A stretch of 57,483 bases of DNA from a virus, in IMG/VR virus record IMGVR_UViG_3300028840_004876; one strand, given 5' to 3'. The notes under the pieces are model-generated. The model was given only the letters and a program-made list of their open reading frames with translations, was not told the origin of the DNA and did no database searches. Numbering within the stretch: position 1 is the first letter of the stretch; the number at the start of each line of letters is the position of its first letter. Shown piece by piece: positions 1 through 57,483 of this stretch. Position numbers and translations under genes: made by a program.

Positions 1-144
1 TCGGGGGCAACGGGTATCACCGATGCGGACCGATCTACCTCTGGCGGCGAGTTCTCACGCCGGAGGAGATATGGGAGCTTCACAACGACCCGTGGGTGAT
101 GTTTCGCCCGGCGGCGAGACCTGTTTCCCTGTGGGTGCCCGGTG
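1..144. repeat. Terminal overlap: 1..144 is identical to 57340..57483, indicating circular closure or terminal redundancy
   Basis: Both ends read tcgggggcaacgggtatcaccgatgcggaccg...cctgtgggtgcccggtg. I compared them base by base. Confidence 0.95.
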
Positions 145-2435
145 GGGCTACCGCTCAGTCGATTACGGCCGCGCCGCTCAACGCCGAGGCCGATCTCCAA
201 GCGACGACTCTTGATGTCGAAACGCCGCTCGCCCCGCTCAACGCCGAGGCCGAGCTTCAGGACGCGACTGCCGACGGTGAGGTGACGGAGACTCTCGCGT
301 CGCTTGACATCTCGATGGACTTCATTGCGGCCTCGTTCAACCCGGGGCCCGTGTCCATCGCACCGGCGTCGCTCAACCCGGAGATGGACGTACCCGCTGC
401 GACGCTGCCTGCGCCAGACGCGCAAGTAGACGCGGACCCGCTCAACCCTGAAGCTGAACTCCCGGCCACGTCGCTTGACGCGGAAGGCTCGATGGCGGCC
501 GCCCCGCTCAACGCTGAGGCCGAGCTCATCGATGTAACCCATGACATCGACATACCGGCTGCACAGCTCAACCCTGAGGCCGAGCTTCAGGACGCGACTG
601 CCGACGGCGAGGCTTCGATGGCTGCGCCTCCTCTCAACCCTGAGGCCGAGATTCTCGACGCTTCTGCGACCGCGGAAGGGTCGATGGCCGCATCGCCCCT
701 CAACCCGGAGGCCGAGCTCGTCGATGTAACCCACGATGTTGACATCCCGGCTGCACAGCTCAACCCTGAGGCCGACGTCCCGGCCACGTCGTTCGACGCT
801 GAGGCTTCGGTGGCTGCGGCGCCCCTCAACCCTGAGGCCGATGTCATCGATGTAACCCATGACGTTGACATACCGGCTGCACAGCTCAACCCTGAGGCCG
901 AGCTCATCGCGGCGGTGGTCGATGGTCCGGGCGTAGTGGCTGGCGTCCCGCTCAACCCGGAGATAGAGCTGCCCGCTGCCGTAGCCACGGGCGGTGGCAC
1001 GGCGCAGATAGACGCCGACCCGCTCAACCCGGAGATCGACATCGTCGCCGCTGTCGTGGCGACCGCGGGTGACGAACTCTGGGTCACGAAGCAAACGCTG
1101 CGACTCGTCGGGCGTCGCACGCCCACCGTGGTCCCGGTGGAGATCGACGGCGACACGGTCTTGCTGAGTCTCGTGCCACATAACTGGATCGCGCAGGTCA
1201 CGGTCGAGTCGTCGTTCCTCACAGACGTCACGCGCTCTGAGACCATGCGTGAGGAGCGCGTCTCTCTCCGTGAGAAGCCTCTGCGCCTCGCAACCTTTCA
1301 GCACACCGGGATGTCGCGCGCGGACTCAGCGCGGATCATGATGAACATGGCTCGCATCGCGAACGGCGGGGCACCTGTCCCGCTTCATTGCGACGCGACG
1401 CGGCTGACGCAGACGGCGGGGCTCGGAGCGCAAACGCTGACAGGGGACTTCCGTTGGCGCCGCTTCTTCCCCGGGGCGCGTCTCGTCATCCATACGTGGG
1501 ACGCATCGGGTCGCCCGACGGATGTTGAGATCCACGCCATCGAGAAGATCTCCGCGGACCGCCAAGTCGTGACGCTCGTGACAACGCTGGCCGCGGCGAA
1601 GGCGTCAGGCGCGCGGGTGATCCCGCTGCTCGATTGCGACGTCACCGCAGAGTCTTCGGCGCAGGTGGTCAGCGATGCGAACGTCGACCTCACGATCACG
1701 TTCGCCGAGAAGCCCGGCGCGTCCTCGCTCCCGGCCACGATCATGGATGTGGCGCCGTGGCTCCAGCATCAAGACGGGCTGCCGATCCTTGACGTGTCGG
1801 GAGACTGGTCCGCCGGTCACCAACTCAGAGTCATGGCCTCTGGCGAGAGGGCTCGCGACGGTCGTGCCTCTGTGTTCGCAGCCACCGGAGACGCGCCGCG
1901 CTTCGCACACACGATCAACTTGAATGCGCTCACTCGCGAGCGTGCGTGGGACGTCATCCAGTTCTTCGAGTCGCGACGCGGCCGGGCCCGGCCGTTCTGG
2001 CTGGTAGCTCCGCTGTCTCCGTGGACGTTGGAGAACGTGAACGGGACCACGATCAAGATCGCGCGCGTCGGGAACATCGAGGACGTCCAGGACTTCGTGA
2101 AGCACATCGGCTTCGTGCTACGTGACGGGACCGTGGTCATCCGCACAGTGACCACCGCGTACGACAACGGGACGCACTTCCTCATCGGGCTACAGGGCGC
2201 TCTGCCCGCGTCGGTGACCACCTCCGCGGTTCGGCGTCTGTCACCGGCGTGGCGTGTTCGCATGGAGCGCGATGCGTTCACCGAGCGCTGGACCACGGAC
2301 GGGATCTGCACTATGAGATTCGATGCCATCGACGTCGACGACGAGGACGCGCGCGTGACGCAGCTCGAGGACGATGATGATCGCACGCTGCTGGTGACGC
2401 GGCAGGTCGTCCGCGTGCTGGGAGCTCTCTCATGA
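1..2435 (+). CDS. Tail protein, downstream part of a gene that wraps the contig ends. The full gene is 56775..57339 joined to 1..2435, about 999 aa. It has a LamG-like N-domain, LNPEAEL tandem repeats and a distal-tail (DUF2460/lambda gpM-like) C-domain.
   Basis: The frame is open from nt 3. The same peptide NDPWVMFRPAARPVSLWVPG is encoded at both window ends, and track ORF 96..2435 is in that frame. The C-terminal region has the FFESRRGRARPFWLV motif. The gene sits directly upstream of gpL/gpK/gpJ-like genes. Confidence 0.75.
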   Translation, partial: GGNGYHRCGPIYLWRRVLTPEEIWELHNDPWVMFRPAARPVSLWVPGGATAQSITAAPLNAEADLQATTLDVETPLAPLNAEAELQDATADGEVTETLASLDISMDFIAASFNPGPVSIAPASLNPEMDVPAATLPAPDAQVDADPLNPEAELPATSLDAEGSMAAAPLNAEAELIDVTHDIDIPAAQLNPEAELQDATADGEASMAAPPLNPEAEILDASATAEGSMAASPLNPEAELVDVTHDVDIPAAQLNPEADVPATSFDAEASVAAAPLNPEADVIDVTHDVDIPAAQLNPEAELIAAVVDGPGVVAGVPLNPEIELPAAVATGGGTAQIDADPLNPEIDIVAAVVATAGDELWVTKQTLRLVGRRTPTVVPVEIDGDTVLLSLVPHNWIAQVTVESSFLTDVTRSETMREERVSLREKPLRLATFQHTGMSRADSARIMMNMARIANGGAPVPLHCDATRLTQTAGLGAQTLTGDFRWRRFFPGARLVIHTWDASGRPTDVEIHAIEKISADRQVVTLVTTLAAAKASGARVIPLLDCDVTAESSAQVVSDANVDLTITFAEKPGASSLPATIMDVAPWLQHQDGLPILDVSGDWSAGHQLRVMASGERARDGRASVFAATGDAPRFAHTINLNALTRERAWDVIQFFESRRGRARPFWLVAPLSPWTLENVNGTTIKIARVGNIEDVQDFVKHIGFVLRDGTVVIRTVTTAYDNGTHFLIGLQGALPASVTTSAVRRLSPAWRVRMERDAFTERWTTDGICTMRFDAIDVDDEDARVTQLEDDDDRTLLVTRQVVRVLGALS
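175..1060 (+). repeat. In-frame tandem repeat array inside the tail gene: about 13 copies of (P/Q)LN(P/A)E(A/I/M)(E/D)(L/V/I) spaced 20-24 aa apart
   Basis: LNxE cores fall at aa 28, 48, 93, 116, 138, 158, 180, 202, 222, 244, 264, 286 and 310 of track ORF 96..2435. Three near-identical nucleotide copies of gtaacccaYgaYRtYgacatMccggctgcacagctcaaccctgaggccga start near 535, 726 and 853. Confidence 0.9.
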
Positions 2436-3229
2436 GCGCACTCACCGACACGCACAAGGATCGCCTCACTCTCGTGGACTTCACTCACGACGATGGCTCA
2501 GCGAGGTACGCCGACTGGGACGTCGCAGCGGGCGCGTACGTTGCCACGCCCACGATGGACATCACCTACCCGCCGGCCACGTCGCTGCTCGACGAGAAGC
2601 CGGTCAAGATCGTGCTGCCGACGGATGACTGGCTCCACGCTCTGAGTAGCGGTGATCCACACCCGCCGGTGGAGTGCCGCATTCGCGTTCTGTCGCGCGG
2701 AGATAGCGGCCCGGACACACGCACGCTGGTTCTCGGAGACCTCGGTCGCGTCACGCGCAACCCGCGTGGGCGCAAGGATCGCGTGCGGCTGGAAGTGTGG
2801 AACGACAAAGAGCTCCTCAAGACGGCGCTCGGAATGCCAGCGAACCTTCACTGCGAGTGGCGGCTCGGAGACTCCAAGACGTGCCAGATCACCATCGCCT
2901 CGTATCAGGAAACAGGGACGCTGGCGTTGGGCTCAGGGCCGAATGTCACGATCACGGGTCTCTCGTCTCACGCAGGCGACTCCACGTACTGGGTTCGCGG
3001 TCGCGTCATCCTCGGAGGTGTGGCGCTGACGATTCGCAACTGGGATGGCTCGACCGGCTTCGAGCTCGTGCGACGTCCGCCATCGGGGTGGGCGAGCCAG
3101 ACCGTGACCGTTCAGCCGGGGTGCGACAAGACGCAGGAAACGTGTGACGCCCGATGGAGCAATCTCGACCGGTTCTTTGGCGCAGGCTTCAGCATCCCGG
3201 CTTATCACCCGGTGATCGAGAGGCCATAG
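2432..3229 (+). CDS. Tail tip protein, DUF2163 / BR0599 family (lambda gpL-like, GTA g13-like)
   Basis: ATGA overlap with the upstream stop. The C-terminus PGCDKTQETCDARWSNLDRFFGAGFSIPAYHP matches the BR0599 Cys-rich signature. Confidence 0.8.
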   Translation: MSALTDTHKDRLTLVDFTHDDGSARYADWDVAAGAYVATPTMDITYPPATSLLDEKPVKIVLPTDDWLHALSSGDPHPPVECRIRVLSRGDSGPDTRTLVLGDLGRVTRNPRGRKDRVRLEVWNDKELLKTALGMPANLHCEWRLGDSKTCQITIASYQETGTLALGSGPNVTITGLSSHAGDSTYWVRGRVILGGVALTIRNWDGSTGFELVRRPPSGWASQTVTVQPGCDKTQETCDARWSNLDRFFGAGFSIPAYHPVIERP

Positions 3230-3699
3230 AGCGCCGCATACTTGCCGTGACGTCCAGCTGGCTGCGGACGCCGTACATGGCGGGGCAGTGCGCGAAGGGC
3301 GGAGGCGTCGACTGCGTCCGCTTCGTTGCTGCCGTGATCGACGAACTCCACGGTGAGGTGCGCATCCCGGCCATCAAGCTCCCGCAAGATGTCGCGTTCC
3401 ACGCGCCAGCGACGGCGCGCGCGGCGCTGCGTCTCTTTCGGAAGGCGTACGAGCCTTTGCGGGTGGTACGCGACGGCGTCGTCGAGCCGGGCGACATTGC
3501 CATCGTGACGCTTGGGAAGGTGGCAGGACCGGGTCACGCTGTTCTCATCGGCGCGGAGCCGAACACGGCGTGGCACGCAACAGGTGACGAGGTTCAACGA
3601 GCAGGCATCGGCGTTCTCACTCGCCCGCCTGCTCATCTCTACGGAATCTACCGAATCGAGGACAAGGACCGATGGCTCAAGTCTTCGTGCCATTCGTGA
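3154..3699 (+). CDS. Tail-associated NlpC/P60 (C40) peptidase (lambda gpK-like, GTA g14-like)
   Basis: WLRTPYMAGQCAKGGGVDCVRFVAAV carries the catalytic Cys context, and GPGHAVLIG lies downstream. The position between the gpL-like and gpJ-like genes fits. The start is uncertain because it overlaps the upstream gene by 76 nt. Confidence 0.7.
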   Translation: MEQSRPVLWRRLQHPGLSPGDREAIERRILAVTSSWLRTPYMAGQCAKGGGVDCVRFVAAVIDELHGEVRIPAIKLPQDVAFHAPATARAALRLFRKAYEPLRVVRDGVVEPGDIAIVTLGKVAGPGHAVLIGAEPNTAWHATGDEVQRAGIGVLTRPPAHLYGIYRIEDKDRWLKSSCHS

Positions 3700-6386
3700 T
3701 CAGCATGGGCCTGTCCTTCCTGGCAGGCTTCATCGCCGAGCAGACGCGGAAGAAGGGTCGTCGTGCGTCGCTTCAAGACGACAAGCCCACGACGATCGCA
3801 TCTCGCGGTGCGTTCATCGCGTATCTACTCGGCGTTAGGCGGCTCGGTCCGATCTTCGCTTGGGTGGGTGACAAGACCAGCGGCCGCGAGCGCACGAGCT
3901 CTTGGTCCGGAAAGGGCGGCGGCTCCGAGACCAAGACCAAGAAGGCCACCGTCTACTTCGAGAGCGGGTGGCACCACCTCTGCGTCGGACCGGCCACGGC
4001 GATTCATGCCATCTACGAGAACGGGAGAGACATCCTCGGCTACTCCATCGACTCGACGTCACACCCGAGCGGGACGACCGTCGACCTCGGGAAGTACGGG
4101 AAGTTCGACATCTACTGGGGCGAGACTGATCAACCGGTCAATACGTGGCTCGGCAACGCAACGCGTGTGGGAATCGAGTCGCGCTGGCCGTTCGGCTGCT
4201 ACATCCAGTGGACCAAGAAGCGTCTCGGCACCGTGTCGCAGTGGCCGTTGCTCGACTACGTAGTGGAGGTGCGACCGGGCTACGCCGTCAATGTGACGGC
4301 TGACTCGGCGTGGATCGACCCGACGTTCACTCTCGGCTCTTACTCCGAGTCGTGCGACAAGGCGACGTCCGGCGCCGAAGGCACGGGGCGCTTCCGCGTC
4401 AAGGGCCGAAAGGCCACGAAGTTCAACGCGGGAGACCGGATCAAAGTCCAGGGAAACCACGCGAACAACGACGGCGACTACGTCATCAAGTCGATCACGG
4501 TCACGACCGTCGGGTACAAGACCACGAAGACGAACATCTACGTCTACGGCGGAGTGACGACGGACGTGGCCAGTCCAGCGGGCACGATCACGCTGTACGA
4601 GTCGGACAAGAACGGCGGCGCGAACCCGGCGTACGTGATCGACCAGCTCCTGTTCGCGACGCACCCGCACGGGCTCGGGCTCGACGTGTCAAACTACGAC
4701 ATCAGCACGCTCGACGCTATCGCGACGGCGCTCGGCACCTCGGGTGAACGCCTGCCCGTGTCTTCGCTGGCCGTCGATGGTGAGGACGCGCAGTCGCTTC
4801 TGGCCGAGCTGCTACAGGACATCGGAATCGCGATGCGATGGAACGTGACCACCGCGCTGTGGGAGTTCCATCTGATCCGCGAGGAGACAGCGCGGCCGCA
4901 GGTGCCTGCCAAGCTGCTGCTCCCGCCGTTGCCGGAAGTGACCACGGTCCTCGACCAGCAGCGACCCGTGGACAAGCTCATCTTCACGTTCCCGTCGTGG
5001 CTCGAGCGCTTCAAGGAGTACACGCTGGTCGTGGACGACGACGCTCTCGCCGAGACGCGCGGGCGCCCGAGGCCGCGAACGATCCACCTGCCCACCATCA
5101 TCGACATCGAGACGGCCACGATGGTCGCGTCGCGTCGCGCGCAGGAAGCGCTCGGCGTTGTGACGGCGTGGCGGCTCGTGGTCCAAGGCGAGGCGTGTCT
5201 CCTGCGCCCCGGCGATAGCATCGACGTGGAAGGCATCACAGACCCGCTGCGCGTCATGTCGATCACCCACCAGCAGGACAGCGGTGCGGTGGAGATCGAA
5301 GCCATCACCGACTACTATTCGGTCCCGGCCACGGAGGAGGACGCGCCTGCGTCGTTCACCCCTGCGACCGACATCGAAGAGGAGATCCTGCCGGACGAGG
5401 AGTGGGAGCCCATCGAGGTTCCGCCTGGCATCACGCCCGTGACTCCGCGGTATGGGATCCCGGTGCTGCGCCCGCTCGTGTTCATCCCCATCATTCGCGG
5501 CAGCGCCGCCACCGTGGGGCATGAGGTGTACATCTCCACGGACGACTCGACGTTCACCTCGCTCGGCGACGACGAGGGCGTGTACTCGGGCGGGCTGCTC
5601 GAGGAAGACTTCCCGCTCTCTGGCGCAACGCTGGTTGAGACGGGGCCCGAGTTCACTGCCGAGGGCGACGACATCGCGAGCGTCGCGCAGGATCTCAGCG
5701 CGGACACCGAGGGGTGGCGCGCGGGCAAGCAGATGGTGTTCATCGGGAGCGAGATCCTGTTTGTCCGGGAGATCACCGCAGTGAGCGGGGACACGTACCG
5801 TCTGGACGGCGTGCTCCGCGGTCGCCTCGGAACCGCTGAGGAAGAGCACAGCATCGACGACCCGGTGTTCATCGTCCCGTATGAAGACCTCACAGTCTAC
5901 GGCGACTTGCTCATGCGGCCCGGTGAGACCTACTACTTCAAGGTCGTGCCGTGGGGCAACCAGTCGATCCCGCTCGATGAGCTGCCGTCGAAGTCGATCA
6001 CTCTCGTGGGCAACGGCATCGTGCCGCCGGCGGTCGTCAACCTCCGCAACGATCTCATGAACTCGTACTTCGCAGGAACAGACTCGCCGACGTTCGAGTG
6101 GACATACCGCTTCGGCCGCGACCCGGGATCGGGTTCCGGCAATCAAGCTTCCGGCGAGGCGTGCGCTGCGAGCGCTGTTGAGGGCGAGTTCCTCATCGAC
6201 GTTCTCGATGCGAGCGACGTCGTGAAGCGCAGCCTCACGGTGACCGAGCCGACCTGGCAGTACACGAACGCGAACATGCTGGCCGACTTCGGCGGCGCGG
6301 CCCCGTCCTCTTTCAAGATCAGCGTCGTCCACGCCGTTGGCGGTCGAGCCAGCGCCGCGACGGTGCTCACGATGACCAAGCACTAG
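3672..6386 (+). CDS. Central tail tip / host-specificity protein (lambda gpJ-like, GTA g15-like), 904 aa
   Basis: Large ORF after the gpL/gpK-like genes. It has a hydrophobic N-terminus (MAQVFVPFVISMGLSFLAGFIA) and the usual size and order for gpJ-class proteins. Confidence 0.7.
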   Translation: MAQVFVPFVISMGLSFLAGFIAEQTRKKGRRASLQDDKPTTIASRGAFIAYLLGVRRLGPIFAWVGDKTSGRERTSSWSGKGGGSETKTKKATVYFESGWHHLCVGPATAIHAIYENGRDILGYSIDSTSHPSGTTVDLGKYGKFDIYWGETDQPVNTWLGNATRVGIESRWPFGCYIQWTKKRLGTVSQWPLLDYVVEVRPGYAVNVTADSAWIDPTFTLGSYSESCDKATSGAEGTGRFRVKGRKATKFNAGDRIKVQGNHANNDGDYVIKSITVTTVGYKTTKTNIYVYGGVTTDVASPAGTITLYESDKNGGANPAYVIDQLLFATHPHGLGLDVSNYDISTLDAIATALGTSGERLPVSSLAVDGEDAQSLLAELLQDIGIAMRWNVTTALWEFHLIREETARPQVPAKLLLPPLPEVTTVLDQQRPVDKLIFTFPSWLERFKEYTLVVDDDALAETRGRPRPRTIHLPTIIDIETATMVASRRAQEALGVVTAWRLVVQGEACLLRPGDSIDVEGITDPLRVMSITHQQDSGAVEIEAITDYYSVPATEEDAPASFTPATDIEEEILPDEEWEPIEVPPGITPVTPRYGIPVLRPLVFIPIIRGSAATVGHEVYISTDDSTFTSLGDDEGVYSGGLLEEDFPLSGATLVETGPEFTAEGDDIASVAQDLSADTEGWRAGKQMVFIGSEILFVREITAVSGDTYRLDGVLRGRLGTAEEEHSIDDPVFIVPYEDLTVYGDLLMRPGETYYFKVVPWGNQSIPLDELPSKSITLVGNGIVPPAVVNLRNDLMNSYFAGTDSPTFEWTYRFGRDPGSGSGNQASGEACAASAVEGEFLIDVLDASDVVKRSLTVTEPTWQYTNANMLADFGGAAPSSFKISVVHAVGGRASAATVLTMTKH

Positions 6387-6396
6387 GAGACCGGCA

Positions 6397-6822
6397 ATGG
6401 CTCGACCCACGCATGCGACGGTGCTCTCGTCTCACCAGAACTGGGACGCAGAGATCCGTGCCAACTTCAACCTCGTCTTCACGACGCCGATTCCGATCCC
6501 GCGCTACGCTAACTCTGCGGCGCTTCCGGCGGCTGCGGACTATGAGGACTGTCTTGCGATGACGGCCGACACCCACAAGCTCTACCACAGCGACGGGACG
6601 TCCTGGCTGTTGGTGGACAACGCTGCCGCGGGGTCGGCAATCGCGGACCTCAGCGTCAGCGCCGTCGCGGATCCGTCCGACTCGCCGACGACTGCGGACA
6701 GCCTGCGCGACGATCTCGTCGCGACGACGCTCGCGGATCTCGCGACGGCGCACGGCGAGATCGAGAGCAAGATCAACGCGATCCTCGCGGCGTTGCGCGA
6801 CCACGGGCTGATCGCAACGTAG
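6397..6822 (+). CDS. Hypothetical virion protein, last gene of the tail module (141 aa)
   Basis: GGAGA RBS upstream of the ATG. The C-terminal segment is EIESKINAILAALRDHGLIAT. I recognised no catalytic motif. Confidence 0.6.
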   Translation: MARPTHATVLSSHQNWDAEIRANFNLVFTTPIPIPRYANSAALPAAADYEDCLAMTADTHKLYHSDGTSWLLVDNAAAGSAIADLSVSAVADPSDSPTTADSLRDDLVATTLADLATAHGEIESKINAILAALRDHGLIAT

Positions 6823-6824
6823 CA

Positions 6825-6841
6825 TGGCACCAAAGGTGCCA
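6825..6841. promoter_or_regulatory. Palindrome TGGCACCAAAGGTGCCA, a putative operator
   Basis: 7-bp perfect arms with a 3-nt spacer. Confidence 0.5.
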
Positions 6842-7001
6842 GGGGTAACTGGCAAATGCGCCTGCGGCGGGAGCCGCCTGTCTCGGCAAGAAGAGCTTAG
6901 AATAATAGTACCTGGCTGAGGTCTACTTTCAATTCAACGTCCATACCTCGGGCGTTGGCGGTCCAGCCCCAGGGCGAGTTAGGCGCACTGTACGATACCC
7001 C

Positions 7002-7018
7002 TGGCACCAACGGTGCCA
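7002..7018. promoter_or_regulatory. Palindrome TGGCACCAACGGTGCCA, a putative operator
   Basis: 7-bp perfect arms with a 3-nt spacer. CTGAGAAAATCTC follows at 7020. Confidence 0.5.
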
Positions 7019-7052
7019 CCTGAGAAAATCTCGCCCGCCTACCGCTTTTCCC

Positions 7053-7081
7053 TGTACACCTACGCGTGGGTCGGGTACAAT
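7053..7081 (+). promoter_or_regulatory. Putative sigma70-type promoter: TGTACA, 17-nt spacer, TACAAT
   Basis: The spacing is exactly 17 nt. The downstream leader carries tcgattg...ccgcacgaacaggag, as in the early cassettes, and runs into ATG 7130. Confidence 0.5.
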
Positions 7082-7129
7082 GTCCCTTGGACATTGACAC
7101 TTTCGATTGCCGCACGAACAGGAGCCGAC

Positions 7130-7318
7130 ATGGAAAACACGAACGAGACGCACGACTGGCTGGCCGAGGCCGAAGCAGCTTTCGCGGCGAACCGCTGGAG
7201 CGACAGCGAGACGACGATCAGCGCTGAGCAGCTGGCGGAGGCCGAGGCGCCTCGCAAGCGGTCGTGCTTCCTTGACACGCTCGCCGAGGCAGTCGAGCGC
7301 TTCGGACTCGAGAGCTAG
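7130..7318 (+). CDS. Hypothetical protein (62 aa, acidic)
   Basis: The start was moved from track 7013 to ATG 7130, which follows gaacaggagccgac (RBS). It is the first gene after element A. Confidence 0.6.
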   Translation: MENTNETHDWLAEAEAAFAANRWSDSETTISAEQLAEAEAPRKRSCFLDTLAEAVERFGLES

Positions 7319-9499
7319 ATGACTTCCCACAGTGATAGGAGCCGACCGATGACCACGACACTTCCCGCCCCGGTGCTCGACGAGCACCCCATCATCGAGC
7401 CCCTGGGCGAAGCGACCCAGGACCTCTTCACCCCCCTCCCGCTCCGGGACAACGACTTCCTTCTCATCGAGACCGACGAGAAGGGCGAGGCGTTCGAGAT
7501 GCGCCCCTTCCGCGGGCGGTTCCTCGACGTGAACGAGGACGCGAGCGCGTACGCCGTCGAGGCTGTCCGCAAGAACTCGCGCGGCGACACGGTCCTCGAG
7601 GTGAGCGGCCCGCCGAGCTGGGCGTCGCGACAGGACTTCTTCCGTCGCATTCCGCAGGCGCATCAGGGCCAGAAGGATTTCTGGCAGCGCAACCAAGGCG
7701 AGTACACGTGCGCGGCCACGGACTACACGTGCATCGTGACGCATCACAGCTGGCCGCAGTCGCGGCTCGTGTTCGGGGACGACAACGCGCGGCTCCTCTA
7801 CACGTTCCTGCTCAAGCGCTTCATGCGCCAGACGATTCGCGCGCAGCTCCAGAGTAAGTTCAAGCTCGCCGGTGAAGTGCCGGTCATGCCGGACGACTAC
7901 TATCCGGACGAGCTCAGGCAGTTCGCCGCCGCCGACTACCAGAAGACGGCGATGATGATGAGCCTCGGCCAGGAGGGCACGGCGCTCTTCATGGACCGGG
8001 GAACCGGCAAGACCTACACGACCATCGATCGCATCTGCCTCGAGGCGCACCGCACTCGCCGAGGCAAGATGCCCGGCGAAGAGGCGCACATGATGCGCGT
8101 CCTCGTGATCGCGCCTCTTCAGGTCCGCCTCAACTGGCAGGAGGAGTTCACGAAGTTCGCATGGGTCGGCGGCAAGGTCACCGTCCTCCGCGGCGGCAAG
8201 GAGAAGCGGGTCAAGATCCTCACGCACGCCATTCGCACCGAGGACGACTGCGACTTCTCTGCGGTCATCGTCTCCTACGACACCGCCGCCCGCGACGTGT
8301 CGTACCTCAGCAAGCTTCAGTGGGATCTCGTCGTCCTCGACGAGTCGCATCGGATCAAGTCGTCGCAGACCAAGCGGTGGAAGCAGATCAAGAAGCTGCG
8401 CGCCGCGTCGCGCCGTCGGCAGATCCTCACGGGAACGCCCTACGCGAACTCCATCTTCGACCTCTATACCCAGCTCGAGTTCCTCGGCGAGGGGCTCAGC
8501 GGGTTCTCGAGCTTCCGTTCGTTCATGAAGTTCCACGGGAAGTTCCAGAAGACCGAGGGCGGCCGGACGTCGCTCGTCGGGATGAACAACATCCCGCTCA
8601 TGCGCGAGCGCCTCGCTCGTCTGTCGTTCGCGGTCTCGAAGGAGGAGGCTGGCCTCAAGCTCCCGCCGAAGGTGTACGACACTCTCGAGGTCGAGATGAC
8701 CCGGAAGCAGGCCAAGTTCTACGAGCAGATGGCGACGCAGCTCGCGGTCGAGATCGAAGACATGATGAGCGGCGCGCTCGACAACACGGCGAACCGCGCG
8801 ATGACGGCCGAGAACATCCTCACCAAGCTCCTGCGCCTCGCGCAGATCACGAGCGGGCACGTCGTGTGGGACGCCACCTACTCCGATGACGGCGAGCAGC
8901 TCACCGAGAAGCGCGTCCAGCAGATCGACCCTGAGAAGAACCCGAAGGTCGTCGCGCTGGTCGAGACGCTTCAGGAGGAACTCGCTGAGGACCCGCTCGC
9001 GAAGAAGATCGTGTGGGCCGTCTTCGTGCCGGACATCAAGGAGATCGAGAAGGAGCTCACGCGGGCCTTCGGCGCTGACGCGGTGGTGACCTACTACGGC
9101 GCCACGAGCGAGCGCGGCCGCGAGGAAGCTATCGCTCGCTTCAACTGCGATCCGAACTGCCGCGTGATGATCGCGAATCCGCAGACGGCGGGCGAGGGTC
9201 TCAACCTGCTCGGCTACGATCAGAAGGATCCCGACAACTCGCCGACCTACTGCGATCATCAGATCGTCTTCTCGGCCAACTGGTCGCACGTGCTTCGGGC
9301 GCAGCTCGAGGACCGCGCGCATCGGCGCGGCACGCGCACGACCGTTCGCGTGACGGACCTGGTGGTGCCGCACAGCATCGACACGGAGATCCGGGCGCGC
9401 GTCCAGGGCAAGGCTGCGGACGCGGCGAAGGTCAATGACATCAAGGACATTCTCGAGTCCGTCCTCGGCCTCGAGCTCAACGGATTCGGGAGGCTCTAA
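7319..9499 (+). CDS. SNF2-family DNA-dependent ATPase/helicase
   Basis: LVVLDESHRIKS (motif II), ILTGTPYANS (motif III), IANPQTAGEGLNL and EDRAHRRGT (motifs V/VI). Confidence 0.9.
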   Translation: MTSHSDRSRPMTTTLPAPVLDEHPIIEPLGEATQDLFTPLPLRDNDFLLIETDEKGEAFEMRPFRGRFLDVNEDASAYAVEAVRKNSRGDTVLEVSGPPSWASRQDFFRRIPQAHQGQKDFWQRNQGEYTCAATDYTCIVTHHSWPQSRLVFGDDNARLLYTFLLKRFMRQTIRAQLQSKFKLAGEVPVMPDDYYPDELRQFAAADYQKTAMMMSLGQEGTALFMDRGTGKTYTTIDRICLEAHRTRRGKMPGEEAHMMRVLVIAPLQVRLNWQEEFTKFAWVGGKVTVLRGGKEKRVKILTHAIRTEDDCDFSAVIVSYDTAARDVSYLSKLQWDLVVLDESHRIKSSQTKRWKQIKKLRAASRRRQILTGTPYANSIFDLYTQLEFLGEGLSGFSSFRSFMKFHGKFQKTEGGRTSLVGMNNIPLMRERLARLSFAVSKEEAGLKLPPKVYDTLEVEMTRKQAKFYEQMATQLAVEIEDMMSGALDNTANRAMTAENILTKLLRLAQITSGHVVWDATYSDDGEQLTEKRVQQIDPEKNPKVVALVETLQEELAEDPLAKKIVWAVFVPDIKEIEKELTRAFGADAVVTYYGATSERGREEAIARFNCDPNCRVMIANPQTAGEGLNLLGYDQKDPDNSPTYCDHQIVFSANWSHVLRAQLEDRAHRRGTRTTVRVTDLVVPHSIDTEIRARVQGKAADAAKVNDIKDILESVLGLELNGFGRL

Positions 9500-9852
9500 T
9501 GTCGCGCGTGTTCTTCATCACCGACGAGACCCGCTTCGACACCACACCGGCCGAGGAGTACGGCGAGCGCATGTTCGTCTACGATCGCACGAGCTACTGC
9601 CCGTGGAGTGACCCGGACAAGCTCGCGCGTGAGGCGCTGCGCTTCCTCAGCGAGAACCGGTTCGACCCGGAGTACGATCACATCGCGCTCACGGGTCCCG
9701 CGACGCCGCTCTCCGTGTTCACGGCCGTCGTCCTCGCGGCGTACGAGACCATCAACGTCCTCATCTTCAACGCGCGAGCCGAGAAGTATCGCCCGCGGAC
9801 GCTCAACGCCCGGCTCCCGTCGGGCGAGGTCCCCGGGGTGCCCCAGGGCTAG
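9499..9852 (+). CDS. Hypothetical protein (117 aa)
   Basis: TAATG stop/start overlap with the SNF2 gene, on the coding strand. Confidence 0.6.
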   Translation: MSRVFFITDETRFDTTPAEEYGERMFVYDRTSYCPWSDPDKLAREALRFLSENRFDPEYDHIALTGPATPLSVFTAVVLAAYETINVLIFNARAEKYRPRTLNARLPSGEVPGVPQG

Positions 9853-10005
9853 GGCACAGGTAATGCCTCCAGGGCCCCTAGGGCACCACTGGGGCCCTGG
9901 GGGCCACCTACGCGATGATTCATACCTGTCTAGCCCCACCCTGCGAGTATGGACGACCCAGGGCTGCCCCTGGACGACAGACGGGCCTTCATGAGAGGAG
10001 GGACG

Positions 10006-10569
10006 ATGGCCGAGCAGGATGTTGCCATGTTCGTGGACCGCGCGTTGCGCGCGGCCGATCGCGTGGAGGACGTCCACGTTGAGACGCTTCGCGCACTCAT
10101 CGAGCTCTCGGACACGGTGAAGAAGAACGAGGCGTCGCTCACGAGCGAGCAGCTCTGCGACGCGGGCTTCATGTGCCGCCAGATGGAACGGTGGGCGGAC
10201 GAGCTGCGCAAAGAGGCGAAGGCCAGACGCGAGCGCCTCGCGTACCTCATCGCGTATCGCGCGGCGCAGGCGGTCGCGACCAACCCTACGGCCGAGACCA
10301 CCGTGCGCGGGAAGTACGCGACCGGTACCCCGGACGTGAAGGTCGCTGCCGGACTGCCGAAGCGCGACACGCCCGAGTACGCGAAGCTCTGCGAGTGGCT
10401 CGGAGTCAGCGAGGAGGCGCAAAAGTCGGGCGCCATCCGCTTCCACTTCAACACGCTCATGGACATCGTGAGCGAGCGCATCGCGGCGGGGCAGGACGTC
10501 CCGCCGGGCATCACCAAGACGTACTCGATGTTCGTGACCAAGTTCATCGCGCGGCGTCGCGCGAAATGA
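10006..10569 (+). CDS. Hypothetical protein (187 aa), possibly an accessory factor for recombination or replication
   Basis: The start was moved to ATG 10006, which follows gagaggaggg (RBS). No motif recognised. Confidence 0.55.
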   Translation: MAEQDVAMFVDRALRAADRVEDVHVETLRALIELSDTVKKNEASLTSEQLCDAGFMCRQMERWADELRKEAKARRERLAYLIAYRAAQAVATNPTAETTVRGKYATGTPDVKVAAGLPKRDTPEYAKLCEWLGVSEEAQKSGAIRFHFNTLMDIVSERIAAGQDVPPGITKTYSMFVTKFIARRRAK

Positions 10570-10582
10570 GAGGAGGCCCACA

Positions 10583-11419
10583 GTGGCCAAGCGAGACGAC
10601 AAGCCGAAGGAAGTCGTAAAGGTCGAGGCGCCGCCGCAGTGGCTGGCCGAGGCCGCGGAGACGGACCAGTCCATCGAGGCGATGGCCGAGCACCGTGTGC
10701 TGCCCCGTCTCAAGGTCGTCCAGGGCATGAGCGACTCCGCGCTCAAGGACGCGGTGGGCGAGGGCGGCGTCGTCCTCACGCCGGGCAACGTTCTGGTCTG
10801 CTCCAGGGACGAGGGCTTCGAGTTCGTCCCGGTGTTCTTCTTCACCGAGTTCATCGAGATGTCCGACATCAACGACTCGGAGTCGCCCACGGTGCTCGAG
10901 CGCACCTTCGACGTCACGCACCCGCTCGCCGTCCGCGCGCGTGACGCGGACCAGTGGGAGCGCGACTACGGTCCCGAGGACTCGAAGGGCCGCGCGAAGT
11001 ACACGGCCCGTGCCTGCGAGGTCTTCAACTTCGTCGGCTTCCTCGACGGCGGCGACATCCCCGCCGAGCTCCACGGCGTGCCGCTGACGATCACGTTCGC
11101 GCGCGGCGAGTTCAACACCGGCCGGTCGTTCATCACGGCCATCACCATGCGGCGCGTCGGCGGGAAGATCGTCCCGCTGTGGGCGCAGCGCTGGGCGTTC
11201 ACCATCGGGTTCCGTGAGCGCGACTCGAAGAAGTGGTACGGTCTGGACGTTCGCAACCCGGCGCAGCCGTACATCAGCGAGGAGCAGGGCGCGATGTTCA
11301 AGGGCGCGCACGAGGAGTTCGCCGAGCTCTTCGAGAAGCAGCGCCTCAGCGTGGACCACGAGGACAAGCCCGCCGACGCCGAGATCGTCGAGGAGGGCGA
11401 GGACGAGTCGGAATTCTAG
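10583..11419 (+). CDS. Hypothetical protein, candidate ssDNA-binding protein with an acidic C-terminal tail ending in EF
   Basis: GTG start 7 nt after the gagaggagg RBS. The C-terminus is ADAEIVEEGEDESEF. The gene lies between helicase genes. The SSB call is an inference from the tail and the context only. Confidence 0.45.
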   Translation: MAKRDDKPKEVVKVEAPPQWLAEAAETDQSIEAMAEHRVLPRLKVVQGMSDSALKDAVGEGGVVLTPGNVLVCSRDEGFEFVPVFFFTEFIEMSDINDSESPTVLERTFDVTHPLAVRARDADQWERDYGPEDSKGRAKYTARACEVFNFVGFLDGGDIPAELHGVPLTITFARGEFNTGRSFITAITMRRVGGKIVPLWAQRWAFTIGFRERDSKKWYGLDVRNPAQPYISEEQGAMFKGAHEEFAELFEKQRLSVDHEDKPADAEIVEEGEDESEF

Positions 11420-11433
11420 GCGTCGCATCCTTC

Positions 11434-11460
11434 GCGGGGCGTGGAAGGTCCGCGCCCCGC
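11434..11460 (+). terminator. GC-rich hairpin after the SSB-like gene
   Basis: gcggggcg pairs with cgccccgc across an 11-nt loop. There is no clear U-tract. Confidence 0.4.
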
Positions 11461-11489
11461 GTTCACTTGGCCGCGCACAGAGGTAGCCG

Positions 11490-14354
11490 GTGAATCTACT
11501 CGCCATCAACGCGCTCTCGGAACTCGAACGCGCTGGCTGGAAGTACGAGCCAGCGGGCGAGAACGAGGTCCGCATCCGTTGCCCTGCTCACGACGACGAT
11601 ACTCCGAGTGCGGCGGTCAACACCGCCAAGAACAAGTGGAAGTGTCACGCCGCGGGCTGTAAGGGGAGCGGTGACATCGTCACGCTGCTTGCGCTCATCA
11701 TGAGCGTTGAGCGCGCGACGATGCTCGCGGATCTCTCAACGCGTTACGAGCTTCAAGAGGTCAAGTCTATTCAGCCGTCTCGCATCGAGACGCTTCACGC
11801 GAAGATCTGGGACGCCGGTCCGTTGCTCACGTCACTACGCGAGCGCGGAGTTACAGACCCGATGATCCGTGCTGCGCGCCTAGGCTTCGCCAAGGGGCGC
11901 ATCACGATCCCGGTGTACGATCTCCAGCGTCGGATCATCAACGTGCGTCGCTACTTGCCGGGCGCGCCAGGCCCGAACAAGATGCGGAACACGAAGGGCT
12001 ACGGGCGTCCCGCCATCTACCAGCCTGAGCAGCTTGCGAAGTTCGACAAGGTAGTGTGGTGCGGCGGTGAGATGAAGGCGCTCGCCGCTGGCTGGTACCT
12101 CAAGCGCAAGGGTATCGGCGCGTTCTCGGTCACGGCTTCCGAGGGGGTATGGGAATCGCGGTGGAACGGTCTGCTCAAAGGCAAGACCGTGTACATCTGT
12201 ATGGATGTGGACCACCACGGTGAGCTCGCCGCGACCAAGGCCGCGCGTCTTATCGCACGCGCCGCCGCGGCCGTCTACATCTGCCGCATCCCGTTGGACG
12301 TCGAGAAGTATCCCAAGGGCGACCTCAACGACTGGATCGGCCACGAGGGAGCGCGCACCTCTGAGTTAGTACAGATGCTCGAGGACGCGGAGCTCTTCGA
12401 CCCGGCAGACCAGGTGACTGTCACCGGCGCCAACGGTGACGCCACCGACGTTCGCATACAAGAGGTCACGGACCCGCGCAACGTTGCGCGCCGCATCGCG
12501 TTCACAGGCGTCGTGTCTGCCCTCGCCGAGACGCCGTTCCTCGTGCCGAGTAAGCTCACGGCGTTCTGCGATCGCGACCAGCCGTTGTGTCACGCCTGCC
12601 CGATCAACCAGCTCGAGCCGTCGCGCAGCGACAACTCTGTTGAGGTCGAGGTGCCACCGACGGCGCTCGGCATGCTCATGCTGGTGGACCAGCCAGCCGG
12701 TCGGCAGCGTGAGGGAGTGATGGCAGCGCTCGGGGTACCGCGATGTAAGGTCGCGCAGTTCGTGCCGCAAGAGCACTCACGCGTGCACGACGTTCGGCTG
12801 GCGCCGACGTTGCTCATAACGTCCGAGGGCACCAGCAACCACGCGCAACCAGCGCTCATCGTGAACCACACGCCTGAGCTCAACGTCCCGTACCGCTTCG
12901 AGGGCGTCACGTACCCGCACCCTGCGAACCAGCAAGCCGTGCTGCTCATCGACAAGCTCGAGCTTGCTGAGGACAGCCTGTCATCGTTCGCGCCATCGGT
13001 CAGCGATCTCGAGACGCTCAAGATACTTCAGCCTCGGAGTTGGACGCTCGACTCGCTGAGCGACAAGCTCGACCAGCTATGGACAGACCTCGAGCACAAC
13101 GTGACCCGGATCTTCGGACGACGCGAGCCGCACGTGCTCTTCGATCTCGCGTACCATTCGCCGCTGGTCATCCAGGCGAACGGCCGCAACGTCCCTGGCT
13201 GGGTTAACGTCCTCATCGTCGGAGACAGCGGCCACGGCAAGTCCGAGATGGGTACGCAGATCTCGCAGCACTACGGTCTCGGCGAGAGAGTCGAGGCGAA
13301 GAACGCCACCGTGGCTGGCATACTCGGAGGCCTCTCGCAAATCGGGAATCGCTGGTTCGTACAGTGGGGTGTGATACCCACGCACGACCGGCGCCTCGTC
13401 ATCCTCGAGGAGATCAAGGGCGCGGACCCGGAGGTGATCGCGAAGCTCACCGACATGCGGTCCTCTGGCGTTGCTGAGCTTCAGAAGATCGAACGGCGTC
13501 GCGCACACGCGCGAACACGGCTCATCATGATCTCGAACCCGCGTGGCGCGAAGCGTCTCGAGAACTTCAACTTCGGCGTTGACGCCATCAAGGAGCTCAT
13601 CGGTGGGCTCGAGGACATCCGGCGTTTCGACGCCGCGTGCCTCATGTCCGGGAAGCAAGTCGACGTGGCGCAGATGACAGCGCTGGCCAGCGAGCCATCG
13701 AAGATCCCGAACGTGCTCACGCGCGACGTGGCCCGACGCGCCATCCTGTGGGCGTGGACACGAACGCCCGGGCAAGTCGAGTTCGAAGACACGACGTGGG
13801 AAATGATACGGGAGAAGACCCTTGAGCTCTGCGCCAAGTACACCGAAGCCATCCCGCTCATCGACCGCGGAACGACCCGCTTCAAGCTGGCTCGTCTCAG
13901 CGCTGCTCTGGCGGCGCGAACATTCTCCGTTCGCGACGATCCGCAGGTCATCGTGGTTCGACCCTGCCACGTCCAGTACATTGCCCGATTCCTTGACGCC
14001 CAGTACGGTGATCCTCATTTCGGGTACGCGGACTACTCACGAGCGCAAGTCCAAGCGGACGAGCTCGTAGACCCGAAGCTCATACAACGCCAGCTCATGG
14101 GAACCAAGTACCCGAAGGACCTCGTGAGCTCGCTGCTCTACCGTGACGAGATCACAACGCACGACTTCGAGGACTGGTGCGAGGTCGACCAGGAGTCCGC
14201 GCGTCGACTTGTCAGCTTCCTCGTTCGCAAGCGCGCGATGTTCCGCAAGAAGCGGCAGTACCGGAAGACCGCGGAGTTCATCGCGCTGCTTAAGACGCTG
14301 GCCGAAAGCGACCTGCCGGACACTGGCGAGTCGCACGAAGAAGACGAGTTCTGA
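11490..14354 (+). CDS. Primase-helicase fusion: CHC2 zinc finger and Toprim (DnaG-type) followed by an MCM-like AAA+ ATPase
   Basis: CPAHDDDTPSAAVNTAKNKWKCHAAGC (CHC2). WCGGEMKAL...ICMDVDHHGE...GDLNDW (Toprim). VLIVGDSGHGKSEM (Walker A). RRLVILEEIKG (Walker B). TRLIMISNP (sensor 1). EDIRRFD (Arg finger). The acidic tail is GESHEEDEF. Confidence 0.8.
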   Translation: MNLLAINALSELERAGWKYEPAGENEVRIRCPAHDDDTPSAAVNTAKNKWKCHAAGCKGSGDIVTLLALIMSVERATMLADLSTRYELQEVKSIQPSRIETLHAKIWDAGPLLTSLRERGVTDPMIRAARLGFAKGRITIPVYDLQRRIINVRRYLPGAPGPNKMRNTKGYGRPAIYQPEQLAKFDKVVWCGGEMKALAAGWYLKRKGIGAFSVTASEGVWESRWNGLLKGKTVYICMDVDHHGELAATKAARLIARAAAAVYICRIPLDVEKYPKGDLNDWIGHEGARTSELVQMLEDAELFDPADQVTVTGANGDATDVRIQEVTDPRNVARRIAFTGVVSALAETPFLVPSKLTAFCDRDQPLCHACPINQLEPSRSDNSVEVEVPPTALGMLMLVDQPAGRQREGVMAALGVPRCKVAQFVPQEHSRVHDVRLAPTLLITSEGTSNHAQPALIVNHTPELNVPYRFEGVTYPHPANQQAVLLIDKLELAEDSLSSFAPSVSDLETLKILQPRSWTLDSLSDKLDQLWTDLEHNVTRIFGRREPHVLFDLAYHSPLVIQANGRNVPGWVNVLIVGDSGHGKSEMGTQISQHYGLGERVEAKNATVAGILGGLSQIGNRWFVQWGVIPTHDRRLVILEEIKGADPEVIAKLTDMRSSGVAELQKIERRRAHARTRLIMISNPRGAKRLENFNFGVDAIKELIGGLEDIRRFDAACLMSGKQVDVAQMTALASEPSKIPNVLTRDVARRAILWAWTRTPGQVEFEDTTWEMIREKTLELCAKYTEAIPLIDRGTTRFKLARLSAALAARTFSVRDDPQVIVVRPCHVQYIARFLDAQYGDPHFGYADYSRAQVQADELVDPKLIQRQLMGTKYPKDLVSSLLYRDEITTHDFEDWCEVDQESARRLVSFLVRKRAMFRKKRQYRKTAEFIALLKTLAESDLPDTGESHEEDEF

Positions 14355-14365
14355 GAGGAGACGAG

Positions 14366-15064
14366 ATGCCTGAGAGATTGGAGACGCGACGGCTGTTGCG
14401 CCACCGAGCGGCGGCGACGTCACGACCTTACATGGCGGCGCAGCTGCCCGGTGGAGAGGTGCTCGTGTTCGACACGCGGCCCTCCGGCGGTGGCCCGTTC
14501 TTCCCGGACATGGACGAGGACCGGGCGGCAGCGTACGCGCTGTCGATGTGCCGCGCGTGGAATGACGCGCTCGGTCGCGAGGACACCACACCACACACGG
14601 ATCTCGTACGACGCTTCCACGAGCGCCACCACTTCGGGATCGACCGTAACCTCTGCGAGGAAGGCGGCGATCACGACATGTTCCCCGCTGCGATGCTCAC
14701 GGCCATGGCGATGCAGGTGCTGGCGATGTCCGAGACGCTCGCGGCGTACGCCAGGAAGAGCGAACCGAACGGCGACTGGCGCATGAGTCGCGCGCACAAC
14801 ATGACCGAGGAACTCGCCGAGGTGCTCTTGGCCATGGCGGCCAAGGATCCTGTCGCGCTGCTCGACGGCCTGGGTGACTTGGCGTATGTCACGCATGGCA
14901 CCGCGGTCGTGTACGGGCTTCCGCTGGAGCGCGGGTTCCGGGAGATCCATCGGTCGAACATGACCAAGGACCCCGCGCCGGAAGGCGAGGTCACCCTGCA
15001 CCCGGTCAAGGGCGAGAACTACGAGCCGCCGGATCTCGCCGGTTGCTTCGAGGTGACGGAATGA
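14366..15064 (+). CDS. All-alpha NTP pyrophosphohydrolase (MazG / PRA-PH-like)
   Basis: MTEELAEVLLAMAAKDPVALLDGLGDLAYVTHGTAVVYGLPLERGFREIHRSNMTK matches the EExxE...D...D...sNmsK pattern of MazG-like phage enzymes. A gagaggag RBS lies upstream. Confidence 0.7.
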   Translation: MPERLETRRLLRHRAAATSRPYMAAQLPGGEVLVFDTRPSGGGPFFPDMDEDRAAAYALSMCRAWNDALGREDTTPHTDLVRRFHERHHFGIDRNLCEEGGDHDMFPAAMLTAMAMQVLAMSETLAAYARKSEPNGDWRMSRAHNMTEELAEVLLAMAAKDPVALLDGLGDLAYVTHGTAVVYGLPLERGFREIHRSNMTKDPAPEGEVTLHPVKGENYEPPDLAGCFEVTE

Positions 15065-16107
15065 GCCAGGTCAACCACGCCGCGGATCGCAAGGGCGCGG
15101 CGCTGTGCCTCGACGAGGCGTGGCACTACGCGGCGGCCGAGCTGTGGGACCACGCCGCTCACGCGACGTCGCGAGACGGTGACATCTTCGCGGAGCTTCC
15201 GGCCGCGCGTCTCATGCTCATGAACACCCGCGCCGTGTGGATGATGGGGCCGCGCAGCCCTTCACCGCTGTACGCTGCGGGCGAGCTCATGTGGTACCTC
15301 AGCGGGTCGGAGGATGGCGAGTTCATCTGCCACTATGCTCCGAGTTACGAGCGGTTCCTCAACGACGGCGTCGCGCTCGGCGCGTACGGGCCGCACATTC
15401 GTGGCCCGCTCAAGAGCGTGGGTGGCTTCGACCCGCTCATGCGGATCGCGTCGCTTCTCACAGCGAAGCCCGATACCCGGCAGGCCGTGTTGCCGATCTA
15501 CGGCTATCACGACCTCCAGGCTGCGGGCTCGCTGGCGAACGACATACCCTGCACACTCGGTCTTCAGTTCCTCGTGCGCGATTCGAGTCTCAACGTGATC
15601 TCGACCATGCGCTCGAACGACCTATGGCAGGGTCTGCCGTACGACATCTTCGCGTTCGCGACCATCAACGTTCTGCTGGCGCACCACCTCGACCTCTCGC
15701 CAGGATGGATCTGCCACCAGGCGGGATCGCTTCACCTGTACGAGCGCCACGCTGAGGCGACGCACCGCGCGATACTCAGCGGCCAAGACATGTACGCGCG
15801 ACCGCCGAAGCTGGGGTGGTGGACGCGTCGCGAGCCGGGCCGGCTGTTCCACGATCTCGCCGCCGCGGTCGCGCTCGAGCGTCGCTTTCGCGAGGATCGC
15901 GAGGTGCCGCTGGCCGAAGCGATCTCGTGCATCCAGCAGAGTCTCGGGGCGCGAACGCTGCTCGGCACCATCGTCGCGCTCTGCTACGCGAACCGCCGGG
16001 CCTTCAACATCGACGAAGCGAACGCGATGAACGTCGTCATCCCCGACTGGCTCATCGCCAAGGTCATCAACTGGCAGGGCCGTCAGCGAGCGTGGAGGAA
16101 GTCATGA
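15061..16107 (+). CDS. Thymidylate-synthase-family enzyme with the cytosine-type Asp. Predicted dCMP C5-hydroxymethylase or dCMP C5-methylase.
   Basis: ATGA overlap with the upstream stop. DIPCTLGLQFLVRDSSLNVISTMRSNDLWQGLPYDIFAFATI...GSLHLYERH aligns without gaps to E. coli ThyA [41 protein letters not shown]...GDTHLYSNH. Asp replaces Asn177. Confidence 0.75.
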   Translation: MSQVNHAADRKGAALCLDEAWHYAAAELWDHAAHATSRDGDIFAELPAARLMLMNTRAVWMMGPRSPSPLYAAGELMWYLSGSEDGEFICHYAPSYERFLNDGVALGAYGPHIRGPLKSVGGFDPLMRIASLLTAKPDTRQAVLPIYGYHDLQAAGSLANDIPCTLGLQFLVRDSSLNVISTMRSNDLWQGLPYDIFAFATINVLLAHHLDLSPGWICHQAGSLHLYERHAEATHRAILSGQDMYARPPKLGWWTRREPGRLFHDLAAAVALERRFREDREVPLAEAISCIQQSLGARTLLGTIVALCYANRRAFNIDEANAMNVVIPDWLIAKVINWQGRQRAWRKS

Positions 16108-16652
16108 TCACGCTCATCATCGAAGGCGCAGACAACCTCGGCAAGACCACGGCCGCGAAGAGGCTCGCGGCGCTGCACCTCGATCGGACCGGGGAGGCTA
16201 TCCCCGTCATCCATCACGGCCCGCCAACGGACCCCGTGATGGAATACTCGACCGAGCTCCTGCGCCCTGCCATACACGACCGTGGCCATCTTGGCTGGCT
16301 TGTGTGGCAAGGCATGCTGGCGCAAAGCGGGACGGAGTTCGACCGCCTCGCGATGGAGCAGCTGGTCCGGGTGCTGCGCGTCGTCCATCGTGTGATCGTC
16401 GTGTGCCTGTACGCCGATGACGACTGGTACTGCGAGCGCATCGCAGAGTACGACGATCGCGATGAGCTCATGCCGCCCAACATTCGACGGGTCGCGAACC
16501 GCGCGTTCGCGCAGCTCTGCTGGTCGCGCGACGGTAACTGTGAGAAGTACGTCGACATCCCTTACAACGTCAGCGTCAGCGGGTTCCCCAGCGATGCGAC
16601 CTTGAACCGCTGGCTGGACCGCTGCTCCCTGCGCCAGAGTGAGGCGCTCTGA
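16104..16652 (+). CDS. P-loop kinase, thymidylate-kinase-like (dNMP kinase; a DNA-level kinase is an alternative)
   Basis: ATGA overlap with the upstream stop. LIIEGADNLGKTTAAKRLA (P-loop, Tmk-like) and AIHDRGHLGWLVWQ (DRY..S..AYQ-like). Confidence 0.65.
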   Translation: MITLIIEGADNLGKTTAAKRLAALHLDRTGEAIPVIHHGPPTDPVMEYSTELLRPAIHDRGHLGWLVWQGMLAQSGTEFDRLAMEQLVRVLRVVHRVIVVCLYADDDWYCERIAEYDDRDELMPPNIRRVANRAFAQLCWSRDGNCEKYVDIPYNVSVSGFPSDATLNRWLDRCSLRQSEAL

Positions 16653-18681
16653 GGTCACAGTGATAGAGCTTGAGACCCACGACGGTCGAGTCGTCAATCT
16701 CGTTGAGCACGCCCGTGAGCTGCCAGAGTTCACGGGCGTTCAGCGGGTCTACGCCGACTGCGAGACCACGTCCGGCGACCCGAAGGTGAAAGCCTTCAAG
16801 CCGTACGGTGGGCATCGCATCGCTGGCGTGGCCGTGCTGCGCGACGACGAGGCGACGGCGTGGTACGTCCCGGTGCGCCACAAGCATGGGCGCAACATCC
16901 CGGCGCAGGCGGTGCGTCGCTGGCTCCGAGACATGATGACCGTCCCGGAGTGGGTGAACCACAACGTCAAGTTCGACGCGCACTTTGTCGCGTGCGCCGG
17001 CCGTGGCGACGAGCTCGTCTTCCCTGGCCGCATGATCGACACCGCCACGCTCGCCAAGTGCCACGACACGGATCGCATGGGTCACGGGCTCAAGGCGGTA
17101 TGCGCCGACTGGCTCGAGCAAGATCTCTCTGAGCAGGACGAGGTCGAGGCGTACCTGAAGAACGAGAAGACCAAGGACTACGGGGAGCTGCCAGCGGATC
17201 TCTGCGGGCGGTACGCCGGCCAGGACGTCTTGATGAACCGCGAGCTCATGCGGTTCCTCGAGGACCAGCGGCCGGAACAGATGCGCGACACGTGGGAGAC
17301 CGAGATCCTTCTCACGCCTGTCCTCTTCGACATCGAGCGAGCGGGCATGCGTGTGAACGATCTCGCCGTGAAGAAGCTCAAAGTCAAGACGCTGCGGTCG
17401 ATACTCGGGGCGCAGCAGGAGATCGTGGACCTCACTGACGGCCGCGAGTTCGTCGACTCTAGCAAGAACCTGTACGACCTCATCGTGAACGTGCTCGGTC
17501 TTCCGGTCCTCAAGTGGAACACGGACCCCGAGTCGAAGGAGCGTGGCTCGCCGTCCTTCGACAAGGAAGCGCTTGAGCTGTACGGTATGCACCCCGAGGT
17601 GCTTCACCAGCCGAGGAACGCGCGCGTGATCGAGCTCATCAAGTCGGCGCGCGCTGAGTCGCACTTCCTCAGCAACTACTTGGAGGTCTTCGGTCAGGCG
17701 GTTGAGACCGGTGGCTTCGTTCATCCGAGCTTCAACCAGCTCATTCGGACGGGGCGCATGAGCGCCTCGGACCCGAACGTGATGGGGATGAGCAAGGCCG
17801 CCAAGGATCTCATCATCCCCGACGACGACGAGTACGGCATCCTCACTGCGGACGCAGAGCAGATTGAGTTCCGTCTCATCGTCCACTACATCCGTGATGC
17901 CGATGCGATCGCAGCGTACGCGCGTGACCCGGACACGGACTTCCACATGTGGGCGGCGCGGCTGTGCGAGGTCGAGCGCACGCCCGCGAAGACTCTCAAC
18001 TTTGCGATGGGCTACGGCGCAGGGAAGAAGCGCGTCGTGTCGCTGCTGCTCACGGACCCCACGATCATGCACGACGTCGGCGAGATCATCGCCCAGCAGA
18101 TCGAGGAGGGTCGCGTACCCGAACGCCTACGCGCACAGGCGTACCACCGGCTGTGCGAGCGTCGCGCGCAGGGCGTGTACACGCGGTACCACGAACGCCT
18201 GCCCGGGATCAAGAGGACCTCGCGAGCTGCGGCGCAGAAGTGCATCATGCGTGGGTACGTCTTCAACCCGTTCGGCCGTCGCCGTCACTTGCCGCCTCGC
18301 GCTGCGCACAAGGCCTTCAACACCATCGTCCAGGGCGGTGCGATGGACATCATCAAGCGGCGGATGATTCGGTTGGCTCCGCGTTACAACTCGTGGGTGC
18401 GGAACAGCGACATCCGTCTCTTCGGAAACGTCCACGATGAGCTGCCGCTTCACGGGCCACGCGAGGCGCTGGAGGACCCGAAGATCCAGGCGCGCATCCA
18501 CGCGGTGCTCGAGACCACAGACATCGACTTCCGGGTTCCGTTCACCTGGGAGGCCGGCTACTCACCGCTGTCGTGGAAGGCGGCGGGAGCGAAAGAGAAC
18601 GTCATCGACAAGATCCGGCTGCGGAAGATCGCCCTCGAGGAGGGCTTCCTCGGCCCGCAAATGCGGAGGTACTACGAGTGA
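16639..18681 (+). CDS. Family A DNA polymerase with a 3'-5' exonuclease domain
   Basis: YADCETT (ExoI), NHNVKFDAHF (ExoII), YAGQDV (ExoIII), ADAEQIEFRLIVHY (motif A), RTPAKTLNFAMGYGAG (motif B), NVHDEL (motif C). The start is GTG 16639 or GTG 16660. Confidence 0.93.
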   Translation: MRRSEVTVIELETHDGRVVNLVEHARELPEFTGVQRVYADCETTSGDPKVKAFKPYGGHRIAGVAVLRDDEATAWYVPVRHKHGRNIPAQAVRRWLRDMMTVPEWVNHNVKFDAHFVACAGRGDELVFPGRMIDTATLAKCHDTDRMGHGLKAVCADWLEQDLSEQDEVEAYLKNEKTKDYGELPADLCGRYAGQDVLMNRELMRFLEDQRPEQMRDTWETEILLTPVLFDIERAGMRVNDLAVKKLKVKTLRSILGAQQEIVDLTDGREFVDSSKNLYDLIVNVLGLPVLKWNTDPESKERGSPSFDKEALELYGMHPEVLHQPRNARVIELIKSARAESHFLSNYLEVFGQAVETGGFVHPSFNQLIRTGRMSASDPNVMGMSKAAKDLIIPDDDEYGILTADAEQIEFRLIVHYIRDADAIAAYARDPDTDFHMWAARLCEVERTPAKTLNFAMGYGAGKKRVVSLLLTDPTIMHDVGEIIAQQIEEGRVPERLRAQAYHRLCERRAQGVYTRYHERLPGIKRTSRAAAQKCIMRGYVFNPFGRRRHLPPRAAHKAFNTIVQGGAMDIIKRRMIRLAPRYNSWVRNSDIRLFGNVHDELPLHGPREALEDPKIQARIHAVLETTDIDFRVPFTWEAGYSPLSWKAAGAKENVIDKIRLRKIALEEGFLGPQMRRYYE

Positions 18682-19928
18682 AGAAGGAAGACGGGACCGC
18701 AATCGGAGTCCACGCGTTCGCGGGTGGCCTCACACTGGGCATGGACCGCGTGTTCAACGTCAAGGGTCAACTCGAAGTCTTCGACCTCGGCTGCGACAGC
18801 GTGCGTCACAATCTCGGGATCCCCGTCGTCCGTTGCGACGACGCGTCGTGGATGGACTCGCCGCCCGAGTGGGCCGAGAAGGCGCAGATCGTCTTCGGCA
18901 ACCCGCGGTGCACGGCGTTCAGCTGTCTCAACCGCGGGTGCGGGAAAGACGGGTACGGGCCCGAGGGCCGCGCGACCAAGGACGTTCGGCAGGCCGTCGA
19001 CTTCGTGGAGCGCGTGCGTCCGCACGTGTTCGTGTGGGAGTCCGTTCAGCCAGCGATCACCGCGGGCCTTCCGCTCGTCCTCGACATCGAGGAGCGCCTC
19101 GCCAAGCTGCGGTACTCGCCGACGCGGCTGCTGCTCAACGCAGCGACGTGGCACAACTCGCAGAACAGGCGTCGCTTCTTCCACGTGTTCACGAAGCCTG
19201 GCATCCACTTCTGGCCCGACGTCCCGGAGGTCCCGAAGAAGTGGCTCACCGTCCGCGAGGTGATCGAGGACCTCGCTGAGCACGAGGTGACCAGCGACCA
19301 TCAGTGGAACTACGAGACACCGGAGGACGCGGCGCAGGACGAGGTGCTCAACCACCACTGGTGGGACGACCCGTGCTTCACGCGTCTCGTCTGCTCGCTC
19401 GTCCCGCCAGGGCGCTCGATGAATGACGTGCCGTGGGACGACCTGCTCAAGATCCAGGCGGAGGGATTCAGCGGTTACGTCGACGGCTACCTCAGAGGCG
19501 CAGGCTCGTTCTCGCGTCACGCCGCGCGACGTCTCCATCCCGACGGCGCGAGCCGCGTCGTGTACGGTGGCTGGCACATGACGATCCACCCGTGGCTCGA
19601 CCGCGGCGTCACCGTGCGTGAGACCGCGAGGCTCATGGGGTTCCCCGACGACTGGGTCTTCCTTGGTCCGGCCGGTGGCTACGCGCAGATCGGGAAGGGC
19701 GTCGTGCCGGCCGTCGCGGAGTGGCTCGCGTGGCAGATCCTTCGAGCCATCGACTCGCCGAACCCGACCAAGCGCAAGAAGGAGTGGCGGTTCAACACGC
19801 GGACGCGGATGGTCGAGGAGCGCCGCGTGCCGGATGGCGAGGTGCGCACGTTCGATCTCACGCGCATGACTGCGAAGGTGCCGCGCCCGAAGCTCGCGCC
19901 TCGACGGAGCGTGTTCGAAGGCTACTGA
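18678..19928 (+). CDS. DNA (cytosine-5) methyltransferase-like protein with atypical catalytic motifs
   Basis: GTGA overlap with the polymerase stop. HAFAGGLTLG (motif I), FGNPRCTAFS (motif IV, PRC instead of PC), FVWESV (motif VI, ESV instead of ENV), SQNRRRFF (motif VIII), TVRETARLMGFPDDW (IX), GKGVVPAV (X). Confidence 0.8.
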   Translation: MKKEDGTAIGVHAFAGGLTLGMDRVFNVKGQLEVFDLGCDSVRHNLGIPVVRCDDASWMDSPPEWAEKAQIVFGNPRCTAFSCLNRGCGKDGYGPEGRATKDVRQAVDFVERVRPHVFVWESVQPAITAGLPLVLDIEERLAKLRYSPTRLLLNAATWHNSQNRRRFFHVFTKPGIHFWPDVPEVPKKWLTVREVIEDLAEHEVTSDHQWNYETPEDAAQDEVLNHHWWDDPCFTRLVCSLVPPGRSMNDVPWDDLLKIQAEGFSGYVDGYLRGAGSFSRHAARRLHPDGASRVVYGGWHMTIHPWLDRGVTVRETARLMGFPDDWVFLGPAGGYAQIGKGVVPAVAEWLAWQILRAIDSPNPTKRKKEWRFNTRTRMVEERRVPDGEVRTFDLTRMTAKVPRPKLAPRRSVFEGY

Positions 19929-19957
19929 GAAAAACTCTGAGTTAGCGGAGATTGCTG

Positions 19958-19986
19958 TTGACGGCCCATGGCCCGTGGTGTAGAAT
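19958..19986 (+). promoter_or_regulatory. Early promoter P1: TTGACG, 17-nt spacer, TAGAAT
   Basis: Exact 17-nt spacer. CTGAGAAAAACTCTGAG lies upstream at 19925. The conserved leader aacagtcgattgaaaccacgggccgcacagaacaggag follows. Confidence 0.7.
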
Positions 19987-20034
19987 TTCAACAGTCGATT
20001 GAAACCACGGGCCGCACAGAACAGGAGACGAACA

Positions 20035-20499
20035 ATGGCTAACACCGACAAGCAGCTTCAGGAACTCTTCGACAACGCCGATCGCTTCGGCCGCCACAGC
20101 GCGACCATCGGCGGCATCGAGTTCATCGTCCGCGTTCGGACCGACGGGATCGTCGTCGTGGTCGATGGCGACGAGGACAGCCGCGAGGGGTTCGACACGA
20201 TGGACGACGCGCTGCACGCCGCTGCGGACCACATCGCGATGGTCGAGGACGCGACGCTCGCCGAGATGGCGCATGACGAGCCGTCCGACAAGTTCGAGTT
20301 CGAGGCGCTCGTCGGCGAGACGGACGTCACCTTCAAGGCGCCGAAGACCTTGGCCATCAACGAGTGGATGCGACGCGCCCTCGTCCACGCGATCATCGAA
20401 GGCGAGGAGCCGACGGCCGACACGCTCATCTGCCTCAAGCGGGCGGGCACCTCCGAGGACGACGCCTTCTTCGCCAACGTTTCCGACCTCACCTGCTAG
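20035..20499 (+). CDS. Hypothetical early protein, strongly acidic (154 aa)
   Basis: The start was moved to ATG 20035, which follows gaacaggagacg. By my count it has about 34 Asp+Glu and 13 Lys+Arg. It is the first gene behind P1. Confidence 0.65.
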   Translation: MANTDKQLQELFDNADRFGRHSATIGGIEFIVRVRTDGIVVVVDGDEDSREGFDTMDDALHAAADHIAMVEDATLAEMAHDEPSDKFEFEALVGETDVTFKAPKTLAINEWMRRALVHAIIEGEEPTADTLICLKRAGTSEDDAFFANVSDLTC

Positions 20500-20507
20500 A
20501 GCTGCGC

Positions 20508-20536
20508 GCCGGGCGCCTCCACGAGGGGCGCCCGGC
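20508..20536 (+). terminator. Hairpin terminator gccgggcgcc-tccacgagg-ggcgcccggc
   Basis: 10-bp GC stem with a 9-nt loop. The stem-loop is identical to the one at 24604..24632. Confidence 0.55.
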
Positions 20537-20539
20537 TGA

Positions 20540-20555
20540 CTGAGAAATTTCTCAG
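20540..20555. promoter_or_regulatory. Perfect 16-bp palindrome CTGAGAAATTTCTCAG upstream of P2, an operator or UP-like element
   Basis: Self-complementary. Related CTGAGAAA motifs occur at 7020, 19925, 24230 and 24636, each upstream of a predicted promoter. Confidence 0.5.
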
Positions 20556-20562
20556 AAGGTTG

Positions 20563-20591
20563 TGGACGGGTCGTGGCCGCAAGCGTACACT
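20563..20591 (+). promoter_or_regulatory. Early promoter P2: TGGACG, 17-nt spacer, TACACT
   Basis: Same architecture and leader as P1 (aacagtcgattgaaaccacggccgca...gaacaggag). Confidence 0.65.
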
Positions 20592-20644
20592 AGCAACAGT
20601 CGATTGAAACCACGGCCGCACGGAACCACGAACAGGAGCCAGCC

Positions 20645-20863
20645 ATGAAGTTCGGAATCACGATTCGCGAGGCGTACGCCGCGCTGAAGAAGCCGGGCAT
20701 CTTCATCGACGCCGCTGTCCGCCTCTTCGAGGAGGACTCGGTACACGTGTCGCTCACGAAGGCCGCGCTGCGCGAGCGACTGGACTCGGCTGCGGCCGAG
20801 CTGGGGATGAACCATCGCACCAACATCGACGTCGACGCTGACGGCAACCTTTGGGTCGAGTAG
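20645..20863 (+). CDS. Hypothetical early protein (72 aa)
   Basis: ATG follows gaacaggagccagcc, behind P2. Confidence 0.6.
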   Translation: MKFGITIREAYAALKKPGIFIDAAVRLFEEDSVHVSLTKAALRERLDSAAAELGMNHRTNIDVDADGNLWVE

Positions 20864-20886
20864 TGAACCAGGAACAGGAGACTACG

Positions 20887-21399
20887 ATGAACGCTTCGCA
20901 GACGAGAGCCGTGACGCTGGTCGAGAACTTCAACCGTCACACGGACACGGGCGACATCGTCGAGTTCGCCGTCGATGACCTCACCGTCAAGGTGTGGCGC
21001 GACGAGCTCGGCCGGACCCGCGTCGACGCCGGCGGCCGCAGCGCCGCCTTCGACTCGGCGCTCGCCGCCGAGAACGCCCTCCGCTTCAAGCTCGGCCTGC
21101 CCGAGCGTACGACGCGGCGCACGGGCGCCGCGGCCGAGTACTACGCCCAGGCCGTCGAGCAGACCGTTCAGCGCACGGGCGCCGAGCTGCTGCGCAACAT
21201 GCGCGACCTGGCCGAGCACCTTCAGCGCGAGGCGCAGCGTCTCGAGGACGCGCTCAACGCCGAGCAGGTGGTTCGCGGGACCGTCAACAGCCTGGGCGTC
21301 TGCCAGACCCGCGCCACGGAGGTCGACCGCCTGTGCGCCGTCCTCACCGAGCAGGTCGAGGCGCGTACCATGGTCCGCACGATGGTGAAGGGAAAGTAG
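20887..21399 (+). CDS. Hypothetical early protein (170 aa)
   Basis: The start was moved to ATG 20887, which follows ggaacaggagactacg. Confidence 0.6.
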   Translation: MNASQTRAVTLVENFNRHTDTGDIVEFAVDDLTVKVWRDELGRTRVDAGGRSAAFDSALAAENALRFKLGLPERTTRRTGAAAEYYAQAVEQTVQRTGAELLRNMRDLAEHLQREAQRLEDALNAEQVVRGTVNSLGVCQTRATEVDRLCAVLTEQVEARTMVRTMVKGK

Positions 21400-21401
21400 A
21401 G

Positions 21402-21875
21402 ATGAGCGGCAGGATCTACATCCGCGACGCGCGGACCGGCGAGGAGCTCAAGAGCCATTCGATGCACGGGCGACGTCTCGAGGGTTGCTCGTCCGCGCCC
21501 ATCATCGAAGGGCGCCGCGTGATGAACGCGCGGACCGCCGTGCACACCTTCCGCACCTCGCGCCAGCGGGCCGAGAACTGGATCGTCGGTCTCAAGGCTC
21601 TGCCCGACCCGCGCCAGCCGCTCCAGGTCAAGATGTGGTGGGGCCCGGAGCACGCTGAGACCGTGTGGCTGCTCGACCACGATGGGAGCGAGCTCGTCGA
21701 TGAGCACCCGCGCTACATCACCCGCGAGGAGTTCCTCGCGCTCAGCGCGGCGCAGGCGGCGGGCACGCACCCGCGCGACCCGGAGCCGCAGAGCGCCGCG
21801 CGGACCGAGGAGCAGGTCCAGGCGGACATCGACCGGTGGGAGCAGTGGGAGAAGGAGAACGGGTACTACGACTGA
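21402..21875 (+). CDS. Hypothetical early protein (157 aa)
   Basis: ATG 21402 lies inside the long Arg-rich track ORF 20994..21875. The plausible protein sequence begins at MSGRIYIRD. Confidence 0.55.
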   Translation: MSGRIYIRDARTGEELKSHSMHGRRLEGCSSAPIIEGRRVMNARTAVHTFRTSRQRAENWIVGLKALPDPRQPLQVKMWWGPEHAETVWLLDHDGSELVDEHPRYITREEFLALSAAQAAGTHPRDPEPQSAARTEEQVQADIDRWEQWEKENGYYD

Positions 21876-21884
21876 GTCGATCAC

Positions 21885-21912
21885 GCGGGGACCTTCGGGT
21901 CCCCGCTCTTTC
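21885..21912 (+). terminator. Intrinsic terminator gcggggacc-ttcg-ggtccccgc followed by tctttc
   Basis: 9-bp stem, tetraloop and a T-rich tail. Confidence 0.65.
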
Positions 21913-21925
21913 GCAGGTAAAGTAC

Positions 21926-21945
21926 ACATTGCGTATCCGCAATGT
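21926..21945. promoter_or_regulatory. Perfect 20-bp palindrome ACATTGCG-TATC-CGCAATGT just upstream of the RBS of the sugar operon
   Basis: 8-bp arms with a 4-nt spacer. It ends 15 nt before ATG 21960. Confidence 0.5.
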
Positions 21946-21959
21946 CGAGAGGAGGAAGC

Positions 21960-22559
21960 ATGCATCAACTCAGAGTTGCGAGCGTCGCCCCCTTCGAGGG
22001 AGTGAAGCTCGTCAAGTACGGTCGCTTCGACGACGAGCGCGGGTACTTCGCCGAGCCGTTCCGCGCCAGCCAGATGGCCGACGTCGTCGGCGCGCCCATC
22101 GTCCAGATGAACGAGTCGCTGTCGCACGCGGGCGTACTCCGAGGTCTCCACTTTCAGTGGGCGCCCTTCATGGGCAAGCTCGTTCGCGTGATCGACGGGT
22201 ACATGGTCGACATCGTGTGCGACATCCGCGTCAACTCGCCGACGTACGGCGTGGTCCAGATGGTCCGCATGCTCCCTGGCAGCGGATGGATCTGGGTCCC
22301 GCCGGGTTTCGCACACGGGAACGCGTTCCCGGTCCGCACGCGCATTCAGTACCTGTGCACGGGCGAGTACTCGCAAGAGACGGAGGCCTGCCTGTCGCCA
22401 CTCGGGACGGACCTCGACTGGTCCCTCTGCGACCCCGCCGTGCTCGAGGTCGTGCGCGCGTGCCCGACCATCTCGATGAAGGACCGCGACGGCTACTCGG
22501 CGCAAGAGTGGCTGGCCGACGAGCGGTCGATGAACTTCCTGTATGAGGACCTCCGATGA
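21960..22559 (+). CDS. rmlC: dTDP-4-dehydrorhamnose 3,5-epimerase-like cupin (RmlC family)
   Basis: FDDERGYFAEPF, VLRGLHFQ, KLVRVIDGYMVDIVCDIRVNSPTYG and WVPPGFAHGN. The start was moved to ATG 21960, which follows gagaggaggaagc. Confidence 0.85.
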   Translation: MHQLRVASVAPFEGVKLVKYGRFDDERGYFAEPFRASQMADVVGAPIVQMNESLSHAGVLRGLHFQWAPFMGKLVRVIDGYMVDIVCDIRVNSPTYGVVQMVRMLPGSGWIWVPPGFAHGNAFPVRTRIQYLCTGEYSQETEACLSPLGTDLDWSLCDPAVLEVVRACPTISMKDRDGYSAQEWLADERSMNFLYEDLR

Positions 22560-23281
22560 CCCGCGACGCCAGCGTCCTCTTCACCGGCGGCTCGGGCCTC
22601 TTGGGCGCCGCCATGCGAGCCAGGCGCCCCGGCCTCAGGTACCCGCCTAGGGGCGCGTTCGATGTAACCCGCCCGTCGGCAATGCGAAACTACGTGGAGG
22701 CCCTTAGCCTGTCCTGTATCGTCCACGCAGGGGCCTTTACGTCCCCACCACGGGTAGACGCTGACCCTGCCCGGGCGATCGAGGTCAACGTGGCGGGCAC
22801 CGCGCACGTGGCCGCGCTGTGCGCGGCGCGGAAGCTGCGCCTCATCTACATCTCGACGGACTACGTCTTCCGTGGCACGCGAGGACCGTACGCCGAGGAC
22901 GATCCCGTGTACCCCGTCAACTGGTACGCGTGGTCGAAACTCGGAGGTGAGTGCGCCGCTCGTCTCTGTCCGGGCAGCCTCATCATCCGCACCTCGTTCG
23001 GACCGGACGAGTTCCCGTACGAGAAGGCGTTCTACGATCAGCTCACGTCGCGGGTCTCGGTGAGCGTGTTCGCAGACGCGCTGTCGCGACTCATCGACTC
23101 GGACGTGTCCGGAGTCCTGCACGTGGGCCACTACGAGGGCCGCTCCGTCCTGGCGTTCGCGCGGGAGCAAGGCGCGGCGCCGGAGCAAGTCACTCGCTTC
23201 GACATGCCGTTCGCTGTTCCGTATGACACCACGCTCGACGTCGACCGATGGCTCGAGCTCAACGAGGAAGGACGTGTGTGA
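22556..23281 (+). CDS. rmlD: dTDP-4-dehydrorhamnose reductase-like SDR (RmlD family, short form, 241 aa)
   Basis: ATGA overlap with the upstream stop. LFTGGSGLLGAA (Rossmann), YISTDYVF and NWYAWSKLGGE (YxxxK). Confidence 0.7.
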   Translation: MTRDASVLFTGGSGLLGAAMRARRPGLRYPPRGAFDVTRPSAMRNYVEALSLSCIVHAGAFTSPPRVDADPARAIEVNVAGTAHVAALCAARKLRLIYISTDYVFRGTRGPYAEDDPVYPVNWYAWSKLGGECAARLCPGSLIIRTSFGPDEFPYEKAFYDQLTSRVSVSVFADALSRLIDSDVSGVLHVGHYEGRSVLAFAREQGAAPEQVTRFDMPFAVPYDTTLDVDRWLELNEEGRV

Positions 23282-24246
23282 TGCGCATCGTACTCTGCGG
23301 AGGTGGGGGCTTCATCGGCTCGGCGCTGGCGCCCGAGCTCGTCCAACGCGGCCACGACGTCACGGTGCTCGACCTCTTCTGGTTCGGGCGCGCGATGCCG
23401 AGCGACGTCACGGACGTGAAGCAAGAGCTCTTCGACTGCTGCGGCGACGACTTCGAGAATGCGGACGTCGTCGTGTTCCTGGCCGGCCTGTCGAACGACC
23501 CGATGGCCGAGTTCAGCCCGGCTCTGAACTTCAAGTACAACGCCGCGCTCCCTGCGCTGCTCGCGTTTCTCGCGCGTGGCATCGGCGTGCGTCGCTTCGT
23601 CTACGCCTCGAGCTGCTCCGTGTACGGGTGGGCGCCCGACGAGGAGCAGACCGAGAGCGGCACCATCGACTGCGACTACCCGTACGGCATCGCGAAGCTT
23701 CAGGGCGAGGCCGGCGTTTCTCGGATGCTGTGCGACGGAGAGTTCGAAGTCGTCGCGCTGCGGAAGGGAACCGTCTGTGGTCACAGCCCGCGCCCGCGTG
23801 CGGACCTCATCGTGAACGCGATGATCAAGTCCGCGCTCACCGAGGGCGTCATCTACATCAACGACGCCACGACGTGGCGTCCGCTACTCAGCGTCCGCGA
23901 CGCCGTGCGTGCGTACGTGCGTGCGATCGAGGGACGCGCCAGCGGCGTGTTCAACGTCGCGAGCGTGAACGCGACCGTGCGCGAGGTCGCGGACGACGTG
24001 CTCGCGACGCTGTGCCTGTTCAAGTACGGCGCCGGCGTCGAGATCGTGCACCGCATGCGGAAGGACCGCCGCAGTTACCGCGTGAGCACCGCGTCGTTCC
24101 GCGCCGTGTTCGGCAACTGCTTCAGCGACGGCGTACGCGACATGGCCGCGAGCGTCCTTCAGAACCTCGAGGCGTACGGGGACTTCAGCGACCCCGCGCT
24201 GAGCAACATCGAGACGTTCAAGGCCCTCGGAGAAAATCTCAGTTAA
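23281..24246 (+). CDS. NAD-dependent sugar epimerase/reductase (extended SDR). It lacks the TDE dehydratase triad.
   Basis: TGATG overlap with the upstream stop. LCGGGGFIGSAL, YASSCSVYG and YPYGIAKLQGE (YxxxK). The sequence is SCS where 4,6-dehydratases have TDE. Confidence 0.8.
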   Translation: MRIVLCGGGGFIGSALAPELVQRGHDVTVLDLFWFGRAMPSDVTDVKQELFDCCGDDFENADVVVFLAGLSNDPMAEFSPALNFKYNAALPALLAFLARGIGVRRFVYASSCSVYGWAPDEEQTESGTIDCDYPYGIAKLQGEAGVSRMLCDGEFEVVALRKGTVCGHSPRPRADLIVNAMIKSALTEGVIYINDATTWRPLLSVRDAVRAYVRAIEGRASGVFNVASVNATVREVADDVLATLCLFKYGAGVEIVHRMRKDRRSYRVSTASFRAVFGNCFSDGVRDMAASVLQNLEAYGDFSDPALSNIETFKALGENLS

Positions 24247-24259
24247 CTCTGAGTTTGCT

Positions 24260-24288
24260 GTGGACGGGTCGTGGTCGCAACGCTACAC
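24260..24288 (+). promoter_or_regulatory. Early promoter P3: TGGACG, 17-nt spacer, TACACT
   Basis: The spacer ggtcgtggtcgcaacgc is nearly identical to that of P2. The leader ends in acacgaacaggagacgacg followed by ATG. Confidence 0.65.
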
Positions 24289-24326
24289 TAGCAACAGTAG
24301 AAGTGAAACACGAACAGGAGACGACG

Positions 24327-24593
24327 ATGACCAAGAACGCGACCGCGACCAATGGCAGTGGCTGGTACACCTGGCTGGTGGAGTTCGGGACCGAGAAGAG
24401 CTGCCGGTTCTCGAAGGCCGTTCGCATCCACGAGATGAACACGGTGCACGACGCTGTCCGCGCTGCGGCGCTGCTGCTCGTCCTCGAGAACGGGGCGGCG
24501 CTCGAGCCGACCTTCCGTTTCTGCGTCACGACGGACAGCGGTGTCTGCCTCCGCGGCAACCTGGCCGACGCCGTTCGCGAGAACAAGGTCTAG
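24327..24593 (+). CDS. Hypothetical early protein (88 aa)
   Basis: These are the last 88 codons of the Arg-rich track ORF 23223..24593. ATG 24327 follows gaacaggagacgacg. Confidence 0.6.
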   Translation: MTKNATATNGSGWYTWLVEFGTEKSCRFSKAVRIHEMNTVHDAVRAAALLLVLENGAALEPTFRFCVTTDSGVCLRGNLADAVRENKV

Positions 24594-24603
24594 CACGCCG
24601 GAC

Positions 24604-24632
24604 GCCGGGCGCCTCCACGAGGGGCGCCCGGC
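24604..24632 (+). terminator. Hairpin terminator, identical stem-loop to 20508..20536
   Basis: gccgggcgcc-tccacgagg-ggcgcccggc. Confidence 0.55.
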
Positions 24633-24658
24633 AAACTGAGAAACTTTGAAAAGAGTAG

Positions 24659-24687
24659 TGGACGGGGCGCACCACGAACGCTAGAAT
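24659..24687 (+). promoter_or_regulatory. Early promoter P4: TGGACG, 17-nt spacer, TAGAAT
   Basis: The conserved leader aacagtcgattgaaaccacgggccgtacagaaccgaacaggag follows. Confidence 0.7.
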
Positions 24688-24740
24688 TCGAACAGTCGAT
24701 TGAAACCACGGGCCGTACAGAACCGAACAGGAGCAGACCG

Positions 24741-25262
24741 ATGACCACGAACACCGCCAACCTCAGCAACATCCGCCTCAGCAAGACCTACCTCCGCAGC
24801 CTCGACATCCTCGTCGAGAACGGGACGATCACCGAGGACAAGCGGGCCGAGCTCGTTGCCGACGAGGTGAGCCGCCTCGAGCTGCGCGCCTCGCGCCTCG
24901 ACAGCTACGACGCGCCGCTCGAGCGGGTCGTCGAGGAGGAGCTCGAGCGCGCCCTCGAGATGGCGCGGCTCGACGCCGAGGCCACCAAGCAGGGCGGCGG
25001 CGCCCGCGAGCACATCGACCACGCGTGGTCGCGCCGCTGGTTCACCCTCGCGCAGATGCGCCGCTGGATCGTCGAGCTCGCCGCGACGCGCAACGGCCTC
25101 GACGGCTTCGACTTCCTCAGCGTCCGCGACCAGACGAACCGGGTCGGCAAGGCGCTCGACGCGCTGGTCCGCGCCGGGAAGGCCGAGATGGCGTACGGTC
25201 CGGGCGAGCGCAAGGGCGAGGTCAAGACCTGGGCGGCCTTCGACGCGGACGTCGAGGCCTAG
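24741..25262 (+). CDS. Hypothetical early protein (173 aa)
   Basis: ATG follows gaacaggagcagaccg, behind P4. Confidence 0.6.
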   Translation: MTTNTANLSNIRLSKTYLRSLDILVENGTITEDKRAELVADEVSRLELRASRLDSYDAPLERVVEEELERALEMARLDAEATKQGGGAREHIDHAWSRRWFTLAQMRRWIVELAATRNGLDGFDFLSVRDQTNRVGKALDALVRAGKAEMAYGPGERKGEVKTWAAFDADVEA

Positions 25263-25276
25263 AACGGAACGCTCAC

Positions 25277-25301
25277 GCGGGGCGCCCACGCGGCGCCCCG
25301 C
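25277..25301 (+). terminator. GC hairpin gcggggcgcc-cacgc-ggcgccccgc
   Basis: 10-bp stem with a 5-nt loop, immediately after stop 25262. Confidence 0.5.
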
Positions 25302-25323
25302 CGGCAAGGAACAGGAGACGATC

Positions 25324-25848
25324 ATGACCACCTTCGAGCAGCTCACTCGCATGTGCCGCGACGCGAAGCTTCACGACTGGAACGGCCTCACCGAGGAGGT
25401 GAACGGCGTCTCGGTCACGGCTCTCTTCGGGCCGGGCGGCCTCTACGTCTCGGTGGACGGGTCGGCGTTCGCCGTCGCTCGCGACGAGCGTCACGCGCGG
25501 CTCATCGCGTTCGTCAACGTCATGCGAATCGTGAGCGCGACGCGCCGCACCACCACGCGCCTGCGTCGGTCGGACGACAACCTGAGCCGCGCGCTCAGCG
25601 ACATCTTCCGCAACACCCGCGAGTACCTGGAGATGGACGAGCGCGACTCGGAGTTCGGGCGCAGCGTCTCGCATCATGGGACCGCCCGCTACGAGGCGCG
25701 CGTCATCGCCGGCACGTACGGCTTCGACTCGCTCGGTGTGCTCATCGTCGAGGCCGAGGAGCGGACCTCGAGCAAGTGGGTTCACTTCACGGACGAGCTC
25801 GCGTACCTCCAGGTCGTCGAGGCGCACTGCGCTCCGAGGCTGTCATGA
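25324..25848 (+). CDS. Hypothetical protein (174 aa)
   Basis: ATG follows ggaacaggagacgatc. Confidence 0.6.
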   Translation: MTTFEQLTRMCRDAKLHDWNGLTEEVNGVSVTALFGPGGLYVSVDGSAFAVARDERHARLIAFVNVMRIVSATRRTTTRLRRSDDNLSRALSDIFRNTREYLEMDERDSEFGRSVSHHGTARYEARVIAGTYGFDSLGVLIVEAEERTSSKWVHFTDELAYLQVVEAHCAPRLS

Positions 25849-26036
25849 TCCTCTCCGTCGCAACACGCTGCGCATGCGGTCGGCAGCTCGCGCGGATCGA
25901 CGTGGGCGAGCACGCGCCCGCCCACGTGCGTCGTACCTGCCGTGGTTGCCGGACCCGCTGGGCGGTAGCCGTCCACCCGCTGGGCCCCGTCACCGGCGGG
26001 TTCGCTCACCGAGCCGACCTGGTGAGGCTGTCATGA
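25845..26036 (+). CDS. Small zinc-ribbon protein (63 aa)
   Basis: ATGA overlap with the upstream stop. CACG...CRGC forms a four-Cys arrangement. Confidence 0.5.
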   Translation: MILSVATRCACGRQLARIDVGEHAPAHVRRTCRGCRTRWAVAVHPLGPVTGGFAHRADLVRLS

Positions 26037-26428
26037 GCGCGCGCGACTACGACGACCTGGTCTCGCTCGTGCGGACGCACCTCGAGCCGCAGCACTGCTA
26101 CGCGACGCGCCTCAACTTCACGGCCGACGCGTGGCTCGTCGAGGCGGTGATCGCGGGCGTCGGCGAGTCGGTGTTCGTCGCCGTCGACCGACGCACCGGC
26201 CTCATGCGGACGGTGAGTCGGCGCGACTTCGAGTTGGGCGTCGTGACGTGTTGCGAGGAGCTGGCGCACTGGCTCGTCGCCGGGAAGGTCGAGACCGACG
26301 CCGACGGCAGGTGGCAGGTCGTCGGCTGCTGTGGCAGCTGCTACGTCCTGGCCATCGACCACTGCCCTGGCTGCGGACAGCCCCTGGGTCGTCCTTCCTC
26401 GTCGGGCACCGAGGTGTCCGATGAATAG
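26033..26428 (+). CDS. Hypothetical protein with a C-terminal Cys cluster (131 aa)
   Basis: ATGA overlap with the upstream stop. GCCGSCYVLAIDHCPGCG. Confidence 0.5.
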   Translation: MSARDYDDLVSLVRTHLEPQHCYATRLNFTADAWLVEAVIAGVGESVFVAVDRRTGLMRTVSRRDFELGVVTCCEELAHWLVAGKVETDADGRWQVVGCCGSCYVLAIDHCPGCGQPLGRPSSSGTEVSDE

Positions 26429-26534
26429 CATGGCCCTCCTCGCCCTGGCCCTCATGGCTGTCACAGGGGTCGGTGCCGTGGTCGAGCTCGTGATGGAACT
26501 CGTCGAGAGATTTTTTGAGAACTGCCGGAAATAG
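26421..26534 (+). CDS. Possible small membrane protein (37 aa)
   Basis: MNSMALLALALMAVTGVGAVV is a hydrophobic stretch. It overlaps the upstream gene by 8 nt. Weak call. Confidence 0.3.
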   Translation: MNSMALLALALMAVTGVGAVVELVMELVERFFENCRK

Positions 26535-26537
26535 AAG

Positions 26538-26566
26538 TGTACCGGGCGACGCGGTCTCGGTATAAT
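26538..26566 (+). promoter_or_regulatory. Putative promoter: TGTACC, 17-nt spacer, TATAAT
   Basis: Consensus -10 box and the same -35 type as the promoter at 7053. Confidence 0.55.
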
Positions 26567-26656
26567 GTACGCATGACAAGTGAACGCGGACGGGACGGCG
26601 CGGGCAAGAGACCCGCGGCCCTCCGCAGGAAGACGCAGAGAGTGAGGAGACGTGAC

Positions 26657-27130
26657 ATGGCCCGCAAGAGCACGAAGAAGGACGAGACGGTCAAGGTCGG
26701 CAAGGCGAAGCCCGAGGCCACCGAGGTCGAGAAGAAGGAGAAGCCGGCGAAGACCGAGTTCCCCTTCGCGGACGCCACCGACGAGAAGGGCGCGGCGATC
26801 GCGCTCGAGACCATCGGCGAGGACGACGAGGCCCGCGAGGTCCTCACCGCCGTCCCGTTCAACTGGACGCCGGACCACGAGAACCTCGGCCGGAAGGACT
26901 TCAAGGACCGCGCCACCTTCCTCCGCTTCCAGGCCCGCAAGGTCGACCTGAGCATCGACAAGATGAAGCTCCGGAAGGACGACCTGCTCGCGAAGGCCGA
27001 GGAGGCCGAGAAGGGCGTCGACCCGACCCAGAAGAAGATCCGGCGCGCCGAGCGCCTCAAGGCGCAGCTCGCCGCGCTCGAGGCCGAGCTCGAGGCCGAG
27101 GGCATCGAGCTGGACGAGGACGAGGACTAG
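26657..27130 (+). CDS. Highly charged Lys/Glu-rich protein (157 aa)
   Basis: The start was moved to ATG 26657, which follows gtgaggagacgtgac. The C-terminus is EAEGIELDEDED. Confidence 0.55.
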   Translation: MARKSTKKDETVKVGKAKPEATEVEKKEKPAKTEFPFADATDEKGAAIALETIGEDDEAREVLTAVPFNWTPDHENLGRKDFKDRATFLRFQARKVDLSIDKMKLRKDDLLAKAEEAEKGVDPTQKKIRRAERLKAQLAALEAELEAEGIELDEDED

Positions 27131-27149
27131 CCTCGCTCACCGGTACCAC

Positions 27150-27179
27150 GCGGCCCGGCGGGTTCACTCGCCGGGCCGC
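27150..27179 (+). terminator. Hairpin gcggcccggcg-ggttcact-cgccgggccgc
   Basis: 11-bp perfect stem after stop 27130. Confidence 0.55.
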
Positions 27180-27213
27180 ACCTTCCTGGGGTCGAACAGC
27201 GATAGGAGATGTG

Positions 27214-27786
27214 ATGAGCCGACGGGGTAGAGACTTGACCGCTCTCGAGGATGCGCGCGAGGACCTCCGGGTGTTCAACGCGCTGCGCCTTCACTACACG
27301 AGAGCGCGTGACACGGAGAACCGGCCGCAGATCTCGGCGCTCATGCGAGAGATCTCGCGGCTCTTCGGGGAGGTCGAGCGCCTTCGCGACGAGGTGCGCC
27401 GCGCCGCCGACGAGGTGCCGAGGTACGAGGCGAAGGTCGCGGACCAGGCGAGCATCGTCCGGCAGCTCGAGCGCGACCCGCGCGCCGTCGTGTACCGCCG
27501 CGGCGGGAAGACGCGCGTGGCGAAGGGCGACTCGCGCAAGGCCAAGGCGCTGCGCCTGAGGCGCCAGCTCCGGAAGCTCGAGCTCGAGCTCGCCGCTGAG
27601 AACGCGGAGGCCTTCGAGCTGGGCGACACGGTCGAGGCCGAGGGCATCGTCGCCGAGTCGCGCGAGCAGGGCTGGTACTGGCACGGCATCGAGGGCGGGG
27701 CGGTCGAGGGTCCGTTCGAGTCCGCGTACGAAGCGCTGCGCGCGGGCGGCGTCTCGACGGGCGCAGCAACGCGAGCGGTCCGATGA
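27214..27786 (+). CDS. Coiled-coil protein (190 aa)
   Basis: ATG follows ataggagatgtg. The sequence is rich in heptad-like, charged segments. Confidence 0.55.
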   Translation: MSRRGRDLTALEDAREDLRVFNALRLHYTRARDTENRPQISALMREISRLFGEVERLRDEVRRAADEVPRYEAKVADQASIVRQLERDPRAVVYRRGGKTRVAKGDSRKAKALRLRRQLRKLELELAAENAEAFELGDTVEAEGIVAESREQGWYWHGIEGGAVEGPFESAYEALRAGGVSTGAATRAVR

Positions 27787-28379
27787 CCCGCAAGGAACGA
27801 CTCATGGCGCTGGCACTGGAGGAGCGGGCGCGTATCGCCCGCCTCCTCCGGGAGCACGGGCTCAAGCGCCTCGCCGCCCGCGTCGCGAACACCGAGTTCG
27901 CGTGGGACGAGCACCGCACGCACGCGGGCCACGCGTGGCACAACATGTCGCCCGCGGTCGCTGTGATGCGTGGCGCGGCAGAGGACCCGTCCTACTCGCC
28001 CGAGGGGCTCGCGAATCTTCGGGAGCGCATGCGCTCCTTCGAGGACCCGCCGGATCGCCCCGTCGTGACGCTGAGTTGGGCGATCTTCGCGCTGCATCGG
28101 AACGAGCACGGTCTCGTCCCGACCGTGGCTCATGAGCTGGCGCACATCGCCCGCCTCCGCAACGGGCACGACAAGCGGTGGCGACGGCTCGACGTGTTCT
28201 TCGGCGGGACTGGCAAGAGGCTGCATACCCTGGCCGTGGGGCCACGCCTGCCATCGACGCGGGTGATGAGTCGAATGACGCCACAGGGTAGGCTGTGGGC
28301 CCGTAGACAGCTGCTCCTGGCCATCCACGTGCTCGAGCGTATGATCGAGGGGGAGACCGTCGATGAATCTGCTACCTAG
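27783..28379 (+). CDS. SprT-like / DUF45-like zinc metalloprotease
   Basis: ATGA overlap with the upstream stop. VAHELAHIARLRNGHDKRW matches HExxH-x6-GH. Confidence 0.6.
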   Translation: MTRKERLMALALEERARIARLLREHGLKRLAARVANTEFAWDEHRTHAGHAWHNMSPAVAVMRGAAEDPSYSPEGLANLRERMRSFEDPPDRPVVTLSWAIFALHRNEHGLVPTVAHELAHIARLRNGHDKRWRRLDVFFGGTGKRLHTLAVGPRLPSTRVMSRMTPQGRLWARRQLLLAIHVLERMIEGETVDESAT

Positions 28380-29199
28380 CCACAACACTCTCGTCGCGTC
28401 CGTCCCTCCCGTGGCCACGTGGCGGCCCGACGACGAGCCGCCACGCTGGCTCTACGCCGAGCAGAAGCTCGACGGGCGTCGCATGCTGCTCACGAAGACC
28501 GGAGCGAACGAGATCGCGCTCAGGGGTCGCAAGAGCTACATCGACCACTGGCCGTCCGCGCGTCGTCTGGACGGTCTCACGTACGCGACGGACCGGATGC
28601 CGCTCGAGTCGGCGCTGGTGTGTGAGGCCCACATACCCGGAGTCAATCGCAGCGGCGACGTCCCGGCAGCGATCGCGAGCGGCGAAGGCTGGCAGCTCAC
28701 GCCGCTCGCGCCGCTGTTCTGGGACGGGAAGCTCACCATCGCGTCGAAGCTCATGAGCTGGCGCAAGCGCATGGCCGACCTCGGCCTCGAGTGCCCACGC
28801 GTCGCGCCGCGTCTGGCCACGCGCGAGCAGCTGCTCGAGTTCGCGAACGACCACGGGTGGGAAGGCGTCGTGCTCAAGCTCGGAGTTTGCTTCGGCTGGA
28901 CCAAGCTCAAGCCCACGCTCACGGCGGACCTCGTGGTGCTCAGCACGTACGAGCACGATCACGGCGGGCTGCTCGGCGGCCTCGTCTGCGGCATCGGCGA
29001 CGCTGAGATCGTGCGCGTGGGATCGGGCTTCACGCTCGAGGACCGCAAGGCTCTCTGGAAGGTGCGCACCGGTCTCGTCGGCCAGGTGTGCGAGATCGCG
29101 TACGAGCGACGCGCCGCCGCTGGCTCGCTGCTCTTTCCGAGGTTCATGCGCTGGCGTGACGACAAGAGCGCCAGCGAGTGTGACGGGAGGGACCTGTGA
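28363..29199 (+). CDS. ATP-dependent DNA ligase (minimal type)
   Basis: AEQKLDGRRMLL (KxDGxR, motif I), LVCEAH (III), WEGVVLK (IV), WTKLKP (V). Confidence 0.85.
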   Translation: MNLLPSHNTLVASVPPVATWRPDDEPPRWLYAEQKLDGRRMLLTKTGANEIALRGRKSYIDHWPSARRLDGLTYATDRMPLESALVCEAHIPGVNRSGDVPAAIASGEGWQLTPLAPLFWDGKLTIASKLMSWRKRMADLGLECPRVAPRLATREQLLEFANDHGWEGVVLKLGVCFGWTKLKPTLTADLVVLSTYEHDHGGLLGGLVCGIGDAEIVRVGSGFTLEDRKALWKVRTGLVGQVCEIAYERRAAAGSLLFPRFMRWRDDKSASECDGRDL

Positions 29200-29513
29200 T
29201 CACTCACGCCTGCTACATCCTGGCGCTGCTCATCCTCGCGACGCTGTATCGCATGCGGGTGAAGAGGCACCAGCGACTCCAACGTCAGTGCCTGGAGGAG
29301 AGCCAGCGGTACCACGAGTACGTCGCGGTGCTGACGGGCGGCGAAGACCGGGACCGTGTTACGAAGGTGCGCGCGTCGCTGCCGGCGTACGTACAGGTTC
29401 CTCGCGTTTGCTCGCGTAACGCTGAGGACGAGGCGTGGCTCGCCGCTAAAGACCTGAAGCTCGCCGCTGATCACTACTCCATCGACCGCATCGTGTACAT
29501 CAAGGAGGACTGA
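29196..29513 (+). CDS. Membrane-anchored hypothetical protein (105 aa)
   Basis: GTGA overlap with the upstream stop. The N-terminal TM segment is ITHACYILALLILATLY. Confidence 0.5.
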   Translation: MITHACYILALLILATLYRMRVKRHQRLQRQCLEESQRYHEYVAVLTGGEDRDRVTKVRASLPAYVQVPRVCSRNAEDEAWLAAKDLKLAADHYSIDRIVYIKED

Positions 29514-29515
29514 GC

Positions 29516-29767
29516 ATGCTCGAGATCCAGCTGGGCAACGGGACCGTACTCGTCGGGATCGCTGTCTCGAAGGACCACGGGCCGTGCATCACCTTCACCG
29601 AGATCCCGGTGCCGTGCGCCATCGGTGAAGAGATACCCACGAGCGGCCCGCTCGGCGAGCACGCGGCCCGGATCTACATCTCTGATACTCGGAGTTGCGA
29701 CGTCATGATACAGGTCGCGAAGAAGCTGCGCCACGTCTTGGAGGAGCTCGATGAACGATCTGTGTGA
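29516..29767 (+). CDS. Hypothetical protein (83 aa)
   Basis: The ATG lies directly after the upstream stop, on the coding strand. Confidence 0.5.
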   Translation: MLEIQLGNGTVLVGIAVSKDHGPCITFTEIPVPCAIGEEIPTSGPLGEHAARIYISDTRSCDVMIQVAKKLRHVLEELDERSV

Positions 29768-30113
29768 CGCCCTCGCGACGGAGGTTCTTGGCTGGCATGA
29801 GCGCCACACCATGTGGTGGCGACTCGGCTCGCCGACGGGCCTCCATCGCGCCACGGGCGCTGCGCAGATTCCGCAGCGTGGGTTCTTCCGACCGGACATG
29901 AACCTGCTGCACCTTCAGATCTGCCTCGCCCGTTTGAAGGACGACGGGTGCGAGTTCTCGCATGGCTGGTCTAACATGAGGTACGCGTATCGCATCGACT
30001 TCGAAGACACGCGAGCCGAGCTGACGGTCGACGTCGAGGAGCTGCTCAGCGGCGAGACCATCGAAGCGGCCGCCCGCGTCGCGCTCGCGATGTGGAGGGA
30101 ACTGCATGGGTAA
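29751..30113 (+). CDS. Hypothetical protein (120 aa)
   Basis: 17-nt overlap with the upstream gene. ATEVLGWHE has a pattern reminiscent of phage ABA-sandwich domain proteins, which is a weak resemblance. Confidence 0.45.
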   Translation: MNDLCDALATEVLGWHERHTMWWRLGSPTGLHRATGAAQIPQRGFFRPDMNLLHLQICLARLKDDGCEFSHGWSNMRYAYRIDFEDTRAELTVDVEELLSGETIEAAARVALAMWRELHG

Positions 30114-30330
30114 GCTGCATATTCGGAAGCAAGGCGAGCCGCAGCCCACCGAGGCTTATCTCGTCGAGGCTTTCGTGCCGGGTCTCGGCACGCGGCTCGT
30201 CACCGTTCATGACAGGCCGTACAAGCCGCACTCATCGTACCGCGCCGCGACCGTGGGTCGTGGGCGGAACATCAAGTACGGGTACGTCATCTACGGCGGG
30301 GCGCCTGGCGCCACGTTCGTCCAGTGCTAG
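30106..30330 (+). CDS. Hypothetical protein (74 aa)
   Basis: 8-nt overlap with the upstream gene. The composition is more protein-like than the overlapping Arg/Ser-rich frame of track ORF 30092. Confidence 0.45.
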   Translation: MGKLHIRKQGEPQPTEAYLVEAFVPGLGTRLVTVHDRPYKPHSSYRAATVGRGRNIKYGYVIYGGAPGATFVQC

Positions 30331-30415
30331 AGCTCTTCGTCGCACTCGTAGGCGGGCTCATCGGGTTTGTACTCGGAGTTCGCGCGGCGAGGATGGATCG
30401 AGAGAGGAGGAAGTG

Positions 30416-31441
30416 ATGAGCTGTACCTACTACTGTGACGGGTGTGGGAAGAAGCTCGGTTCGCACGTCGAGGGCGTGCTGAAGGCCGAGCACCGCACTC
30501 GCAACGGGCGCACCCTTTCCGTGTTCGTTCAGCCACAGCTGGTCAACGGCGAGCACTGGTGCCACGACTGCCAGCGCGCGGCCATCGCGTCCACGGGAGA
30601 CGGGCGCAAGCAGCCGATGGCAGAGCGTGTCGACCTGCCCGTGGTTGAGAAGCGCGGCGAGGAGCTGCCGCTGTCGCGGTATCGCAACAGCGACTGGCGC
30701 GTGAGCGTGATCAACGACATCATGAATAGCGCTGCCGACGCTGCGCCGCAGTACGGCATCGACAAGATGATCGCGCTCGAGTTGCGGGAGCGCGCGCAGC
30801 TCGCGTTGCTCGACGCGTGGGTCGCGGGCGTCAGACATCAGCTCTCGCTTCGCGATGACTTCGGCGCCGACGAGAAAGCGTACGCCGGTGAGGCGCTTCA
30901 CGAGCTCGCGAGGGTCGTCACGGGTCAGATCACCGACGTCAAGGCTGCGCTGAAGGGCGCGTACAACACCGGACTCGGAGTCGGCGTCAGGCGCAACTAC
31001 AACGATCTCGAGGCTGCGCGCGAGCAGCGGAACAAGTACAAGGAACGGCGCGACGCCGTGTACCGGGTGTTCCGCAGTGTCATCGCCGCGCTCGGCTTCG
31101 AGGACATGCCCGTCGAGACGCTTCACGCGGTACAGCTGGACCAGTGGCTGGCGCGAAGCGAGCCGCGTCTTCGCGAGCTGGTCGAGACCCGTGATAGGCT
31201 GCGCTCGGCGAATCGCACCCTCAGTCGTCGTCGGCGTGAGCGCGACGCCGCGGTCGAGGACCTCAGCACCGTCGCGAGGATCATCGAGTGCGAAGACCAG
31301 CAGCACATCATCGAGCGGGCGCGCCAGCTGCGGTCTGCGAAGTCGACGGCGTGGGACATGCTCAGCACGCTGCGAACGAAGATTCAGCATGGCGCGCCGC
31401 GCGATCAGCTGCTCGAGAACATCGCCGAGGTGCTCGGATGA
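30416..31441 (+). CDS. Zinc-ribbon plus coiled-coil protein (341 aa)
   Basis: The start was moved to ATG 30416, which follows gagagaggaggaagtg. CDGCGKK...CHDC. Confidence 0.55.
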   Translation: MSCTYYCDGCGKKLGSHVEGVLKAEHRTRNGRTLSVFVQPQLVNGEHWCHDCQRAAIASTGDGRKQPMAERVDLPVVEKRGEELPLSRYRNSDWRVSVINDIMNSAADAAPQYGIDKMIALELRERAQLALLDAWVAGVRHQLSLRDDFGADEKAYAGEALHELARVVTGQITDVKAALKGAYNTGLGVGVRRNYNDLEAAREQRNKYKERRDAVYRVFRSVIAALGFEDMPVETLHAVQLDQWLARSEPRLRELVETRDRLRSANRTLSRRRRERDAAVEDLSTVARIIECEDQQHIIERARQLRSAKSTAWDMLSTLRTKIQHGAPRDQLLENIAEVLG

Positions 31442-32082
31442 ATGTCATCGAGCCGAGCTACCAGATCGAGTACGTCACCGGCACGGAGTGTGACGATGAC
31501 CCCGTTCAGTCGCCCCTCGCTCTCATCGAGCGCGCGGCCCGTACGTGCTACAAGTCCGAGGCCCGCATCGCGCCCGGTACTGCCGAGAAGCTGACGCGTC
31601 ATCTCATCAAGCGCGGGCATCACGCGATGCTCGAGTTCGGGTTGGTGGTCGTGCGGTTCATCGTCGACCGCGGCGTCAGCCACGAGCTGGTCCGCCACCG
31701 CCTCTGCTCGTTCGCGCAGGAGTCGACGCGCTTCTGTAACTACAGCGGCGGTGTCACGTTCATCCGACCGCCGTGGCTAGACCAGGGCGGTTCCACGTCG
31801 GCAAGTGGTCGCTGGCGGCACGCCATGTCGAGAGCGGAGTCCGACTACCTCGCCTTGCTCCGCGGAGGTTGGACGCCGCAGCAGGCGCGCAGCGTTCTGC
31901 CGAACAGCACGAAGACCGAGATCGTGGTCGGCGCCAACTTCCGTGAGTGGCGAACGATCTTCGGTCTCCGCGTGGCGAAGGCCGCGCACCCGCAGATGCG
32001 GCAGGTCATGGTGCCCTTGCTCGAAGAGGTCAAGACCATCGTTCCCGTTCTCTTCGACGACGTTGAGGTGCCTGATGCTTGA
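31438..32082 (+). CDS. thyX: Flavin-dependent thymidylate synthase ThyX
   Basis: ATGA overlap with the upstream stop. VRHRLCSFAQESTRF is an exact RHRxxSxxxxSxR ThyX signature. Confidence 0.9.
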   Translation: MNVIEPSYQIEYVTGTECDDDPVQSPLALIERAARTCYKSEARIAPGTAEKLTRHLIKRGHHAMLEFGLVVVRFIVDRGVSHELVRHRLCSFAQESTRFCNYSGGVTFIRPPWLDQGGSTSASGRWRHAMSRAESDYLALLRGGWTPQQARSVLPNSTKTEIVVGANFREWRTIFGLRVAKAAHPQMRQVMVPLLEEVKTIVPVLFDDVEVPDA

Positions 32083-32491
32083 TGTTCACGACATCGGCCA
32101 GATGGGCGCCATCGTCGCGACTGCGATGCCTCTGAGTCAGGCGCAGGTGGATCGACTCGGACGTGAGATCCGCGAGGGCTGCCTCATGGTTTGCGACCGC
32201 ATCGTGGTCGATGGGCCGGACGGCGTGCGTGGAGCGACGCTCGAGTTCATCGACAAGACGGTGCTCGCGGGCTTCAAGATCGGTCACCCGATACGTCCGA
32301 GCGACGTGGGGCCTGCGGCCATAGCAGACGCGAGCGCAAAGAGCCACGAGCTGTTCGTGGTCTTCCTACCGGACGCGGACCGCGGGACGCGCGAGTTCGC
32401 AGAGGCGTGGAAGTACTGGTGCCGTCCGTACATTCGCGCAGCGCAGAAGGGTGAGCGCGTGCTGCTATGCGTCGACCGCGACGGCCAGTGA
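32075..32491 (+). CDS. Hypothetical protein (138 aa)
   Basis: 8-nt overlap with thyX. Confidence 0.5.
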   Translation: MLDVHDIGQMGAIVATAMPLSQAQVDRLGREIREGCLMVCDRIVVDGPDGVRGATLEFIDKTVLAGFKIGHPIRPSDVGPAAIADASAKSHELFVVFLPDADRGTREFAEAWKYWCRPYIRAAQKGERVLLCVDRDGQ

Positions 32492-32847
32492 CGCGAGTCG
32501 TTGGCGCCATCGACCCAGACGGTCAGACCTTCGAGGTCGCTGTCGAGATCGAGAAGCCCGACGGGTCGGTGACGATGATGGAGCTCCCGGTGCCTGCGCT
32601 CTACGGCGGCGGATGTTACATCCCGTTCGAGTGGGGCACCGGGAGTGATCGCCTTGCGCAGTACTCGCTGGCGCACGCGATGATCTTCGCTGCGACGGGG
32701 GATGAAGAGCTGGCGTGCGACGCGCGGGTCGGTTTCGCAAATGGTGTCATCGAGCGCATGCCCACCGACACAGGCTGGCGCTTGCGCTTCACGCAGATCG
32801 TAGCTGCCGCGGATCAGTATGCGGCCGAGAGGAGGGACTCGAAGTGA
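32488..32847 (+). CDS. Hypothetical protein (119 aa)
   Basis: GTGA overlap with the upstream stop. Confidence 0.5.
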   Translation: MTRVVGAIDPDGQTFEVAVEIEKPDGSVTMMELPVPALYGGGCYIPFEWGTGSDRLAQYSLAHAMIFAATGDEELACDARVGFANGVIERMPTDTGWRLRFTQIVAAADQYAAERRDSK

Positions 32848-33125
32848 TGTACGTTCTGACGCAGGAAGAGAAAGACCAGCTCGTACCACGTGATCGCCTC
32901 GACTCGCAGACGGCTCGCGCGAATGCGCTCGTCAACGTCGTGCAGCGCCTCATGCGCCGCGGCGACGAGGAGGGCGCGCCGGAGTGGGAGTGCCCGCATG
33001 ACGGCGGCTACGTGTGCGACGAGTGCCCGCTCATCGTGACGCCGGACGGTAAGCATCGGCGGTTCATCGGGACGGGCGGCGCGCGCGTCGAGCTGTGTCA
33101 CCTGGACAAGGAGTTCTCGAAGTGA
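32847..33125 (+). CDS. Hypothetical protein (92 aa)
   Basis: TGATG overlap with the upstream stop. ECPHDGGYVCDECP is a Cys/His cluster. Confidence 0.5.
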   Translation: MYVLTQEEKDQLVPRDRLDSQTARANALVNVVQRLMRRGDEEGAPEWECPHDGGYVCDECPLIVTPDGKHRRFIGTGGARVELCHLDKEFSK

Positions 33126-33334
33126 GGCTCCCGAAGAAGAAGGCCAAGGCGCAGAGCAAGGGCCAGATCATCTGCGCCGTCAACGCAACCGCGCGGTGCG
33201 AGATCGCTGCCGTGACGCCGGACAAGGCGGCGCTGGTCCGCCTCGGATGGAAGAGGTCCTCGCCGGAGGACGGGAAGCACGACACGTGGGCCTGCCCGCA
33301 CTGCTCGAAGATCGTGGAGGTACTCGGACGATGA
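33122..33334 (+). CDS. Small basic zinc-ribbon protein (70 aa)
   Basis: GTGA overlap with the upstream stop. ICAV...ARCE...CPHC. Confidence 0.45.
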   Translation: MRLPKKKAKAQSKGQIICAVNATARCEIAAVTPDKAALVRLGWKRSSPEDGKHDTWACPHCSKIVEVLGR

Positions 33335-34332
33335 AAGCGCTCATCACTGGCATGACACCGACGCAATGCGGTCGGCAGGCTCGCGGCATCACGGTCGCGG
33401 GTGACGGCTGGCGCAGCGCACTCGAGCACGCGGGGTGGGAAGTGGATCACCGCGTGATCGCTGTCAACGAGGACCTCGGCGAGTACGATGCCGTCCTCGT
33501 CGGGATCGGACAGATCAACTCCATGACTGCGAGGCACGCGAGCAGCGCACTGTACGCCTTGCTCGACCGGCCGGACGCGAAGCTCTTCTGCGACGACTGG
33601 CAGATCACGCAGGCGCACTCTGGCTTCCGCGTCGCACGCTGGTCGCCCATGCGCCTGTACACGATGGACGGTCGGCCGGGCAATACGCTGCTCTACCGCG
33701 ATCACCAGGACGCCGTCATGAAGGTGCTCAAGGAGTTCGCGAAGCCGCGGTGGAAGCGACCGATGCTCGTCGCGACGCACGGCGACGGCGTGCCGTACAA
33801 GCTGAAGGTCCCCGGTCCGGTGACGTGCGCGGACCCGTCCAACTTCACTCCGAGGTGGGCGCCGTACCCCTGGCCGCGTGAGCGTGCGTGGATCTGGGCA
33901 TCGCTGTACCGCTACGAGAAGAGCAAGAACCGCAAGACGCCGTGGGCGGGCACGTGGCCGATCGTCCATCACGGACGCGTCCGCGACCTGCCGAACGGCG
34001 TCGACCTCGACAACGACAAGGAGTTCATTCCGCAGGACGAGCTCATCGAGAAGATGCAGCGAACCGTGGGCTACGTCGTCCCCGAGCGCCCGCTCATGGG
34101 CAGTGGCTGGTGGCGTCACCGCTACGTTCTCGCGAGCGACAGCGGTAACGTGGTCGTGTGCCATCCGGACGAGGCCGCGATCTTCGGTGATGCGTACCTC
34201 GTCACGCCGCAGGAGGTCGAGGCGCATCCGGAACCGCACGCGCTCTGGCAGGCGCAACGCGATGCGCTCAACGCCGTGGTGTGGTCGGCCGACCGCTGCG
34301 CCGAGGTCGTGGACGAGTTCATGCGCTCATGA
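33331..34332 (+). CDS. Hypothetical protein (333 aa), candidate DNA base glycosyl/group transferase (weak)
   Basis: ATGA overlap with the upstream stop. MKALITGM..., EYDAVLVGIGQINS and GWWRHRYVLASDSGNVVVCHPDEA loosely recall the two Rossmann-like halves of T4 beta-glucosyltransferase. This is from memory and not verified. Confidence 0.3.
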   Translation: MKALITGMTPTQCGRQARGITVAGDGWRSALEHAGWEVDHRVIAVNEDLGEYDAVLVGIGQINSMTARHASSALYALLDRPDAKLFCDDWQITQAHSGFRVARWSPMRLYTMDGRPGNTLLYRDHQDAVMKVLKEFAKPRWKRPMLVATHGDGVPYKLKVPGPVTCADPSNFTPRWAPYPWPRERAWIWASLYRYEKSKNRKTPWAGTWPIVHHGRVRDLPNGVDLDNDKEFIPQDELIEKMQRTVGYVVPERPLMGSGWWRHRYVLASDSGNVVVCHPDEAAIFGDAYLVTPQEVEAHPEPHALWQAQRDALNAVVWSADRCAEVVDEFMRS

Positions 34333-34718
34333 GAGAGAACGGGCCAGGTGGGTTGACGGCGCTTGTTCGCGAGGCACTGAAGCGAGTGAACGCGTACTCG
34401 CTCAAGCTTCACGGTCATCGCGAGCAAGCGCCAGGGTGGCCGGACTTCTTCGTGGCGCACTCGCGGATTCCTCGCGGGGTGTGGATCGAGTTGAAGGCCG
34501 GCGGCGGGCAGCTCAGCGGAACTCAGAGGCGCGTGTTCCGCGAGCTGTCGAGACGAGGCACGCCGGTCCTCATTCTCGAGGAGCGGGACGGGATGCTCAT
34601 CGCGTACGAGCAGGACGACGAGGACGCGGCGATCCTCACCCGGTGCCTGGCGGACGAGACGCCAAGCGACATAGGCCGCTGTATCGTCCTCCATTGCACG
34701 CAAAGGCTAGGCGAATAG
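34329..34718 (+). CDS. VRR-NUC domain nuclease
   Basis: ATGA overlap with the upstream stop. GWPDFFVAH...VWIELKAGGGQLSGTQRRVFRELSRRG matches the PD...E-x-K...Q pattern of VRR-NUC. Confidence 0.75.
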   Translation: MRENGPGGLTALVREALKRVNAYSLKLHGHREQAPGWPDFFVAHSRIPRGVWIELKAGGGQLSGTQRRVFRELSRRGTPVLILEERDGMLIAYEQDDEDAAILTRCLADETPSDIGRCIVLHCTQRLGE

Positions 34719-34819
34719 TAACTATCGTGTCAGGGCGTGGCCTGTAGCCCTGCGGCCATACAGACGTGCTACACGGCAAACCCGCGGCATAGTGCGGGTA
34801 GAATAGGGGACTGGCTCGG

Positions 34820-34837
34820 TGGCCCCATGTGGGGCCA
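34820..34837. promoter_or_regulatory. Palindrome TGGCCCCA-TG-TGGGGCCA, a putative operator
   Basis: 8-bp perfect arms. Confidence 0.5.
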
Positions 34838-34891
34838 TGCGGGTCAAGTCTCTACCAGTACAGGACTTAGAGCGTTTCGACGGGTCGCAGG

Positions 34892-34909
34892 TGGCCCCAC
34901 GTGGGGCCA
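34892..34909. promoter_or_regulatory. Perfect 18-bp palindrome TGGCCCCACGTGGGGCCA
   Basis: Self-complementary, including the CG centre. Confidence 0.55.
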
Positions 34910-35069
34910 TGGGTAACTGGCAAATGCGTCTGCGGCTGGTAGCCCCTACCCTATCGAAACGCCCTAACCACCTGATAGATAAAGACCTACACTGACCCAG
35001 GTACTGTTATTCCTAGCTTTCCGGGAGGAGAGGCCTGGGAGCGCGGCAGGCGCACATACCAGTTACCCC

Positions 35070-35087
35070 TGGCCCCACGTGGGGCCA
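35070..35087. promoter_or_regulatory. Perfect 18-bp palindrome TGGCCCCACGTGGGGCCA, 24 nt upstream of the regulator ATG
   Basis: Identical to the palindrome at 34892..34909. Confidence 0.55.
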
Positions 35088-35110
35088 CCTGATTTTGGAG
35101 CCCGGGAGGA

Positions 35111-35674
35111 ATGAGCGAGGAACGCGAGATACTGGACGCGATCGCGAAGGCAGAGGCGCAAGAGCAACGCGACATTCTGCGACGCTGTGACTGGGAGGAT
35201 CCCGCGGACGTCGCGCTCTTGAGAAGCAGCGACAGGCTGGCAGCACGGATGCGTGCGATACGCCGCCTCTGCCAGGGTATGCGCTGCCCGGGGTGCGGCG
35301 ACATCGTGCTGAGGTCGCGCTCATGGGTGTTGCGGAACGACGGCGAGAGCGCGGTCTGCCGGTCGTGCTTCTTCCGCATGCGTGAGCGCGGCGAGAAGAA
35401 GGTGACGATAGCTTCGAGTCTCGTCTCCTTCGAGGAAGTGCGGTACCACATCGAGCCGCACACGCTGGTGCTGGCGCGTGAGGCTGCGGGCATACCGCAA
35501 GCAGAGTTCGCGCGTCGCGCCGGATGGAGTCGAGGCTGGCAGCGCAAGCTCGAGGCGGGCGAACGCATCAGGCTTCAAGCTGAGGCAGTGCAGACAATCT
35601 TCACCGTGCTTCGAGAGGCCGGCGTGGAACTCGAAGACGGGGACAGGGTGGCCCCAAGTGGGGCCAGGCAGTAA
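35111..35674 (+). CDS. Transcriptional regulator: zinc ribbon plus XRE-type helix-turn-helix
   Basis: The gggagga RBS lies upstream. CPGCG...CRSC. LAREAAGIPQAEFARRAGWSRGWQRKLEAGER has the HTH_XRE pattern. Confidence 0.7.
   Translation: MSEEREILDAIAKAEAQEQRDILRRCDWEDPADVALLRSSDRLAARMRAIRRLCQGMRCPGCGDIVLRSRSWVLRNDGESAVCRSCFFRMRERGEKKVTIASSLVSFEEVRYHIEPHTLVLAREAAGIPQAEFARRAGWSRGWQRKLEAGERIRLQAEAVQTIFTVLREAGVELEDGDRVAPSGARQ
35649..35666. promoter_or_regulatory. Palindrome TGGCCCCA-AG-TGGGGCCA inside the 3' end of the regulator gene, just upstream of the next promoter
   Basis: 8-bp perfect arms, followed by ggcagtaactg as in the element arms. Confidence 0.5.
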
Positions 35675-35676
35675 CT

Positions 35677-35705
35677 GTGGACATTGACGGTCCACATGGT
35701 ATAAT
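35677..35705 (+). promoter_or_regulatory. Putative promoter: GTGGAC, 17-nt spacer, TATAAT, with the inverted repeat tgtggac/gtccaca over the -35 region
   Basis: tgtggacattgacggtccacatggtataat. The -10 box matches the consensus. Confidence 0.6.
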
Positions 35706-35735
35706 GATACGCGTGGACTGACCTGGAGTTTTCCA

Positions 35736-36098
35736 ATGGTGACGAAGAGACAGGACCTGGTGGCGGGACGCAACGTCGTCATCCGTGACGTGATGCGCGG
35801 GCGGCTCATCCGATCGTGCGGACGCGACGAGTGGCTGGCCGAGGTCGACGGGGAGCGGGTCGCGGCGCACGCACGGGACATCGTGGTGATGCCGGGCGAG
35901 GGCGAGCAGGTCATCGTGGACGAGCGCGGTGCGACGCGGGTCGTTCCGGTGGTCGAGGAGCCTGTGGTGGTCGAGGAGCCTGTGGACGAGGCGCGTGAGG
36001 CGCTGCTCGCTCAGGTGGTTCACCTCGCGCTCGACCTCGAGAACGTCGAGGACATGAGCAACGAGGAGATCGAGAAGGCCATCGCGTCGGCGTTCTGA
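35736..36098 (+). CDS. Hypothetical protein (120 aa)
   Basis: A ggag RBS lies upstream of the ATG. The gene contains an exact 18-bp tandem duplication. Confidence 0.6.
   Translation: MVTKRQDLVAGRNVVIRDVMRGRLIRSCGRDEWLAEVDGERVAAHARDIVVMPGEGEQVIVDERGATRVVPVVEEPVVVEEPVDEAREALLAQVVHLALDLENVEDMSNEEIEKAIASAF
35948..35983 (+). repeat. Exact 18-bp tandem duplication (ggtggtcgaggagcctgt x2) encoding VVEEPV twice
   Basis: Read directly from the sequence. Confidence 0.9.
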
Positions 36099-36126
36099 GC
36101 TCGCAACGCTGTGACAAGGAGCGACT

Positions 36127-36765
36127 TTGCTCGGCGACTACCGCATCGACCCATCGCTCGCTGGCACAGTGAACGCGATGGCGTCAGCGCCGGACGGTCA
36201 TCCGCGGCGTTGTCAAGCAAAGAGCCGCGCGACGCAACAGCAGTGCAAGAACTGGGCCACGAAGGGAAGGCACTACTGCCGCTTCCACGGCGGTCACCTT
36301 CCCTACCACAAGGAGAAGAAGTTGGCGGGCCTCTATTCACGACGCGCGAACAAGCGGCTCAAGGAGCTACTGACCGACGCAGCGAACGCCGAGCGCAATT
36401 CGCTGGCCGAGGAAGTGGATGTCGCGCGTGTGCTTGCGGCCCGTGCCATGAAGTCGTTCGAGAAGATCTGCATCGAAGATCCCCCGACCGAGCTCGCGGC
36501 GGACAAGGCCAAGCTCGGGAGACTCAGAGCTACTGCGACAGCGTCGCTGCGAACGGCGCTGTCGCAGGTCGCATCGCTGGTCACGGCTCACTCGAAGGTG
36601 ATCAGCGAGCAAGCGCTCGACGCACACGCCGCAGAGTACGTCGTCGCGCAGGTCGTCAAGATCCTTCAAGAGCGCATTGAGGACGAAGAGTTGCTCAATG
36701 CGCTCGTGACGGATCTCGAAGAGTTGAAGGTGCCGAGCAAGACCACGGTCGTCGTGGTCGAGTGA
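36127..36765 (+). CDS. Candidate small terminase subunit / DNA-binding protein (212 aa)
   Basis: TTG start 7 nt after the aaggag RBS. RCQAKSRATQQQCKNWATKGRHYCRFHGG is a Cys...HGG motif seen in some phage small-terminase-like proteins. The gene lies upstream of TerL. The function is uncertain. Confidence 0.4.
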   Translation: MLGDYRIDPSLAGTVNAMASAPDGHPRRCQAKSRATQQQCKNWATKGRHYCRFHGGHLPYHKEKKLAGLYSRRANKRLKELLTDAANAERNSLAEEVDVARVLAARAMKSFEKICIEDPPTELAADKAKLGRLRATATASLRTALSQVASLVTAHSKVISEQALDAHAAEYVVAQVVKILQERIEDEELLNALVTDLEELKVPSKTTVVVVE

Positions 36766-36981
36766 AGGGTCTGCTGAGCCGTAGCGCAGCGGTCGGTGTC
36801 GGCATGACACCGGGCGATAGTGAGACGGGCGCGGCCACTAGGCCCTTCACACGATCACTACGACACGTACCCAGCCCTAGGGCGTACCTGGGGCGGGTAC
36901 AGGCAGTATCCATCGCGTAGGGCCCTACCCTGCGAGAATAGGCCGTACAGGACACCCTACGCCTACGTGGGAGGGACGGGC

Positions 36982-37113
36982 ATGAAGGCCGACGAGCGTC
37001 GCGCCCGGCAGCGTCGCCGCAAGGCGGCCTTGGCCGGCGTCCCTGTTTTGAAGCGCGGAGTGGGCGGGACCGCGCGCAAGGCGGAGAAGAAGAAGCGTGC
37101 CGAGCCCAAGTGA
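36982..37113 (+). CDS. Small basic protein (43 aa)
   Basis: ATG follows gggagggacgggc. The protein is Arg/Lys-rich. Weak call. Confidence 0.35.
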   Translation: MKADERRARQRRRKAALAGVPVLKRGVGGTARKAEKKKRAEPK

Positions 37114-37411
37114 CGTGAGACGCATCGCAGAGCTCGCGAGCGCGTTCAGCGGTGTGCGGGTCGATGCACTACATGATGCACTCTCCGATCTGCTCGAGGA
37201 CTTCGAGGAAGAGGGCGACGCCCTCATCGAGTTCGGCGAGCCGAAGGACGACCTCGCACAGTTCGCGATCTTCGACCTCAACACCGGCGAGGTCAACATC
37301 GGGCCGGTGACCGTGAGGCAGTTGCTCGCACGTGAAGAGCAGCAGCTCACCGCAGAGCTAACGCAACTGACGTGTCAGCTGAGACGCGTGAGGAGCCAGA
37401 GCGCGAAGTGA
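37097..37411 (+). CDS. Hypothetical acidic protein (about 100 aa). The start is uncertain: GTG 37097 or GTG 37115.
   Basis: ORF on the coding strand upstream of TerL. Confidence 0.45.
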   Translation: MPSPSDVRRIAELASAFSGVRVDALHDALSDLLEDFEEEGDALIEFGEPKDDLAQFAIFDLNTGEVNIGPVTVRQLLAREEQQLTAELTQLTCQLRRVRSQSAK

Positions 37412-39618
37412 CGCCAACGTCGACCCAGTTCCGCATCGAGTTGCCCAACCATCTGCGATTCATTGCGCGGATGGGGGAGGACGTTGTGTGCCTGCGTCCT
37501 GATCTCGACTGCCGGACTGACGCGATGGCGCTGGCCATTAGCTTCTCGGTCGCGGCCAGCGGTGGTGAGGCAGCTGTGTTCGTTCCGGACGGGCTGTCTC
37601 TCCGCGTCATGCTGGACGACTGGCTCGCCGCGAGTGGTCTCGGAGTTCAGCGACGTTGGACGTGCGACGCAGGCGACGCCAAGGCACACATGGTGACGCT
37701 GAAGTCAGGCGGCCGGTTGTGGCTCGTCTGCGGCGCCCGTCCTCAAGTCGATCGCATTCCCATGCGTCCGCACGTCGTTACGGGCGACGTCTGCGACCGC
37801 ATAGCGACCGATCTCGCGTCGGAATACAGGGGACGCTCGCGTCTCCTCCTCTCGGGCACGCTCGCCGACCGCGGTCACTGGTTCTACGAACTGGCGCGGA
37901 ACGGCGAGTGTGCCGTCGAGACCGTGTCGCTGGACGACGTCCTCGCCGCGTACCCCGGCCTCGCGTTGGACGCAGAGCGCTACGACCCCACGCTCGCCCC
38001 GCGACGGTTGCGGCTAGAGGACGTCGTCCCTCGACCGGCACCGCAGAAGCCGTTCGGACGGTTCGCGATCAACAGGCTGCGGATCAAGTCGGACAAGCCG
38101 CCGTCAGTGCTGCATCCGAAGCAGCGCGAGATAGCTCTGAGCCAGCCAGGCGTCACGCCGATCGTTCCGTTCTACGTCTCGGCGCTTCAGCGTCGCTACA
38201 TGGCGATGAAGCGGCTCGCTGTCATGAAGGGCCGCAAGCCGTGGTACCTGCTGCTCAAGTATCGTCGCGGTGGTTTCACGACGCTCGAGCAGGGGCTCAG
38301 CTATCGCATGTGCGTCACGTCGGCCCGCTCAGAGGTCGCGACGCTGGCGCATCACAAGGACCCGACTCAGCGTATCTTCCGCATTGCGCGGCTCATGGCC
38401 GAACAGGACCCGGCGGGCACGAAGCTCATTGGTGACTCCAAGTCCGCTCTTGAGTTCGCAAACGGTTCGTCCTTCTTCATCGGGACCGCTGGCGGCTCTG
38501 GCTTCGCGCGAGGTGACACGCTGCGTCGCGTCCACGGGTCAGAGATCGCGAAGTGGTGCCGAGGCCCACGGCAAGAGACTCAGGTTGAGGACCTGCTCGC
38601 TGGCATACTCGGAGCTGCGAGCTACGGCGAGGTGGTCCTCGAGACGACGGCCGCGGGACGTGAGCACTTCTGTCGCATGTACCAGGAAGCGAAGCGAGGC
38701 GAGAACGAGTTCACGCCGCTCTTCCTCAGGTGGTTCGACGATCCGATGAACCGCGCGTTGCCTGGCACGTACTCAGAGGAAGAGCTGCTCGACACGCTCA
38801 GCGCTCGCGAGAAGGACTTGATGGAGCGGTTCGGTCTCGACCTTGCGCAGATCGCCTTCCGTCGCGAGAAGGTCCGCGTTTACAAGCGGCTCTTTCCGCA
38901 GGAGATGCCAGAGGACGACGAGACCTGCTTCATCACGTCGGGCGTCTGCTGGTTCGACACGGACATGCTGCTCACCATCGCCGAGTCTCTTCCCGAAGAG
39001 GAAGGGACGTGGTCGCACCTACCCGGCGGTTACGAGGTCCGATGGAAGGAGCCAGAGGTCGGCCGCGAGTACGTAGCCGGATGCGATACGAGTGAGGGAC
39101 TGCCAGGGTGTGACAACTCTGGCTTGGGGGTCCTCGACAAGAGGACGGGGGAGCAGGTCGCGGCCATCCACGGGCTCTTCGCGCCACGCGTTCTAGCGGG
39201 GCACGCGGTCCGCGTCTGCCGCGACTACAACGACGCATTGCTCGGAGTCGAGCGCGAGAACCACGGACACGCGGTCATCATGCGCGTCATGGATCTCGGA
39301 TACAGGAAGCCGCACTTCCGTGGTGGCCCGCTCTACTACTTCGATCGCAGGAAAGATGTGAAGAAGGCGAGAGCTGGCTGGACCACGAACGCACAGACGC
39401 GACCGGTCATGCTCGAGGACCTCGCTGAGGACATCGAGGAAGGCGGTCAGATCGTTCACGACAAGCAGTTCATCGAGGAAGCTCTGAGCTTCCGGCTTCA
39501 GCCGAGCGGGAAGTTCGAAGCGGACCCCGGGGCGAAGGACGATGCGGTGATGAAGTGGGCGATCGCAGGACAAATGAGGCGCATGCGTAGGCGCAAGCCG
39601 AGGATCACCGTCGGCTAG
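37372..39618 (+). CDS. Terminase large subunit with an unusual N-terminal extension of about 260 aa
   Basis: HPKQREI...LLLKYRRGGFTT (Walker-A-like K-x-R-x-G-x-T/S), FIGTAGGSGFARGDT and a C-terminal nuclease-like half. The start is GTG 37372 or GTG 37408, the latter forming a GTGA overlap. Confidence 0.75.
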   Translation: MSAETREEPEREVTPTSTQFRIELPNHLRFIARMGEDVVCLRPDLDCRTDAMALAISFSVAASGGEAAVFVPDGLSLRVMLDDWLAASGLGVQRRWTCDAGDAKAHMVTLKSGGRLWLVCGARPQVDRIPMRPHVVTGDVCDRIATDLASEYRGRSRLLLSGTLADRGHWFYELARNGECAVETVSLDDVLAAYPGLALDAERYDPTLAPRRLRLEDVVPRPAPQKPFGRFAINRLRIKSDKPPSVLHPKQREIALSQPGVTPIVPFYVSALQRRYMAMKRLAVMKGRKPWYLLLKYRRGGFTTLEQGLSYRMCVTSARSEVATLAHHKDPTQRIFRIARLMAEQDPAGTKLIGDSKSALEFANGSSFFIGTAGGSGFARGDTLRRVHGSEIAKWCRGPRQETQVEDLLAGILGAASYGEVVLETTAAGREHFCRMYQEAKRGENEFTPLFLRWFDDPMNRALPGTYSEEELLDTLSAREKDLMERFGLDLAQIAFRREKVRVYKRLFPQEMPEDDETCFITSGVCWFDTDMLLTIAESLPEEEGTWSHLPGGYEVRWKEPEVGREYVAGCDTSEGLPGCDNSGLGVLDKRTGEQVAAIHGLFAPRVLAGHAVRVCRDYNDALLGVERENHGHAVIMRVMDLGYRKPHFRGGPLYYFDRRKDVKKARAGWTTNAQTRPVMLEDLAEDIEEGGQIVHDKQFIEEALSFRLQPSGKFEADPGAKDDAVMKWAIAGQMRRMRRRKPRITVG

Positions 39619-39659
39619 AGCACGGTGACAGCGAGGCCCACGACTCGGGGGAGCATCGC

Positions 39660-40049
39660 ATGGGCCAAGACCAGACGAAAGCAGCAGCGGAGGGACTCGC
39701 CTTGAGCGTCGCCCAGAGAATCTTCGTGATCGCGCTTGGGTGCATCGTTACGCTGGGTCTCACGTTCATCTGGACGAGCGTAACGGGTTCGAGCGCCGAT
39801 GTGCGCAAAGAGCTGAAGGCGAGCATGGAGTCGATGAGCACGCAGCTCGACGAGCAGGGCGAAGCGCTGGCCGAGGTGAAGGCGGAGAACAAGCTGCTGC
39901 GGCAGGAGATCGGACACTTGCGTGAGATCATCCAGCAAGGCATGGACGATCGCTATCGCGCGTCCGACGCTCGACGCGACTTTGAGTTGCGCGATCTGAA
40001 GATCGAGGCGCTCAAGCGCCGCGTCGAGAAGCTCGAAGAGAAGAAGTGA
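39660..40049 (+). CDS. N-terminal TM plus coiled-coil protein (i-spanin-like architecture)
   Basis: The TM segment is IFVIALGCIVTLGLTFIW. A long charged coiled coil follows. Confidence 0.5.
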   Translation: MGQDQTKAAAEGLALSVAQRIFVIALGCIVTLGLTFIWTSVTGSSADVRKELKASMESMSTQLDEQGEALAEVKAENKLLRQEIGHLREIIQQGMDDRYRASDARRDFELRDLKIEALKRRVEKLEEKK

Positions 40050-40204
40050 TGGGATACATACGAGACATCGCAGGCTCCGACGAGTCGACGACCGCTGTGG
40101 TCGAGGCCGCGGAAACGACCAAGGACCCCGAGCAGAAGCCGCGCGGCATGCGGCCGATCTTCGGTGACGTCGAGACACTGCTCGACGTCTTCGGTCTCGA
40201 GTAG
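40049..40204 (+). CDS. Possible small ORF (51 aa), not in the track
   Basis: TGATG overlap with the upstream stop. My own translation gives MGYIRDIAGSDESTTAVVEAAETTKDPEQKPRGMRPIFGDVETLLDVFGLE. Confidence 0.3.
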   Translation: MGYIRDIAGSDESTTAVVEAAETTKDPEQKPRGMRPIFGDVETLLDVFGLE

Positions 40205-40218
40205 GGGAGGAGGAACGC

Positions 40219-40881
40219 ATGCGTCTCATCGTTGTGATGATCATGGCGCTGGTCCTCGTGGGCTGCGCGTCCACGATGCCCGCGCCGGGTGCGTACCCGG
40301 ACACGGCCGTCAAGGGCCCGGAGTCGGGCAAGGCGTCCAGCGACATCGGCACGAACGACATGCCCGTCGCGGGCGGCTACAACGGAGCGGCCGGCAGGCA
40401 GAAGAACGTCGCGATGAGCAACAAGGTCTCGCCTCAGCGTCAGAACACCGGGACCGGCTCACTCGTGACGGCGTTCATCCAGGGCGCGACGCCGCAGCAA
40501 GAGCAGGCGGCGCACGGCAGACTCATGGCGATGCTCGAGAGTGACGAAGAGATCGCCATGATCCGCAAGGAGATGAAGTGGCTGATGGACGCCGAGGAGT
40601 ACAGCCCCGACTGGCAGACTCGAGCTGATGCGCTCAAGCTCCAGTATCGCGAGGCGCGAGATCGGCTGGTCGCCATGTTCGAGACAACGTCGGGGCTCTC
40701 GGGTCGCATCGACCTGGGTAAGCTCCGAGTCCTGGTGAACGTCGGTATCATCTCGGGCAATGTGGGCCACACCGAGCGAGAACCCTCGGCTGATGAGATG
40801 GCCGCGCTGAAGGCTATCGTACCCGAGCTCGTGAAGGCCGCCGCGCTGGTGGCTGAGGACGACGACGAGGACGATCAGTAG
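40219..40881 (+). CDS. Lipoprotein (220 aa)
   Basis: ggaggagg RBS upstream. The signal peptide MRLIVVMIMALVLVGC carries the LVGC lipobox. The C-terminus is acidic. Confidence 0.65.
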   Translation: MRLIVVMIMALVLVGCASTMPAPGAYPDTAVKGPESGKASSDIGTNDMPVAGGYNGAAGRQKNVAMSNKVSPQRQNTGTGSLVTAFIQGATPQQEQAAHGRLMAMLESDEEIAMIRKEMKWLMDAEEYSPDWQTRADALKLQYREARDRLVAMFETTSGLSGRIDLGKLRVLVNVGIISGNVGHTEREPSADEMAALKAIVPELVKAAALVAEDDDEDDQ

Positions 40882-40890
40882 GAGCAAGGG

Positions 40891-43164
40891 ATGAAGAAGC
40901 AGGCAGTGATGGGTCGCGTCAAGAGTCGCAGAAGCGTGCGGCGGAAGAGCTCGATGGTCCGGGGTCTCCAGTCGTGGTATGCGAGCTTGGCGAACACTCG
41001 CCTGACTCCCTTGCTCAGAGCACAGGACCCGTTCAACAACCACGCCTGGGTTATGGCGGCGGCGGTCACGACGGCCGTCGTCGCCTCACAGGCGCCGTTC
41101 ACGGTCTTCCGCGAGACGCCTGATGAGATCAACAGGCGTCGGGCGAAAGCTCGCGGCGGCTTCCGGCTGCGTCGTGGATCCATGCGCACGATGGTCCAGC
41201 GCGTCATCCAGCGCAGCGCCGAGCACCGCTTTCTGAAGGCGAGCCTCGGTCTCGAGCCGGACTACGATCACGCGCTCTCGCGTCTGCTCGCGCACCCCAA
41301 CCCGCACCAGCATGGGTCGCAGCTCTTTCAGATGACCGAGCTCTGGCTCTCCGTTCGCGGCGAGTGCTTCTGGGTCCTCGAGAAGGACAACGGCGAGCCG
41401 ATGCTTCCGGGCGATGTCCCGGACCGCATCTGGCCGCTGAGTCCCGATCTCTTCAAGCCGATCCTGAGCGACGGCGGTTTCGGCGAGCTCGTGGGCTGGG
41501 AGATGAGCAGCGCGTACTACATGCCGCATCGTCTCAAGGGCATCAAGGTCCCGCTGCCGCTGGGCGACGTGGTCCAGTTCAAGTACCCGAATCCCGACGA
41601 TCCGCTGCGCGGCCTGTCGCGTCTCGGCGCTGTCGCACTCGGCATCGAGATCGACATGCTGGCGAAGGCGCATAACCGGGCGGTCATCGAGAACGGTGGC
41701 GACCCGGGCGGCGTGCTGATGTACGACGAGATGATGGAAGAGGAGGAAGAGAAGGAGTTCATGTCGAAGTGGAACTCCATGTACGGCGGGCCTGAGAACG
41801 CCCGTCGCACGGCTCTTCTCTCCGGCGGGTTCAAGTACGCGAGCATCGCACTGAGCCCGAAGGATATGCAGTTCCTCGAGCAGCAGAAGTGGGACCGCGA
41901 AGAGGTGCTCGCCGTGATGGGCGTTCCTCGCTCGGTCCTCGGCGTCCCGGACCAGAACTACGCAACGCAGCTCGGACAGGACGCGAACTTCTGGGACAAG
42001 ACGCTGCTGCCGCTGATGAAGCTCGAAGAGACGACGCTCGACGCAACGCTCTTCCACAACGAGACGGACGACGTCGTCGGCATGCACGACGTTCGCGACG
42101 TGGAAGCGCTGCGCGTGGGCATCTCGGAGAAGACCAAGACCGCGCTGGACTTGACGGACCAGCGACTCCACATGCCGCCTCGCGTCGCGTACGACATCGT
42201 GGGCCTCAGCGTTCCGGAGTACGAGAACGACGATGTCTCGATCTGGACCCCCGCGGACGAGACGGTGACGGACCAGCCAGAGCAGAGTGCCGCTGCTGCT
42301 ACCATGACGACGTCACTCGACACCCCTGAAGATCGCGTCGTGGGAGCTGGCGACTCACTCGAGCTGATCCGTCACCGACTCGCCCGCGCCAAGGCCAGGC
42401 GATGGGAGGAGTTCGCGGTCGTTCAAGAGACGGCCGAGGACGACCTCAGCACCCGGTGGCGTTCGTGGAACAGCGAGGAGAAGCGCGTTGTCCTCGCGGC
42501 CTTCGACGAAGCGAACAAGGCCAAGCAGATTCGCGCGCTGCTCAAGGAAGGCGACGGCAATCTCAGCGCGTTCCTTCCGACGGAGCAGGAAACGTCTCAG
42601 CGGTTGCGCCCGAAGGTGAGGCCGTTCTACGACGCGACGCTCGGCAAGACGTACGAGTTCACCATCGAGGAACTCGGAGTCCCGGTGTTCGCGCCGGACG
42701 ACGCGCTCATCGTGGACGTCCTCGAGAAGCGCGAGGCGCTGTTCGCGGGCAACACGTCTGCGTCGCTGCGCAAGCGGATCTCCGCGCAGGTGGAAGCGTG
42801 GGCGCAGACCGGTGACAACATCAGTGAGCTGCGCAAGCGCGTCGCGTCGGTGTTCAACGTCAACGCGTCGTCGGCCAAGACTCTGAGCGTGGCGCGGACC
42901 GAGGCGGGCGGGTACATGAACGCGACCCGTGACGCCATGTTCGGCGCGCAGGGCGTGCTCAGGGAGGCGTGGTCCACAGCGGGTGACGAGCACGAGCGCG
43001 ATACGCATCACACGTACGGGCTGGCCGAGCCGCAGGATCGCGAGTTCAACTATCTCTCGCTCGGTCCGAACACGGGCAAGGGTACGCTGGCCTTCCCTGG
43101 CGACTCACGCTGCACGGAGCTCGCCGAGATCATGAACTGCCGGTGCTTGAAGGTCCCGGCTTAG
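40891..43164 (+). CDS. Portal protein fused to a Mu gpF / SPP1 gp7-like minor head domain
   Basis: Size and position fit a portal. The C-terminal ARTEAGGYMNATRDA...WSTAGDEHERDTHH...FPGDS...NCRCLKVP is the MuF-family signature. Confidence 0.8.
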   Translation: MKKQAVMGRVKSRRSVRRKSSMVRGLQSWYASLANTRLTPLLRAQDPFNNHAWVMAAAVTTAVVASQAPFTVFRETPDEINRRRAKARGGFRLRRGSMRTMVQRVIQRSAEHRFLKASLGLEPDYDHALSRLLAHPNPHQHGSQLFQMTELWLSVRGECFWVLEKDNGEPMLPGDVPDRIWPLSPDLFKPILSDGGFGELVGWEMSSAYYMPHRLKGIKVPLPLGDVVQFKYPNPDDPLRGLSRLGAVALGIEIDMLAKAHNRAVIENGGDPGGVLMYDEMMEEEEEKEFMSKWNSMYGGPENARRTALLSGGFKYASIALSPKDMQFLEQQKWDREEVLAVMGVPRSVLGVPDQNYATQLGQDANFWDKTLLPLMKLEETTLDATLFHNETDDVVGMHDVRDVEALRVGISEKTKTALDLTDQRLHMPPRVAYDIVGLSVPEYENDDVSIWTPADETVTDQPEQSAAAATMTTSLDTPEDRVVGAGDSLELIRHRLARAKARRWEEFAVVQETAEDDLSTRWRSWNSEEKRVVLAAFDEANKAKQIRALLKEGDGNLSAFLPTEQETSQRLRPKVRPFYDATLGKTYEFTIEELGVPVFAPDDALIVDVLEKREALFAGNTSASLRKRISAQVEAWAQTGDNISELRKRVASVFNVNASSAKTLSVARTEAGGYMNATRDAMFGAQGVLREAWSTAGDEHERDTHHTYGLAEPQDREFNYLSLGPNTGKGTLAFPGDSRCTELAEIMNCRCLKVPA

Positions 43165-43172
43165 GAGGAAGC

Positions 43173-44336
43173 ATGAGACTGATCGAGGACCAGGACGAGC
43201 TCGTCGCTCGACTGCGTGAGCTCGAGGAGCTGGCGGGTCCGGGCCACGTGCGCCTCCACGGTCGCACAGAGTCGGGCCACGCGCTTCTGCGCAAGACCGT
43301 GGGGCGCATCGACAAGGCGCCGAAGGTGCCGAGTGCGAAGGCGCTTCAGAAGCTCGCCGAGGCGCTGGGCATCCAGTGGACCGAGGGACTCGAGGAGCGC
43401 GTCCTTCCGTACTGGGCGTCGGACGAGCGCGTCGACGGCGACGGCGACATCATCCGGCAGGTCTGGCACTTCAACGAGTTCGCCAAGAACTCGCCGCTGA
43501 TGTACTCGCACGACTGGTTCTCGCCGCCCATCGGGCGCGCGCTCCAGTGGAAGGTCGTCGGCCGCAAGGAGGACGACTACAAGGGCAAGGCGCTGTGGCT
43601 CCTCGAGCTCTTCGCAACGCAGGAGCAGAGCGCGTTCGCTGACAGTGTGTTCCGTCTCGTCCAGGCGGGGCTGCTCGTGAGCGGGTCGGTCGGGTTCTAT
43701 GCGACGCAGGTTTCGGACCCGGACGACGCCGAGCGCGAGAAGCTCGGTCTCGGGCGGTACGGACTGATCTTCGAGGAGAACCATCTCCTCGAGTTCTCGA
43801 CGTGTCCGATTCCGTGCAACGCCGGGGCGCATGTCGCTCGTGCGCTCACCGGCGCGAAGGGGGTGATCAAGCCGTCGGACGTCACCGTCCTCCGCGAGTC
43901 GTGGCGGTCCACGTTCACGCGAGGTCCGGGTGACGCCGAGCGCTGGGTCGAGATCGAGAGAGGCATCGTCGCTCTCGCTCGTGCGCTGTGGCCGCAGGAG
44001 GACTTCCGAGTTCACGACGAGCTCGACGTCCCGATGCTCACGACGCTCAGCTTCTCCCCGGAGCCCGAGGATGACTCGGAGCCCGAGATCGAGGAGGTGG
44101 AACCCGCCGAGCTGGATCCCGAAGTTGCCGTGCGTCTCGACGCGCTCGAGGAGCGCTTCGAAGAACAGATCAGCATCCTCAACGACATTCGCTCGGGTGT
44201 CGAGCGGATCGAGAGATCGTCCAGGTCGGTGTCTTCCGACGCGGGCGACCACGAGGGAGGCGAGACCAGCGAGGCGCTGCGGCGCGCGATGGACGACCTC
44301 TCGAAGCGCATTGGTGAACCGGTCACCGAGCGCTAG
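43173..44336 (+). CDS. Prohead protease (HK97/S78-type) with a scaffold-like C-terminal half
   Basis: The start was moved to the ATG that follows aggaggaagc. WASDERVDGDGDII...FAKNSPLMYSHDW. The C-terminus is acidic and helical. Confidence 0.7.
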   Translation: MRLIEDQDELVARLRELEELAGPGHVRLHGRTESGHALLRKTVGRIDKAPKVPSAKALQKLAEALGIQWTEGLEERVLPYWASDERVDGDGDIIRQVWHFNEFAKNSPLMYSHDWFSPPIGRALQWKVVGRKEDDYKGKALWLLELFATQEQSAFADSVFRLVQAGLLVSGSVGFYATQVSDPDDAEREKLGLGRYGLIFEENHLLEFSTCPIPCNAGAHVARALTGAKGVIKPSDVTVLRESWRSTFTRGPGDAERWVEIERGIVALARALWPQEDFRVHDELDVPMLTTLSFSPEPEDDSEPEIEEVEPAELDPEVAVRLDALEERFEEQISILNDIRSGVERIERSSRSVSSDAGDHEGGETSEALRRAMDDLSKRIGEPVTER

Positions 44337-44371
44337 TCACAGAGCATCTCACTCACAAGGAGAACATTGAG

Positions 44372-45763
44372 ATGAGCGGAAACGCACCCACGACCCTCGA
44401 GGAGCAGGTCGCCACCGTCGTCCAGCGGGTGAACGGTCTTCTCGACGGCGACGAGTCGCTGAGCGCGACGCAGGAGAAGCTCAAGGCGCTGAAGGAGTCC
44501 GTCGATGGACTCGAGGCGCTCAACATCGCCGGCGTCGTCGAGGAGATCGAGAAGCTCCGCGCCGCCCAGGAGCTGCTCGTCAAGCAGATCCGGACCAGCC
44601 GCAAGGGCGTCTACGTCCCGGGCGTCGAGGAGGAGGACTTCTCGGTCGTCAAGGCGATGATCGGCGTTCGCACCGGCCGGTGGAAGGACGCCGGCAAGGA
44701 GAAGGAGATCATGCTCGAGGCGGCCCGCATGAAGGCGGGTCAGACCTCCGGTGACGACGAGGCCGGCGGCTTCTTCATCCCGGACCAGGTGATCCCCGAG
44801 GTCATCGGCGCGATCTACACCCGCTCGGCGTTCATCGCGCTGGACGGGAACGGCGACACCCGCGTGAGCGTCCTCGAGGGCCTCACCGGCGGGACCGTCA
44901 AGATCCCGAAGTTCGACGGCGGCCTCATCGCGTACTGGATCGGCGAGGAAGACGCCTACGCCGCCAGCGTCGCGGACGTGGGCGACGTCACCATGACGCC
45001 GAAGAAGCTCGGCGTTCTGGTCCGCCTCACCGACTCGATGGTCAAGCTCCAGGGCTACGGCTTCGAGCGGATGATCCGGAACGAGATGGCCACCGCGTGC
45101 GCCAAGAAGCTCGACTTCACGGTGATGTACGGGCGCGGTGGCGACAACATGCCACGCGGCATCGCCCACATGCGGGACATCAAGATCTTCTCGAACGAGC
45201 AGAAGACCGTGTACACCCGCGACCAGGTCGAGGCCGCCTCGTCGCCGCTCGGCGACTGGGACGGCGCCGAGCTCACGTTCGACACCCTCAGCGAGATGGA
45301 GCTCGCGCTCGAGGAGGACGACATCACGCTCGACTCCACGCACGCGTGGATCACCTCGCCGCGGGGCATCAACTACCTCAAGCGTCTGCGCATCCCGAAC
45401 TTCTCGGGCGACACCGAGGGGCAGTACCTCGTCGGCGTGCCGTACCTCAGCGACACCAAGCTGCAGGACGTCGTCGGCCACCCGTTCGGCAAGTCGACGC
45501 AGATCCCCAGCGACAACGTCCCGGGCGAGACCATCAACGGCGCCACCGACTCGACGACCGAGAAGTACACGGACGTCGTCGGCGGCAACCTGGGCAACGT
45601 CGTGGTCGGCCGCTGGGCCGGCATCGAGGTGGACGACGACGGCGGCAAGGGCCCCGGGTTCCTCCGCGACCACCTCTACATCAAGCTGAAGATCTACGCG
45701 GACGTTCAGGCGCGGCAGCAGCGCGGTCTGATCCTCTGCCCCGACGCGCAGTGCCGCGCCTAG
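44372..45763 (+). CDS. Major capsid protein (HK97 fold)
   Basis: The position after the protease, the 463-aa length and an N-terminal coiled delta-like region are typical of the HK97 family. Confidence 0.8.
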   Translation: MSGNAPTTLEEQVATVVQRVNGLLDGDESLSATQEKLKALKESVDGLEALNIAGVVEEIEKLRAAQELLVKQIRTSRKGVYVPGVEEEDFSVVKAMIGVRTGRWKDAGKEKEIMLEAARMKAGQTSGDDEAGGFFIPDQVIPEVIGAIYTRSAFIALDGNGDTRVSVLEGLTGGTVKIPKFDGGLIAYWIGEEDAYAASVADVGDVTMTPKKLGVLVRLTDSMVKLQGYGFERMIRNEMATACAKKLDFTVMYGRGGDNMPRGIAHMRDIKIFSNEQKTVYTRDQVEAASSPLGDWDGAELTFDTLSEMELALEEDDITLDSTHAWITSPRGINYLKRLRIPNFSGDTEGQYLVGVPYLSDTKLQDVVGHPFGKSTQIPSDNVPGETINGATDSTTEKYTDVVGGNLGNVVVGRWAGIEVDDDGGKGPGFLRDHLYIKLKIYADVQARQQRGLILCPDAQCRA

Positions 45764-45819
45764 GTGAGCGCGTAGCTCACTCAGGTTGAACCGCAACTCA
45801 AAGTTCAGGAGGAACGCCA

Positions 45820-46224
45820 GTGACGATCGCGAAGAACGCCCTTCAGATCGGAAAGGAGAAGGGCCTCCCCTCCGACGCCGTCCCCGTCAGCGGCATGACG
45901 GCCTCGGACATCACCGGCACGACCGCCGTCGCGGCTCTCGCTCCGAGCGCGAGCACGAAGGCGCTGTACGTGACGGACATTCTCGTTCACAACAAGACGA
46001 TCGCCGAGGACCCGGTCATCACGATCCAGTCCAACGCGTCCACCCCGGTCCCCATTCTTCAGTGCCTGCCGTCCACGGCGGGCGCCGGGAATGGGCACTT
46101 CTCGGCGAAGTTCGACCCGCCGGTGAAGGTGGCCACGGGCAAGAGCGTCATGGGAGTCGCGGCCTCGGCGGTCGGCGATTGCCGCGTGACGGTCAACGGG
46201 TACGAGGGCACGCCGGGCGTCTAG
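45820..46224 (+). CDS. Hypothetical head-associated protein (134 aa)
   Basis: GTG start after the caggagga RBS. Confidence 0.55.
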   Translation: MTIAKNALQIGKEKGLPSDAVPVSGMTASDITGTTAVAALAPSASTKALYVTDILVHNKTIAEDPVITIQSNASTPVPILQCLPSTAGAGNGHFSAKFDPPVKVATGKSVMGVAASAVGDCRVTVNGYEGTPGV

Positions 46225-46255
46225 CTCGGGACCTCCCAACTCCAAGGAGACCACA

Positions 46256-46738
46256 GTGAAGGGTAACAACTTCTTCCACGCGGCCATCCCCGTCGCCGGA
46301 CTGCTCTCGCAGGTCGTGAACAACACGACCGTGGTGGGCGCCGCGATCAAGGAGCCGTGGACCAAGGGCCGGCAGCTGGCGGTCATGGTCAACTGCGGGG
46401 CGCTCCCCGCGACGACGTCGCTGATCATCAAGCTGCAGCAGCTCGCGCGCTCCGACGGAACCACGTGGTCCGACGTCCAGGACTACGCGGGGACCTCGGA
46501 CCTCGAGTTCCTTCAGACGCTGTACGACGACGGCGGCGACGGCGAGTCCGCCGTCCTTCTCGGCACGGTGCCGCTGAGCCACATCGACAGCGACACGTAC
46601 GAGGCGCTGCGCATCTCGGTCCAGAACGAGGCGGCGACGGCCGCGCCCGTCGGCGTGACCTGCGTCATCTTCGATCTCTACGAGAAGCCCAGCGGGGTGA
46701 CGGACTACCTCTTCTCGGCCTGCCGCTACGCGAGCTAG
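46256..46738 (+). CDS. Hypothetical head-associated protein (160 aa)
   Basis: GTG start after the aaggaga RBS. Confidence 0.55.
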   Translation: MKGNNFFHAAIPVAGLLSQVVNNTTVVGAAIKEPWTKGRQLAVMVNCGALPATTSLIIKLQQLARSDGTTWSDVQDYAGTSDLEFLQTLYDDGGDGESAVLLGTVPLSHIDSDTYEALRISVQNEAATAAPVGVTCVIFDLYEKPSGVTDYLFSACRYAS

Positions 46739-46898
46739 GCTGATCCACGATGAATGACAACCCGCGCGACAGGACGGGCCAGGGCGACGCGCCCGCCGAT
46801 CCGGTACCGCCTCTGCGTAGTGCCGCGCCAAGCGTGCGCGTCGTCCTGCGCACGTCCGTCGTGCGGGTTCGCCTCAAGCACGATAAGGAGCGAAGCGA

Positions 46899-47255
46899 AT
46901 GAGCACCGACAGCCTCGACCTTCTGACGCTCGTCGTCGGCTCGACGCGACCCTTCGAGATCGAGATCGCGGACAAGAACAACGAGGACCTCGACCTCACT
47001 GGCGTAACGCGTGCCTCGTTCCGCATTGCGGACAGCGTCGAGTCCACGACGTACGTCCTCGAGCTCGACACCGACGAGGGCGACCTCGCAGTCGGGTCGG
47101 GCAAGCTCACGGGCTCCATGACGCAGACGCAAGCAGACGCGCTCACCACCGGCGAGTACGTGGCCGAGGCCTCGTTGCTCATCGACGGTGGGTGGCAGCA
47201 CACGGACATCTTCCACGTTCGCATCCGACCGGCCATCGCGGAGCACCTCGCATGA
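46899..47255 (+). CDS. Hypothetical virion protein, Ig-like or beta-sandwich-like (118 aa)
   Basis: ATG follows the aaggag RBS. Confidence 0.55.
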   Translation: MSTDSLDLLTLVVGSTRPFEIEIADKNNEDLDLTGVTRASFRIADSVESTTYVLELDTDEGDLAVGSGKLTGSMTQTQADALTTGEYVAEASLLIDGGWQHTDIFHVRIRPAIAEHLA

Positions 47256-47779
47256 TCACGACCGCAGAGTTGCGCAGAGCGCTGGGCTGGGGCCCGGACC
47301 GCGAGGACGAGTTGCCGCTGATTCGCGACGCTGTCATCGGGCTCTGGGAGGACACGACCAAGTTCCTGTGGAACACCCGCGCCGCGCACGTCCAGGTGTT
47401 CGAACCACGGCCGCGCACGACGCAGCTGTTCCTCGAGCTCATTCCTGTCACGTCCATCACGGCCGTCAAGGAACGCAGCTTCGGTGACACAGCGTGGACG
47501 ACTCTCGACTCGGACTACTACGAGGTGACAGGGCGTCGCACGCTCGAGCGCATCGGCGGCGGTTCGTGGGGTGAGCAGGTTCACGTGACGTACGCTGGCG
47601 GCGCTGACGTCGCAGACGCGCAGATACGCCGAGCGCTGATCGCGCAGGTCAAGTTCGAGGCCGCGATCCCCGCCGGCGTCCAGGCGAAGACGGTGAACAA
47701 GGCCACAACGAAGTTCCACGATCCGACGCTTCACCCGTTCTTCGCGATGATGGCGAAGAGGAAGGGCCGCAAGCTGTGA
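47252..47779 (+). CDS. Head-tail connector (gp6-like)
   Basis: ATGA overlap with the upstream stop. MITTAELRRALGW...DELPLIRDAVIGLWE is typical of head-tail connector proteins. The start was moved from the Arg-rich track start at 46754. Confidence 0.55.
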   Translation: MITTAELRRALGWGPDREDELPLIRDAVIGLWEDTTKFLWNTRAAHVQVFEPRPRTTQLFLELIPVTSITAVKERSFGDTAWTTLDSDYYEVTGRRTLERIGGGSWGEQVHVTYAGGADVADAQIRRALIAQVKFEAAIPAGVQAKTVNKATTKFHDPTLHPFFAMMAKRKGRKL

Positions 47780-48459
47780 CCGACTCTGTCGTGCTCTTCA
47801 TGAGCAAGGAGACGTTGCGCGGGTTGGAGCGTCTGAAAGGCACGCTCGGTCCGCGCAAGTTCACGACGGTGATGGACCAGTTCTTCGAGCACGAGTCGGC
47901 CAAGGCGGCCGGCCACGTCTCGGATACGATGCTCAGCGGTCAGCGGCTCAAGCGACGGACCGGGGCGCTGGCTAGGTCGATCGTGGGGCGGGGTGTCCGC
48001 TTCGGCAAGGCACCAGCCATGCGAGTCGGCGTCTTTCGAGGAGCGGCCGCAGAGGACTACGCCCGCATCCAGGAGAAGGGCGGGGTCGTGAAGGCCAAGC
48101 CAGGCAAGGCGCTGGCCATCCCCATGAAGCATGCGAAGACGCCGGCGGGTGTGCCGCGGTGGGACTCGCCACGCGACGCGCCGGTTGAGCTGAAGCTGAT
48201 CCCGTTCACGTCGGGTGGAACGGCGAAGGCGGGGCTCTTCGACGCGAGGAGTCTCGAGGCCGCCGAGCGCTACGACGGGACGATTGACATGAAGAAGGCG
48301 AAGCTCTACTACCTGCTCGTGAAGCAGGTTCGCATTCGCGGCAAGCACTATCTCCGAGACGGGTTCCGCGACTTCTTTCCGATCCTCATGGAGGACCTCG
48401 CGGAGTTCGTGGTCGGCAAGTTCCGCACCGCATTCTGGACCAGAGGAGTTCTCAGGTGA
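47776..48459 (+). CDS. Head-tail joining / tail completion protein (HK97 gp10 / Mu gpG-like)
   Basis: GTGA overlap with the upstream stop. SGQRLKRRTGALARSI resembles the RTGxLxxS motif. Confidence 0.45.
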   Translation: MTDSVVLFMSKETLRGLERLKGTLGPRKFTTVMDQFFEHESAKAAGHVSDTMLSGQRLKRRTGALARSIVGRGVRFGKAPAMRVGVFRGAAAEDYARIQEKGGVVKAKPGKALAIPMKHAKTPAGVPRWDSPRDAPVELKLIPFTSGGTAKAGLFDARSLEAAERYDGTIDMKKAKLYYLLVKQVRIRGKHYLRDGFRDFFPILMEDLAEFVVGKFRTAFWTRGVLR

Positions 48460-48893
48460 GCTCGTTCAAGACGATGATGGAGACGTTCAAGACGCTCGCG
48501 AAGGAGGTGCGCTCCGGCGCGTACTTCGCGAAGCGCGGCGCCATCGTCTGGGCCGAGTTCCCGTGGGACCAGTGCGGCAAGGATCGCGCGATCTCAATCC
48601 AGGTGGACGAGGGCTCGCTGCTGCGAAACGATACGCAGATGCTGCCGTGCGCAGTGACGATGGAAATGGCAGCACCGATGCCGGACCCCGCTGAGATCGC
48701 CGAGATCGACAGCGACCTCGAAGATGAGATGATCGAGGACGCGCGGTGGATTCTCAGCACCATTCTCGCACGAACCGACGACGGGGGCGACCCAGTCGTG
48801 TTCAAGGTGGATCGTGACGCGCCGTTCGTGGAGTTCCACGACGCGTCGCTGAAGGTCCAGGGACTCGTCGTATACTTCAAGGCTACCTGCTAG
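48456..48893 (+). CDS. Hypothetical virion protein (145 aa), candidate tail terminator by position
   Basis: GTGA overlap with the upstream stop. Confidence 0.4.
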   Translation: MSSFKTMMETFKTLAKEVRSGAYFAKRGAIVWAEFPWDQCGKDRAISIQVDEGSLLRNDTQMLPCAVTMEMAAPMPDPAEIAEIDSDLEDEMIEDARWILSTILARTDDGGDPVVFKVDRDAPFVEFHDASLKVQGLVVYFKATC

Positions 48894-48903
48894 GAGGCCG
48901 AAC

Positions 48904-49980
48904 ATGAGCGTGTCAGGCGCGCAGGAATTCTGGGTCGTCGGTTCGCGGCTGTACTTTCAGCGTGACGCCGTCGACTCCGTGGATCAGCCGTACGTGGACC
49001 TCGGCGTCATCCAGACGGCGAACCCCAGTCTCGAGGTCGAGAAGCTCACGCTTCAGGACTCGGACGGCGGGCTGAAGGTCGACGTCGACGAGGCGATCGC
49101 GAGCATCACCGAGACGTACGAGATCGTCTGCTCGAACATCAACATGCACAACCTCGCCATGCTGCTGATGGCGGAGCCGCCGAGCGCCTTCACTCAGACG
49201 GCGGAGCAGAAGTCCGTGGTCCACGACGTCCCGAAGGTCGGCGGTCTCGTGAAGATCCACGACTCCGATACGGATCTCACGAACCTCTTCAACCTCTACG
49301 CCGTCTCGGGTGTCGTGAGCGACCCGGCGGATCTCACGACGGCCGTGCTCACCGACATCGTCGCGTCCACGAAGACGCTGACGATCACCGGGGACCTCTC
49401 CGGCGATCTCAGTGCCGGCGATCAGATCGTCGTGTACCGCACCGGCCTCAGCGATCTCCGCAACGCGAAGACGCTCACGGTCGTGTCCGTGACGTACACG
49501 ACGAGCACCGCCGTGGTCGTGTCCGAGGCCGTGTACGACGAGACCACGATCACCGGCTCCGTGCTCTACGCGGCGTCCGGCGACAGCGGCACCGTCTACG
49601 ACCAGGACACGGACTGGGAGGTCGTGAACCTCTCGCGCGGCTTCATCCGCATCATCGACGGTGGCGCGATCACGACGGACGGGACGGACGTGTACGTCAT
49701 CTTCCAGCTCAACGCCCTGTCGGGCAACCGGCTGGCGATGCCGCACACACAGCAGGACGAGATCAAGGGGACCGCGCTCATCATGTGGTCGCGTGACAAC
49801 CACGCGGCGCAGACGGTGCGCGAGGCTCGCGTTTCGATCACGCCGGCCAGCTCGGCGCTGAGCGCCGACGAGTTCTCGAACATCACGTTCACGGTGAAGG
49901 TGCTCAACGTCATCACGAGCACGACCGAGCCCGCCGGACGTGTCGTCCACTTCAAGGGCACGGTGCCCAGCGAGTCGTAG
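48904..49980 (+). CDS. Major tail protein (by position)
   Basis: aggagg RBS upstream. It immediately precedes the chaperone pair and the tape measure gene. Confidence 0.55.
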   Translation: MSVSGAQEFWVVGSRLYFQRDAVDSVDQPYVDLGVIQTANPSLEVEKLTLQDSDGGLKVDVDEAIASITETYEIVCSNINMHNLAMLLMAEPPSAFTQTAEQKSVVHDVPKVGGLVKIHDSDTDLTNLFNLYAVSGVVSDPADLTTAVLTDIVASTKTLTITGDLSGDLSAGDQIVVYRTGLSDLRNAKTLTVVSVTYTTSTAVVVSEAVYDETTITGSVLYAASGDSGTVYDQDTDWEVVNLSRGFIRIIDGGAITTDGTDVYVIFQLNALSGNRLAMPHTQQDEIKGTALIMWSRDNHAAQTVREARVSITPASSALSADEFSNITFTVKVLNVITSTTEPAGRVVHFKGTVPSES

Positions 49981-50031
49981 TAACTAGCTCCCGGTCGCAC
50001 CTCGTCACCGCAGCGTCGAGGATAGAGCTTC

Positions 50032-50061
50032 GCGAACCGCTGAGCGACCGCAGCGGTTCGC
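50032..50061 (+). terminator. Hairpin gcgaaccgctg-agcgaccg-cagcggttcgc after the major tail gene
   Basis: 11-bp perfect stem. This is a possible attenuator that lowers expression of downstream tail genes. Confidence 0.5.
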
Positions 50062-50088
50062 ATCACATTCGTGCTGCGGAGGAAGGTC

Positions 50089-50607
50089 ATGACGGAGAAG
50101 AAGAGCGCGACGGCTATCATCGTGCCCCAGGGCACCCTGGTGGCCCTGGAGCAGGGTCTCAGCGCACGCGTGTTCCCCATGGGGTTCGCGCACATCCAAC
50201 GGTTCAGCGGCGACCTGGGGCGGGTAGCGCTTGCTCTCGTCCAGGCTCTCGAGCACGACAAGGCTGCGAGCGAGATGGAGGTCGGCGCTGCCGTCGCGGC
50301 GCAGGCACTCCCGGTGCTCGTCGCCGAGGCGATGGACCTCGTCCTCGCGTGCACGCGCTTCGAGTCGAACGGTGAACCGGCCGAGGTGAAGTTCGAGGAC
50401 CTGCCTCACTGGTGGGCGCCGCCCATCATCGAGGCGTGGCTCGTCGAATCGTTCGGCGAGGAGAAGAAGCGCGACCCTTGGGTCAGGGCGATCGAGTCGA
50501 CGATCGCCCGAGTGACGGGAGCCGAGGTGAAGATCTCGGGGATGCTGTCCAAGGCCTGGTCTTCGCTGGCCACGAGCTTCGGGACATCCTCCGAGGACAG
50601 CAAGTAG
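50089..50607 (+). CDS. Tail assembly chaperone (gpG-like)
   Basis: The start was moved to ATG 50089, which follows ggaggaagg. The gene lies directly upstream of the tape measure gene. Confidence 0.6.
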   Translation: MTEKKSATAIIVPQGTLVALEQGLSARVFPMGFAHIQRFSGDLGRVALALVQALEHDKAASEMEVGAAVAAQALPVLVAEAMDLVLACTRFESNGEPAEVKFEDLPHWWAPPIIEAWLVESFGEEKKRDPWVRAIESTIARVTGAEVKISGMLSKAWSSLATSFGTSSEDSK

Positions 50608-50789
50608 GACTCCCGTATCCAGGATGGACATGGCCGCAGTTCGAGTTCTACGCGAAACGCGCTCTTGCCGTACGCAGCGAGCTCATCGCATCGCTGTCCG
50701 AAGTGGTGACAGGGTCGATAGGCGCGCTCTTCGATAAGAAGGCTGGCGCAGCACTCGAGAAGTGGCTGAAGGAGTTGCGGAGCAACTAG
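50412..50789 (+). CDS. -1 frame extension of the tail chaperone (gpT-like part of a G-T frameshift product)
   Basis: This ORF is in the -1 frame relative to 50089..50607 and overlaps its 3' end. It has no in-frame ATG and ends 1 nt before the tape measure ATG. Confidence 0.5.
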   Translation: MGAAHHRGVARRIVRRGEEARPLGQGDRVDDRPSDGSRGEDLGDAVQGLVFAGHELRDILRGQQVGLPYPGWTWPQFEFYAKRALAVRSELIASLSEVVTGSIGALFDKKAGAALEKWLKELRSN

Positions 50790-53700
50790 ATGGCCGAAGA
50801 GCGCATCAGCATCCTCGCTTACCTGAAGGACCAGATCTCGCCGAAGGTCGGCAAGATGGTGCGCGGGTTCCGCGCGCTCGGTAAGGTCCTGAAGACTGCG
50901 AGCTCCGCTGGCACTAAGTCGTTCGGGCTTCTCGGCCGCACTCTCAAGAGCCTGCGCTCGCAGGTCTTCAACCTCCGCAACCTCGTCGCTGGCGCAGCCG
51001 CCGGCGGCATCATCAAGACGTTCTCAGACTTCGAGCGCGGCATGGTGAACGTGTACACCCTGCTCGACGACGCGCCGAAGCACGCCGCGAAGTTCGAGGC
51101 CGGGGTCAAGCGACTTGCCAAGGAGACCGGCGAGTCGCTTGACGATCTGGCCACCGCTCTCTTCGATGCCATATCAGCCGGCGTGGCTCCAGAGGGAGCC
51201 ATCGAGTTCCTGGAGCAGTCGGCCAAGCTCGCGATCGCGGGCAACACCGACATCGCGGCTTCGACCAAGGGCCTCGTGTCCGTCCTCAACGCCTACCACA
51301 TCGGCACCGAACGCGCCGAGGAGGTGAGCGACTCGCTGTTCAAGGCGATGAAGGGCGGCATCACGACCATCGAGCGCATGAGCTCGGTGATGGGCGCGCT
51401 TGCTCCGACCTCGTCTCTCGTCGGTGTTTCGTTCGACGAGATGAACGCCGCCATCGCCGCGGTGACCAAGACCGGCTTGTCCACCGAAGAGGCCGCGACC
51501 GCGATCCTCAACACGTTCAACGTGTTGCTCGCCCCGATGGAAGATGCGGTCAACGAGTCCGAGCGGCTCTCGAAGCTCTTCCCGGAGCTCAACTTCGAGT
51601 TGAGCATCGCGAACCTCCGCGCGAAGGGCCTCGCGCAATTCATGTCAGACTTGGCCACGGTCACCGGTGAAGAGGCCACGGTGATCAAGAAGCTCATCCC
51701 GAACATCCGGGCGTTCAAGGGTGTCGCGGTCCTCGCGTCAGACGGCGCGAAGGAGATCGCTGCCCAGATGGAGCAGATGGCCGAGAAGAGCGGGACCACC
51801 GCTCGCGAATTCGCGAAGGTCGCCGAGACGCTCGACCTCAAGCTCAAGCAGCTGCGTTCGACGTTCGTGATCCTCCTGGTTGAGATCGGCCGGGCTGCGA
51901 AGCCGTTCATCGAGCGCACCATCGAGCGTCTCCGCGAGTGGATCGAGTACGTGACCACGCGCCAGAACACGATCCGCGTGTGGGTCGAGACGATCCTTCG
52001 CTCGCTGCGCCAGCTGGTGGTCGTGGCCAAGGAGCTCGTTAAGAACCTGGACGTCGTCCCGGCACTCGTGAACTCGATGATCACGGGCATCACGCTGCTG
52101 GTGCGACTCTTCTGGGCTTCCCTCCCGTTGCTCCTGTCCACGGTCACGCTCATCGGCAAGCAGCTCGGGACTGCGTTGATGGTCGCGATCGTTGGAGCGT
52201 CGAAGGAACGCATCGCGACTGAGCTGGCCACCGGTGACATCGGGCTCATGCGCGAGCTCTTGCTGAAGGCCGGACTCGGTGGCGAGGAAGTCGACCGGCT
52301 CAAGGAGATCGGGAATCGACTGCCCGTGGTTCGCGAGGAGCTCAAGCAGCTTCAGCGCATCGCGGACAACCCGGAGCACTTCGCGCGACTCGGTGACTTG
52401 TCCCATGGCGATCCGCAGGCGGACGCGATGTTCCGCAGGTTTGCGGAACTGGCCGAGATGTACACCGATCGCCGTCGGCTCTTCAACGCTGAGGTGAAGA
52501 AGCTTCAGGACGAGCAGACGCGACTCGAGGGCGAGCTCAGCGGCCAGATCACTGACGGCTTGCTTGACGCGGATAAGGCCGCGGTGCGCGAGCGGTCGCA
52601 GAAGTTCATCGAGGACGCTGGCCGCATCATCGGCGAGGAGCTTCCGAACATCGCGCAGGGCCTCGCGCCTGGGTCGCGTCAGGCCATTGATGACCTGATC
52701 AAGATGTGGTCCGATGAGCTCAGCGCGAAGCTCAGAGGAGCGCAAGGTCGCGACGCGCTTCGCAGCGTGGTCGATGCTGTGCGCAAGGGCATCGCAGACA
52801 TCGGCGCCGGCGTGCGGCCGGTTCCGAACTTGCTGTACGAGGCTCTCGGTCTCGGCGCATTCGCTGGCAGCGATGGGGCGAAGAGCGCAAAGCCTGGCGT
52901 GAACATCGAGCAGGTCGTTCAGCGGGTCACCGCCGAGTTCGAGAAGCTCGAGAAGCGGATGGAGGCATTCCGCACCAAGCGCGACACCGCTCGCGAGCTC
53001 GGTGAGGGCGGGTTCATCTTCCCGGCTGAGGCAGTCGAGCGAGAGCAGGAAGCCATCGCGGCAATGCGCGGCGAGATCGGTCGCTTCGATCAGCTGCTCG
53101 AGTCCTTCTTCGCGAAGGCGAACTCTGAGGAAGCGGCGATCCTTCAGACTGAGCTACGTCAGATCATCGAGCAGCTCGGTCTGGTCAAGCGCGAAGTCGC
53201 AGGTGCCGACGAGGTTCAGGGAACGTTCTGGACGGGCATGGCGGCCGGGATCCAGAATACGCTTGAGGATCTCGCGGATCTCCGCCAGCTCGGTGTTGAG
53301 GTAGGGACCAAGTTCGTCACCGACGTCGCGGGCAAGATCGCGGACGCCTTCGTGGAGATGAAGGGTTCGTGGTCTGAGTTCGTGGTGAGCTTCCTCAAGG
53401 GCCTCTCGAAGATGATTCTTCAGGCGGCGATCGCGGGCGCGATGATCAAGGCGCTTGGCCCCGGCGGGTTGAACATCCTCCCGGCAACTGGGCGTCTCGG
53501 CGGTCTCTTGCGACGCAACGCGGGCGGTCCCATCCCCGGCCCGCGCCACGTGCGCAGCGACGTCGTCCCGGCGGTCCTCGCCCCTGGCGAGTTCGTGATC
53601 CCCAGGGACGCCGTGGATTTCTACGGCTCCGGGGCCATGGAGGCTCTACGCCGTAGGATGGTCCCACGCAGTGCTCTAGCAACCCTGGGTTCGCGTCCCT

Positions 53701-53894
53701 CGGCCCGTACGCTCAAGCGCGGGTTCCAGACAGGAGGCTCGGTGGATGCGGGTGGAGGCATGCTGAGGGCCGTGGTCGTGGGGTCCGAAAGCGAAGTCGA
53801 GAGACTCGTCGCGGGCGGGCGTCGCGCGTTCCTCGACTTCCTCGCTGAGGAAGACGCATCCCGCTACAGCCGACGTGGAGGAATGCCGGCATGA
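50790..53894 (+). CDS. Tape measure protein (1034 aa)
   Basis: The size, helical low-complexity composition and position all fit a tape measure protein. Confidence 0.85.
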   Translation: MAEERISILAYLKDQISPKVGKMVRGFRALGKVLKTASSAGTKSFGLLGRTLKSLRSQVFNLRNLVAGAAAGGIIKTFSDFERGMVNVYTLLDDAPKHAAKFEAGVKRLAKETGESLDDLATALFDAISAGVAPEGAIEFLEQSAKLAIAGNTDIAASTKGLVSVLNAYHIGTERAEEVSDSLFKAMKGGITTIERMSSVMGALAPTSSLVGVSFDEMNAAIAAVTKTGLSTEEAATAILNTFNVLLAPMEDAVNESERLSKLFPELNFELSIANLRAKGLAQFMSDLATVTGEEATVIKKLIPNIRAFKGVAVLASDGAKEIAAQMEQMAEKSGTTAREFAKVAETLDLKLKQLRSTFVILLVEIGRAAKPFIERTIERLREWIEYVTTRQNTIRVWVETILRSLRQLVVVAKELVKNLDVVPALVNSMITGITLLVRLFWASLPLLLSTVTLIGKQLGTALMVAIVGASKERIATELATGDIGLMRELLLKAGLGGEEVDRLKEIGNRLPVVREELKQLQRIADNPEHFARLGDLSHGDPQADAMFRRFAELAEMYTDRRRLFNAEVKKLQDEQTRLEGELSGQITDGLLDADKAAVRERSQKFIEDAGRIIGEELPNIAQGLAPGSRQAIDDLIKMWSDELSAKLRGAQGRDALRSVVDAVRKGIADIGAGVRPVPNLLYEALGLGAFAGSDGAKSAKPGVNIEQVVQRVTAEFEKLEKRMEAFRTKRDTARELGEGGFIFPAEAVEREQEAIAAMRGEIGRFDQLLESFFAKANSEEAAILQTELRQIIEQLGLVKREVAGADEVQGTFWTGMAAGIQNTLEDLADLRQLGVEVGTKFVTDVAGKIADAFVEMKGSWSEFVVSFLKGLSKMILQAAIAGAMIKALGPGGLNILPATGRLGGLLRRNAGGPIPGPRHVRSDVVPAVLAPGEFVIPRDAVDFYGSGAMEALRRRMVPRSALATLGSRPSARTLKRGFQTGGSVDAGGGMLRAVVVGSESEVERLVAGGRRAFLDFLAEEDASRYSRRGGMPA

Positions 53895-54946
53895 CGCTGC
53901 GAATCATCGAAGGCTTCGATCTCTTCACCGCGAGTGCGCTCGGGCGCGCGGACATCGCGCGTCGTTGGTCGGGTGCGAACACCAGCCTCGACGCGTCAGG
54001 ACCGCAGACCGAGACCGGGCACCATCATGGTCTCGCGTGGGAGGCGATCGCAACCGCCGAGACGCTTCACACTCGCACACTCACTGAGGACACCGAGTGG
54101 ACGCTCGGCTTCGACGTCTCGTTGAAGAACTCGCCTGTCACCACCGGGCTGCGCGTTCGGTTCTACCTCAGCGGCGTGCTACAGCTTGAGTTCAAGCCGA
54201 AGAGCACCGCAGCGGGCAGCACGACGTTCGGGTTCTATCGCGGCGCAACGCAGGTCGGCAGTGACCTGGTGTTGACCGCAGCGGCGAGCAAGACCTCCTG
54301 GCAGTACGTTGAGATCAGGGTCAAGTTCAGCGCGACGGCTGGCGAGGTTGAGGCTTACGTAGACGGCGTTCAGTCGTTCGCAGCCACGGCGCTCAACACA
54401 GTAGACACGGGCGCAGGTGGCGCGGACTCGTTTGATGTTACGATCCAAGACGATGGTGGCACAGGGTGGACGTTGCTCGACCACCTCTACGCGATGGACG
54501 CGTCGGGCGGTTCCTTCCTCGGCGTGCAAGTCGTCGAGGAGAGGGTCGCGACTGCGGACGGCACAACGTCCGGGTGGACGCCGAGCACCGGGACCGATCA
54601 CTACGCGATGGTGGACGAGGCTGCCGCGGATGACGCCGCAACGTACTTGGAGTCAGACGCGGACGACGAGCTCGATCTCATGGACTACGAGAACCTCGCT
54701 TCGATCGCCGGTGCGATCGAGGGCGTGGAAGTGGAAACGCAGGCCGCGGTCTCCTCGTGGGGAACGCGGAAGATGAAGCCCATGGTGCGGACCAACTCGA
54801 CCAACGTCGAAGGCGACGAGGAGACCGTCAACTCGGCCACGTTCGCCGCGTTCCGTCAGATGTGGGAAGACAATCCGGAGGCCGGTGGGGCCTGGACGCC
54901 CGCCGCAGTCAACGCCGCTGAGTTCGGCGTTAAGCGGTCCGGCTGA
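53891..54946 (+). CDS. Tail protein (351 aa)
   Basis: ATGA overlap with the tape measure stop. Confidence 0.55.
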   Translation: MTLRIIEGFDLFTASALGRADIARRWSGANTSLDASGPQTETGHHHGLAWEAIATAETLHTRTLTEDTEWTLGFDVSLKNSPVTTGLRVRFYLSGVLQLEFKPKSTAAGSTTFGFYRGATQVGSDLVLTAAASKTSWQYVEIRVKFSATAGEVEAYVDGVQSFAATALNTVDTGAGGADSFDVTIQDDGGTGWTLLDHLYAMDASGGSFLGVQVVEERVATADGTTSGWTPSTGTDHYAMVDEAAADDAATYLESDADDELDLMDYENLASIAGAIEGVEVETQAAVSSWGTRKMKPMVRTNSTNVEGDEETVNSATFAAFRQMWEDNPEAGGAWTPAAVNAAEFGVKRSG

Positions 54947-54960
54947 GAAAGGAGACCGAG

Positions 54961-55542
54961 ATGGATTCGTGGGACCCGACTGGGTCGAACACGCTCGACT
55001 TCGCGGATCTCCCCGAGGACCTCTACGCACTGTTCCTTCAGCCCGTGCGCAAGGAAGAGTTCGAGGCCACGGAGGAGGATCCCGATACGGGCGAGATGGT
55101 TCGTGTGAAGCGCGAGCGCTGGGCCATCACCGAGAGCCGCCGTCGTCACCGTGTGGGCGGAGTGCCCGACGAGCAGACGTCCGGCATCGAGAACGGCTTG
55201 CTCGTCCGGCGCCAGCGGACCAAGTGCACCATCGCGAACGCGGAGTTCGTCGGTGATCTCGTGCGCGTTCGTAAGGCCGTCTGCGTTCCGGACCCCGAAG
55301 ACGACCTGGACGACGGGCACATGCTGATCGTCGAGAAGAGCGTCAGCTTCGAGACCGAAGAGACGCCGAGCGCCGTCGTTCTCAACGAGACGTACATGCC
55401 GGGCGTTCCGGTGTGGCCCGAGCCCCACAAGGGCGCGACGCACGTGCGCATCGGCGTCGTGCGCGTCTCGCAGTTCGACGGACCGGATCGTCGTCCGGTC
55501 GAGCCGATCATGCTCGTCCCTGTTCTCGGAAAGGAGGACTGA
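54961..55542 (+). CDS. Hypothetical tail protein (193 aa)
   Basis: aaggaga RBS upstream. Confidence 0.55.
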   Translation: MDSWDPTGSNTLDFADLPEDLYALFLQPVRKEEFEATEEDPDTGEMVRVKRERWAITESRRRHRVGGVPDEQTSGIENGLLVRRQRTKCTIANAEFVGDLVRVRKAVCVPDPEDDLDDGHMLIVEKSVSFETEETPSAVVLNETYMPGVPVWPEPHKGATHVRIGVVRVSQFDGPDRRPVEPIMLVPVLGKED

Positions 55543-55543
55543 C

Positions 55544-56011
55544 ATGGCCAGTGCGGTCAAGTTCGTCAGCAACAACTTCCTCGCCGAGCTCCTCAAGGGC
55601 AACGTCGACATGGACGCTGATACCCTGAAGACGCTGCTCGTCCAGTCCACGAACGACATGGACGACGAGGACGACAACGTCGGCGATATCACCACTCTCG
55701 GTGAGCTCTCCGTCACGGGGTACACCGGCGGGCACGGCGGGGCGGGGCGGAAGACGCTGAGCTCCATCACCATCGCCGTGGACGACGGCAACAACCGCGC
55801 GACGTTCGCGGCGGCCGATCAGACGTGGACGTCGCTCGCGTCGGGTCAGACGATCAAGGGTGCGATCTTCCACAGGGCGGGAACGGCCAGCGACGCGGAT
55901 GCGCTGCTCATCGGGTTCTGGCCTGCGGACCTGCCGACCAACGGTGGCGACGTGACGCTCGCGTACACGGGCGGCTTCCCGATGATCCTCACTCGGGCCA
56001 CCGGCTCGTAG
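55544..56011 (+). CDS. Hypothetical tail protein (155 aa)
   Basis: aaggagg RBS upstream. Confidence 0.55.
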   Translation: MASAVKFVSNNFLAELLKGNVDMDADTLKTLLVQSTNDMDDEDDNVGDITTLGELSVTGYTGGHGGAGRKTLSSITIAVDDGNNRATFAAADQTWTSLASGQTIKGAIFHRAGTASDADALLIGFWPADLPTNGGDVTLAYTGGFPMILTRATGS

Positions 56012-56024
56012 TCACAGCAATTCA

Positions 56025-56053
56025 GCGGCGCGCTCTTCGGGGCGCGCCGCTTT
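56025..56053 (+). terminator. Intrinsic terminator gcggcgcgc-tcttcggg-gcgcgccgc followed by ttt
   Basis: 9-bp GC stem followed by TTT. Confidence 0.6.
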
Positions 56054-56063
56054 GGAGGTTCGG

Positions 56064-56417
56064 ATGGCGAATGAGATTCTTGTCTTGCCGGGTAGCGTGG
56101 GGCATGTTCATCTCGGCATGGTGTACGACATCCCGCTCGCGCAACGGATCGAGGTACCCGGCTCGCCGGGCACGTGGCACGTCGTGTCTCCAACGGCTGA
56201 GATTCGCGACGAGGCCCTGGCACTGATGACGGTCGATCAGAAGACGGCTCTGGACAATGGCACGGCGCTGTATCGGGAGCGAAGTCTGCCCACCACACTC
56301 GACGGTGCCGAGCTGCTCGCGGCCGTTCGCGCGTTCTATGAGGGGTGGAAGAGCTCGCTTCTCGCGCAGTACGTCGGCCGCTATCAGCACGCAGGCAAGA
56401 CGTTCGACGCCGAGTAA
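56064..56417 (+). CDS. Hypothetical protein (117 aa)
   Basis: The start was moved to ATG 56064, which lies 5 nt after ggagg. Confidence 0.5.
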   Translation: MANEILVLPGSVGHVHLGMVYDIPLAQRIEVPGSPGTWHVVSPTAEIRDEALALMTVDQKTALDNGTALYRERSLPTTLDGAELLAAVRAFYEGWKSSLLAQYVGRYQHAGKTFDAE

Positions 56418-56426
56418 GGAGGGACG

Positions 56427-56771
56427 ATGGCCCCTACGAAAGACAGAGCCGCAATCACTCAGCTCACGGCGACCGGGAACTCCACAGACCTCGATGTCTC
56501 CGGCGCGTACCGCGCGAGTCTTGGGATCGAGCACAACAACGGCACCGGCACGATCACCGTCGGCGCGCAGATCGACGTGCGAGTGAAGCCCGCGAGCGGC
56601 TCGTGGTACGTCCTCACGACGATCACCGCGAACCTCACCGCGTCATCTCAGCAGACGTGGGTCGTCGACATCCCTGATGGAATGGCCAGCGTCGATCTGG
56701 ACTACACTGCCCCGACGGGTTCCACGGGCCACACGCTCGACGCCGAGGTCGGGCGGATCACGGCGGTTTAA
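56427..56771 (+). CDS. Hypothetical protein (114 aa), probably beta-rich
   Basis: taaggaggg RBS upstream. Confidence 0.5.
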   Translation: MAPTKDRAAITQLTATGNSTDLDVSGAYRASLGIEHNNGTGTITVGAQIDVRVKPASGSWYVLTTITANLTASSQQTWVVDIPDGMASVDLDYTAPTGSTGHTLDAEVGRITAV

Positions 56772-56774
56772 CTG

Positions 56775-57483
56775 ATGCGCTTCCCGCCGACCATCGCCGT
56801 GTTGAACCGCGAGCACCCGCTCGCTCGCGGTCTCATGTTCGCGATCCCGATGAACGAGGGAGCGGGCGCGACGATTCGGGAACACGTTGGCGGGACCAGC
56901 GCAGTCTCTTCTGTGACACCGACATGGGTCCGACGCGACTTCGGCCCCATGATCGACTTCGGCGCAAACGCGGCCTACTTCGCCGCGCCGCACACCGTCA
57001 CCGACGCTGATCTTGACGGGCCGACATCGGCGTTCTTGATCGCGGAAGAAGCGGGCAACTCATTCCTCAACTTCCTGGTCATCGAGGGTGAGTCCGGGAC
57101 GTATCACTTCGCGTTCAACCCGTCCCGAAACGGTGGCGCGTTCACACTGAAGAACACCCCCAACAACGATGGCTTGAAGTTCGGCGTGGCGTTGAACGAC
57201 CACTCGTGGGCGTACACAAACACGGGCGGGGACATCGAGACGAACGGTACTGCGTACCTCGACGGTCTGCCGTACTCAACTTCAACCGGGAAGACAGACG
57301 CCTCCAGCCAGCCAGCGGGCGCGTACCTTCTCGGCGGCGTCGGGGGCAACGGGTATCACCGATGCGGACCGATCTACCTCTGGCGGCGAGTTCTCACGCC
57401 GGAGGAGATATGGGAGCTTCACAACGACCCGTGGGTGATGTTTCGCCCGGCGGCGAGACCTGTTTCCCTGTGGGTGCCCGGTG
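56775..57483 (+). CDS. Upstream part of the wrap-around tail gene: LamG / concanavalin-A-like lectin domain. It has no stop before the window end.
   Basis: My own translation from ATG 56775 is open to the window end. The ending GAYLLGGVGGNGYHRCGPIYLWRRVLTPEEIWELHNDPWVMF is typical of Laminin_G_3-type phage tail domains. The ORF is absent from the track because no stop is reached. Confidence 0.75.
   Translation, partial: MRFPPTIAVLNREHPLARGLMFAIPMNEGAGATIREHVGGTSAVSSVTPTWVRRDFGPMIDFGANAAYFAAPHTVTDADLDGPTSAFLIAEEAGNSFLNFLVIEGESGTYHFAFNPSRNGGAFTLKNTPNNDGLKFGVALNDHSWAYTNTGGDIETNGTAYLDGLPYSTSTGKTDASSQPAGAYLLGGVGGNGYHRCGPIYLWRRVLTPEEIWELHNDPWVMFRPAARPVSLWVPG
57340..57483. repeat. Second copy of the 144-bp terminal overlap
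   Basis: Identical to 1..144. Confidence 0.95.

Follow-up and report, generated by a model that had tools for sequence, protein, structure and literature searches.

Two inverted-repeat elements at the early/late junctions

The window analysed here is a 57,483-nt stretch of viral DNA whose first and last 144 bases are identical, indicating that the source DNA is a circular assembly of 57,339 bp; the 144-bp end overlap falls inside a tail gene. The source is an uncultured lytic siphophage with a genomic G+C content of 65% and all plausible genes on the + strand. Domain searches reveal tail proteins encoded up to position 6822, the last late gene being a tail-fibre-like gene (6397-6822), as well as a SNF2 helicase gene (7319-9499), a large terminase (TerL) gene (37372-39618) and a portal gene (40891-43164), with virion genes beyond. 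The early block, dedicated to replication and nucleotide metabolism, occupies ~7.05-34.7 kb and also encodes a primase-helicase, DNA polymerase A (PolA), thymidylate synthases, a C5-methylase, a ligase and, as its last gene, a VRR-NUC nuclease (34281-34718). The late block comprises a regulator gene (35111..35674, + strand) and the packaging, head and tail genes.

Two non-coding inverted-repeat elements of ~200 bp lie at the borders of these blocks. A first-pass annotation had proposed one such element, with a second, diverged copy elsewhere, each separating two functional modules; both elements are real, and we place them at 6823-7020 (hereinafter designated element A) and 34888-35091 (hereinafter designated element B). 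The module boundaries are also borne out, with tail genes upstream of A and the SNF2, primase-helicase and PolA genes downstream of it, and with the VRR-NUC gene upstream of B and the HTH, TerL and portal genes downstream. Element A starts directly past the stop codon of the tail-fibre-like gene. Further downstream lie an early promoter-like site on the + strand (TGTACA-17-TACAAT, 7053..7081), which has the type of 5'UTR (TCGATTG..CACGAACAGGAG) seen in repeated early promoters, and the first early gene (7130-7318). Element B lies between the VRR-NUC gene and the regulator gene; its end is 20 nt from the regulator ATG, leaving no promoter space, and the regulator ribosome-binding site (RBS; GGGAGG) lies 9 nt past it. 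Positions 6400-7400, around element A, have no DNA match among 50,697 phage records. A 6.5-kb stretch of the window is identical in a Logan contig of SRR6963312, and an identical regulator gene is present in six further libraries besides that one.

Anatomy of elements A and B

Elements A and B are the two strongest intergenic long-range inverted repeats in the genome. In a gapless scan of the whole window with spacers of 60-230 nt, B ranks top (score 31), A scores 14, and the one other repeat scoring above A lies inside the portal gene. The B arms (34888-34936 and 35043-35091) span 49 nt at 88% complementarity and are 106 nt apart. The A arms (6825-6847 and 6996-7018) span 23 nt at 87% complementarity without a gap and reach ~39 nt when one gap is admitted, with 30/38 positions matching. 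The inverted arms described in the first pass are thus present in both copies.

Each arm had further been described as a 17-18-bp palindrome followed by a box. The palindromes are found in all four arms: the A left outer dyad TGGCACCAAAGGTGCCA (6825..6841, 17 bp), a putative operator or local hairpin; the A right outer dyad TGGCACCAACGGTGCCA (7002..7018); and the B outer dyad TGGCCCCACGTGGGGCCA, which is present on the left (34892..34909, 18 bp) and again on the right (35070..35087), there followed by CCTGATTTTG. The inner box is found in only three of the four arms, namely A left (GGGTAACTGGCAAATGCGCCTGCGGC, 6843..6868, carrying the motif TAACTGG(C/T)AAATG common to relatives), B left (GGGTAACTGGCAAATGCGTCTGCGGC, 34911..34936) and B right (GCGGCAGGCGCACATACCAGTTACCC, 35043..35068), and these same three arms hold the only exact matches to GGGTAACTGG in the window. 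The A right inner box (6981..7001) is degenerate, containing one indel and reading GGGGTATCG on the complementary strand. The left arms of A and B share GGGTAACTGGCAAATGCG(C/T)CTGCGGC in the same orientation, as the first reading had noted.

The A core (6870..6980) contains, at 6888-6940, the most AT-rich 20-40 bp of the genome. Its motifs AGAATAATAGTACCTGG and GGGCGTT have counterparts in the reverse-complemented B core (34937..35042), which has its AT-rich stretch at 34952-35010 and is inverted relative to the A core. The local alignment of the A core with the reverse complement of the B core scores 18, with 29/40 positions identical; dinucleotide-shuffled cores score 8.3 +/- 1.4, and none of 1000 shuffles reaches 18. 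The direct orientation gives a non-significant score of 7 for the same two cores. A promoter within the core was considered and rejected, as no sigma70-type -35/-10 pair is conserved across the elements; in the L040 relative, read by eye, no TAnnnT hexamer lies at the motif.

Two further B-type palindromes, absent from the first reading, flank these structures. The first, TGGCCCCATGTGGGGCCA (34820-34837), lies 55 nt upstream of element B; the second, TGGCCCCAAGTGGGGCCA (35649-35666), lies at the end of the regulator gene. The B-type palindrome is thereby present in four copies around the regulator gene (34820, 34892, 35070 and 35649), against a chance expectation of 0.04. A left-flank box, TTAGAGCGTTTCGA (34867..34880), is complementary to 34954-34967 inside the B core, and a left-flank/core pairing like the window's is found in L040 (9355-9372 with 9426-9443). 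A sigma54 reading of TGGCAC-N5-GTGC in the A-type dyad was dropped because the spacing in the B-type dyad is wrong.

Conservation at two syntenic junctions

Elements built in this way recur at these two syntenic junctions among about nine diverged metagenomic relatives, with arms of 23-60 nt enclosing an AT-rich core of 106-180 bp. One site follows the final tail gene, ahead of the SNF2 helicase gene (hereinafter designated the A-locus), and the other lies directly upstream of the gene for the Zn-ribbon/XRE-HTH protein (hereinafter designated the B-locus). The flanking proteins of the element-bearing phages are only 35-65% identical, and the arms differ among lineages yet remain inverted repeats. 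The motif TAACTGG(C/T)AAATG is kept across a genomic G+C range of 54-65%. Within a single genome, the two copies have near-identical arms and diverging cores.

B-locus elements are 200-230 bp long and end 16-72 nt before the regulator gene in all five lineages with readable DNA upstream of it (the window, L040, L043, L044 and L133); the gap is 16-30 nt in L040, L043 and L044. The regulator protein of L040 is 65% identical to that of the window, and the arms match at 31/32 positions in L043, over 32 nt at 75% in L044 and over 35 nt at 89% in L133. In the closest SNF2 relatives, the A-locus element occupies the gap that separates the final tail gene from SNF2, with arms of 32 nt at 84% (L048), 33 nt at 79% (L049), 32/32 (L051), 24/27 (L068/L069) and 23/28 (L186). 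L049 corresponds to the 64-kb contig ERR14794629_19969 and L068 to the 47-kb record IMGVR_UViG_3300042904_000367.

Beyond this group, none of ~50 more distantly related SNF2 phages has a repeat of this kind within 3.5 kb, and with ~480 kb of more distant SNF2 phages scanned, these elements are the only ones found. L187, a 64-kb contig, is co-linear with the window, its SNF2 protein being 47% identical, and has at the same junction a plain hairpin-plus-T-run terminator and a promoter in place of the element. In MW202657 the late genes lie on the strand opposite to that used in the window, and there is a single element, whose arms are 60 nt long.

The first reading had the core flipped between the two copies while the arms were not, and this holds in the window. 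The A-locus element of L051 and the B-locus element of L133 come from one metagenome, have equal G+C and share 33-37-nt arms at 97-100% identity, from which we infer a single source genome; such a genome would be the second with an inverted pair. The two cores align poorly, reverse complement giving the better match, and judging from the outermost arm bases it appears to be the entire element that is inverted here, beyond the core alone. The L043 core is a quasi-palindromic (TAC)n/(GTA)n sequence and the L047 core aligns with the L044 core in direct orientation, so that a per-locus orientation is secure only for within-genome pairs and close relatives.

Broader searches added little to this set. 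The exact arm pattern has no match in IMG/VR, where the SNF2 and HTH proteins, each used singly as the query, also returned no relatives. The core pattern gave 38 matches there, all chance matches in low-GC contigs. A metagenome scan with an arm-N-arm pattern recovered only the already known L051 phage (L158, L177), the other matches being unrelated: a tandem repeat in L165 and low-GC repeats in L159, L140, L142 and L160.

A regulator gene and an arm-like site at the late promoter

The gene that begins 20 nt past element B encodes a 187-aa protein combining a Zn-ribbon (CxxC..CxxC) with an XRE-type HTH, a candidate trans factor for the elements. The XRE-like assignment rests on Pfam HTH_31 and on weak PDB sequence matches (E-values 0.02-0.8) to XRE regulators, C.BclI and SinR; the AlphaFold model has a low mean pLDDT of 64. 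The HTH protein has no match among the phage records and falls into just five protein clusters (four besides its own) among 5.8 billion proteins. Wherever a homologue of the 35111-35674 gene could be found, an element of this kind lies directly upstream of it. The two elements form a pair of junction cassettes that is conserved and goes with a rare regulator gene, in a siphophage clade that has no cultured member.

The late promoter-like site (TGGACA-16-(TG)TATAAT, 35678..35705, + strand) is sigma70-like, with an 11/12 match, and lies directly behind the regulator gene, upstream of the packaging and virion genes. The fourth B-type dyad, TGGCCCCAAGTGGGGCCA (35649..35666), is centred at approximately -54.5 of this promoter, counted from its inferred start. 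An arm-motif site occupies the -54.5 position behind the regulator gene in three lineages. In L040 it reads TGGTCCCAAGTGGGACCA and precedes TGGACA-16-TACACT with equal geometry, carrying a symmetric C-to-T and G-to-A change. In L043 it reads TGTAAACTAGGTAGGTTACA, a near-copy of that genome's own arm end TGTAAACCAGATAGGTACA, and the promoter is TTGCTC-16-TATAGT. A systematic search with arm 14-mers returned no strong match outside the elements other than these -54.5 sites. At approximately -56 of the promoter, L133 has a weaker half-site resembling the arms, and no arm-like site is recognisable behind the regulator gene of L044.

Changes in the promoter-proximal site parallel those in the arms, and this argues for a DNA-binding protein acting in trans. 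The L043 half-sites are 5-7 bp long and 6-10 bp apart, a geometry that makes a stable hairpin impossible. XRE-class proteins bind dyads of 14-20 bp, often around their own gene, and a pattern of this kind is present here as four B-type and two A-type dyads of 17-18 bp, some of them around the regulator's gene. Judged from these sequence features, the XRE-type regulator, encoded between element B and the late promoter, is the obvious candidate binder. Among the four roles that the first-pass annotation had listed, a binding platform for the HTH regulator is the best supported, given the element upstream of every homologue and the co-varying -54.5 site.

A possible operator-flanked junction cassette

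Our preferred reading, which we hold tentatively, is that A and B are operator-flanked cassettes at the early/late junctions, and that their arms would, in addition, fold into an insulating hairpin in RNA that reads through. A and B would be two diverged copies of one junction cassette placed at the early/late borders of a single-strand gene layout, each consisting of two inverted arms of 35-50 bp around an AT-rich core, with the outer 17-18 bp of each arm forming a dyad-symmetric site. Within this scheme the layout, its conservation, the -54.5 site that changes together with the arms and the link to the regulator gene are observed; we infer the protein binding, the sign of regulation and the RNA processing. 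The dyads would be operators for the phage's own dimeric Zn-ribbon/XRE-HTH protein. Protein bound at the -54.5 dyad would turn late transcription on, and protein bound at the cassettes would grip the AT-rich core from its two flanks and bar RNA polymerase from the junction, acting either as a roadblock or through repression of nearby promoters. Should polymerase read through from the upstream block, the arms could pair as an RNA stem of 23-49 bp that either ends transcription or is cleaved by RNase III. In this way the cassette would keep early and late expression apart and determine how much regulator is made.

The order of features at A, wherein the last late gene's stop codon is followed by the element and then by an early-type promoter, is consistent with the operator-flanked cassette. 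So are the missing promoter space at B, the conserved arm motif, the near-identity of the arms beside diverging cores, the predicted hairpins and the ordinary terminator and promoter that L187 has in place of the element. Several observations sit less comfortably with it. The arm mismatches lack an RNA-type wobble bias, and a U-tract follows the right arm only in B. The local palindromes are confined to the window/L040 lineage, and the promoter-proximal copy is absent from L044 and weak in L133. The A dyads (17 bp) and B dyads (18 bp) differ, and one protein may read them unequally. Nor does an operator model give the opposite orientation of the cores an evident function. Near-perfect arms of 32-60 bp also exceed what an HTH dimer needs, so that the inner box and the long-range pairing require a second reason.

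Phage switch regions offer the closest parallel. In phi29, p4 sites lie between the A2b/A2c and A3 promoters, and in P2, Ogr sites lie at approximately -55 of the late promoters. As in these systems, a control region of ~200 bp stands here between temporal classes and carries dyads for a small phage regulator, with one site ~55 bp upstream of the late start point. Unlike them, the present genome has two cassettes at two junctions of a co-linear map, with arms of 23-60 nt and opposite cores, and its regulator, an XRE-HTH protein with a Zn ribbon, has no sequence relation to p4 or Ogr. If the operator-flanked reading is true, the cassettes, the adjacent regulator and the -54.5 site constitute a compact and experimentally testable early/late switch. 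The cassettes would also be a natural case in which DNA operator and RNA hairpin functions may overlie one inverted repeat.

Alternative readings of the elements

The elements might instead act at the RNA level alone, as intercistronic or 3'-UTR hairpins that serve as terminators, RNase III sites or mRNA stabilisers without any sequence-specific protein, which we consider rather unlikely. Position and predicted stability favour such a role. Every element is intergenic, and all are co-oriented with transcription; a stop codon immediately precedes A and an RBS immediately follows B, and since B leaves no promoter space before the regulator RBS, at least its right arm must be in the regulator mRNA. 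The predicted RNA folds are very stable, at -95 (A) and -123 (B) kcal/mol with z-scores of -4.4 and -8.3, and in 5/7 elements the - strand folds no better than the + strand. The inverted-repeat architecture is kept as the arm sequence changes among lineages, and L187 has an ordinary terminator at the equivalent junction. A 23-49-bp RNA stem is a good RNase III substrate, and the predicted closing stems, which span this range in intercistronic positions, would supply the at least ~20 bp of near-continuous double-stranded RNA in a transcribed region that marks such a site.

Other observations count against a purely RNA-level role. Mismatches between the arms comprise 28 G.T and 19 A.C pairs (p = 0.24) along with 72 transversions, showing no RNA-type wobble bias and no strand-specific signature. 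A U-tract is absent from 10/11 elements, and no T-run follows the right arm in L040, L043, L044, L048, L049, L051 or L133. The exception is B, whose right-arm hairpin plus the T-run CCTGATTTTG scores as a terminator and is the only terminator-like + strand site in the scan; nothing at A qualifies as a canonical intrinsic terminator. Rfam (4227 families) gives no hit at the gathering score across the whole window, and even up to an E-value of 5 only scattered sub-threshold matches to unrelated families appear around A and B. The window has no tRNA or tmRNA. The core motifs are oppositely oriented in the two copies and would thus be different sequences on one RNA strand, and the conservation of the arm motif across genomes together with the non-hairpin copy at -54.5 in L043 points to recognition of DNA. 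The hairpin role proposed in the first pass is thus plausible as regards position and predicted stability and goes unsupported as regards the wobble signature and, except at B, the U-tract. In view of the missing wobble bias, the T-run at B only, the lack of an Rfam family and the opposite cores, the RNA hairpin is likely a secondary property, acting as an insulator in read-through transcripts, rather than the primary cause of conservation. The elements resemble the RNase III sites of phage T7 and I-shaped or complex terminators in being stable hairpins between co-directional units, which would insulate and process polycistronic RNA. The T7 sites, by contrast, are 50-60 nt long and number ~10 per genome; the present genome has two elements of ~200 nt, with conserved sequence motifs in each arm and without a wobble bias.

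That the elements are replication origins, with inverted initiator-binding sites around an AT-rich unwinding element, one copy beside the replication genes and the second across the circle, seems improbable. Their layout is that of an AT-rich unwinding element flanked by repeated binding sites, and the first-pass suggestion of an origin-like or cruciform role finds support in the base composition, the A core being the genome's AT-rich maximum and the B core ranking fourth to sixth, a composition that would suit a promoter as well as an unwinding element. A immediately precedes the module encoding SNF2, primase-helicase and PolA, the mutually inverted copies are almost diametrically opposite (arcs of 27.9 and 29.1 kb), single-stranded DNA folds are strongly favoured (z-scores of -4.6 for A and -9.2 for B), and the arm motif is conserved among the relatives. 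The suggestion gains nothing from cumulative GC skew, which has no inflection at A or B and is uninformative as an origin test. No iterons or DnaA-box-like repeats are seen in or near the elements, the remaining AT-rich peaks of the genome are promoters, the candidate binder is encoded at the head of the late block, and the geometry of the -54.5 site is that of a transcription factor. HSV oriS/oriL and SPP1 oriL/oriR likewise place inverted boxes around an AT-rich centre, in more than one copy, one of which adjoins replication genes. The present elements differ in that no initiator was found for them; they are associated with no skew or other replication signal, and a copy of their site occupies a promoter-activation position.

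We give the same low weight to a broader possibility, that A and B are structure-dependent DNA elements, in which protein-capped inverted repeats extrude or fold around the AT-richest DNA as a matched, oppositely oriented pair. Such a pair could act as twin origins or fork-polar sites across the circle from each other, as self-insulating promoter cassettes, or as sites for inversion of a 28-kb half-genome. For the promoter variant, the long hairpin would form only in read-through RNA and would be absent from the cassette's own transcripts. MW202657, with its inverted late block and single element, would fit the 28-kb inversion. The flip/flop hairpins of the AAV ITR and of poxvirus telomeres similarly retain their arms and present the inner part in two inverted configurations. 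Those, unlike A and B, are ends of linear genomes with both forms at each end; A and B are internal to a circular genome, have unique genes on both sides and show one orientation per locus in the assemblies compared.

Least probable is a relic MITE-like or invertible element, whose terminal inverted repeats were once used by a transposase or invertase and whose core was flipped by recombination between arms: the 23-60-nt terminal inverted repeats around a non-coding core, the inverted core between arms of kept orientation in the window, the 33-49-bp arms common to both copies that could support recombination, and the inverted late block of MW202657 all fit it, but the elements are confined to two copies per genome at the same syntenic junctions between flanking proteins of low identity, with no multi-copy dispersal, no target-site duplication (flanks caacgtagca/cctgagaaaa at A and gggtcg/attttgg at B do not repeat), no recombinase, integrase or transposase in Pfam/PHROG scans of ~40 ORFs, one orientation in three independent assemblies of each of the L040 and L044 lineages, and outermost arm bases in L051/L133 that indicate inversion of the whole element. 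The corresponding role in the first pass is accordingly poorly supported. Correia/NEMIS, REP/BIME and ERIC elements are comparable in being intergenic sequences of 100-200 bp with terminal inverted repeats, a protein-binding core and hairpins that are RNase III-sensitive when transcribed; they are, however, multi-copy and dispersed, with target duplications in the case of Correia, whereas the two syntenic copies described here lack a duplication and are vertically conserved.

The elements in metagenomic assemblies

Two contigs, L048 and L042, start at an arm. We considered these starts as physical genome ends and set the idea aside, since breaks in the assembly graph at inverted or duplicated arms are the simpler explanation. 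If the operator-flanked cassette pair is as we propose, its arms would account for the breaks of these phage assemblies at the junctions, and the arms could serve to locate the junctions of related metagenomic phages.

Flanking box and relatives of the junction element

At the junction directly upstream of the Zn-ribbon/XRE-HTH regulator gene, the left-flank box of inverted-repeat element B (34867-34880) is complementary to a box in the AT-rich core (34954-34967), and a parallel arrangement is present in L040, a relative with an element at the same locus, where the flank box at 9355-9372 is complementary to the core box at 9426-9443. In both elements, the flank box could thus pair alternatively with the core box, leaving the left arm enclosed. 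The element in MW202657 (GenBank 'Caudoviricetes sp.') spans 16027-16259 and comprises a 113-nt core between 60-nt arms (50/60). The annotation places two small CDS for hypothetical proteins across parts of it, at 15925-16110 and 16225-16635; where they overlap the element they may be spurious.

Two independent contigs begin at or near an arm: position 1 of L048, a relative with the tail/SNF2-junction element, falls exactly at an arm, and position 1 of L042 lies 13 nt before one. These starts are most simply explained by assembly-graph breaks at inverted or duplicated arms. The window itself is a 57,339-bp circular assembly lacking defined genome ends, with positions 1-144 identical to 57340-57483, an exact 144-bp terminal overlap positioned within a gene.

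In L160, an unrelated metagenomic contig of 36% G+C, four direct iteron-like repeats TTATAACTGGCAAATGACAC occupy ~3850-4060 on the minus strand. They include the arm motif TAACTGGCAAATG, and an inverted copy follows. The likeness is probably coincidental, but the array resembles a plasmid or phage origin.

Terminator-promoter cassettes and other inverted repeats

Repeated terminator-promoter cassettes are found in the early region at 19945-20009, 20507-20614, 24248-24312 and 24603-24710, with the hairpin CGCCGGGCGCCTCCACGAGGGGCGCCCGGC recurring unchanged and CTGAGAAA coming after it. The promoters after the hairpins have the form GTGGACGG-N16-TACACT/TAGAAT and share the 5'UTR AACAGTCGATTGAAACCACGAACAGGAG; the same type of promoter and UTR lies 3' of element A, at 7053-7129. 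Elsewhere, a 29-nt inverted repeat (36653-36681/36694-36722; 86%, 12-nt loop) at the 3' end of ORF 36127-36765 is possibly a terminator, and another lies within the portal gene (42252-42277/42363-42388; 23/26, 85-nt spacer).

Gene content of the early and late blocks

The co-occurrence in the early block of genes for a ThyA-like protein (15043-16107), a C5 cytosine methylase (18573-19928), an RmlD-like reductase (22556-23281) and ThyX (31288-32082) suggests a DNA base-modification module. The first large late ORF (96-2435), whose product is probably a fibre-like protein, contains ~7 copies of diverged 66-nt (22-aa) repeats, CTCAACCCTGAGGCCGAG..., at window positions 149-1054.

Follow-up and report, generated by a model that had tools for sequence, protein, structure and literature searches.

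The phage genome analysed here probably encodes a T-even-type system that would replace cytosine and then glycosylate it, as judged from sequence comparisons and a structure model. The window, which is the whole 57,483-nt stretch of IMG/VR record IMGVR_UViG_3300028840_004876, is an entire GC-rich siphovirus genome of ~57 kb from an uncultured phage known from a metagenomic contig alone. An earlier sequence-only reading had joined three loci into a scheme with T-even logic: a coupled run of nucleotide-metabolism genes (locus 1), a sugar cassette (locus 2) and a 333-aa candidate transferase (locus 3). Every gene that it named is found on the plus strand, within a few bases of where it had been placed (Table 1). 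The scheme stands for loci 1 and 3 on the evidence of active site, fold and gene neighbourhood, but not for the tie of locus 2 to DNA.

The reading of loci 1 and 3, in which 5hmC would replace cytosine and an enzyme shaped like T4 beta-glucosyltransferase (BGT) would then add a sugar, is well supported because the fold of the glycosyltransferase (GT), a conserved viral gene module and fusions to C5 DNA methyltransferases all point to it. Use of the phage's rhamnose-type genes as the source of the DNA sugar is possible, but it has no backing from related viruses and we regard it with some doubt. The phage appears to be lytic and autonomous in replication, and no integrase is present among the ORFs scanned in the window.

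Table 1. Features of the predicted modification system and its surroundings
Feature	Coordinates	Strand	Evidence
MazG-like all-alpha NTP pyrophosphohydrolase	14366..15064	+	MazG/PRA-PH PF01503, 2.9e-11; phrog_671 'nucleotide pyrophosphohydrolase', 3.6e-20
ThyA-family enzyme, predicted 5-hydroxymethyl-dCMP synthase (T4 gp42/MilA type)	15061..16107	+	PF00303, 1.2e-22; ATGA overlap with MazG stop
P-loop Tmk-like nucleotide kinase (probable)	16104..16652	+	Tmk-type Walker A 'EGADNLGKTT'; phrog_761 thymidylate kinase, 1.8e-4
Family A DNA polymerase with 3'-5' exonuclease (PolA)	16639..18681	+	PF00476, 3e-38; PF01612, 9.8e-7
C5-cytosine DNA methyltransferase homologue (C5-MT)	18678..19928	+	PF00145, 3e-18; GTGA overlap with PolA stop
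Predicted sigma-70-like promoter (TTGACG, 17 nt, TAGAAT)	19958..19986	+	10/12 consensus matches
RmlC-family cupin, NDP-4-keto-sugar 3,5-epimerase	21960..22559	+	PF00908, 2e-35
Short RmlD-family SDR, 241 aa, NDP-4-keto-sugar 4-reductase	22556..23281	+	PF04321, 1.5e-33
Extended SDR, 321 aa, nucleotide-sugar C4-dehydrogenase or epimerase	23281..24246	+	PF01370, 7e-32
ThyX flavin-dependent thymidylate synthase	31438..32082	+	PF02511, 2.3e-44; ATGA overlap with upstream ORF
GT-B-fold T4 BGT-like protein, 333 aa	33331..34332	+	Fold, neighbourhood, fusions
VRR-NUC nuclease	34329..34718	+	PF08774, 2.8e-5, 24.6 bits vs cutoff 23.8
Terminator-like hairpin	35070..35087	+	7-bp stem, 6 G-C pairs, then T-rich tail; consensus match only

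A BGT-like glycosyltransferase

The 333-aa protein has no sequence match in Pfam, NCBIfam or the PDB. Its AlphaFold (AF2) model scores a pLDDT of 94.5 and a pTM of 0.92, and ranks 1-6 of a Foldseek search of the PDB are all occupied by T4 BGT (E 1.7e-10 to 1.5e-7, TM 0.58-0.63). Significant matches also include T4 alpha-glucosyltransferase (AGT) and the DNA glycosyltransferase of phage HY126. The 'faint' GT-B or BGT-like pattern that had been seen in the letters is thus strongly upheld by structure prediction. In an HMM alignment that is weak, the invariant D89 of this protein is aligned to D100 of BGT.

This GT belongs to a large viral family of 531 clusters, with matches in BFVD. Cultured phages with a member of the family include a Gordonia Forzavirus and an Aeromonas Tulanevirus. 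At least seven proteins (P0004, P0009, P0011, P0012, P0013, P0019 and P0029) fuse a GT domain of this kind to a C5 DNA methyltransferase, and some of them include a UDG domain as well. On the strength of its fold, its genomic neighbours and the fusions seen in its family, the 333-aa protein is predicted to be a DNA 5hmC glycosyltransferase. Searches with Pfam of every ORF long enough to encode a GT, and with phmmer using six conventional GT queries, find no second GT in the genome.

Predicted synthesis of 5-hydroxymethyl-dCMP

The top PDB match of the ThyA homologue is the CMP 5-hydroxymethylase MilA (6.5e-28). Identity to T4 gp42 is 31% across the active site, and the two proteins agree at all six scored active-site columns (D143, C146, M165, N168, D169 and D177). 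Experimentally tested rules connect such residues to specificity in the ThyA family (PMC13326640). Under these rules, a cytosine substrate is indicated by Asp at the Asn177 position and a non-methyl product by Asp at the Leu143 position, and the retained Asp169 argues against a 5-hydroxy-dCMP synthase. The gp42 signature (D143, C146, D169, D177) therefore predicts a 5-hydroxymethyl-dCMP synthase, although other non-methyl C5 products would also be compatible with the signature taken by itself. The same four residues occur in 50/50 alignable ThyA-like enzymes encoded near GT homologues, 49 from the viral loci described below and one from phage MW202657.

Overlaps of the type ATGA/GTGA at 15061, 16104 and 18678 couple the genes of locus 1; PolA starts at a GTG at either 16639 or 16660. 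The sequence-only reading had recognized the MazG-like protein, an Asp-type ThyA homologue, the kinase and PolA as a coupled set; this arrangement is confirmed, as is the Asp at the Asn177 position within a signature identical to that of gp42. It had missed a fifth gene, the C5-MT, which belongs to locus 1 through its coupling to PolA. The MazG-like protein is a candidate dCTPase/dUTPase that would remove dCTP and supply dCMP to the ThyA homologue. Family evidence for the kinase is weak (PF02223 at 0.23, with PDB support likewise weak), and its homologue in MW202657 has 30% identity (7.6e-10). This protein is probably a Tmk-like kinase and a candidate for phosphorylating 5hm-dCMP.

Motifs AGGL, PRC, ESV and QNRRR of the C5-MT are recognizable against M.HaeIII. 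Such an enzyme, conserved and seemingly active, fits poorly with a complete exchange of C for 5hmC. The GT gene is likewise coupled to its neighbours, with ATGA/GTGA overlaps at 33331 and 34329, the latter an ATGA shared by the GT stop and the start of the VRR-NUC gene. The co-conserved C5-MT and the coupled nuclease are probably part of the modification system; a role for the nuclease in attacking unmodified DNA is speculative.

Gene neighbourhoods in other viruses

Genes within 10 kb of a GT homologue were counted in 80 loci. C5-MT genes are present in 53, ThyA-like genes in 48 and MazG genes in 35 of them. A PolA homologue follows the ThyA-like gene in 44/80 loci, and a Tmk-like kinase analogous to that of our phage follows the GT in 34/80, giving the recurrent order C5MT-MazG-GT-kinase-ThyA-PolA. 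One locus (L097) carries a ThyX gene alongside the GT module. MW202657, a complete syntenic phage, has MazG, ThyA-like, kinase, PolA, C5-MT, VRR-NUC and GT genes.

The sugar cassette and its transcription unit

The three genes of locus 2 lie where they had been reported, overlapping at 22556 (ATGA/GTGA) and 23279-23283 (TGATG). The 6-deoxyhexose pathway that had been read into them does not stand: RmlA and RmlB are both absent from the window, so 6-deoxygenation would rely on the host, and the extended SDR is ruled out as a 4,6-dehydratase because it has 'SSCSVYG' (with YGIAK) instead of the 'TDE' motif. The best PDB match of this SDR is 6vo6 (2.9e-18). The RmlC-like cupin scores 118 bits with TIGR01221, under the equivalog cutoff of 155.75, and the RmlD-like SDR scores 117 bits with TIGR01214 (cutoff 224), its PF04321 match spanning profile positions 3-179 of 287. 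Short RmlD forms of 238-250 aa are common to bacterial cassettes and a viral locus (L089).

Bacterial homologues of the extended SDR, with about 50% identity, are always the third gene of such a cassette, and the RmlC-like gene comes first in the bacterial cassettes as well as in two viral loci (L088 and L089). The trio occurs with its order kept inside Wzy/Wzz/Bac_transf/GT clusters of three unrelated bacteria. Judged by these relatives, it is a bacterial surface-polysaccharide cassette captured by the phage.

The promoter-like site at 19958 suggests the start of a transcription unit that ends with the cassette. Three promoter-like sites occur in the region compared to 0.9 expected; this site and another at 24659, together with a hairpin at 24238, suggest that each of the three loci is transcribed as a unit of its own. 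The terminator-like hairpin in Table 1 would close the unit that holds thyX, the GT gene and the VRR-NUC gene.

Alternative interpretations

The cassette may consist of captured auxiliary genes unrelated to DNA, whose product goes into envelope glycans of the host or onto virion proteins, leaving the BGT-like enzyme to use a host donor such as UDP-glucose. We hold this to be a serious candidate that falls somewhat short of probable. It agrees with the shared gene order in bacterial polysaccharide clusters, with a viral locus (L088) in which a GT2+GT4 fusion follows the cassette and adjoins head genes, with GT relatives that manage without any cassette, and with the position of the trio as the last genes of a separate promoter-to-hairpin unit. 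Without a second GT in the window, however, host enzymes would need to accept the product; the genes are embedded in an early DNA-metabolism block, and surface conversion would be of little obvious benefit to a lytic-looking phage with no detected integrase. Rather unlikely, in our estimate, is that the cassette yields an unusual nucleotide sugar in the L configuration, to be attached to 5hmC in DNA: either a 6-deoxyhexose (for example, rhamnose) derived from a 4-keto-6-deoxy intermediate of the host, or else an L-hexose or L-heptose retaining its C6 hydroxyl. This link is inferred mainly from the BGT-like protein being the sole GT detectable in the genome, and hence the sole phage-encoded consumer for a phage-made donor. 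Also in its favour, about 10/80 GT modules include a UXS-like SDR and 8/80 a small-molecule SAM methyltransferase, and the cassette lies among early replication genes both here and in L089. The same idea was proposed earlier for phAPEC8-like coliphages, and precedents exist in phage DNA GTs that depend on phage-encoded epimerases (10.1101/2023.12.21.572611) and in RB69, DLP3 and RL38JI with their genes for UDP-arabinose and UDP-galactofuranose (PMC13326640). Yet none of the 80 loci has RmlC-like or RmlD-like genes near its GT homologue, the examined sequence of the closest GT relative (L003, 59% identity) has no cassette, and there are no sugar genes within the 50 kb examined of MW202657. In viruses, the cassette's two nearest relatives come with GT1/GT2/GT4 enzymes of their own, and the sequence examined there lacks both ThyA-like and BGT-like genes. 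The surface-polysaccharide setting of the bacterial homologues, the dependence on host 6-deoxygenation and the apparently separate transcription units also weigh against a link between locus 2 and DNA, which, as originally drawn, is not sustained.

Other interpretations concern how the sugar acceptor arises. A post-replicative route, modelled on phage MT/5mYOX/GT systems, would have the C5-MT homologue add a C5 group to DNA cytosines for the GT to elaborate, and the ThyA homologue would contribute little or do something else. Sugar hypermodification of cytosine that depends on a methyltransferase is an established process (10.1101/2023.12.21.572611), C5-MT is the commonest GT neighbour and the two are fused in several proteins. 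We nevertheless consider this route improbable: Pfam detects no TET/JBP-type dioxygenase in the window and 5mC lacks a hydroxyl for glycosylation, while conservation with the GT is equal for MazG, the kinase and the ThyA-like enzyme, and the gp42 signature is present in every neighbouring ThyA-like enzyme that could be aligned. Similarly little weight is given to the ThyA homologue forming another C5-modified dCMP (the 5-methyl form of XP12 or the 5-hydroxy form of RB69) or using CMP like MilA, with the GT acting on a non-DNA acceptor. MilA, the best solved relative, is CMP-specific, acceptors of GT-B enzymes are very diverse and few-residue specificity rules are imperfect. Against this, Asp143 disfavours a methyl product and the kept Asp169 disfavours 5-hydroxylation (PMC13326640), the signature is that of gp42, and the GT-DNA methyltransferase fusions and the fixed MazG-GT-ThyA-like position indicate a DNA acceptor.

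Proposed mechanism and relation to known systems

In the preferred reading, 5hmC replacement followed by glycosylation, the MazG-like pyrophosphohydrolase would convert dCTP to dCMP before replication, the ThyA homologue would convert dCMP to 5hm-dCMP, the adjacent P-loop kinase would phosphorylate this product and PolA would incorporate the resulting hydroxymethylated nucleotide. ThyX would maintain the supply of dTMP, so thymine is presumably canonical. After replication, the GT-B enzyme may move a sugar from a nucleotide sugar onto the 5hmC hydroxyl in DNA. The simplest donor would be UDP-glucose or another nucleotide sugar of the host, the situation in related phages without sugar genes; the alternative is the product of the three-gene cassette. 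The expected benefit is that phage DNA would be shielded from host restriction and CRISPR nucleases.

The sequence of the MazG-like protein shows no similarity to that of T4 gp56; among solved structures, a PDB search ranks DR2231 first, an NTP-PPase of the MazG-like type that is more familiar as a dUTPase-like enzyme. Kinship of the GT to T4 BGT is at the fold level only, with an hhalign probability of 28%. In the T4-like Providencia phage PSTRCR_121, a homologue of this GT lies between the equivalents of gene 43 and gene 42, which is the site of beta-gt in T4.

Gene organization of the candidate modification loci

The genome is about 65% GC, and GC3-based gene calling places all credible genes on the + strand. 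It appears to be a whole siphovirus genome, with portal and capsid genes, tape-measure and GTA-type distal tail genes, and a replication block that encodes an SNF2 ATPase, a primase-helicase, PolA and a ligase. The tail is encoded by genes of the gene-transfer-agent type (DUF2460, BR0599, Rcc01698-like), which possibly fits an alphaproteobacterial host. The tail module is split over both ends of the window, which fits a complete genome that is circularly permuted. A megablast search with positions 14366-24246 returned zero matches, and hence no close DNA-level relative among deposited phages.

Every component listed by the sequence-only reading was found where that reading had placed it, and junction sequences confirm that the stop/start overlaps it described are real. 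One gene had been overlooked, namely a homologue of C5-cytosine DNA methyltransferases (C5-MT) that closes locus 1. The coordinates of these and related features are collected in the table.

Coordinates of features in the window and in related loci
Feature	Position	Strand	Remark
Tail genes	96-6386; 50790-56011	+	gene-transfer-agent type
MazG/ThyA overlap	15061	+	stop/start codons overlap
ThyA/kinase overlap	16104	+	stop/start codons overlap
C5-MT homologue	18678-19928	+	
PolA/C5-MT overlap	18678	+	stop/start codons overlap
Promoter-like element	19958-19986		
Sugar cassette	21960-24246	+	RmlC-like, RmlD-like, SDR
RmlC/RmlD overlap	22556	+	stop/start codons overlap
RmlD/SDR overlap	23279-23283	+	stop/start codons overlap
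Hairpin	24238		
Promoter-like element	24659-24687		
BGT-like gene	33331-34332	+	333 aa
Small ORF/GT overlap	33331	+	stop/start codons overlap
VRR-NUC gene	34329-34718	+	
GT/VRR-NUC overlap	34329	+	ATGA over GT stop
Gordonia phage Mareelih (L002)	12001-16010		gp124-gp128
L013 (GT-family virus)	5463-6425; 7914-8576		SDR; Methyltransf_23 enzyme
L089 (virus with cassette)	3287-11118		cassette, three GTs, radical SAM set
Aeromonas phage 50AhydR13PP (L090)	3817-7086		three ~350-aa ORFs
Bacterial cassette (L092)	318-2931		O-antigen/EPS-type cluster
Bacterial cassette (L093)	5626-7963		O-antigen/EPS-type cluster
Bacterial cassette (L094)	212-2575		O-antigen/EPS-type cluster

The unit with the sugar cassette is flanked on either side by a promoter-like element of nearly the same sequence (T[TG]GACG, 17 nt, TAGAAT), and a short palindrome, CTCAGTTAACTCTGAG, lies exactly at the stop codon of the last cassette gene. 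These elements and a hairpin at 24238 suggest that the cassette closes its own transcription unit.

Two neighbors of the 333-aa gene of locus 3 deserve mention. The VRR-NUC gene that overlaps its stop codon also occurs in the syntenic Manatee Spring siphovirus MW202657, and its product may tell modified from unmodified DNA. Upstream, a reading frame of 449 aa (30092-31441) was weighed as a missing pathway enzyme. It was called as a 341-aa protein (30416-31441) whose stop codon is coupled to the start of thyX. This protein is an orphan, with no homologue outside its own contig among 5.8 billion proteins. It carries N-terminal paired CxxC motifs and long predicted helices, and its single-sequence model, which is poor (pLDDT 51), resembles a zinc ribbon plus long helices.

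A predicted 5-hydroxymethyl-dCMP synthase

The ThyA homologue of locus 1 has the thymidylate-synthase fold (PF00303, 1.2e-22), and among solved structures it best matches the CMP 5-hydroxymethylase MilA (E 6.5e-28). The catalytic cysteine (E. coli C146) is present within 'DIPCTLGLQF' and aligns with those of MilA and T4 gp42. Aspartate occupies the positions of E. coli N177 ('PYDIFAF') and L143 ('ANDIPC', three residues before the catalytic Cys), as it does in both MilA and gp42, and E. coli D169 is matched by Asp as well ('RSND'). In a MAFFT alignment, the protein is identical to gp42 at six of six scored columns and shares 31% identity with it across the active site.

These positions have been proposed as markers of specificity in the ThyA family. 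N177D stands for cytosine as the substrate, an acidic residue in place of L143 for water access and a non-methyl product, and D169N for a 5-hydroxy-dCMP synthase of the RB69 gp48 / DLP3 gp80 type; the markers are partly validated by experiment (Lee et al., NAR 2026, PMC13326640). On the strength of D143/C146/D169/D177 and the gp42 identity at six columns, the enzyme is predicted to be a 5hm-dCMP synthase. Assignment as a thymidylate synthase, dCMP methylase or 5-hydroxylase runs against the markers D143, D169 and D177. A 5-hydroxycytosine route is eliminated by the retention of D169. A route through 5hmU and an aGPT-Pplase is discarded on two grounds, namely Asp at position 177 and the fold of the 333-aa protein, which is that of a glycosyltransferase rather than of the pyrophosphorylase type.

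The MazG-like protein of locus 1 (232 aa) contains an all-alpha NTP pyrophosphohydrolase domain (PF01503, 2.9e-11), finds MazG-like DR2231 as its best PDB match and shows no sequence similarity to T4 gp56; we infer its specificity for dCTP solely from its place beside the ThyA homologue. The putative kinase is a P-loop protein of 182 aa whose Walker A motif resembles that of thymidylate kinases and whose profile support is weak. PolA is encoded directly 3' of it. Core motifs of the C5-MT homologue are recognizable by comparison with M.HaeIII, with motif IV reading PRC instead of PCQ and motif VI reading ESV instead of ENV. The enzyme is seemingly active.

A predicted BGT-like fold for the 333-aa protein

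Sequence searches with the 333-aa protein returned no match in Pfam, NCBIfam or the PDB (phmmer, E<=10), and its sole PHROG match is a family of unknown function. A word-indexed protein search yielded one relative. An exhaustive HMMER search reached 531 representative clusters at 50% identity, mostly of standalone proteins of about 340 aa.

An AlphaFold2 model built from a 74-sequence alignment has a pLDDT of 94.5 and a pTM of 0.92. When it was compared with the PDB using Foldseek, ranks 1-6 were all structures of T4 beta-glucosyltransferase (BGT), with E values of 1.7e-10 to 1.5e-7 and TM scores of 0.58-0.63. Later ranks were other GT-B enzymes, including T4 alpha-glucosyltransferase (AGT) and the DNA glycosyltransferase of phage HY126. 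Among predicted viral structures, the top matches are uncharacterized phage proteins (TM 0.8-0.86), followed by UPI000035883D (TM 0.66) and then generic glycosyltransferases. With its 351 aa, UPI000035883D is as long as T4 BGT and may be that protein. As far as fold is concerned, these results confirm the guess of a GT-B or BGT-like protein, offered tentatively in the sequence-only reading.

This resemblance is not enough to assign the protein to the sequence family of BGT, which we take to be CAZy GT63. Alignment of the 74-sequence profile to BGT with hhalign gave a probability of 28% over 79 columns, which does not demonstrate homology, and T4 itself is not among the tblastn matches listed. 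An invariant aspartate, D89 of a 'DDW' motif, aligns with BGT D100, presumably the catalytic base of that enzyme, in an unfiltered HMM alignment that is weak at 4 bits. The best reading of the modeled two-Rossmann GT-B fold, the gene neighborhood, the C5-MT fusions and a T4 beta-gt-like synteny described below is that this protein is a DNA 5hmC glycosyltransferase, hereafter called the GT.

Distribution and gene neighborhoods of the GT family

Homologues identified by tblastn reside in Gordonia phages, where some are annotated as glycosyltransferases, in T4-like Aeromonas and Providencia phages, in Stenotrophomonas phages and in MW202657. The last of these is laid out like the window in all of its replication and nucleotide metabolism, with genes for MazG, a ThyA-like enzyme (41% identity, tblastn), the kinase, PolA, the C5-MT, VRR-NUC and the GT. 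In Providencia phage PSTRCR_121, the GT homologue lies between the equivalents of genes 43 and 42, which is the neighborhood of T4 beta-gt.

Relatives of the GT were found in at least 267 IMG/VR stretches using a 10-sequence subset of the alignment as the query, and the best 80 loci were examined for genes within 10 kb of the GT homologue. A C5-MT is present in 53 of the 80 loci, a ThyA-like gene in 48, PolA in 44 and a MazG-like gene in 35, while a Tmk-like kinase gene directly follows the GT homologue on its 3' side in 34. The recurrent tight gene order is C5MT-MazG-GT-kinase-ThyA-PolA. All 50 neighboring ThyA-like enzymes that could be aligned (49 from the loci and the one of MW202657) carry D143/C146/D169/D177.

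In some instances, the methyltransferase and the GT are parts of a single protein. At least seven such fusions of 800-1400 aa (P0004, P0009, P0011, P0012, P0013, P0019 and P0029 of the HMMER search; loci L096 and L097) consist of an N-terminal C5 DNA methyltransferase and a C-terminal BGT-like domain. Some have a UDG-superfamily domain between the two, and an intein/LAGLIDADG insertion occurs in two cases. We know of no hmC system that explains an MT-UDG-GT enzyme. The genes of P0004 and P0012 lie on contigs so short that the one informative neighbor is a MazG gene, which follows that of P0004. Another protein, P0040, has a C-terminal small-molecule SAM methyltransferase instead of a C5-MT fusion. 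Where C5-MT and GT are encoded separately, their genes are adjacent.

About 10 of the 80 GT-family modules carry an SDR whose motifs we take to be of UXS type, and 8 carry a small-molecule SAM methyltransferase. One subgroup of the GT/ThyA modules (L013, L015-L018, L023, L030, L039) encodes a UDP-glucuronate-decarboxylase-like SDR (STSEVYG...YDEGKR...RIFNTYGPRM) together with a Methyltransf_23 enzyme, which hints at a pentose and/or an O-methylated sugar on 5hmC in these viruses. Additional candidate GT genes accompany the BGT-like gene in two cultured phages. It is the middle of three consecutive ORFs in Aeromonas phage 50AhydR13PP. In Gordonia phage Mareelih, gp128 is the homologue, gp124 is weakly similar (E 3.6e-4) and gp125 is annotated as a GT. 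Such arrangements suggest multi-sugar decoration.

The sugar cassette and its origin

Pfam clearly assigns the first two cassette genes to the RmlC and RmlD families, and both score below the NCBIfam equivalog cutoffs (118 versus 155.75 for the RmlC-like protein and 117 versus 224 for the RmlD-like protein). The RmlD-like reductase is a short form of 241 aa that covers the N-terminal ~60% of the RmlD profile. The third enzyme is an extended SDR in which 'SSCSVYG' and 'YGIAK' motifs are present but the Asp-Glu pair typical of 4,6-dehydratases is missing. Among solved structures it best matches 6vo6, presumably the GDP-heptose C4-dehydrogenase Cj1427 of Campylobacter. No RmlA-type nucleotidyltransferase or RmlB-type 4,6-dehydratase is encoded by any scanned ORF of the window.

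The absence of RmlA and RmlB and of the dehydratase pair in the SDR leaves two candidate chemistries. The cassette may complete the conversion of a 4-keto-6-deoxy intermediate supplied by the host to a sugar of the rhamnose type. Alternatively, by analogy to Campylobacter, it may be self-contained and carry out C4 oxidation, 3,5-epimerization and C4 reduction to yield an L-sugar that keeps its C6 hydroxyl. Campylobacter heptoses are made by just such a C4-dehydrogenase / C3,C5-epimerase / C4-reductase route, which gives L-configured sugars with the C6 hydroxyl retained (PMC10680097).

Homologues of the SDR with about 50% identity are numerous in bacteria. In three unrelated bacteria (see table), the SDR (~320 aa) is the third gene after a cupin (~212 aa) and a short reductase (~240 aa), and the trio resides in surface-polysaccharide clusters with Wzy, Wzz, Bac_transf, GT1/GT2/GT9 or MBOAT genes. 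This is a conserved, apparently uncharacterized bacterial cassette. Its occurrence in polysaccharide clusters identifies the phage trio, by gene content and order, as a captured bacterial cassette.

Does the cassette sugar reach DNA?

The sequence-only reading had joined all three loci into one system that glycosylates C5-modified cytosine with a phage-made 6-deoxyhexose. The fold, the active-site signature and the conserved neighborhood uphold the part that links loci 1 and 3. The extension to the cassette fares less well, as the RmlA/RmlB functions are missing and none of the 80 loci has an RmlC-like or RmlD-like gene in the 10 kb on either side of the GT homologue. The idea that the GT places the cassette product, whether a rhamnose-type 6-deoxyhexose or an L-hexose or L-heptose, on 5hmC nonetheless has points in its favor. 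The GT is the sole glycosyltransferase detected in the genome, where gaps between scanned ORFs have room for small genes only. There are also documented phage DNA glycosyltransferases that rely on phage-encoded sugar enzymes (PMC13326640; 10.1101/2023.12.21.572611), and the UXS-like SDRs and SAM methyltransferases in the GT family give the idea further support, as does a viral relative of the cassette, L089, in which the cassette lies among replication and recombination genes as it does in the window.

The viral relatives of the cassette also argue against the link. Only two, L088 and L089, were found, and both carry conventional glycosyltransferases of their own. In L088 this is a GT2+GT4 fusion adjoining head genes. 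In L089 there are three GTs, along with a radical SAM enzyme and a protein resembling rhamnosyl-O-methyltransferases. Neither a ThyA-like nor a BGT-like gene is present in the examined DNA of these two viruses. Conversely, no cassette was seen in the examined DNA of MW202657 or of L003, which has the closest GT relative (59% identity). Within the window, the cassette seems to end its own transcription unit. Delivery of the cassette sugar to DNA appears rather unlikely on balance. No report of deoxyhexose or rhamnose on phage DNA was found in the searchable literature; the only trace of the idea is a 2020 speculation on the rhamnose genes of phAPEC8-like coliphages.

In L089, the cassette and the GT, radical SAM and methyltransferase-like genes that flank it are wedged between an SNF2 helicase gene and PD-(D/E)XK / AAA_24 recombination genes. 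This set could be a further system for DNA glycans, or one for glycans of the virion or the host.

Proposed pathway

The core of the window is probably explained by cytosine replacement and glycosylation of the T-even type, carried out by loci 1 and 3, whose folds, active-site signature, gene order and coupling, and conserved neighborhood are established by sequence or structure prediction. The MazG-like enzyme would convert dCTP to dCMP, which the ThyA homologue would hydroxymethylate to 5hm-dCMP. The P-loop kinase would phosphorylate this nucleotide and PolA would build the phosphorylated product into DNA, where the GT-B enzyme would glycosylate 5hmC post-replicatively from a nucleotide-sugar donor. 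ThyX would presumably serve as the source of dTMP. A TET-dependent route, for which the C5-MT and the GT are present, is excluded because no scanned ORF encodes a TET/JBP-type dioxygenase domain.

The C5-MT is a puzzle. It is conserved with the GT and sometimes fused to it, although the ThyA route should leave little unmodified cytosine. The methyltransferase may cover residual cytosines, or replacement may be partial. A mechanistic role of this partner in a ThyA-type 5hmC system, if it has one, is to our knowledge explained by no known system and would be a second novelty, independent of the cassette.

Implications

The GT/ThyA module is coherent and widespread, while the most exciting part, the link from the cassette to DNA, is the least supported. 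If the core is correctly interpreted, cytosine replacement and glycosylation in the style of T-even phages would extend to GC-rich environmental siphoviruses, and a candidate function would be available for a family of 531 clusters that is almost wholly annotated as hypothetical. The GT family is found in phages of Gordonia, Aeromonas, Providencia and Stenotrophomonas as well as in many uncultured phages. Several carriers are cultured, among them Gordonia phages Forza, Mareelih and GMA2, Aeromonas phage 50AhydR13PP and Providencia phage PSTRCR_121, so that their DNA can be analyzed directly. The C5MT-MazG-GT-kinase-ThyA-PolA module could be used to predict modified genomes, which bears on sequencing and cloning artefacts, on resistance to restriction enzymes and CRISPR, and on the choice of phages for therapy. 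Should the cassette feed the GT, its L-configured product would be the first sugar of this kind on DNA and a new sugar class in DNA chemistry. The cassette would also be the first of bacterial surface-polysaccharide origin to be recruited to DNA hypermodification, and the GT would be a new enzyme for 5hmC labeling.

Comparison with known systems

The T-even system (gp56 dCTPase, gp42 dCMP hydroxymethylase, gp1 dNMP kinase, gp43 polymerase and AGT/BGT) resembles the window in its logic and in the order of its chemistry. The active-site signature of gp42 is that of the window ThyA homologue, T4 BGT provides the nearest solved structures to the GT, and the adjoining GT and hydroxymethylase genes of T4 have their counterpart in many GT-family loci. 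However, the phage of the window is not a T4-like myovirus but a siphovirus of high GC content that has a family A polymerase. Its GT has no detectable sequence relation to BGT, its NTPase is unrelated in sequence to gp56 and its kinase is Tmk-like rather than gp1-like. A conserved C5 DNA methyltransferase and thyX also set it apart.

In the clusters of RB69, DLP3 and RL38JI for glycosylated 5-hydroxycytosine, as in the window, GT-B DNA glycosyltransferases are combined with a ThyA homologue, a 'nucleotide kinase' of the Tmk-like kind and a MazG-type dCTPase (PMC13326640). Phage-encoded nucleotide-sugar enzymes occur in both, and the HY126 enzyme is among the fold matches of the window GT. In contrast, the ThyA homologues of these clusters carry D169N and make 5-hydroxy-dCMP, whereas the window enzyme keeps D169, the hydroxymethyl signature. 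Their sugar genes lead to UDP-arabinose or UDP-galactofuranose and not to an RmlC/RmlD-type product (PMC13326640). The window further differs in its C5-MT and in a GT without sequence relation to characterized DNA glycosyltransferases.

GT-B-type DNA glycosyltransferases from metaviromes often neighbor thymidylate-synthase homologues (Pyle et al. 2023, 10.1101/2023.12.21.572611), so the core type of the window was already known. Some of these enzymes strictly need a partner sugar epimerase. The tested pathways begin with a C5-MT and a TET-like dioxygenase, whereas no dioxygenase was found in the window, and the sugars identified (hexose, HexNAc, heptose, hexuronic acid and Kdo) do not include deoxyhexose (10.1101/2023.12.21.572611).

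The cassette itself can be compared with two pathways of sugar synthesis. With the dTDP-L-rhamnose pathway (RmlA-D) it shares an RmlC-family cupin and an RmlD-family reductase, but not RmlA or RmlB. The SDR, cupin epimerase and reductase logic of the Campylobacter heptose route (PMC10680097) matches that of the window cassette.

Follow-up and report, generated by a model that had tools for sequence, protein, structure and literature searches.

The gene at 15061..16107 in the window (the whole stretch of viral DNA analysed here, 57,483 nucleotides long) very probably encodes a dCMP 5-hydroxymethylase that feeds a glycosyl-5-hydroxymethylcytosine (glycosyl-hmC) DNA pathway. The predicted reaction is dCMP + 5,10-methylene-THF + H2O -> 5hm-dCMP + THF. 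The protein falls in a clade of the thymidylate synthase (TS) superfamily that also holds MilA, and MilA, a proven hydroxymethylase, is its best match in both sequence and structure; the product assignments suggested below rest on residue rules from more distant homologues. Putative partner genes of a T4-type pathway (pyrophosphatase, kinase and glycosyltransferase) are present and lie in conserved cassettes. A glycosyl-hmC pathway here would be a fresh instance of a known phage strategy, and this core finding should not surprise specialists.

The predicted hydroxymethylase and its active site

Two genes bear directly on the nature of the enzyme:

15061..16107, plus strand: predicted dCMP 5-hydroxymethylase, ThyA fold, 348 aa
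31438..32082, plus strand: ThyX, flavin-dependent thymidylate synthase (PF02511 (Thy1), 1.5e-44)

The ATG of the first is preceded by an AGGTGA Shine-Dalgarno sequence and overlaps the stop of the upstream MazG-like gene in an ATGA, and its own stop shares an ATGA with the start of the kinase-like gene at 16104..16652. Pfam model PF00303 matches residues 71-238 of the product (1.2e-22), which goes by "thymidylate synthase" in database annotation; the best NCBIfam ThyA model gives 58.6 bits against a cutoff of 327, and the protein scores below every ThyA cutoff. A megablast search of positions 14000-20000 against GenBank phages found no match.

In a MAFFT alignment of this protein with E. coli ThyA, T4 gp42, RB69 gp48, the phage Xp12 TS homologue and MilA, NDIPCTLGLQFLVRDSSLNVISTMRSNDLWQGLPYDIFAFATI pairs with its E. 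coli ThyA segment without gaps, as the initial annotation had reported, and C164 (15550-15552) is the catalytic Cys146. R38, E75 and Y109 correspond to E. coli R21, E58 and Y94, R140 to R126' (with Q141 in place of R127'), R184, S185 and D187 to Arg166, S167 and D169, and H225/Y227 to H207/Y209. The ThyA catalytic set Cys146/Glu58/Tyr94/Arg166 is kept (as C164, E75, Y109 and R184), and the hydrophobic shield Leu143/Trp80/Trp83 is absent, its places being taken by D161 (15541-15543, for Leu143), a Tyr and a Phe. The MRSND and GSLH(L/V)Y(E/S)RH matches to T4 gp42, also given in the initial annotation, are seen in the alignment.

The residue at the E. coli Asn177 position is D195 (15643-15645). 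Residue 177 is the uracil/cytosine switch (T4 dCMP hydroxymethylase (dCH) Asp179, MilA Asp186, E. coli N177D; PMC5175136, PMC6400193, PMC13326640), so the dUMP/dCMP role that the initial annotation ascribed to Asn177 and Asp179 is documented. The homology of the Asp, also claimed there, holds in the multiple alignment and well beyond it: all 120 database relatives have Asp in this column, and D195, D161 and D187 are each invariant in a 69-sequence alignment. It is scarcely credible that the enzyme's substrate is dUMP, whether for plain thymidylate synthesis or for hydroxymethylation like that of the SPO1 dUMP hydroxymethylase; its TS fold and database name would fit such a role, but TS and the SPO1 enzyme both keep the Asn (PMC5175136) that is an invariant Asp here, it comes nowhere near any ThyA equivalog cutoff, and a ThyX is already present. 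The latter is genuine (TIGR02170 gives 106.2 bits against a cutoff of 87.9, and the translation has the RHR-X7-S motif) and is the phage's own source of dTMP, so dTMP synthesis by the 15061..16107 product is dispensable. The earlier suggestion that this enzyme is unlikely to be the thymidylate source thus agrees with both the ThyX scores and the 58.6 bits against 327.

Three further residue rules bear on the product and the sugar. In experiments, N177D confers action on dCMP, L143D/E gives the hydroxymethyl product and D169N gives 5-hydroxycytosine (5hoC) (PMC13326640); T4 Asp145 activates the substrate water (PMC6400193); and MilA Lys133/Ala176 set the choice of ribose, Arg/Ser that of deoxyribose (PMC5175136). 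Where ThyA has Leu143, this protein has Asp161; T4 (Asp145) and MilA likewise carry Asp, and the Xp12 homologue carries Asn. Arg140/Ser185 form the deoxyribose-type pair found in TS and T4 dCH. The kept Asp169 places the protein outside the 5-hydroxy-dCMP synthase class. The initial annotation held that the sequence could not tell hm-dCMP from m5-dCMP as the product; Asp161, the kept Asp169 and the co-occurrence of a glycosyltransferase like T4 beta-glucosyltransferase (BGT) together lean clearly to hydroxymethyl.

By homology, Cys164 would attack C6 of dCMP, Asp195 would read and protonate the cytosine at N3/N4, Glu75 and Tyr109 would carry the acid/base steps to the exocyclic methylene intermediate, and Asp161 would position and activate a water that adds to the methylene in place of hydride transfer from THF. 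The 2'-deoxyribose phosphate would be accommodated by Arg140' and Ser185.

Two other products can be weighed against the same residues. One is 5-hydroxy-dCMP, made by a flavin-dependent synthase like RB69 gp48 or DLP3 gp80, with 5hoC as the glycosyl acceptor; Asp177 and an acidic residue 143 are shared with RB69 gp48, and the genome has sugar-nucleotide genes and a glycosyltransferase as does the RB69 cluster. We give this reading next to no credence: every 5hoC synthase tested has the diagnostic D169N change, whereas D187 is invariant in the family here, and no reference scores lower than RB69 gp48 (20 bits). The other is 5-hydroxymethyl-CMP for a nucleoside metabolite or RNA, made by a MilA/BcmA-type CMP hydroxymethylase. 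MilA is indeed the closest characterised homologue in sequence and structure, C-terminal helical domain included, but the residues that mutagenesis ties to its ribose preference, Lys133'/Ala176, are Arg140/Ser185 here, the deoxy type; the Lys/Ala pair occurs in only one of the 120 relatives (P0110), and the gene sits among a dNTP pyrophosphatase gene, a dNMP-kinase-like gene and a DNA polymerase gene, so that we consider a CMP enzyme very improbable. The 5hoC synthase, the CMP hydroxymethylase and the dUMP-acting enzyme were all rejected on residue evidence.

Relatives and the C-terminal domain

The five-residue signature D143/C146/S167/D169/D177 (E. coli numbering) is the same as that of T4 gp42 and is common to 119 of the 120 relatives, and the Arg127' position is Gln in the family of the 15061..16107 protein. 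The best PDB sequence match is MilA (6e-28), with ThyA at about 1e-12; pairwise scores are 63 bits for the Xp12 TS homologue (the second-best reference), 27 for T4 gp42 and 20 for RB69 gp48. In a neighbor-joining (NJ) tree, which is crude and gives moderate support, MilA lies inside the family of the 15061..16107 protein in 135 of 200 bootstraps, and the Xp12 homologue groups with the family to the exclusion of MilA in none of the 200. MilA looks like a recruit from a clade of dCMP hydroxymethylases that is carried mostly by phages. The alignment and tree with ThyA, T4 gp42 and the Xp12 homologue that the initial annotation had proposed thus put the Asp against Asn177 and Xp12 outside the clade of the family plus MilA.

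MilA is also the top structural match, over the full length, of the AlphaFold2 model of the protein (Foldseek). About 335 columns align to MilA with a target TM of 0.82-0.85; ordinary TS align over 225-280 columns. The difference in length corresponds to one further feature:

15778..16104, plus strand: predicted C-terminal five-helix domain of the 15061..16107 product, residues ~240-348 (~110 aa; AlphaFold2, Foldseek)

The helices are predicted at 262-278, 284-295, 300-310, 317-323 and 329-347 (pLDDT 92.1), and on these models the extension is the predicted counterpart of MilA helices alpha9-alpha13. MilA has the same additional domain, which lies away from the active site and whose truncations are insoluble (PMC5175136). 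The extension of about 120 aa described in the initial annotation is therefore real, at some 110 aa, but it is not featureless as was then thought, the model having five MilA-type helices.

A more serious competitor, though an improbable one, is a deoxycytidylate methyltransferase of the Xp12 type, which would make 5-methyl-dCMP by THF hydride transfer and give DNA with 5mC, not 5hmC. The Xp12 TS homologue shares Asp177 and GLPYD and scores 63 bits against 27 for T4 gp42, and the window encodes a C5 methyltransferase, so its genome tolerates or uses 5mC. On the other hand, the protein agrees with T4 gp42 and MilA, both proven hydroxymethylases, in having Asp at position 143, where Xp12 has Asn, and Trp80 of Xp12 and ThyA is Tyr here, a comparison in which the defining features of an Xp12-type dCMP methyltransferase are themselves poorly established. 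In the NJ tree Xp12 is outside the clade formed by the family and MilA. Genomic context differs as well: the Xp12 TS is paired with a dihydrofolate reductase (DHFR) and a dCMP deaminase, and a Pfam scan found neither among the ORFs of 96-14354 and 14366-36765; a BGT-like glycosyltransferase, which needs a hydroxyl acceptor, accompanies such enzymes in many phages, and a search of Xp12 bases 1-50000 found no BGT-like gene.

Neighbouring genes and the putative glycosyl-hmC pathway

The genes that bear on the pathway in which the dCMP hydroxymethylase that we favour would act are the following:

14366..15064, plus strand: MazG-like (all-alpha) NTP pyrophosphohydrolase (Pfam PRA-PH, 2.9e-11)
16104..16652, plus strand: thymidylate-kinase-like protein, P-loop EGADNLGKTT (PHROG 761 "thymidylate kinase", 7.5e-5)
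16639..18681, plus strand: family A DNA polymerase (PolA) with 3'-5' exonuclease domain (Pfam DNA_pol_A 3e-38, DNA_pol_A_exo1 1e-6)
18678..19928, plus strand: C5 cytosine DNA methyltransferase (PF00145, 2.3e-18)
33331..34332, plus strand: GT-B fold, predicted DNA 5hmC glycosyltransferase (AlphaFold2 pLDDT 93.1, Foldseek)

The MazG-like gene, the predicted hydroxymethylase gene, the thymidylate kinase (TMPK)-like gene and, last, the PolA gene form a translationally coupled run, and this ATGA-coupled order is conserved in two related loci (L005 and L017). The top PDB match of the MazG-like protein is the D. radiodurans MazG-like NTP-PPase DR2231 (2e-6); homologues have lengths near 158 aa, which leaves the choice of start codon in doubt. 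A MazG homologue lies directly upstream of the TS-like gene in related loci L005, L017, L010, L015 and L011. BLAST detects no similarity between the MazG-like protein of the window and T4 gp56, and we infer that this protein is a functional analogue of gp56 that converts dCTP/dUTP to dCMP/dUMP. The kinase-like gene has a positional homologue in L005 (1e-20) and is also found in glycosyltransferase cassettes (L015/L016/L013). Its product has no Pfam or NCBIfam match, its PDB matches to thymidylate kinase are non-significant (E ~1), and BLAST against RB69 gp45 aligns only the P-loop; a dNMP kinase converting 5hm-dCMP to 5hm-dCDP is its putative role.

The BGT-like ORF opens at GTG 33196, and its likely start is ATG 33331, which is preceded by GGAGGT. 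Searches of Pfam, PHROG functions, NCBIfam and PDB sequences with the protein were empty, BLAST against T4 BGT gave no signal, and hhalign gave a weak match (24% probability over the N-terminal 52 columns). T4 BGT is, by contrast with these sequence methods, among the top six Foldseek matches of the model (E 1e-9, TM 0.56-0.65; 1qkj/1nzd/1j39 on top with TM 0.60-0.65), and it is the structure prediction that gives the assignment: a predicted DNA 5hmC glycosyltransferase resembling T4 BGT. The family has a nearly invariant DDW (D88-D89) after the strand equivalent to that of T4 Asp100, in a register that is provisional. Its relatives are fused to or adjoin C5 methyltransferases, beside PRA-PH and Asp177 TS homologues.

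Taken in order, and with the chemistry assigned by inference, the pathway would run as follows. The MazG-like pyrophosphatase would convert dCTP to dCMP and so deplete the dCTP pool; the 15061..16107 enzyme would convert dCMP to 5hm-dCMP; the TMPK-like kinase and then host NDK would raise this to 5hm-dCTP; the phage PolA would incorporate it into DNA; and the BGT-like GT-B enzyme would glycosylate the 5hmC there. The dTMP would come separately from ThyX.

The C5 methyltransferase has all the catalytic motifs (FAGG, PRC, ESV, QNRRRFF, GKGVVP) and is 28% identical, over its full length, to the methyltransferase halves of two methyltransferase/glycosyltransferase fusions (P0124 and P0130); its matches to cassette methyltransferases range from E 1e-22 to 5e-29. 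Elsewhere this subfamily repeatedly adjoins or is fused to a BGT-like glycosyltransferase, and in other phages the fusions sometimes carry a UDG domain as well. A cassette of methyltransferase, BGT-like glycosyltransferase, MazG, kinase and Asp177 TS homologue recurs in five or more further groups of phage contigs, and the TS homologues of these cassettes have the same D143/D177 signature. One point against an hmC pathway is that complete replacement of cytosine would leave the methyltransferase of this genome nothing to act on. A TET/JBP dioxygenase, which through a post-replicative 5hmC route would explain the methyltransferase, was not found by Pfam among the same ORFs of 96-36765.

The nature of the sugar is suggested, tentatively, by three adjacent genes that together form an NDP-sugar tailoring trio (21942..24246, plus strand; Pfam and NCBIfam matches, all below equivalog cutoffs):

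21942-22559, plus strand: RmlC-like 3,5-epimerase
22556-23281, plus strand: RmlD-like reductase
23248-24246, plus strand: GalE/4,6-dehydratase-like SDR

The trio may supply a 6-deoxyhexose donor, and its presence hints at an unusual sugar on the DNA. No Rml homologue is present in any related locus fetched, so this sugar-donor idea lacks comparative support, and literature searches turned up no relevant report of phage DNA that bears rhamnose or a deoxyhexose. RmlC homologues occur mainly in ~130-154-kb Escherichia and Klebsiella myoviruses and in records labelled Campylobacter phage; we know of no link between these phages and DNA modification. A joint reading, which we hold to be rather unlikely as a whole, is that the 5hmC sugar is not glucose but a (rhamnose-like) 6-deoxyhexose made by the phage RmlC/RmlD/SDR proteins and added by the BGT-like GT-B enzyme, and that the C5 methyltransferase is its obligate partner in a two-pronged module, methylating the cytosine that escapes replacement.

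If the glycosyl-hmC pathway is as predicted, the T4 strategy (replacing C by hmC before replication and then adding sugar) would be in use in an unrelated 57-kb, 65%-GC PolA/ThyX lineage that has built it from different parts: MazG for gp56, a hydroxymethylase of the MilA clade, a TMPK-like kinase and a very divergent BGT. The gene at 15061..16107 could be re-annotated from its database name "thymidylate synthase", and the five-residue signature could be used to sort metagenomic TS homologues. The finding would also mark out DNA that should withstand restriction enzymes and Cas nucleases and cause trouble for some sequencing chemistries.

Comparison with known systems

The Xp12 TS homologue (Xanthomonas phage, QNN97214), a presumed dCMP methyltransferase, resembles the 15061..16107 protein in Asp177, GLPYD and Ser167/Asp169; it differs in having Asn at 143, in keeping Trp80, in having no C-terminal helical domain, in adjoining DHFR and dCMP deaminase genes and in lying outside the clade. 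RB69 gp48 and DLP3 gp80 share the TS fold, Asp177, an acidic residue 143 and adjoining sugar-nucleotide and glycosyltransferase genes, but have D169N and use flavin and O2, whereas Asp169 is kept here (PMC13326640). UOF80032, called "pyrimidine hmase" in GenBank (a label that comes from annotation), is 42% identical and is encoded by a syntenic 56 kb genome, that of the Manatee Spring siphovirus MW202657. Its gene likewise lies downstream of an NTP-PPase gene, in a genome with C5 methyltransferases and a BGT-like gene, and it too has metagenomic relatives; MW202657 differs in having a dCMP deaminase and in having no Rml trio.

MilA, the CMP 5-hydroxymethylase of Streptomyces rimofaciens (PDB 5b6d, 5jnh, 5jp9), is 37% identical in the core (E 6e-28) and shares Asp at 143 and 177, the Cys/Glu/Tyr/His catalytic set and the five-helix C-terminal domain. 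It has Lys133'/Ala176 and prefers CMP, where the phage protein has the deoxy-type Arg140/Ser185, and Arg at the Arg127' position, where the phage protein has Gln; it belongs to an antibiotic gene cluster and not to a phage replication module. T4 gp42 (dCMP hydroxymethylase, EC 2.1.2.8, PDB 1b5e) aligns only weakly with the phage protein (27 bits, 31% over 107 residues), is 246 aa long and lacks the C-terminal helical domain; its water-holding Ser94 has no counterpart (G107/A108 here), and its Arg124 is also unconserved. The T4 backbone is unrelated to the 57 kb, 65% GC, PolA- and ThyX-encoding genome studied here. The two enzymes nevertheless have the same five-residue signature, MRSND in both, and GSLHVYSRH in T4 against GSLHLYERH here, and the two phages appear to share a pathway logic of dCTPase (or its analogue), hydroxymethylase, dNMP kinase, polymerase and a BGT or BGT-like glycosyltransferase.

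Active site of the putative dCMP 5-hydroxymethylase

The contig ends (window 1-144 and 57340-57483) carry an exact 144-bp direct repeat, which indicates a circular assembly and so a complete genome of ~57.3 kb; it has 65% GC and nearly all of its genes lie on one strand. The enzyme discussed here is encoded within the following run of genes:

Genes around the putative hydroxymethylase gene
11490-14354, primase-helicase
14366-15064, MazG-like NTP pyrophosphatase (Pfam PRA-PH; best PDB match DR2231)
15061..16107, + strand, putative dCMP 5-hydroxymethylase, 348 amino acids
16104-16652, P-loop TMPK-like protein
16639-18681, PolA
18678-19928, C5 DNA methyltransferase

The initial annotation placed the ORF limits exactly; the ATG, preceded by AGGTGA, shares ATGA with the stop of the upstream gene, and the stop overlaps the next gene's ATG likewise, with GGAGGAAG before the overlap. 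Pfam PF00303 (Thymidylat_synt) covers residues 71-238 (1.2e-22), and four PHROGs annotated "thymidylate synthase" match the protein (best 5.6e-32). A MAFFT alignment with E. coli ThyA, T4 gp42 (dCMP hydroxymethylase), RB69 gp48 (a 5-hydroxy-dCMP synthase), the Xp12 thymidylate synthase (TS) homologue (a presumed dCMP methyltransferase) and the core of MilA (the CMP 5-hydroxymethylase of Streptomyces rimofaciens) reproduces the gap-free match to ThyA noticed initially, with C164 at catalytic Cys146 and D195 at the Asn177 position, and the motif likeness to gp42 is real (MRSND in both; GSLHLYERH vs GSLHVYSRH in gp42). D195 is unchanged throughout a 69-sequence family alignment, and all 120 database relatives have Asp in this column. 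The separate ThyX gene (31438..32082) is genuine as well (Pfam 1.5e-44, TIGR02170 over cutoff, RHR-X7-S motif).

Residue rules grounded in published experiments (ThyA numbering) bear on substrate and product. N177D gives a preference for dCMP, hydroxymethylases carry Asp or Glu in place of the Leu143 that keeps water out of ThyA, and D169N is diagnostic for the flavin-dependent 5-hydroxy-dCMP synthases RB69 gp48, DLP3 gp80 and nine more that were tested (PMC13326640). In the T4 enzyme the residue aligned with Leu143 is Asp145, which binds a water molecule, activates it for attack on the exocyclic methylene, and also rotates the pterin, blocking hydride transfer (PMC6400193). The CMP preference of MilA is set by Lys133'/Ala176 and is switched to dCMP in the A176S/K133R double mutant, an Arg/Ser pair being that of deoxy-specific enzymes (PMC5175136). 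The residues found here, D161 (143), C164, S185, D187 (169), D195 (177) and R140 (126'), are the T4 gp42 signature and are common to 119 of the 120 relatives, whereas position 143 is Asn in the Xp12 homologue, which retains Trp80, and Glu in RB69 gp48, whose residue 169 is Asn. Under these rules the sequence points to a folate-dependent hydroxymethylase that is specific for cytosine and for deoxynucleotides. The original observation of an Asp177-type ThyA-fold enzyme is thus confirmed and its interpretation as acting on a cytosine nucleotide supported; the residue rules go beyond the statement that sequence alone could not tell hm-dCMP from m5-dCMP, and lean clearly towards the hydroxymethyl product.

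Two differences are caveats. Ser94 of T4 gp42 is without a counterpart (G107/A108), and the Arg127' position is Gln in this family. Q141 (window 15481-15483) occupies this position, that of the second phosphate-binding Arg, contributed by the partner subunit. Gln is found there in most close relatives and in each TS homologue of the glycosyltransferase (GT) cassettes described below, but T4, RB69, Xp12, MilA and ThyA all retain Arg.

Relatives and predicted structure

MilA is the best solved relative (E 6e-28; ThyA entries ~1e-12), and the pairwise scores have the same leader:

Pairwise phmmer scores against the putative hydroxymethylase
MilA, 100 bits
Xp12 TS homologue, 63 bits
E. coli ThyA, 48 bits
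T4 gp42, 27 bits
RB69 gp48, 20 bits

In a neighbor-joining tree (168 core columns, 200 bootstraps), which is crude and so counts as supporting evidence only, MilA falls within the family beside P0110, the sole relative of 120 with MilA's Lys/Ala ribose-preference pair; the family plus MilA is monophyletic in 135 of 200 bootstraps, and the Xp12 homologue joins the family without MilA in none of the 200. MilA is thus a Streptomyces antibiotic-pathway enzyme among otherwise phage-type dCMP-hydroxymethylase-like proteins. This nesting, with Lys/Ala in one of 120 members, suggests that MilA may have been recruited from a phage-type enzyme.

The C-terminal extension noted initially is real but is not, as had been thought, devoid of a recognisable motif. 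The AlphaFold2 model (from the 69-sequence alignment; pLDDT 92.1, pTM 0.92) has five C-terminal helices at residues 262 to 347, and Foldseek aligns it to MilA over ~335 columns (E ~3e-21, TM 0.82-0.85 on target), against merely 225-280 columns for ordinary TS structures. MilA carries an extra five-helix domain remote from the active site, and truncated MilA is insoluble (PMC5175136). The extension is therefore a MilA-type domain, and its role is probably structural.

The BGT-like glycosyltransferase and its cassettes

Features in and near the ThyX and glycosyltransferase region
28363-29199, ATP-dependent DNA ligase, upstream of the ThyX block
30092-31441, 449-aa ORF whose stop overlaps the ThyX start
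33331-34332, BGT-like GT
34281-34718, VRR-NUC nuclease domain protein, just 3' of the GT gene

The 449-aa ORF has no family match; its first ~110 residues are of low complexity, rich in Arg/Ser/Thr, and translation probably begins close to the Cys-rich MSCTYYCDGCGKK segment. ORF 33331-34332 has neither a family match nor a PDB sequence match, and an exhaustive HMMER search finds 436 relatives, every family member in the viral library being labelled "uncharacterized". Its AlphaFold2 model (pLDDT 93) has T4 DNA beta-glucosyltransferase as its top six PDB matches (E 1e-9 to 3e-7, TM 0.56-0.65), followed by TDP-deoxysugar GT-B enzymes, T4 alpha-GT and the phage HY126 GT.

In several relatives the BGT-like domain lies C-terminal to a C5 DNA methyltransferase in one polypeptide (P0124, P0125, P0129, P0130, P0133, P0137, P0144; loci L008 and L009); a UDG-superfamily domain separates the halves in some of these fusions, and in some a LAGLIDADG intein interrupts the methyltransferase. 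The window's own C5 methyltransferase aligns over its whole length with the methyltransferase halves of the fusions. P0123 (L011 10001-12604, 867 aa), directly 3' of a C5 methyltransferase gene, has two tandem BGT-like domains, which may carry out two successive or two anomeric glycosylations.

These genes recur in other phages as a module, in the order C5 methyltransferase, BGT-like GT, PRA-PH, P-loop kinase-like protein (170 or 312 aa), TS homologue and dCMP deaminase. The order is directly visible in L015/L016, and in L011/L012 with one additional 83-aa ORF; in L009 the methyltransferase and GT are fused and N6/N4 methyltransferases intervene; in L013/L014 the GT precedes the methyltransferase, with the deaminase farther upstream; and the short contig L008 shows a fusion then PRA-PH and nothing more of the module. 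All TS homologues of GT cassettes have the D143/C146/S167/D169/D177 signature, and the kinase, MazG and methyltransferase encoded in the window each have homologues in the cassettes. Because a GT requires a hydroxyl acceptor, its association with the TS homologue is an independent, comparative argument for a hydroxymethyl over a methyl product.

Sugar genes and comparison with known phages

Repeated units and sugar genes
19945-20009, 20550-20614, 24248-24312 and 24646-24710, ~65-nt intergenic unit
21942-24246, Rml trio

Each ~65-nt unit has sigma-70-like boxes (e.g. TTGACG, 17 nt, TAGAAT) and then a conserved leader, AACAGTCGATTGAAACCACG; GC-rich hairpins (~20507-20536 and ~24603-24632) precede two of them, and the arrangement resembles a repeated terminator-promoter-leader unit. 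The four copies flank a block with three overlapping Rml genes, all under equivalog cutoffs: an RmlC-like 3,5-epimerase, an RmlD-like reductase (N-terminal half alone matching) and a GalE/dehydratase-like SDR. An RmlA gene was not seen. The trio could supply a 6-deoxyhexose donor, an idea on which the second-tier likeness of the GT to TDP-deoxysugar transferases bears. A role in glycosylating the virion or the host surface is as plausible; Rml genes are absent from every related locus fetched, our literature search found no report of 6-deoxyhexose as a DNA sugar, and among GenBank phages RmlC homologues come mainly from ~130-154-kb Escherichia/Klebsiella myoviruses and from records labelled Campylobacter phage.

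We consider it likely that the protein is a dCMP 5-hydroxymethylase from the clade that includes MilA, and that it supplies a T4-like pathway in which hmC would be substituted for C and glycosylated afterwards. Full cytosine replacement would leave the C5 methyltransferase without an evident role; the ORFs scanned in 96-36765 gave no hit to a TET/JBP dioxygenase.

The genomic context is tidy: the MazG, TS homologue, kinase-like gene and PolA order, with 4-bp overlaps, is kept in two related loci (L005 and L017), and the order occurs in GenBank phage MW202657 as well, where the homologue is already annotated "pyrimidine hmase" and the adjoining gene "ntP-ppase-like". In the syntenic MW202657 a VRR-NUC gene is just 3' of the HaeIII-type C5 methylase gene, and a ligase is at the upstream edge of the fetched region. 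The identification serves annotation. The pathway type is already known, GT-B enzymes associated with TS homologues in metaviromes having been reported in a survey preprint (bioRxiv 2023.12.21.572611), and only the coupling of the methyltransferase to the GT and a possible deoxysugar would be novel.
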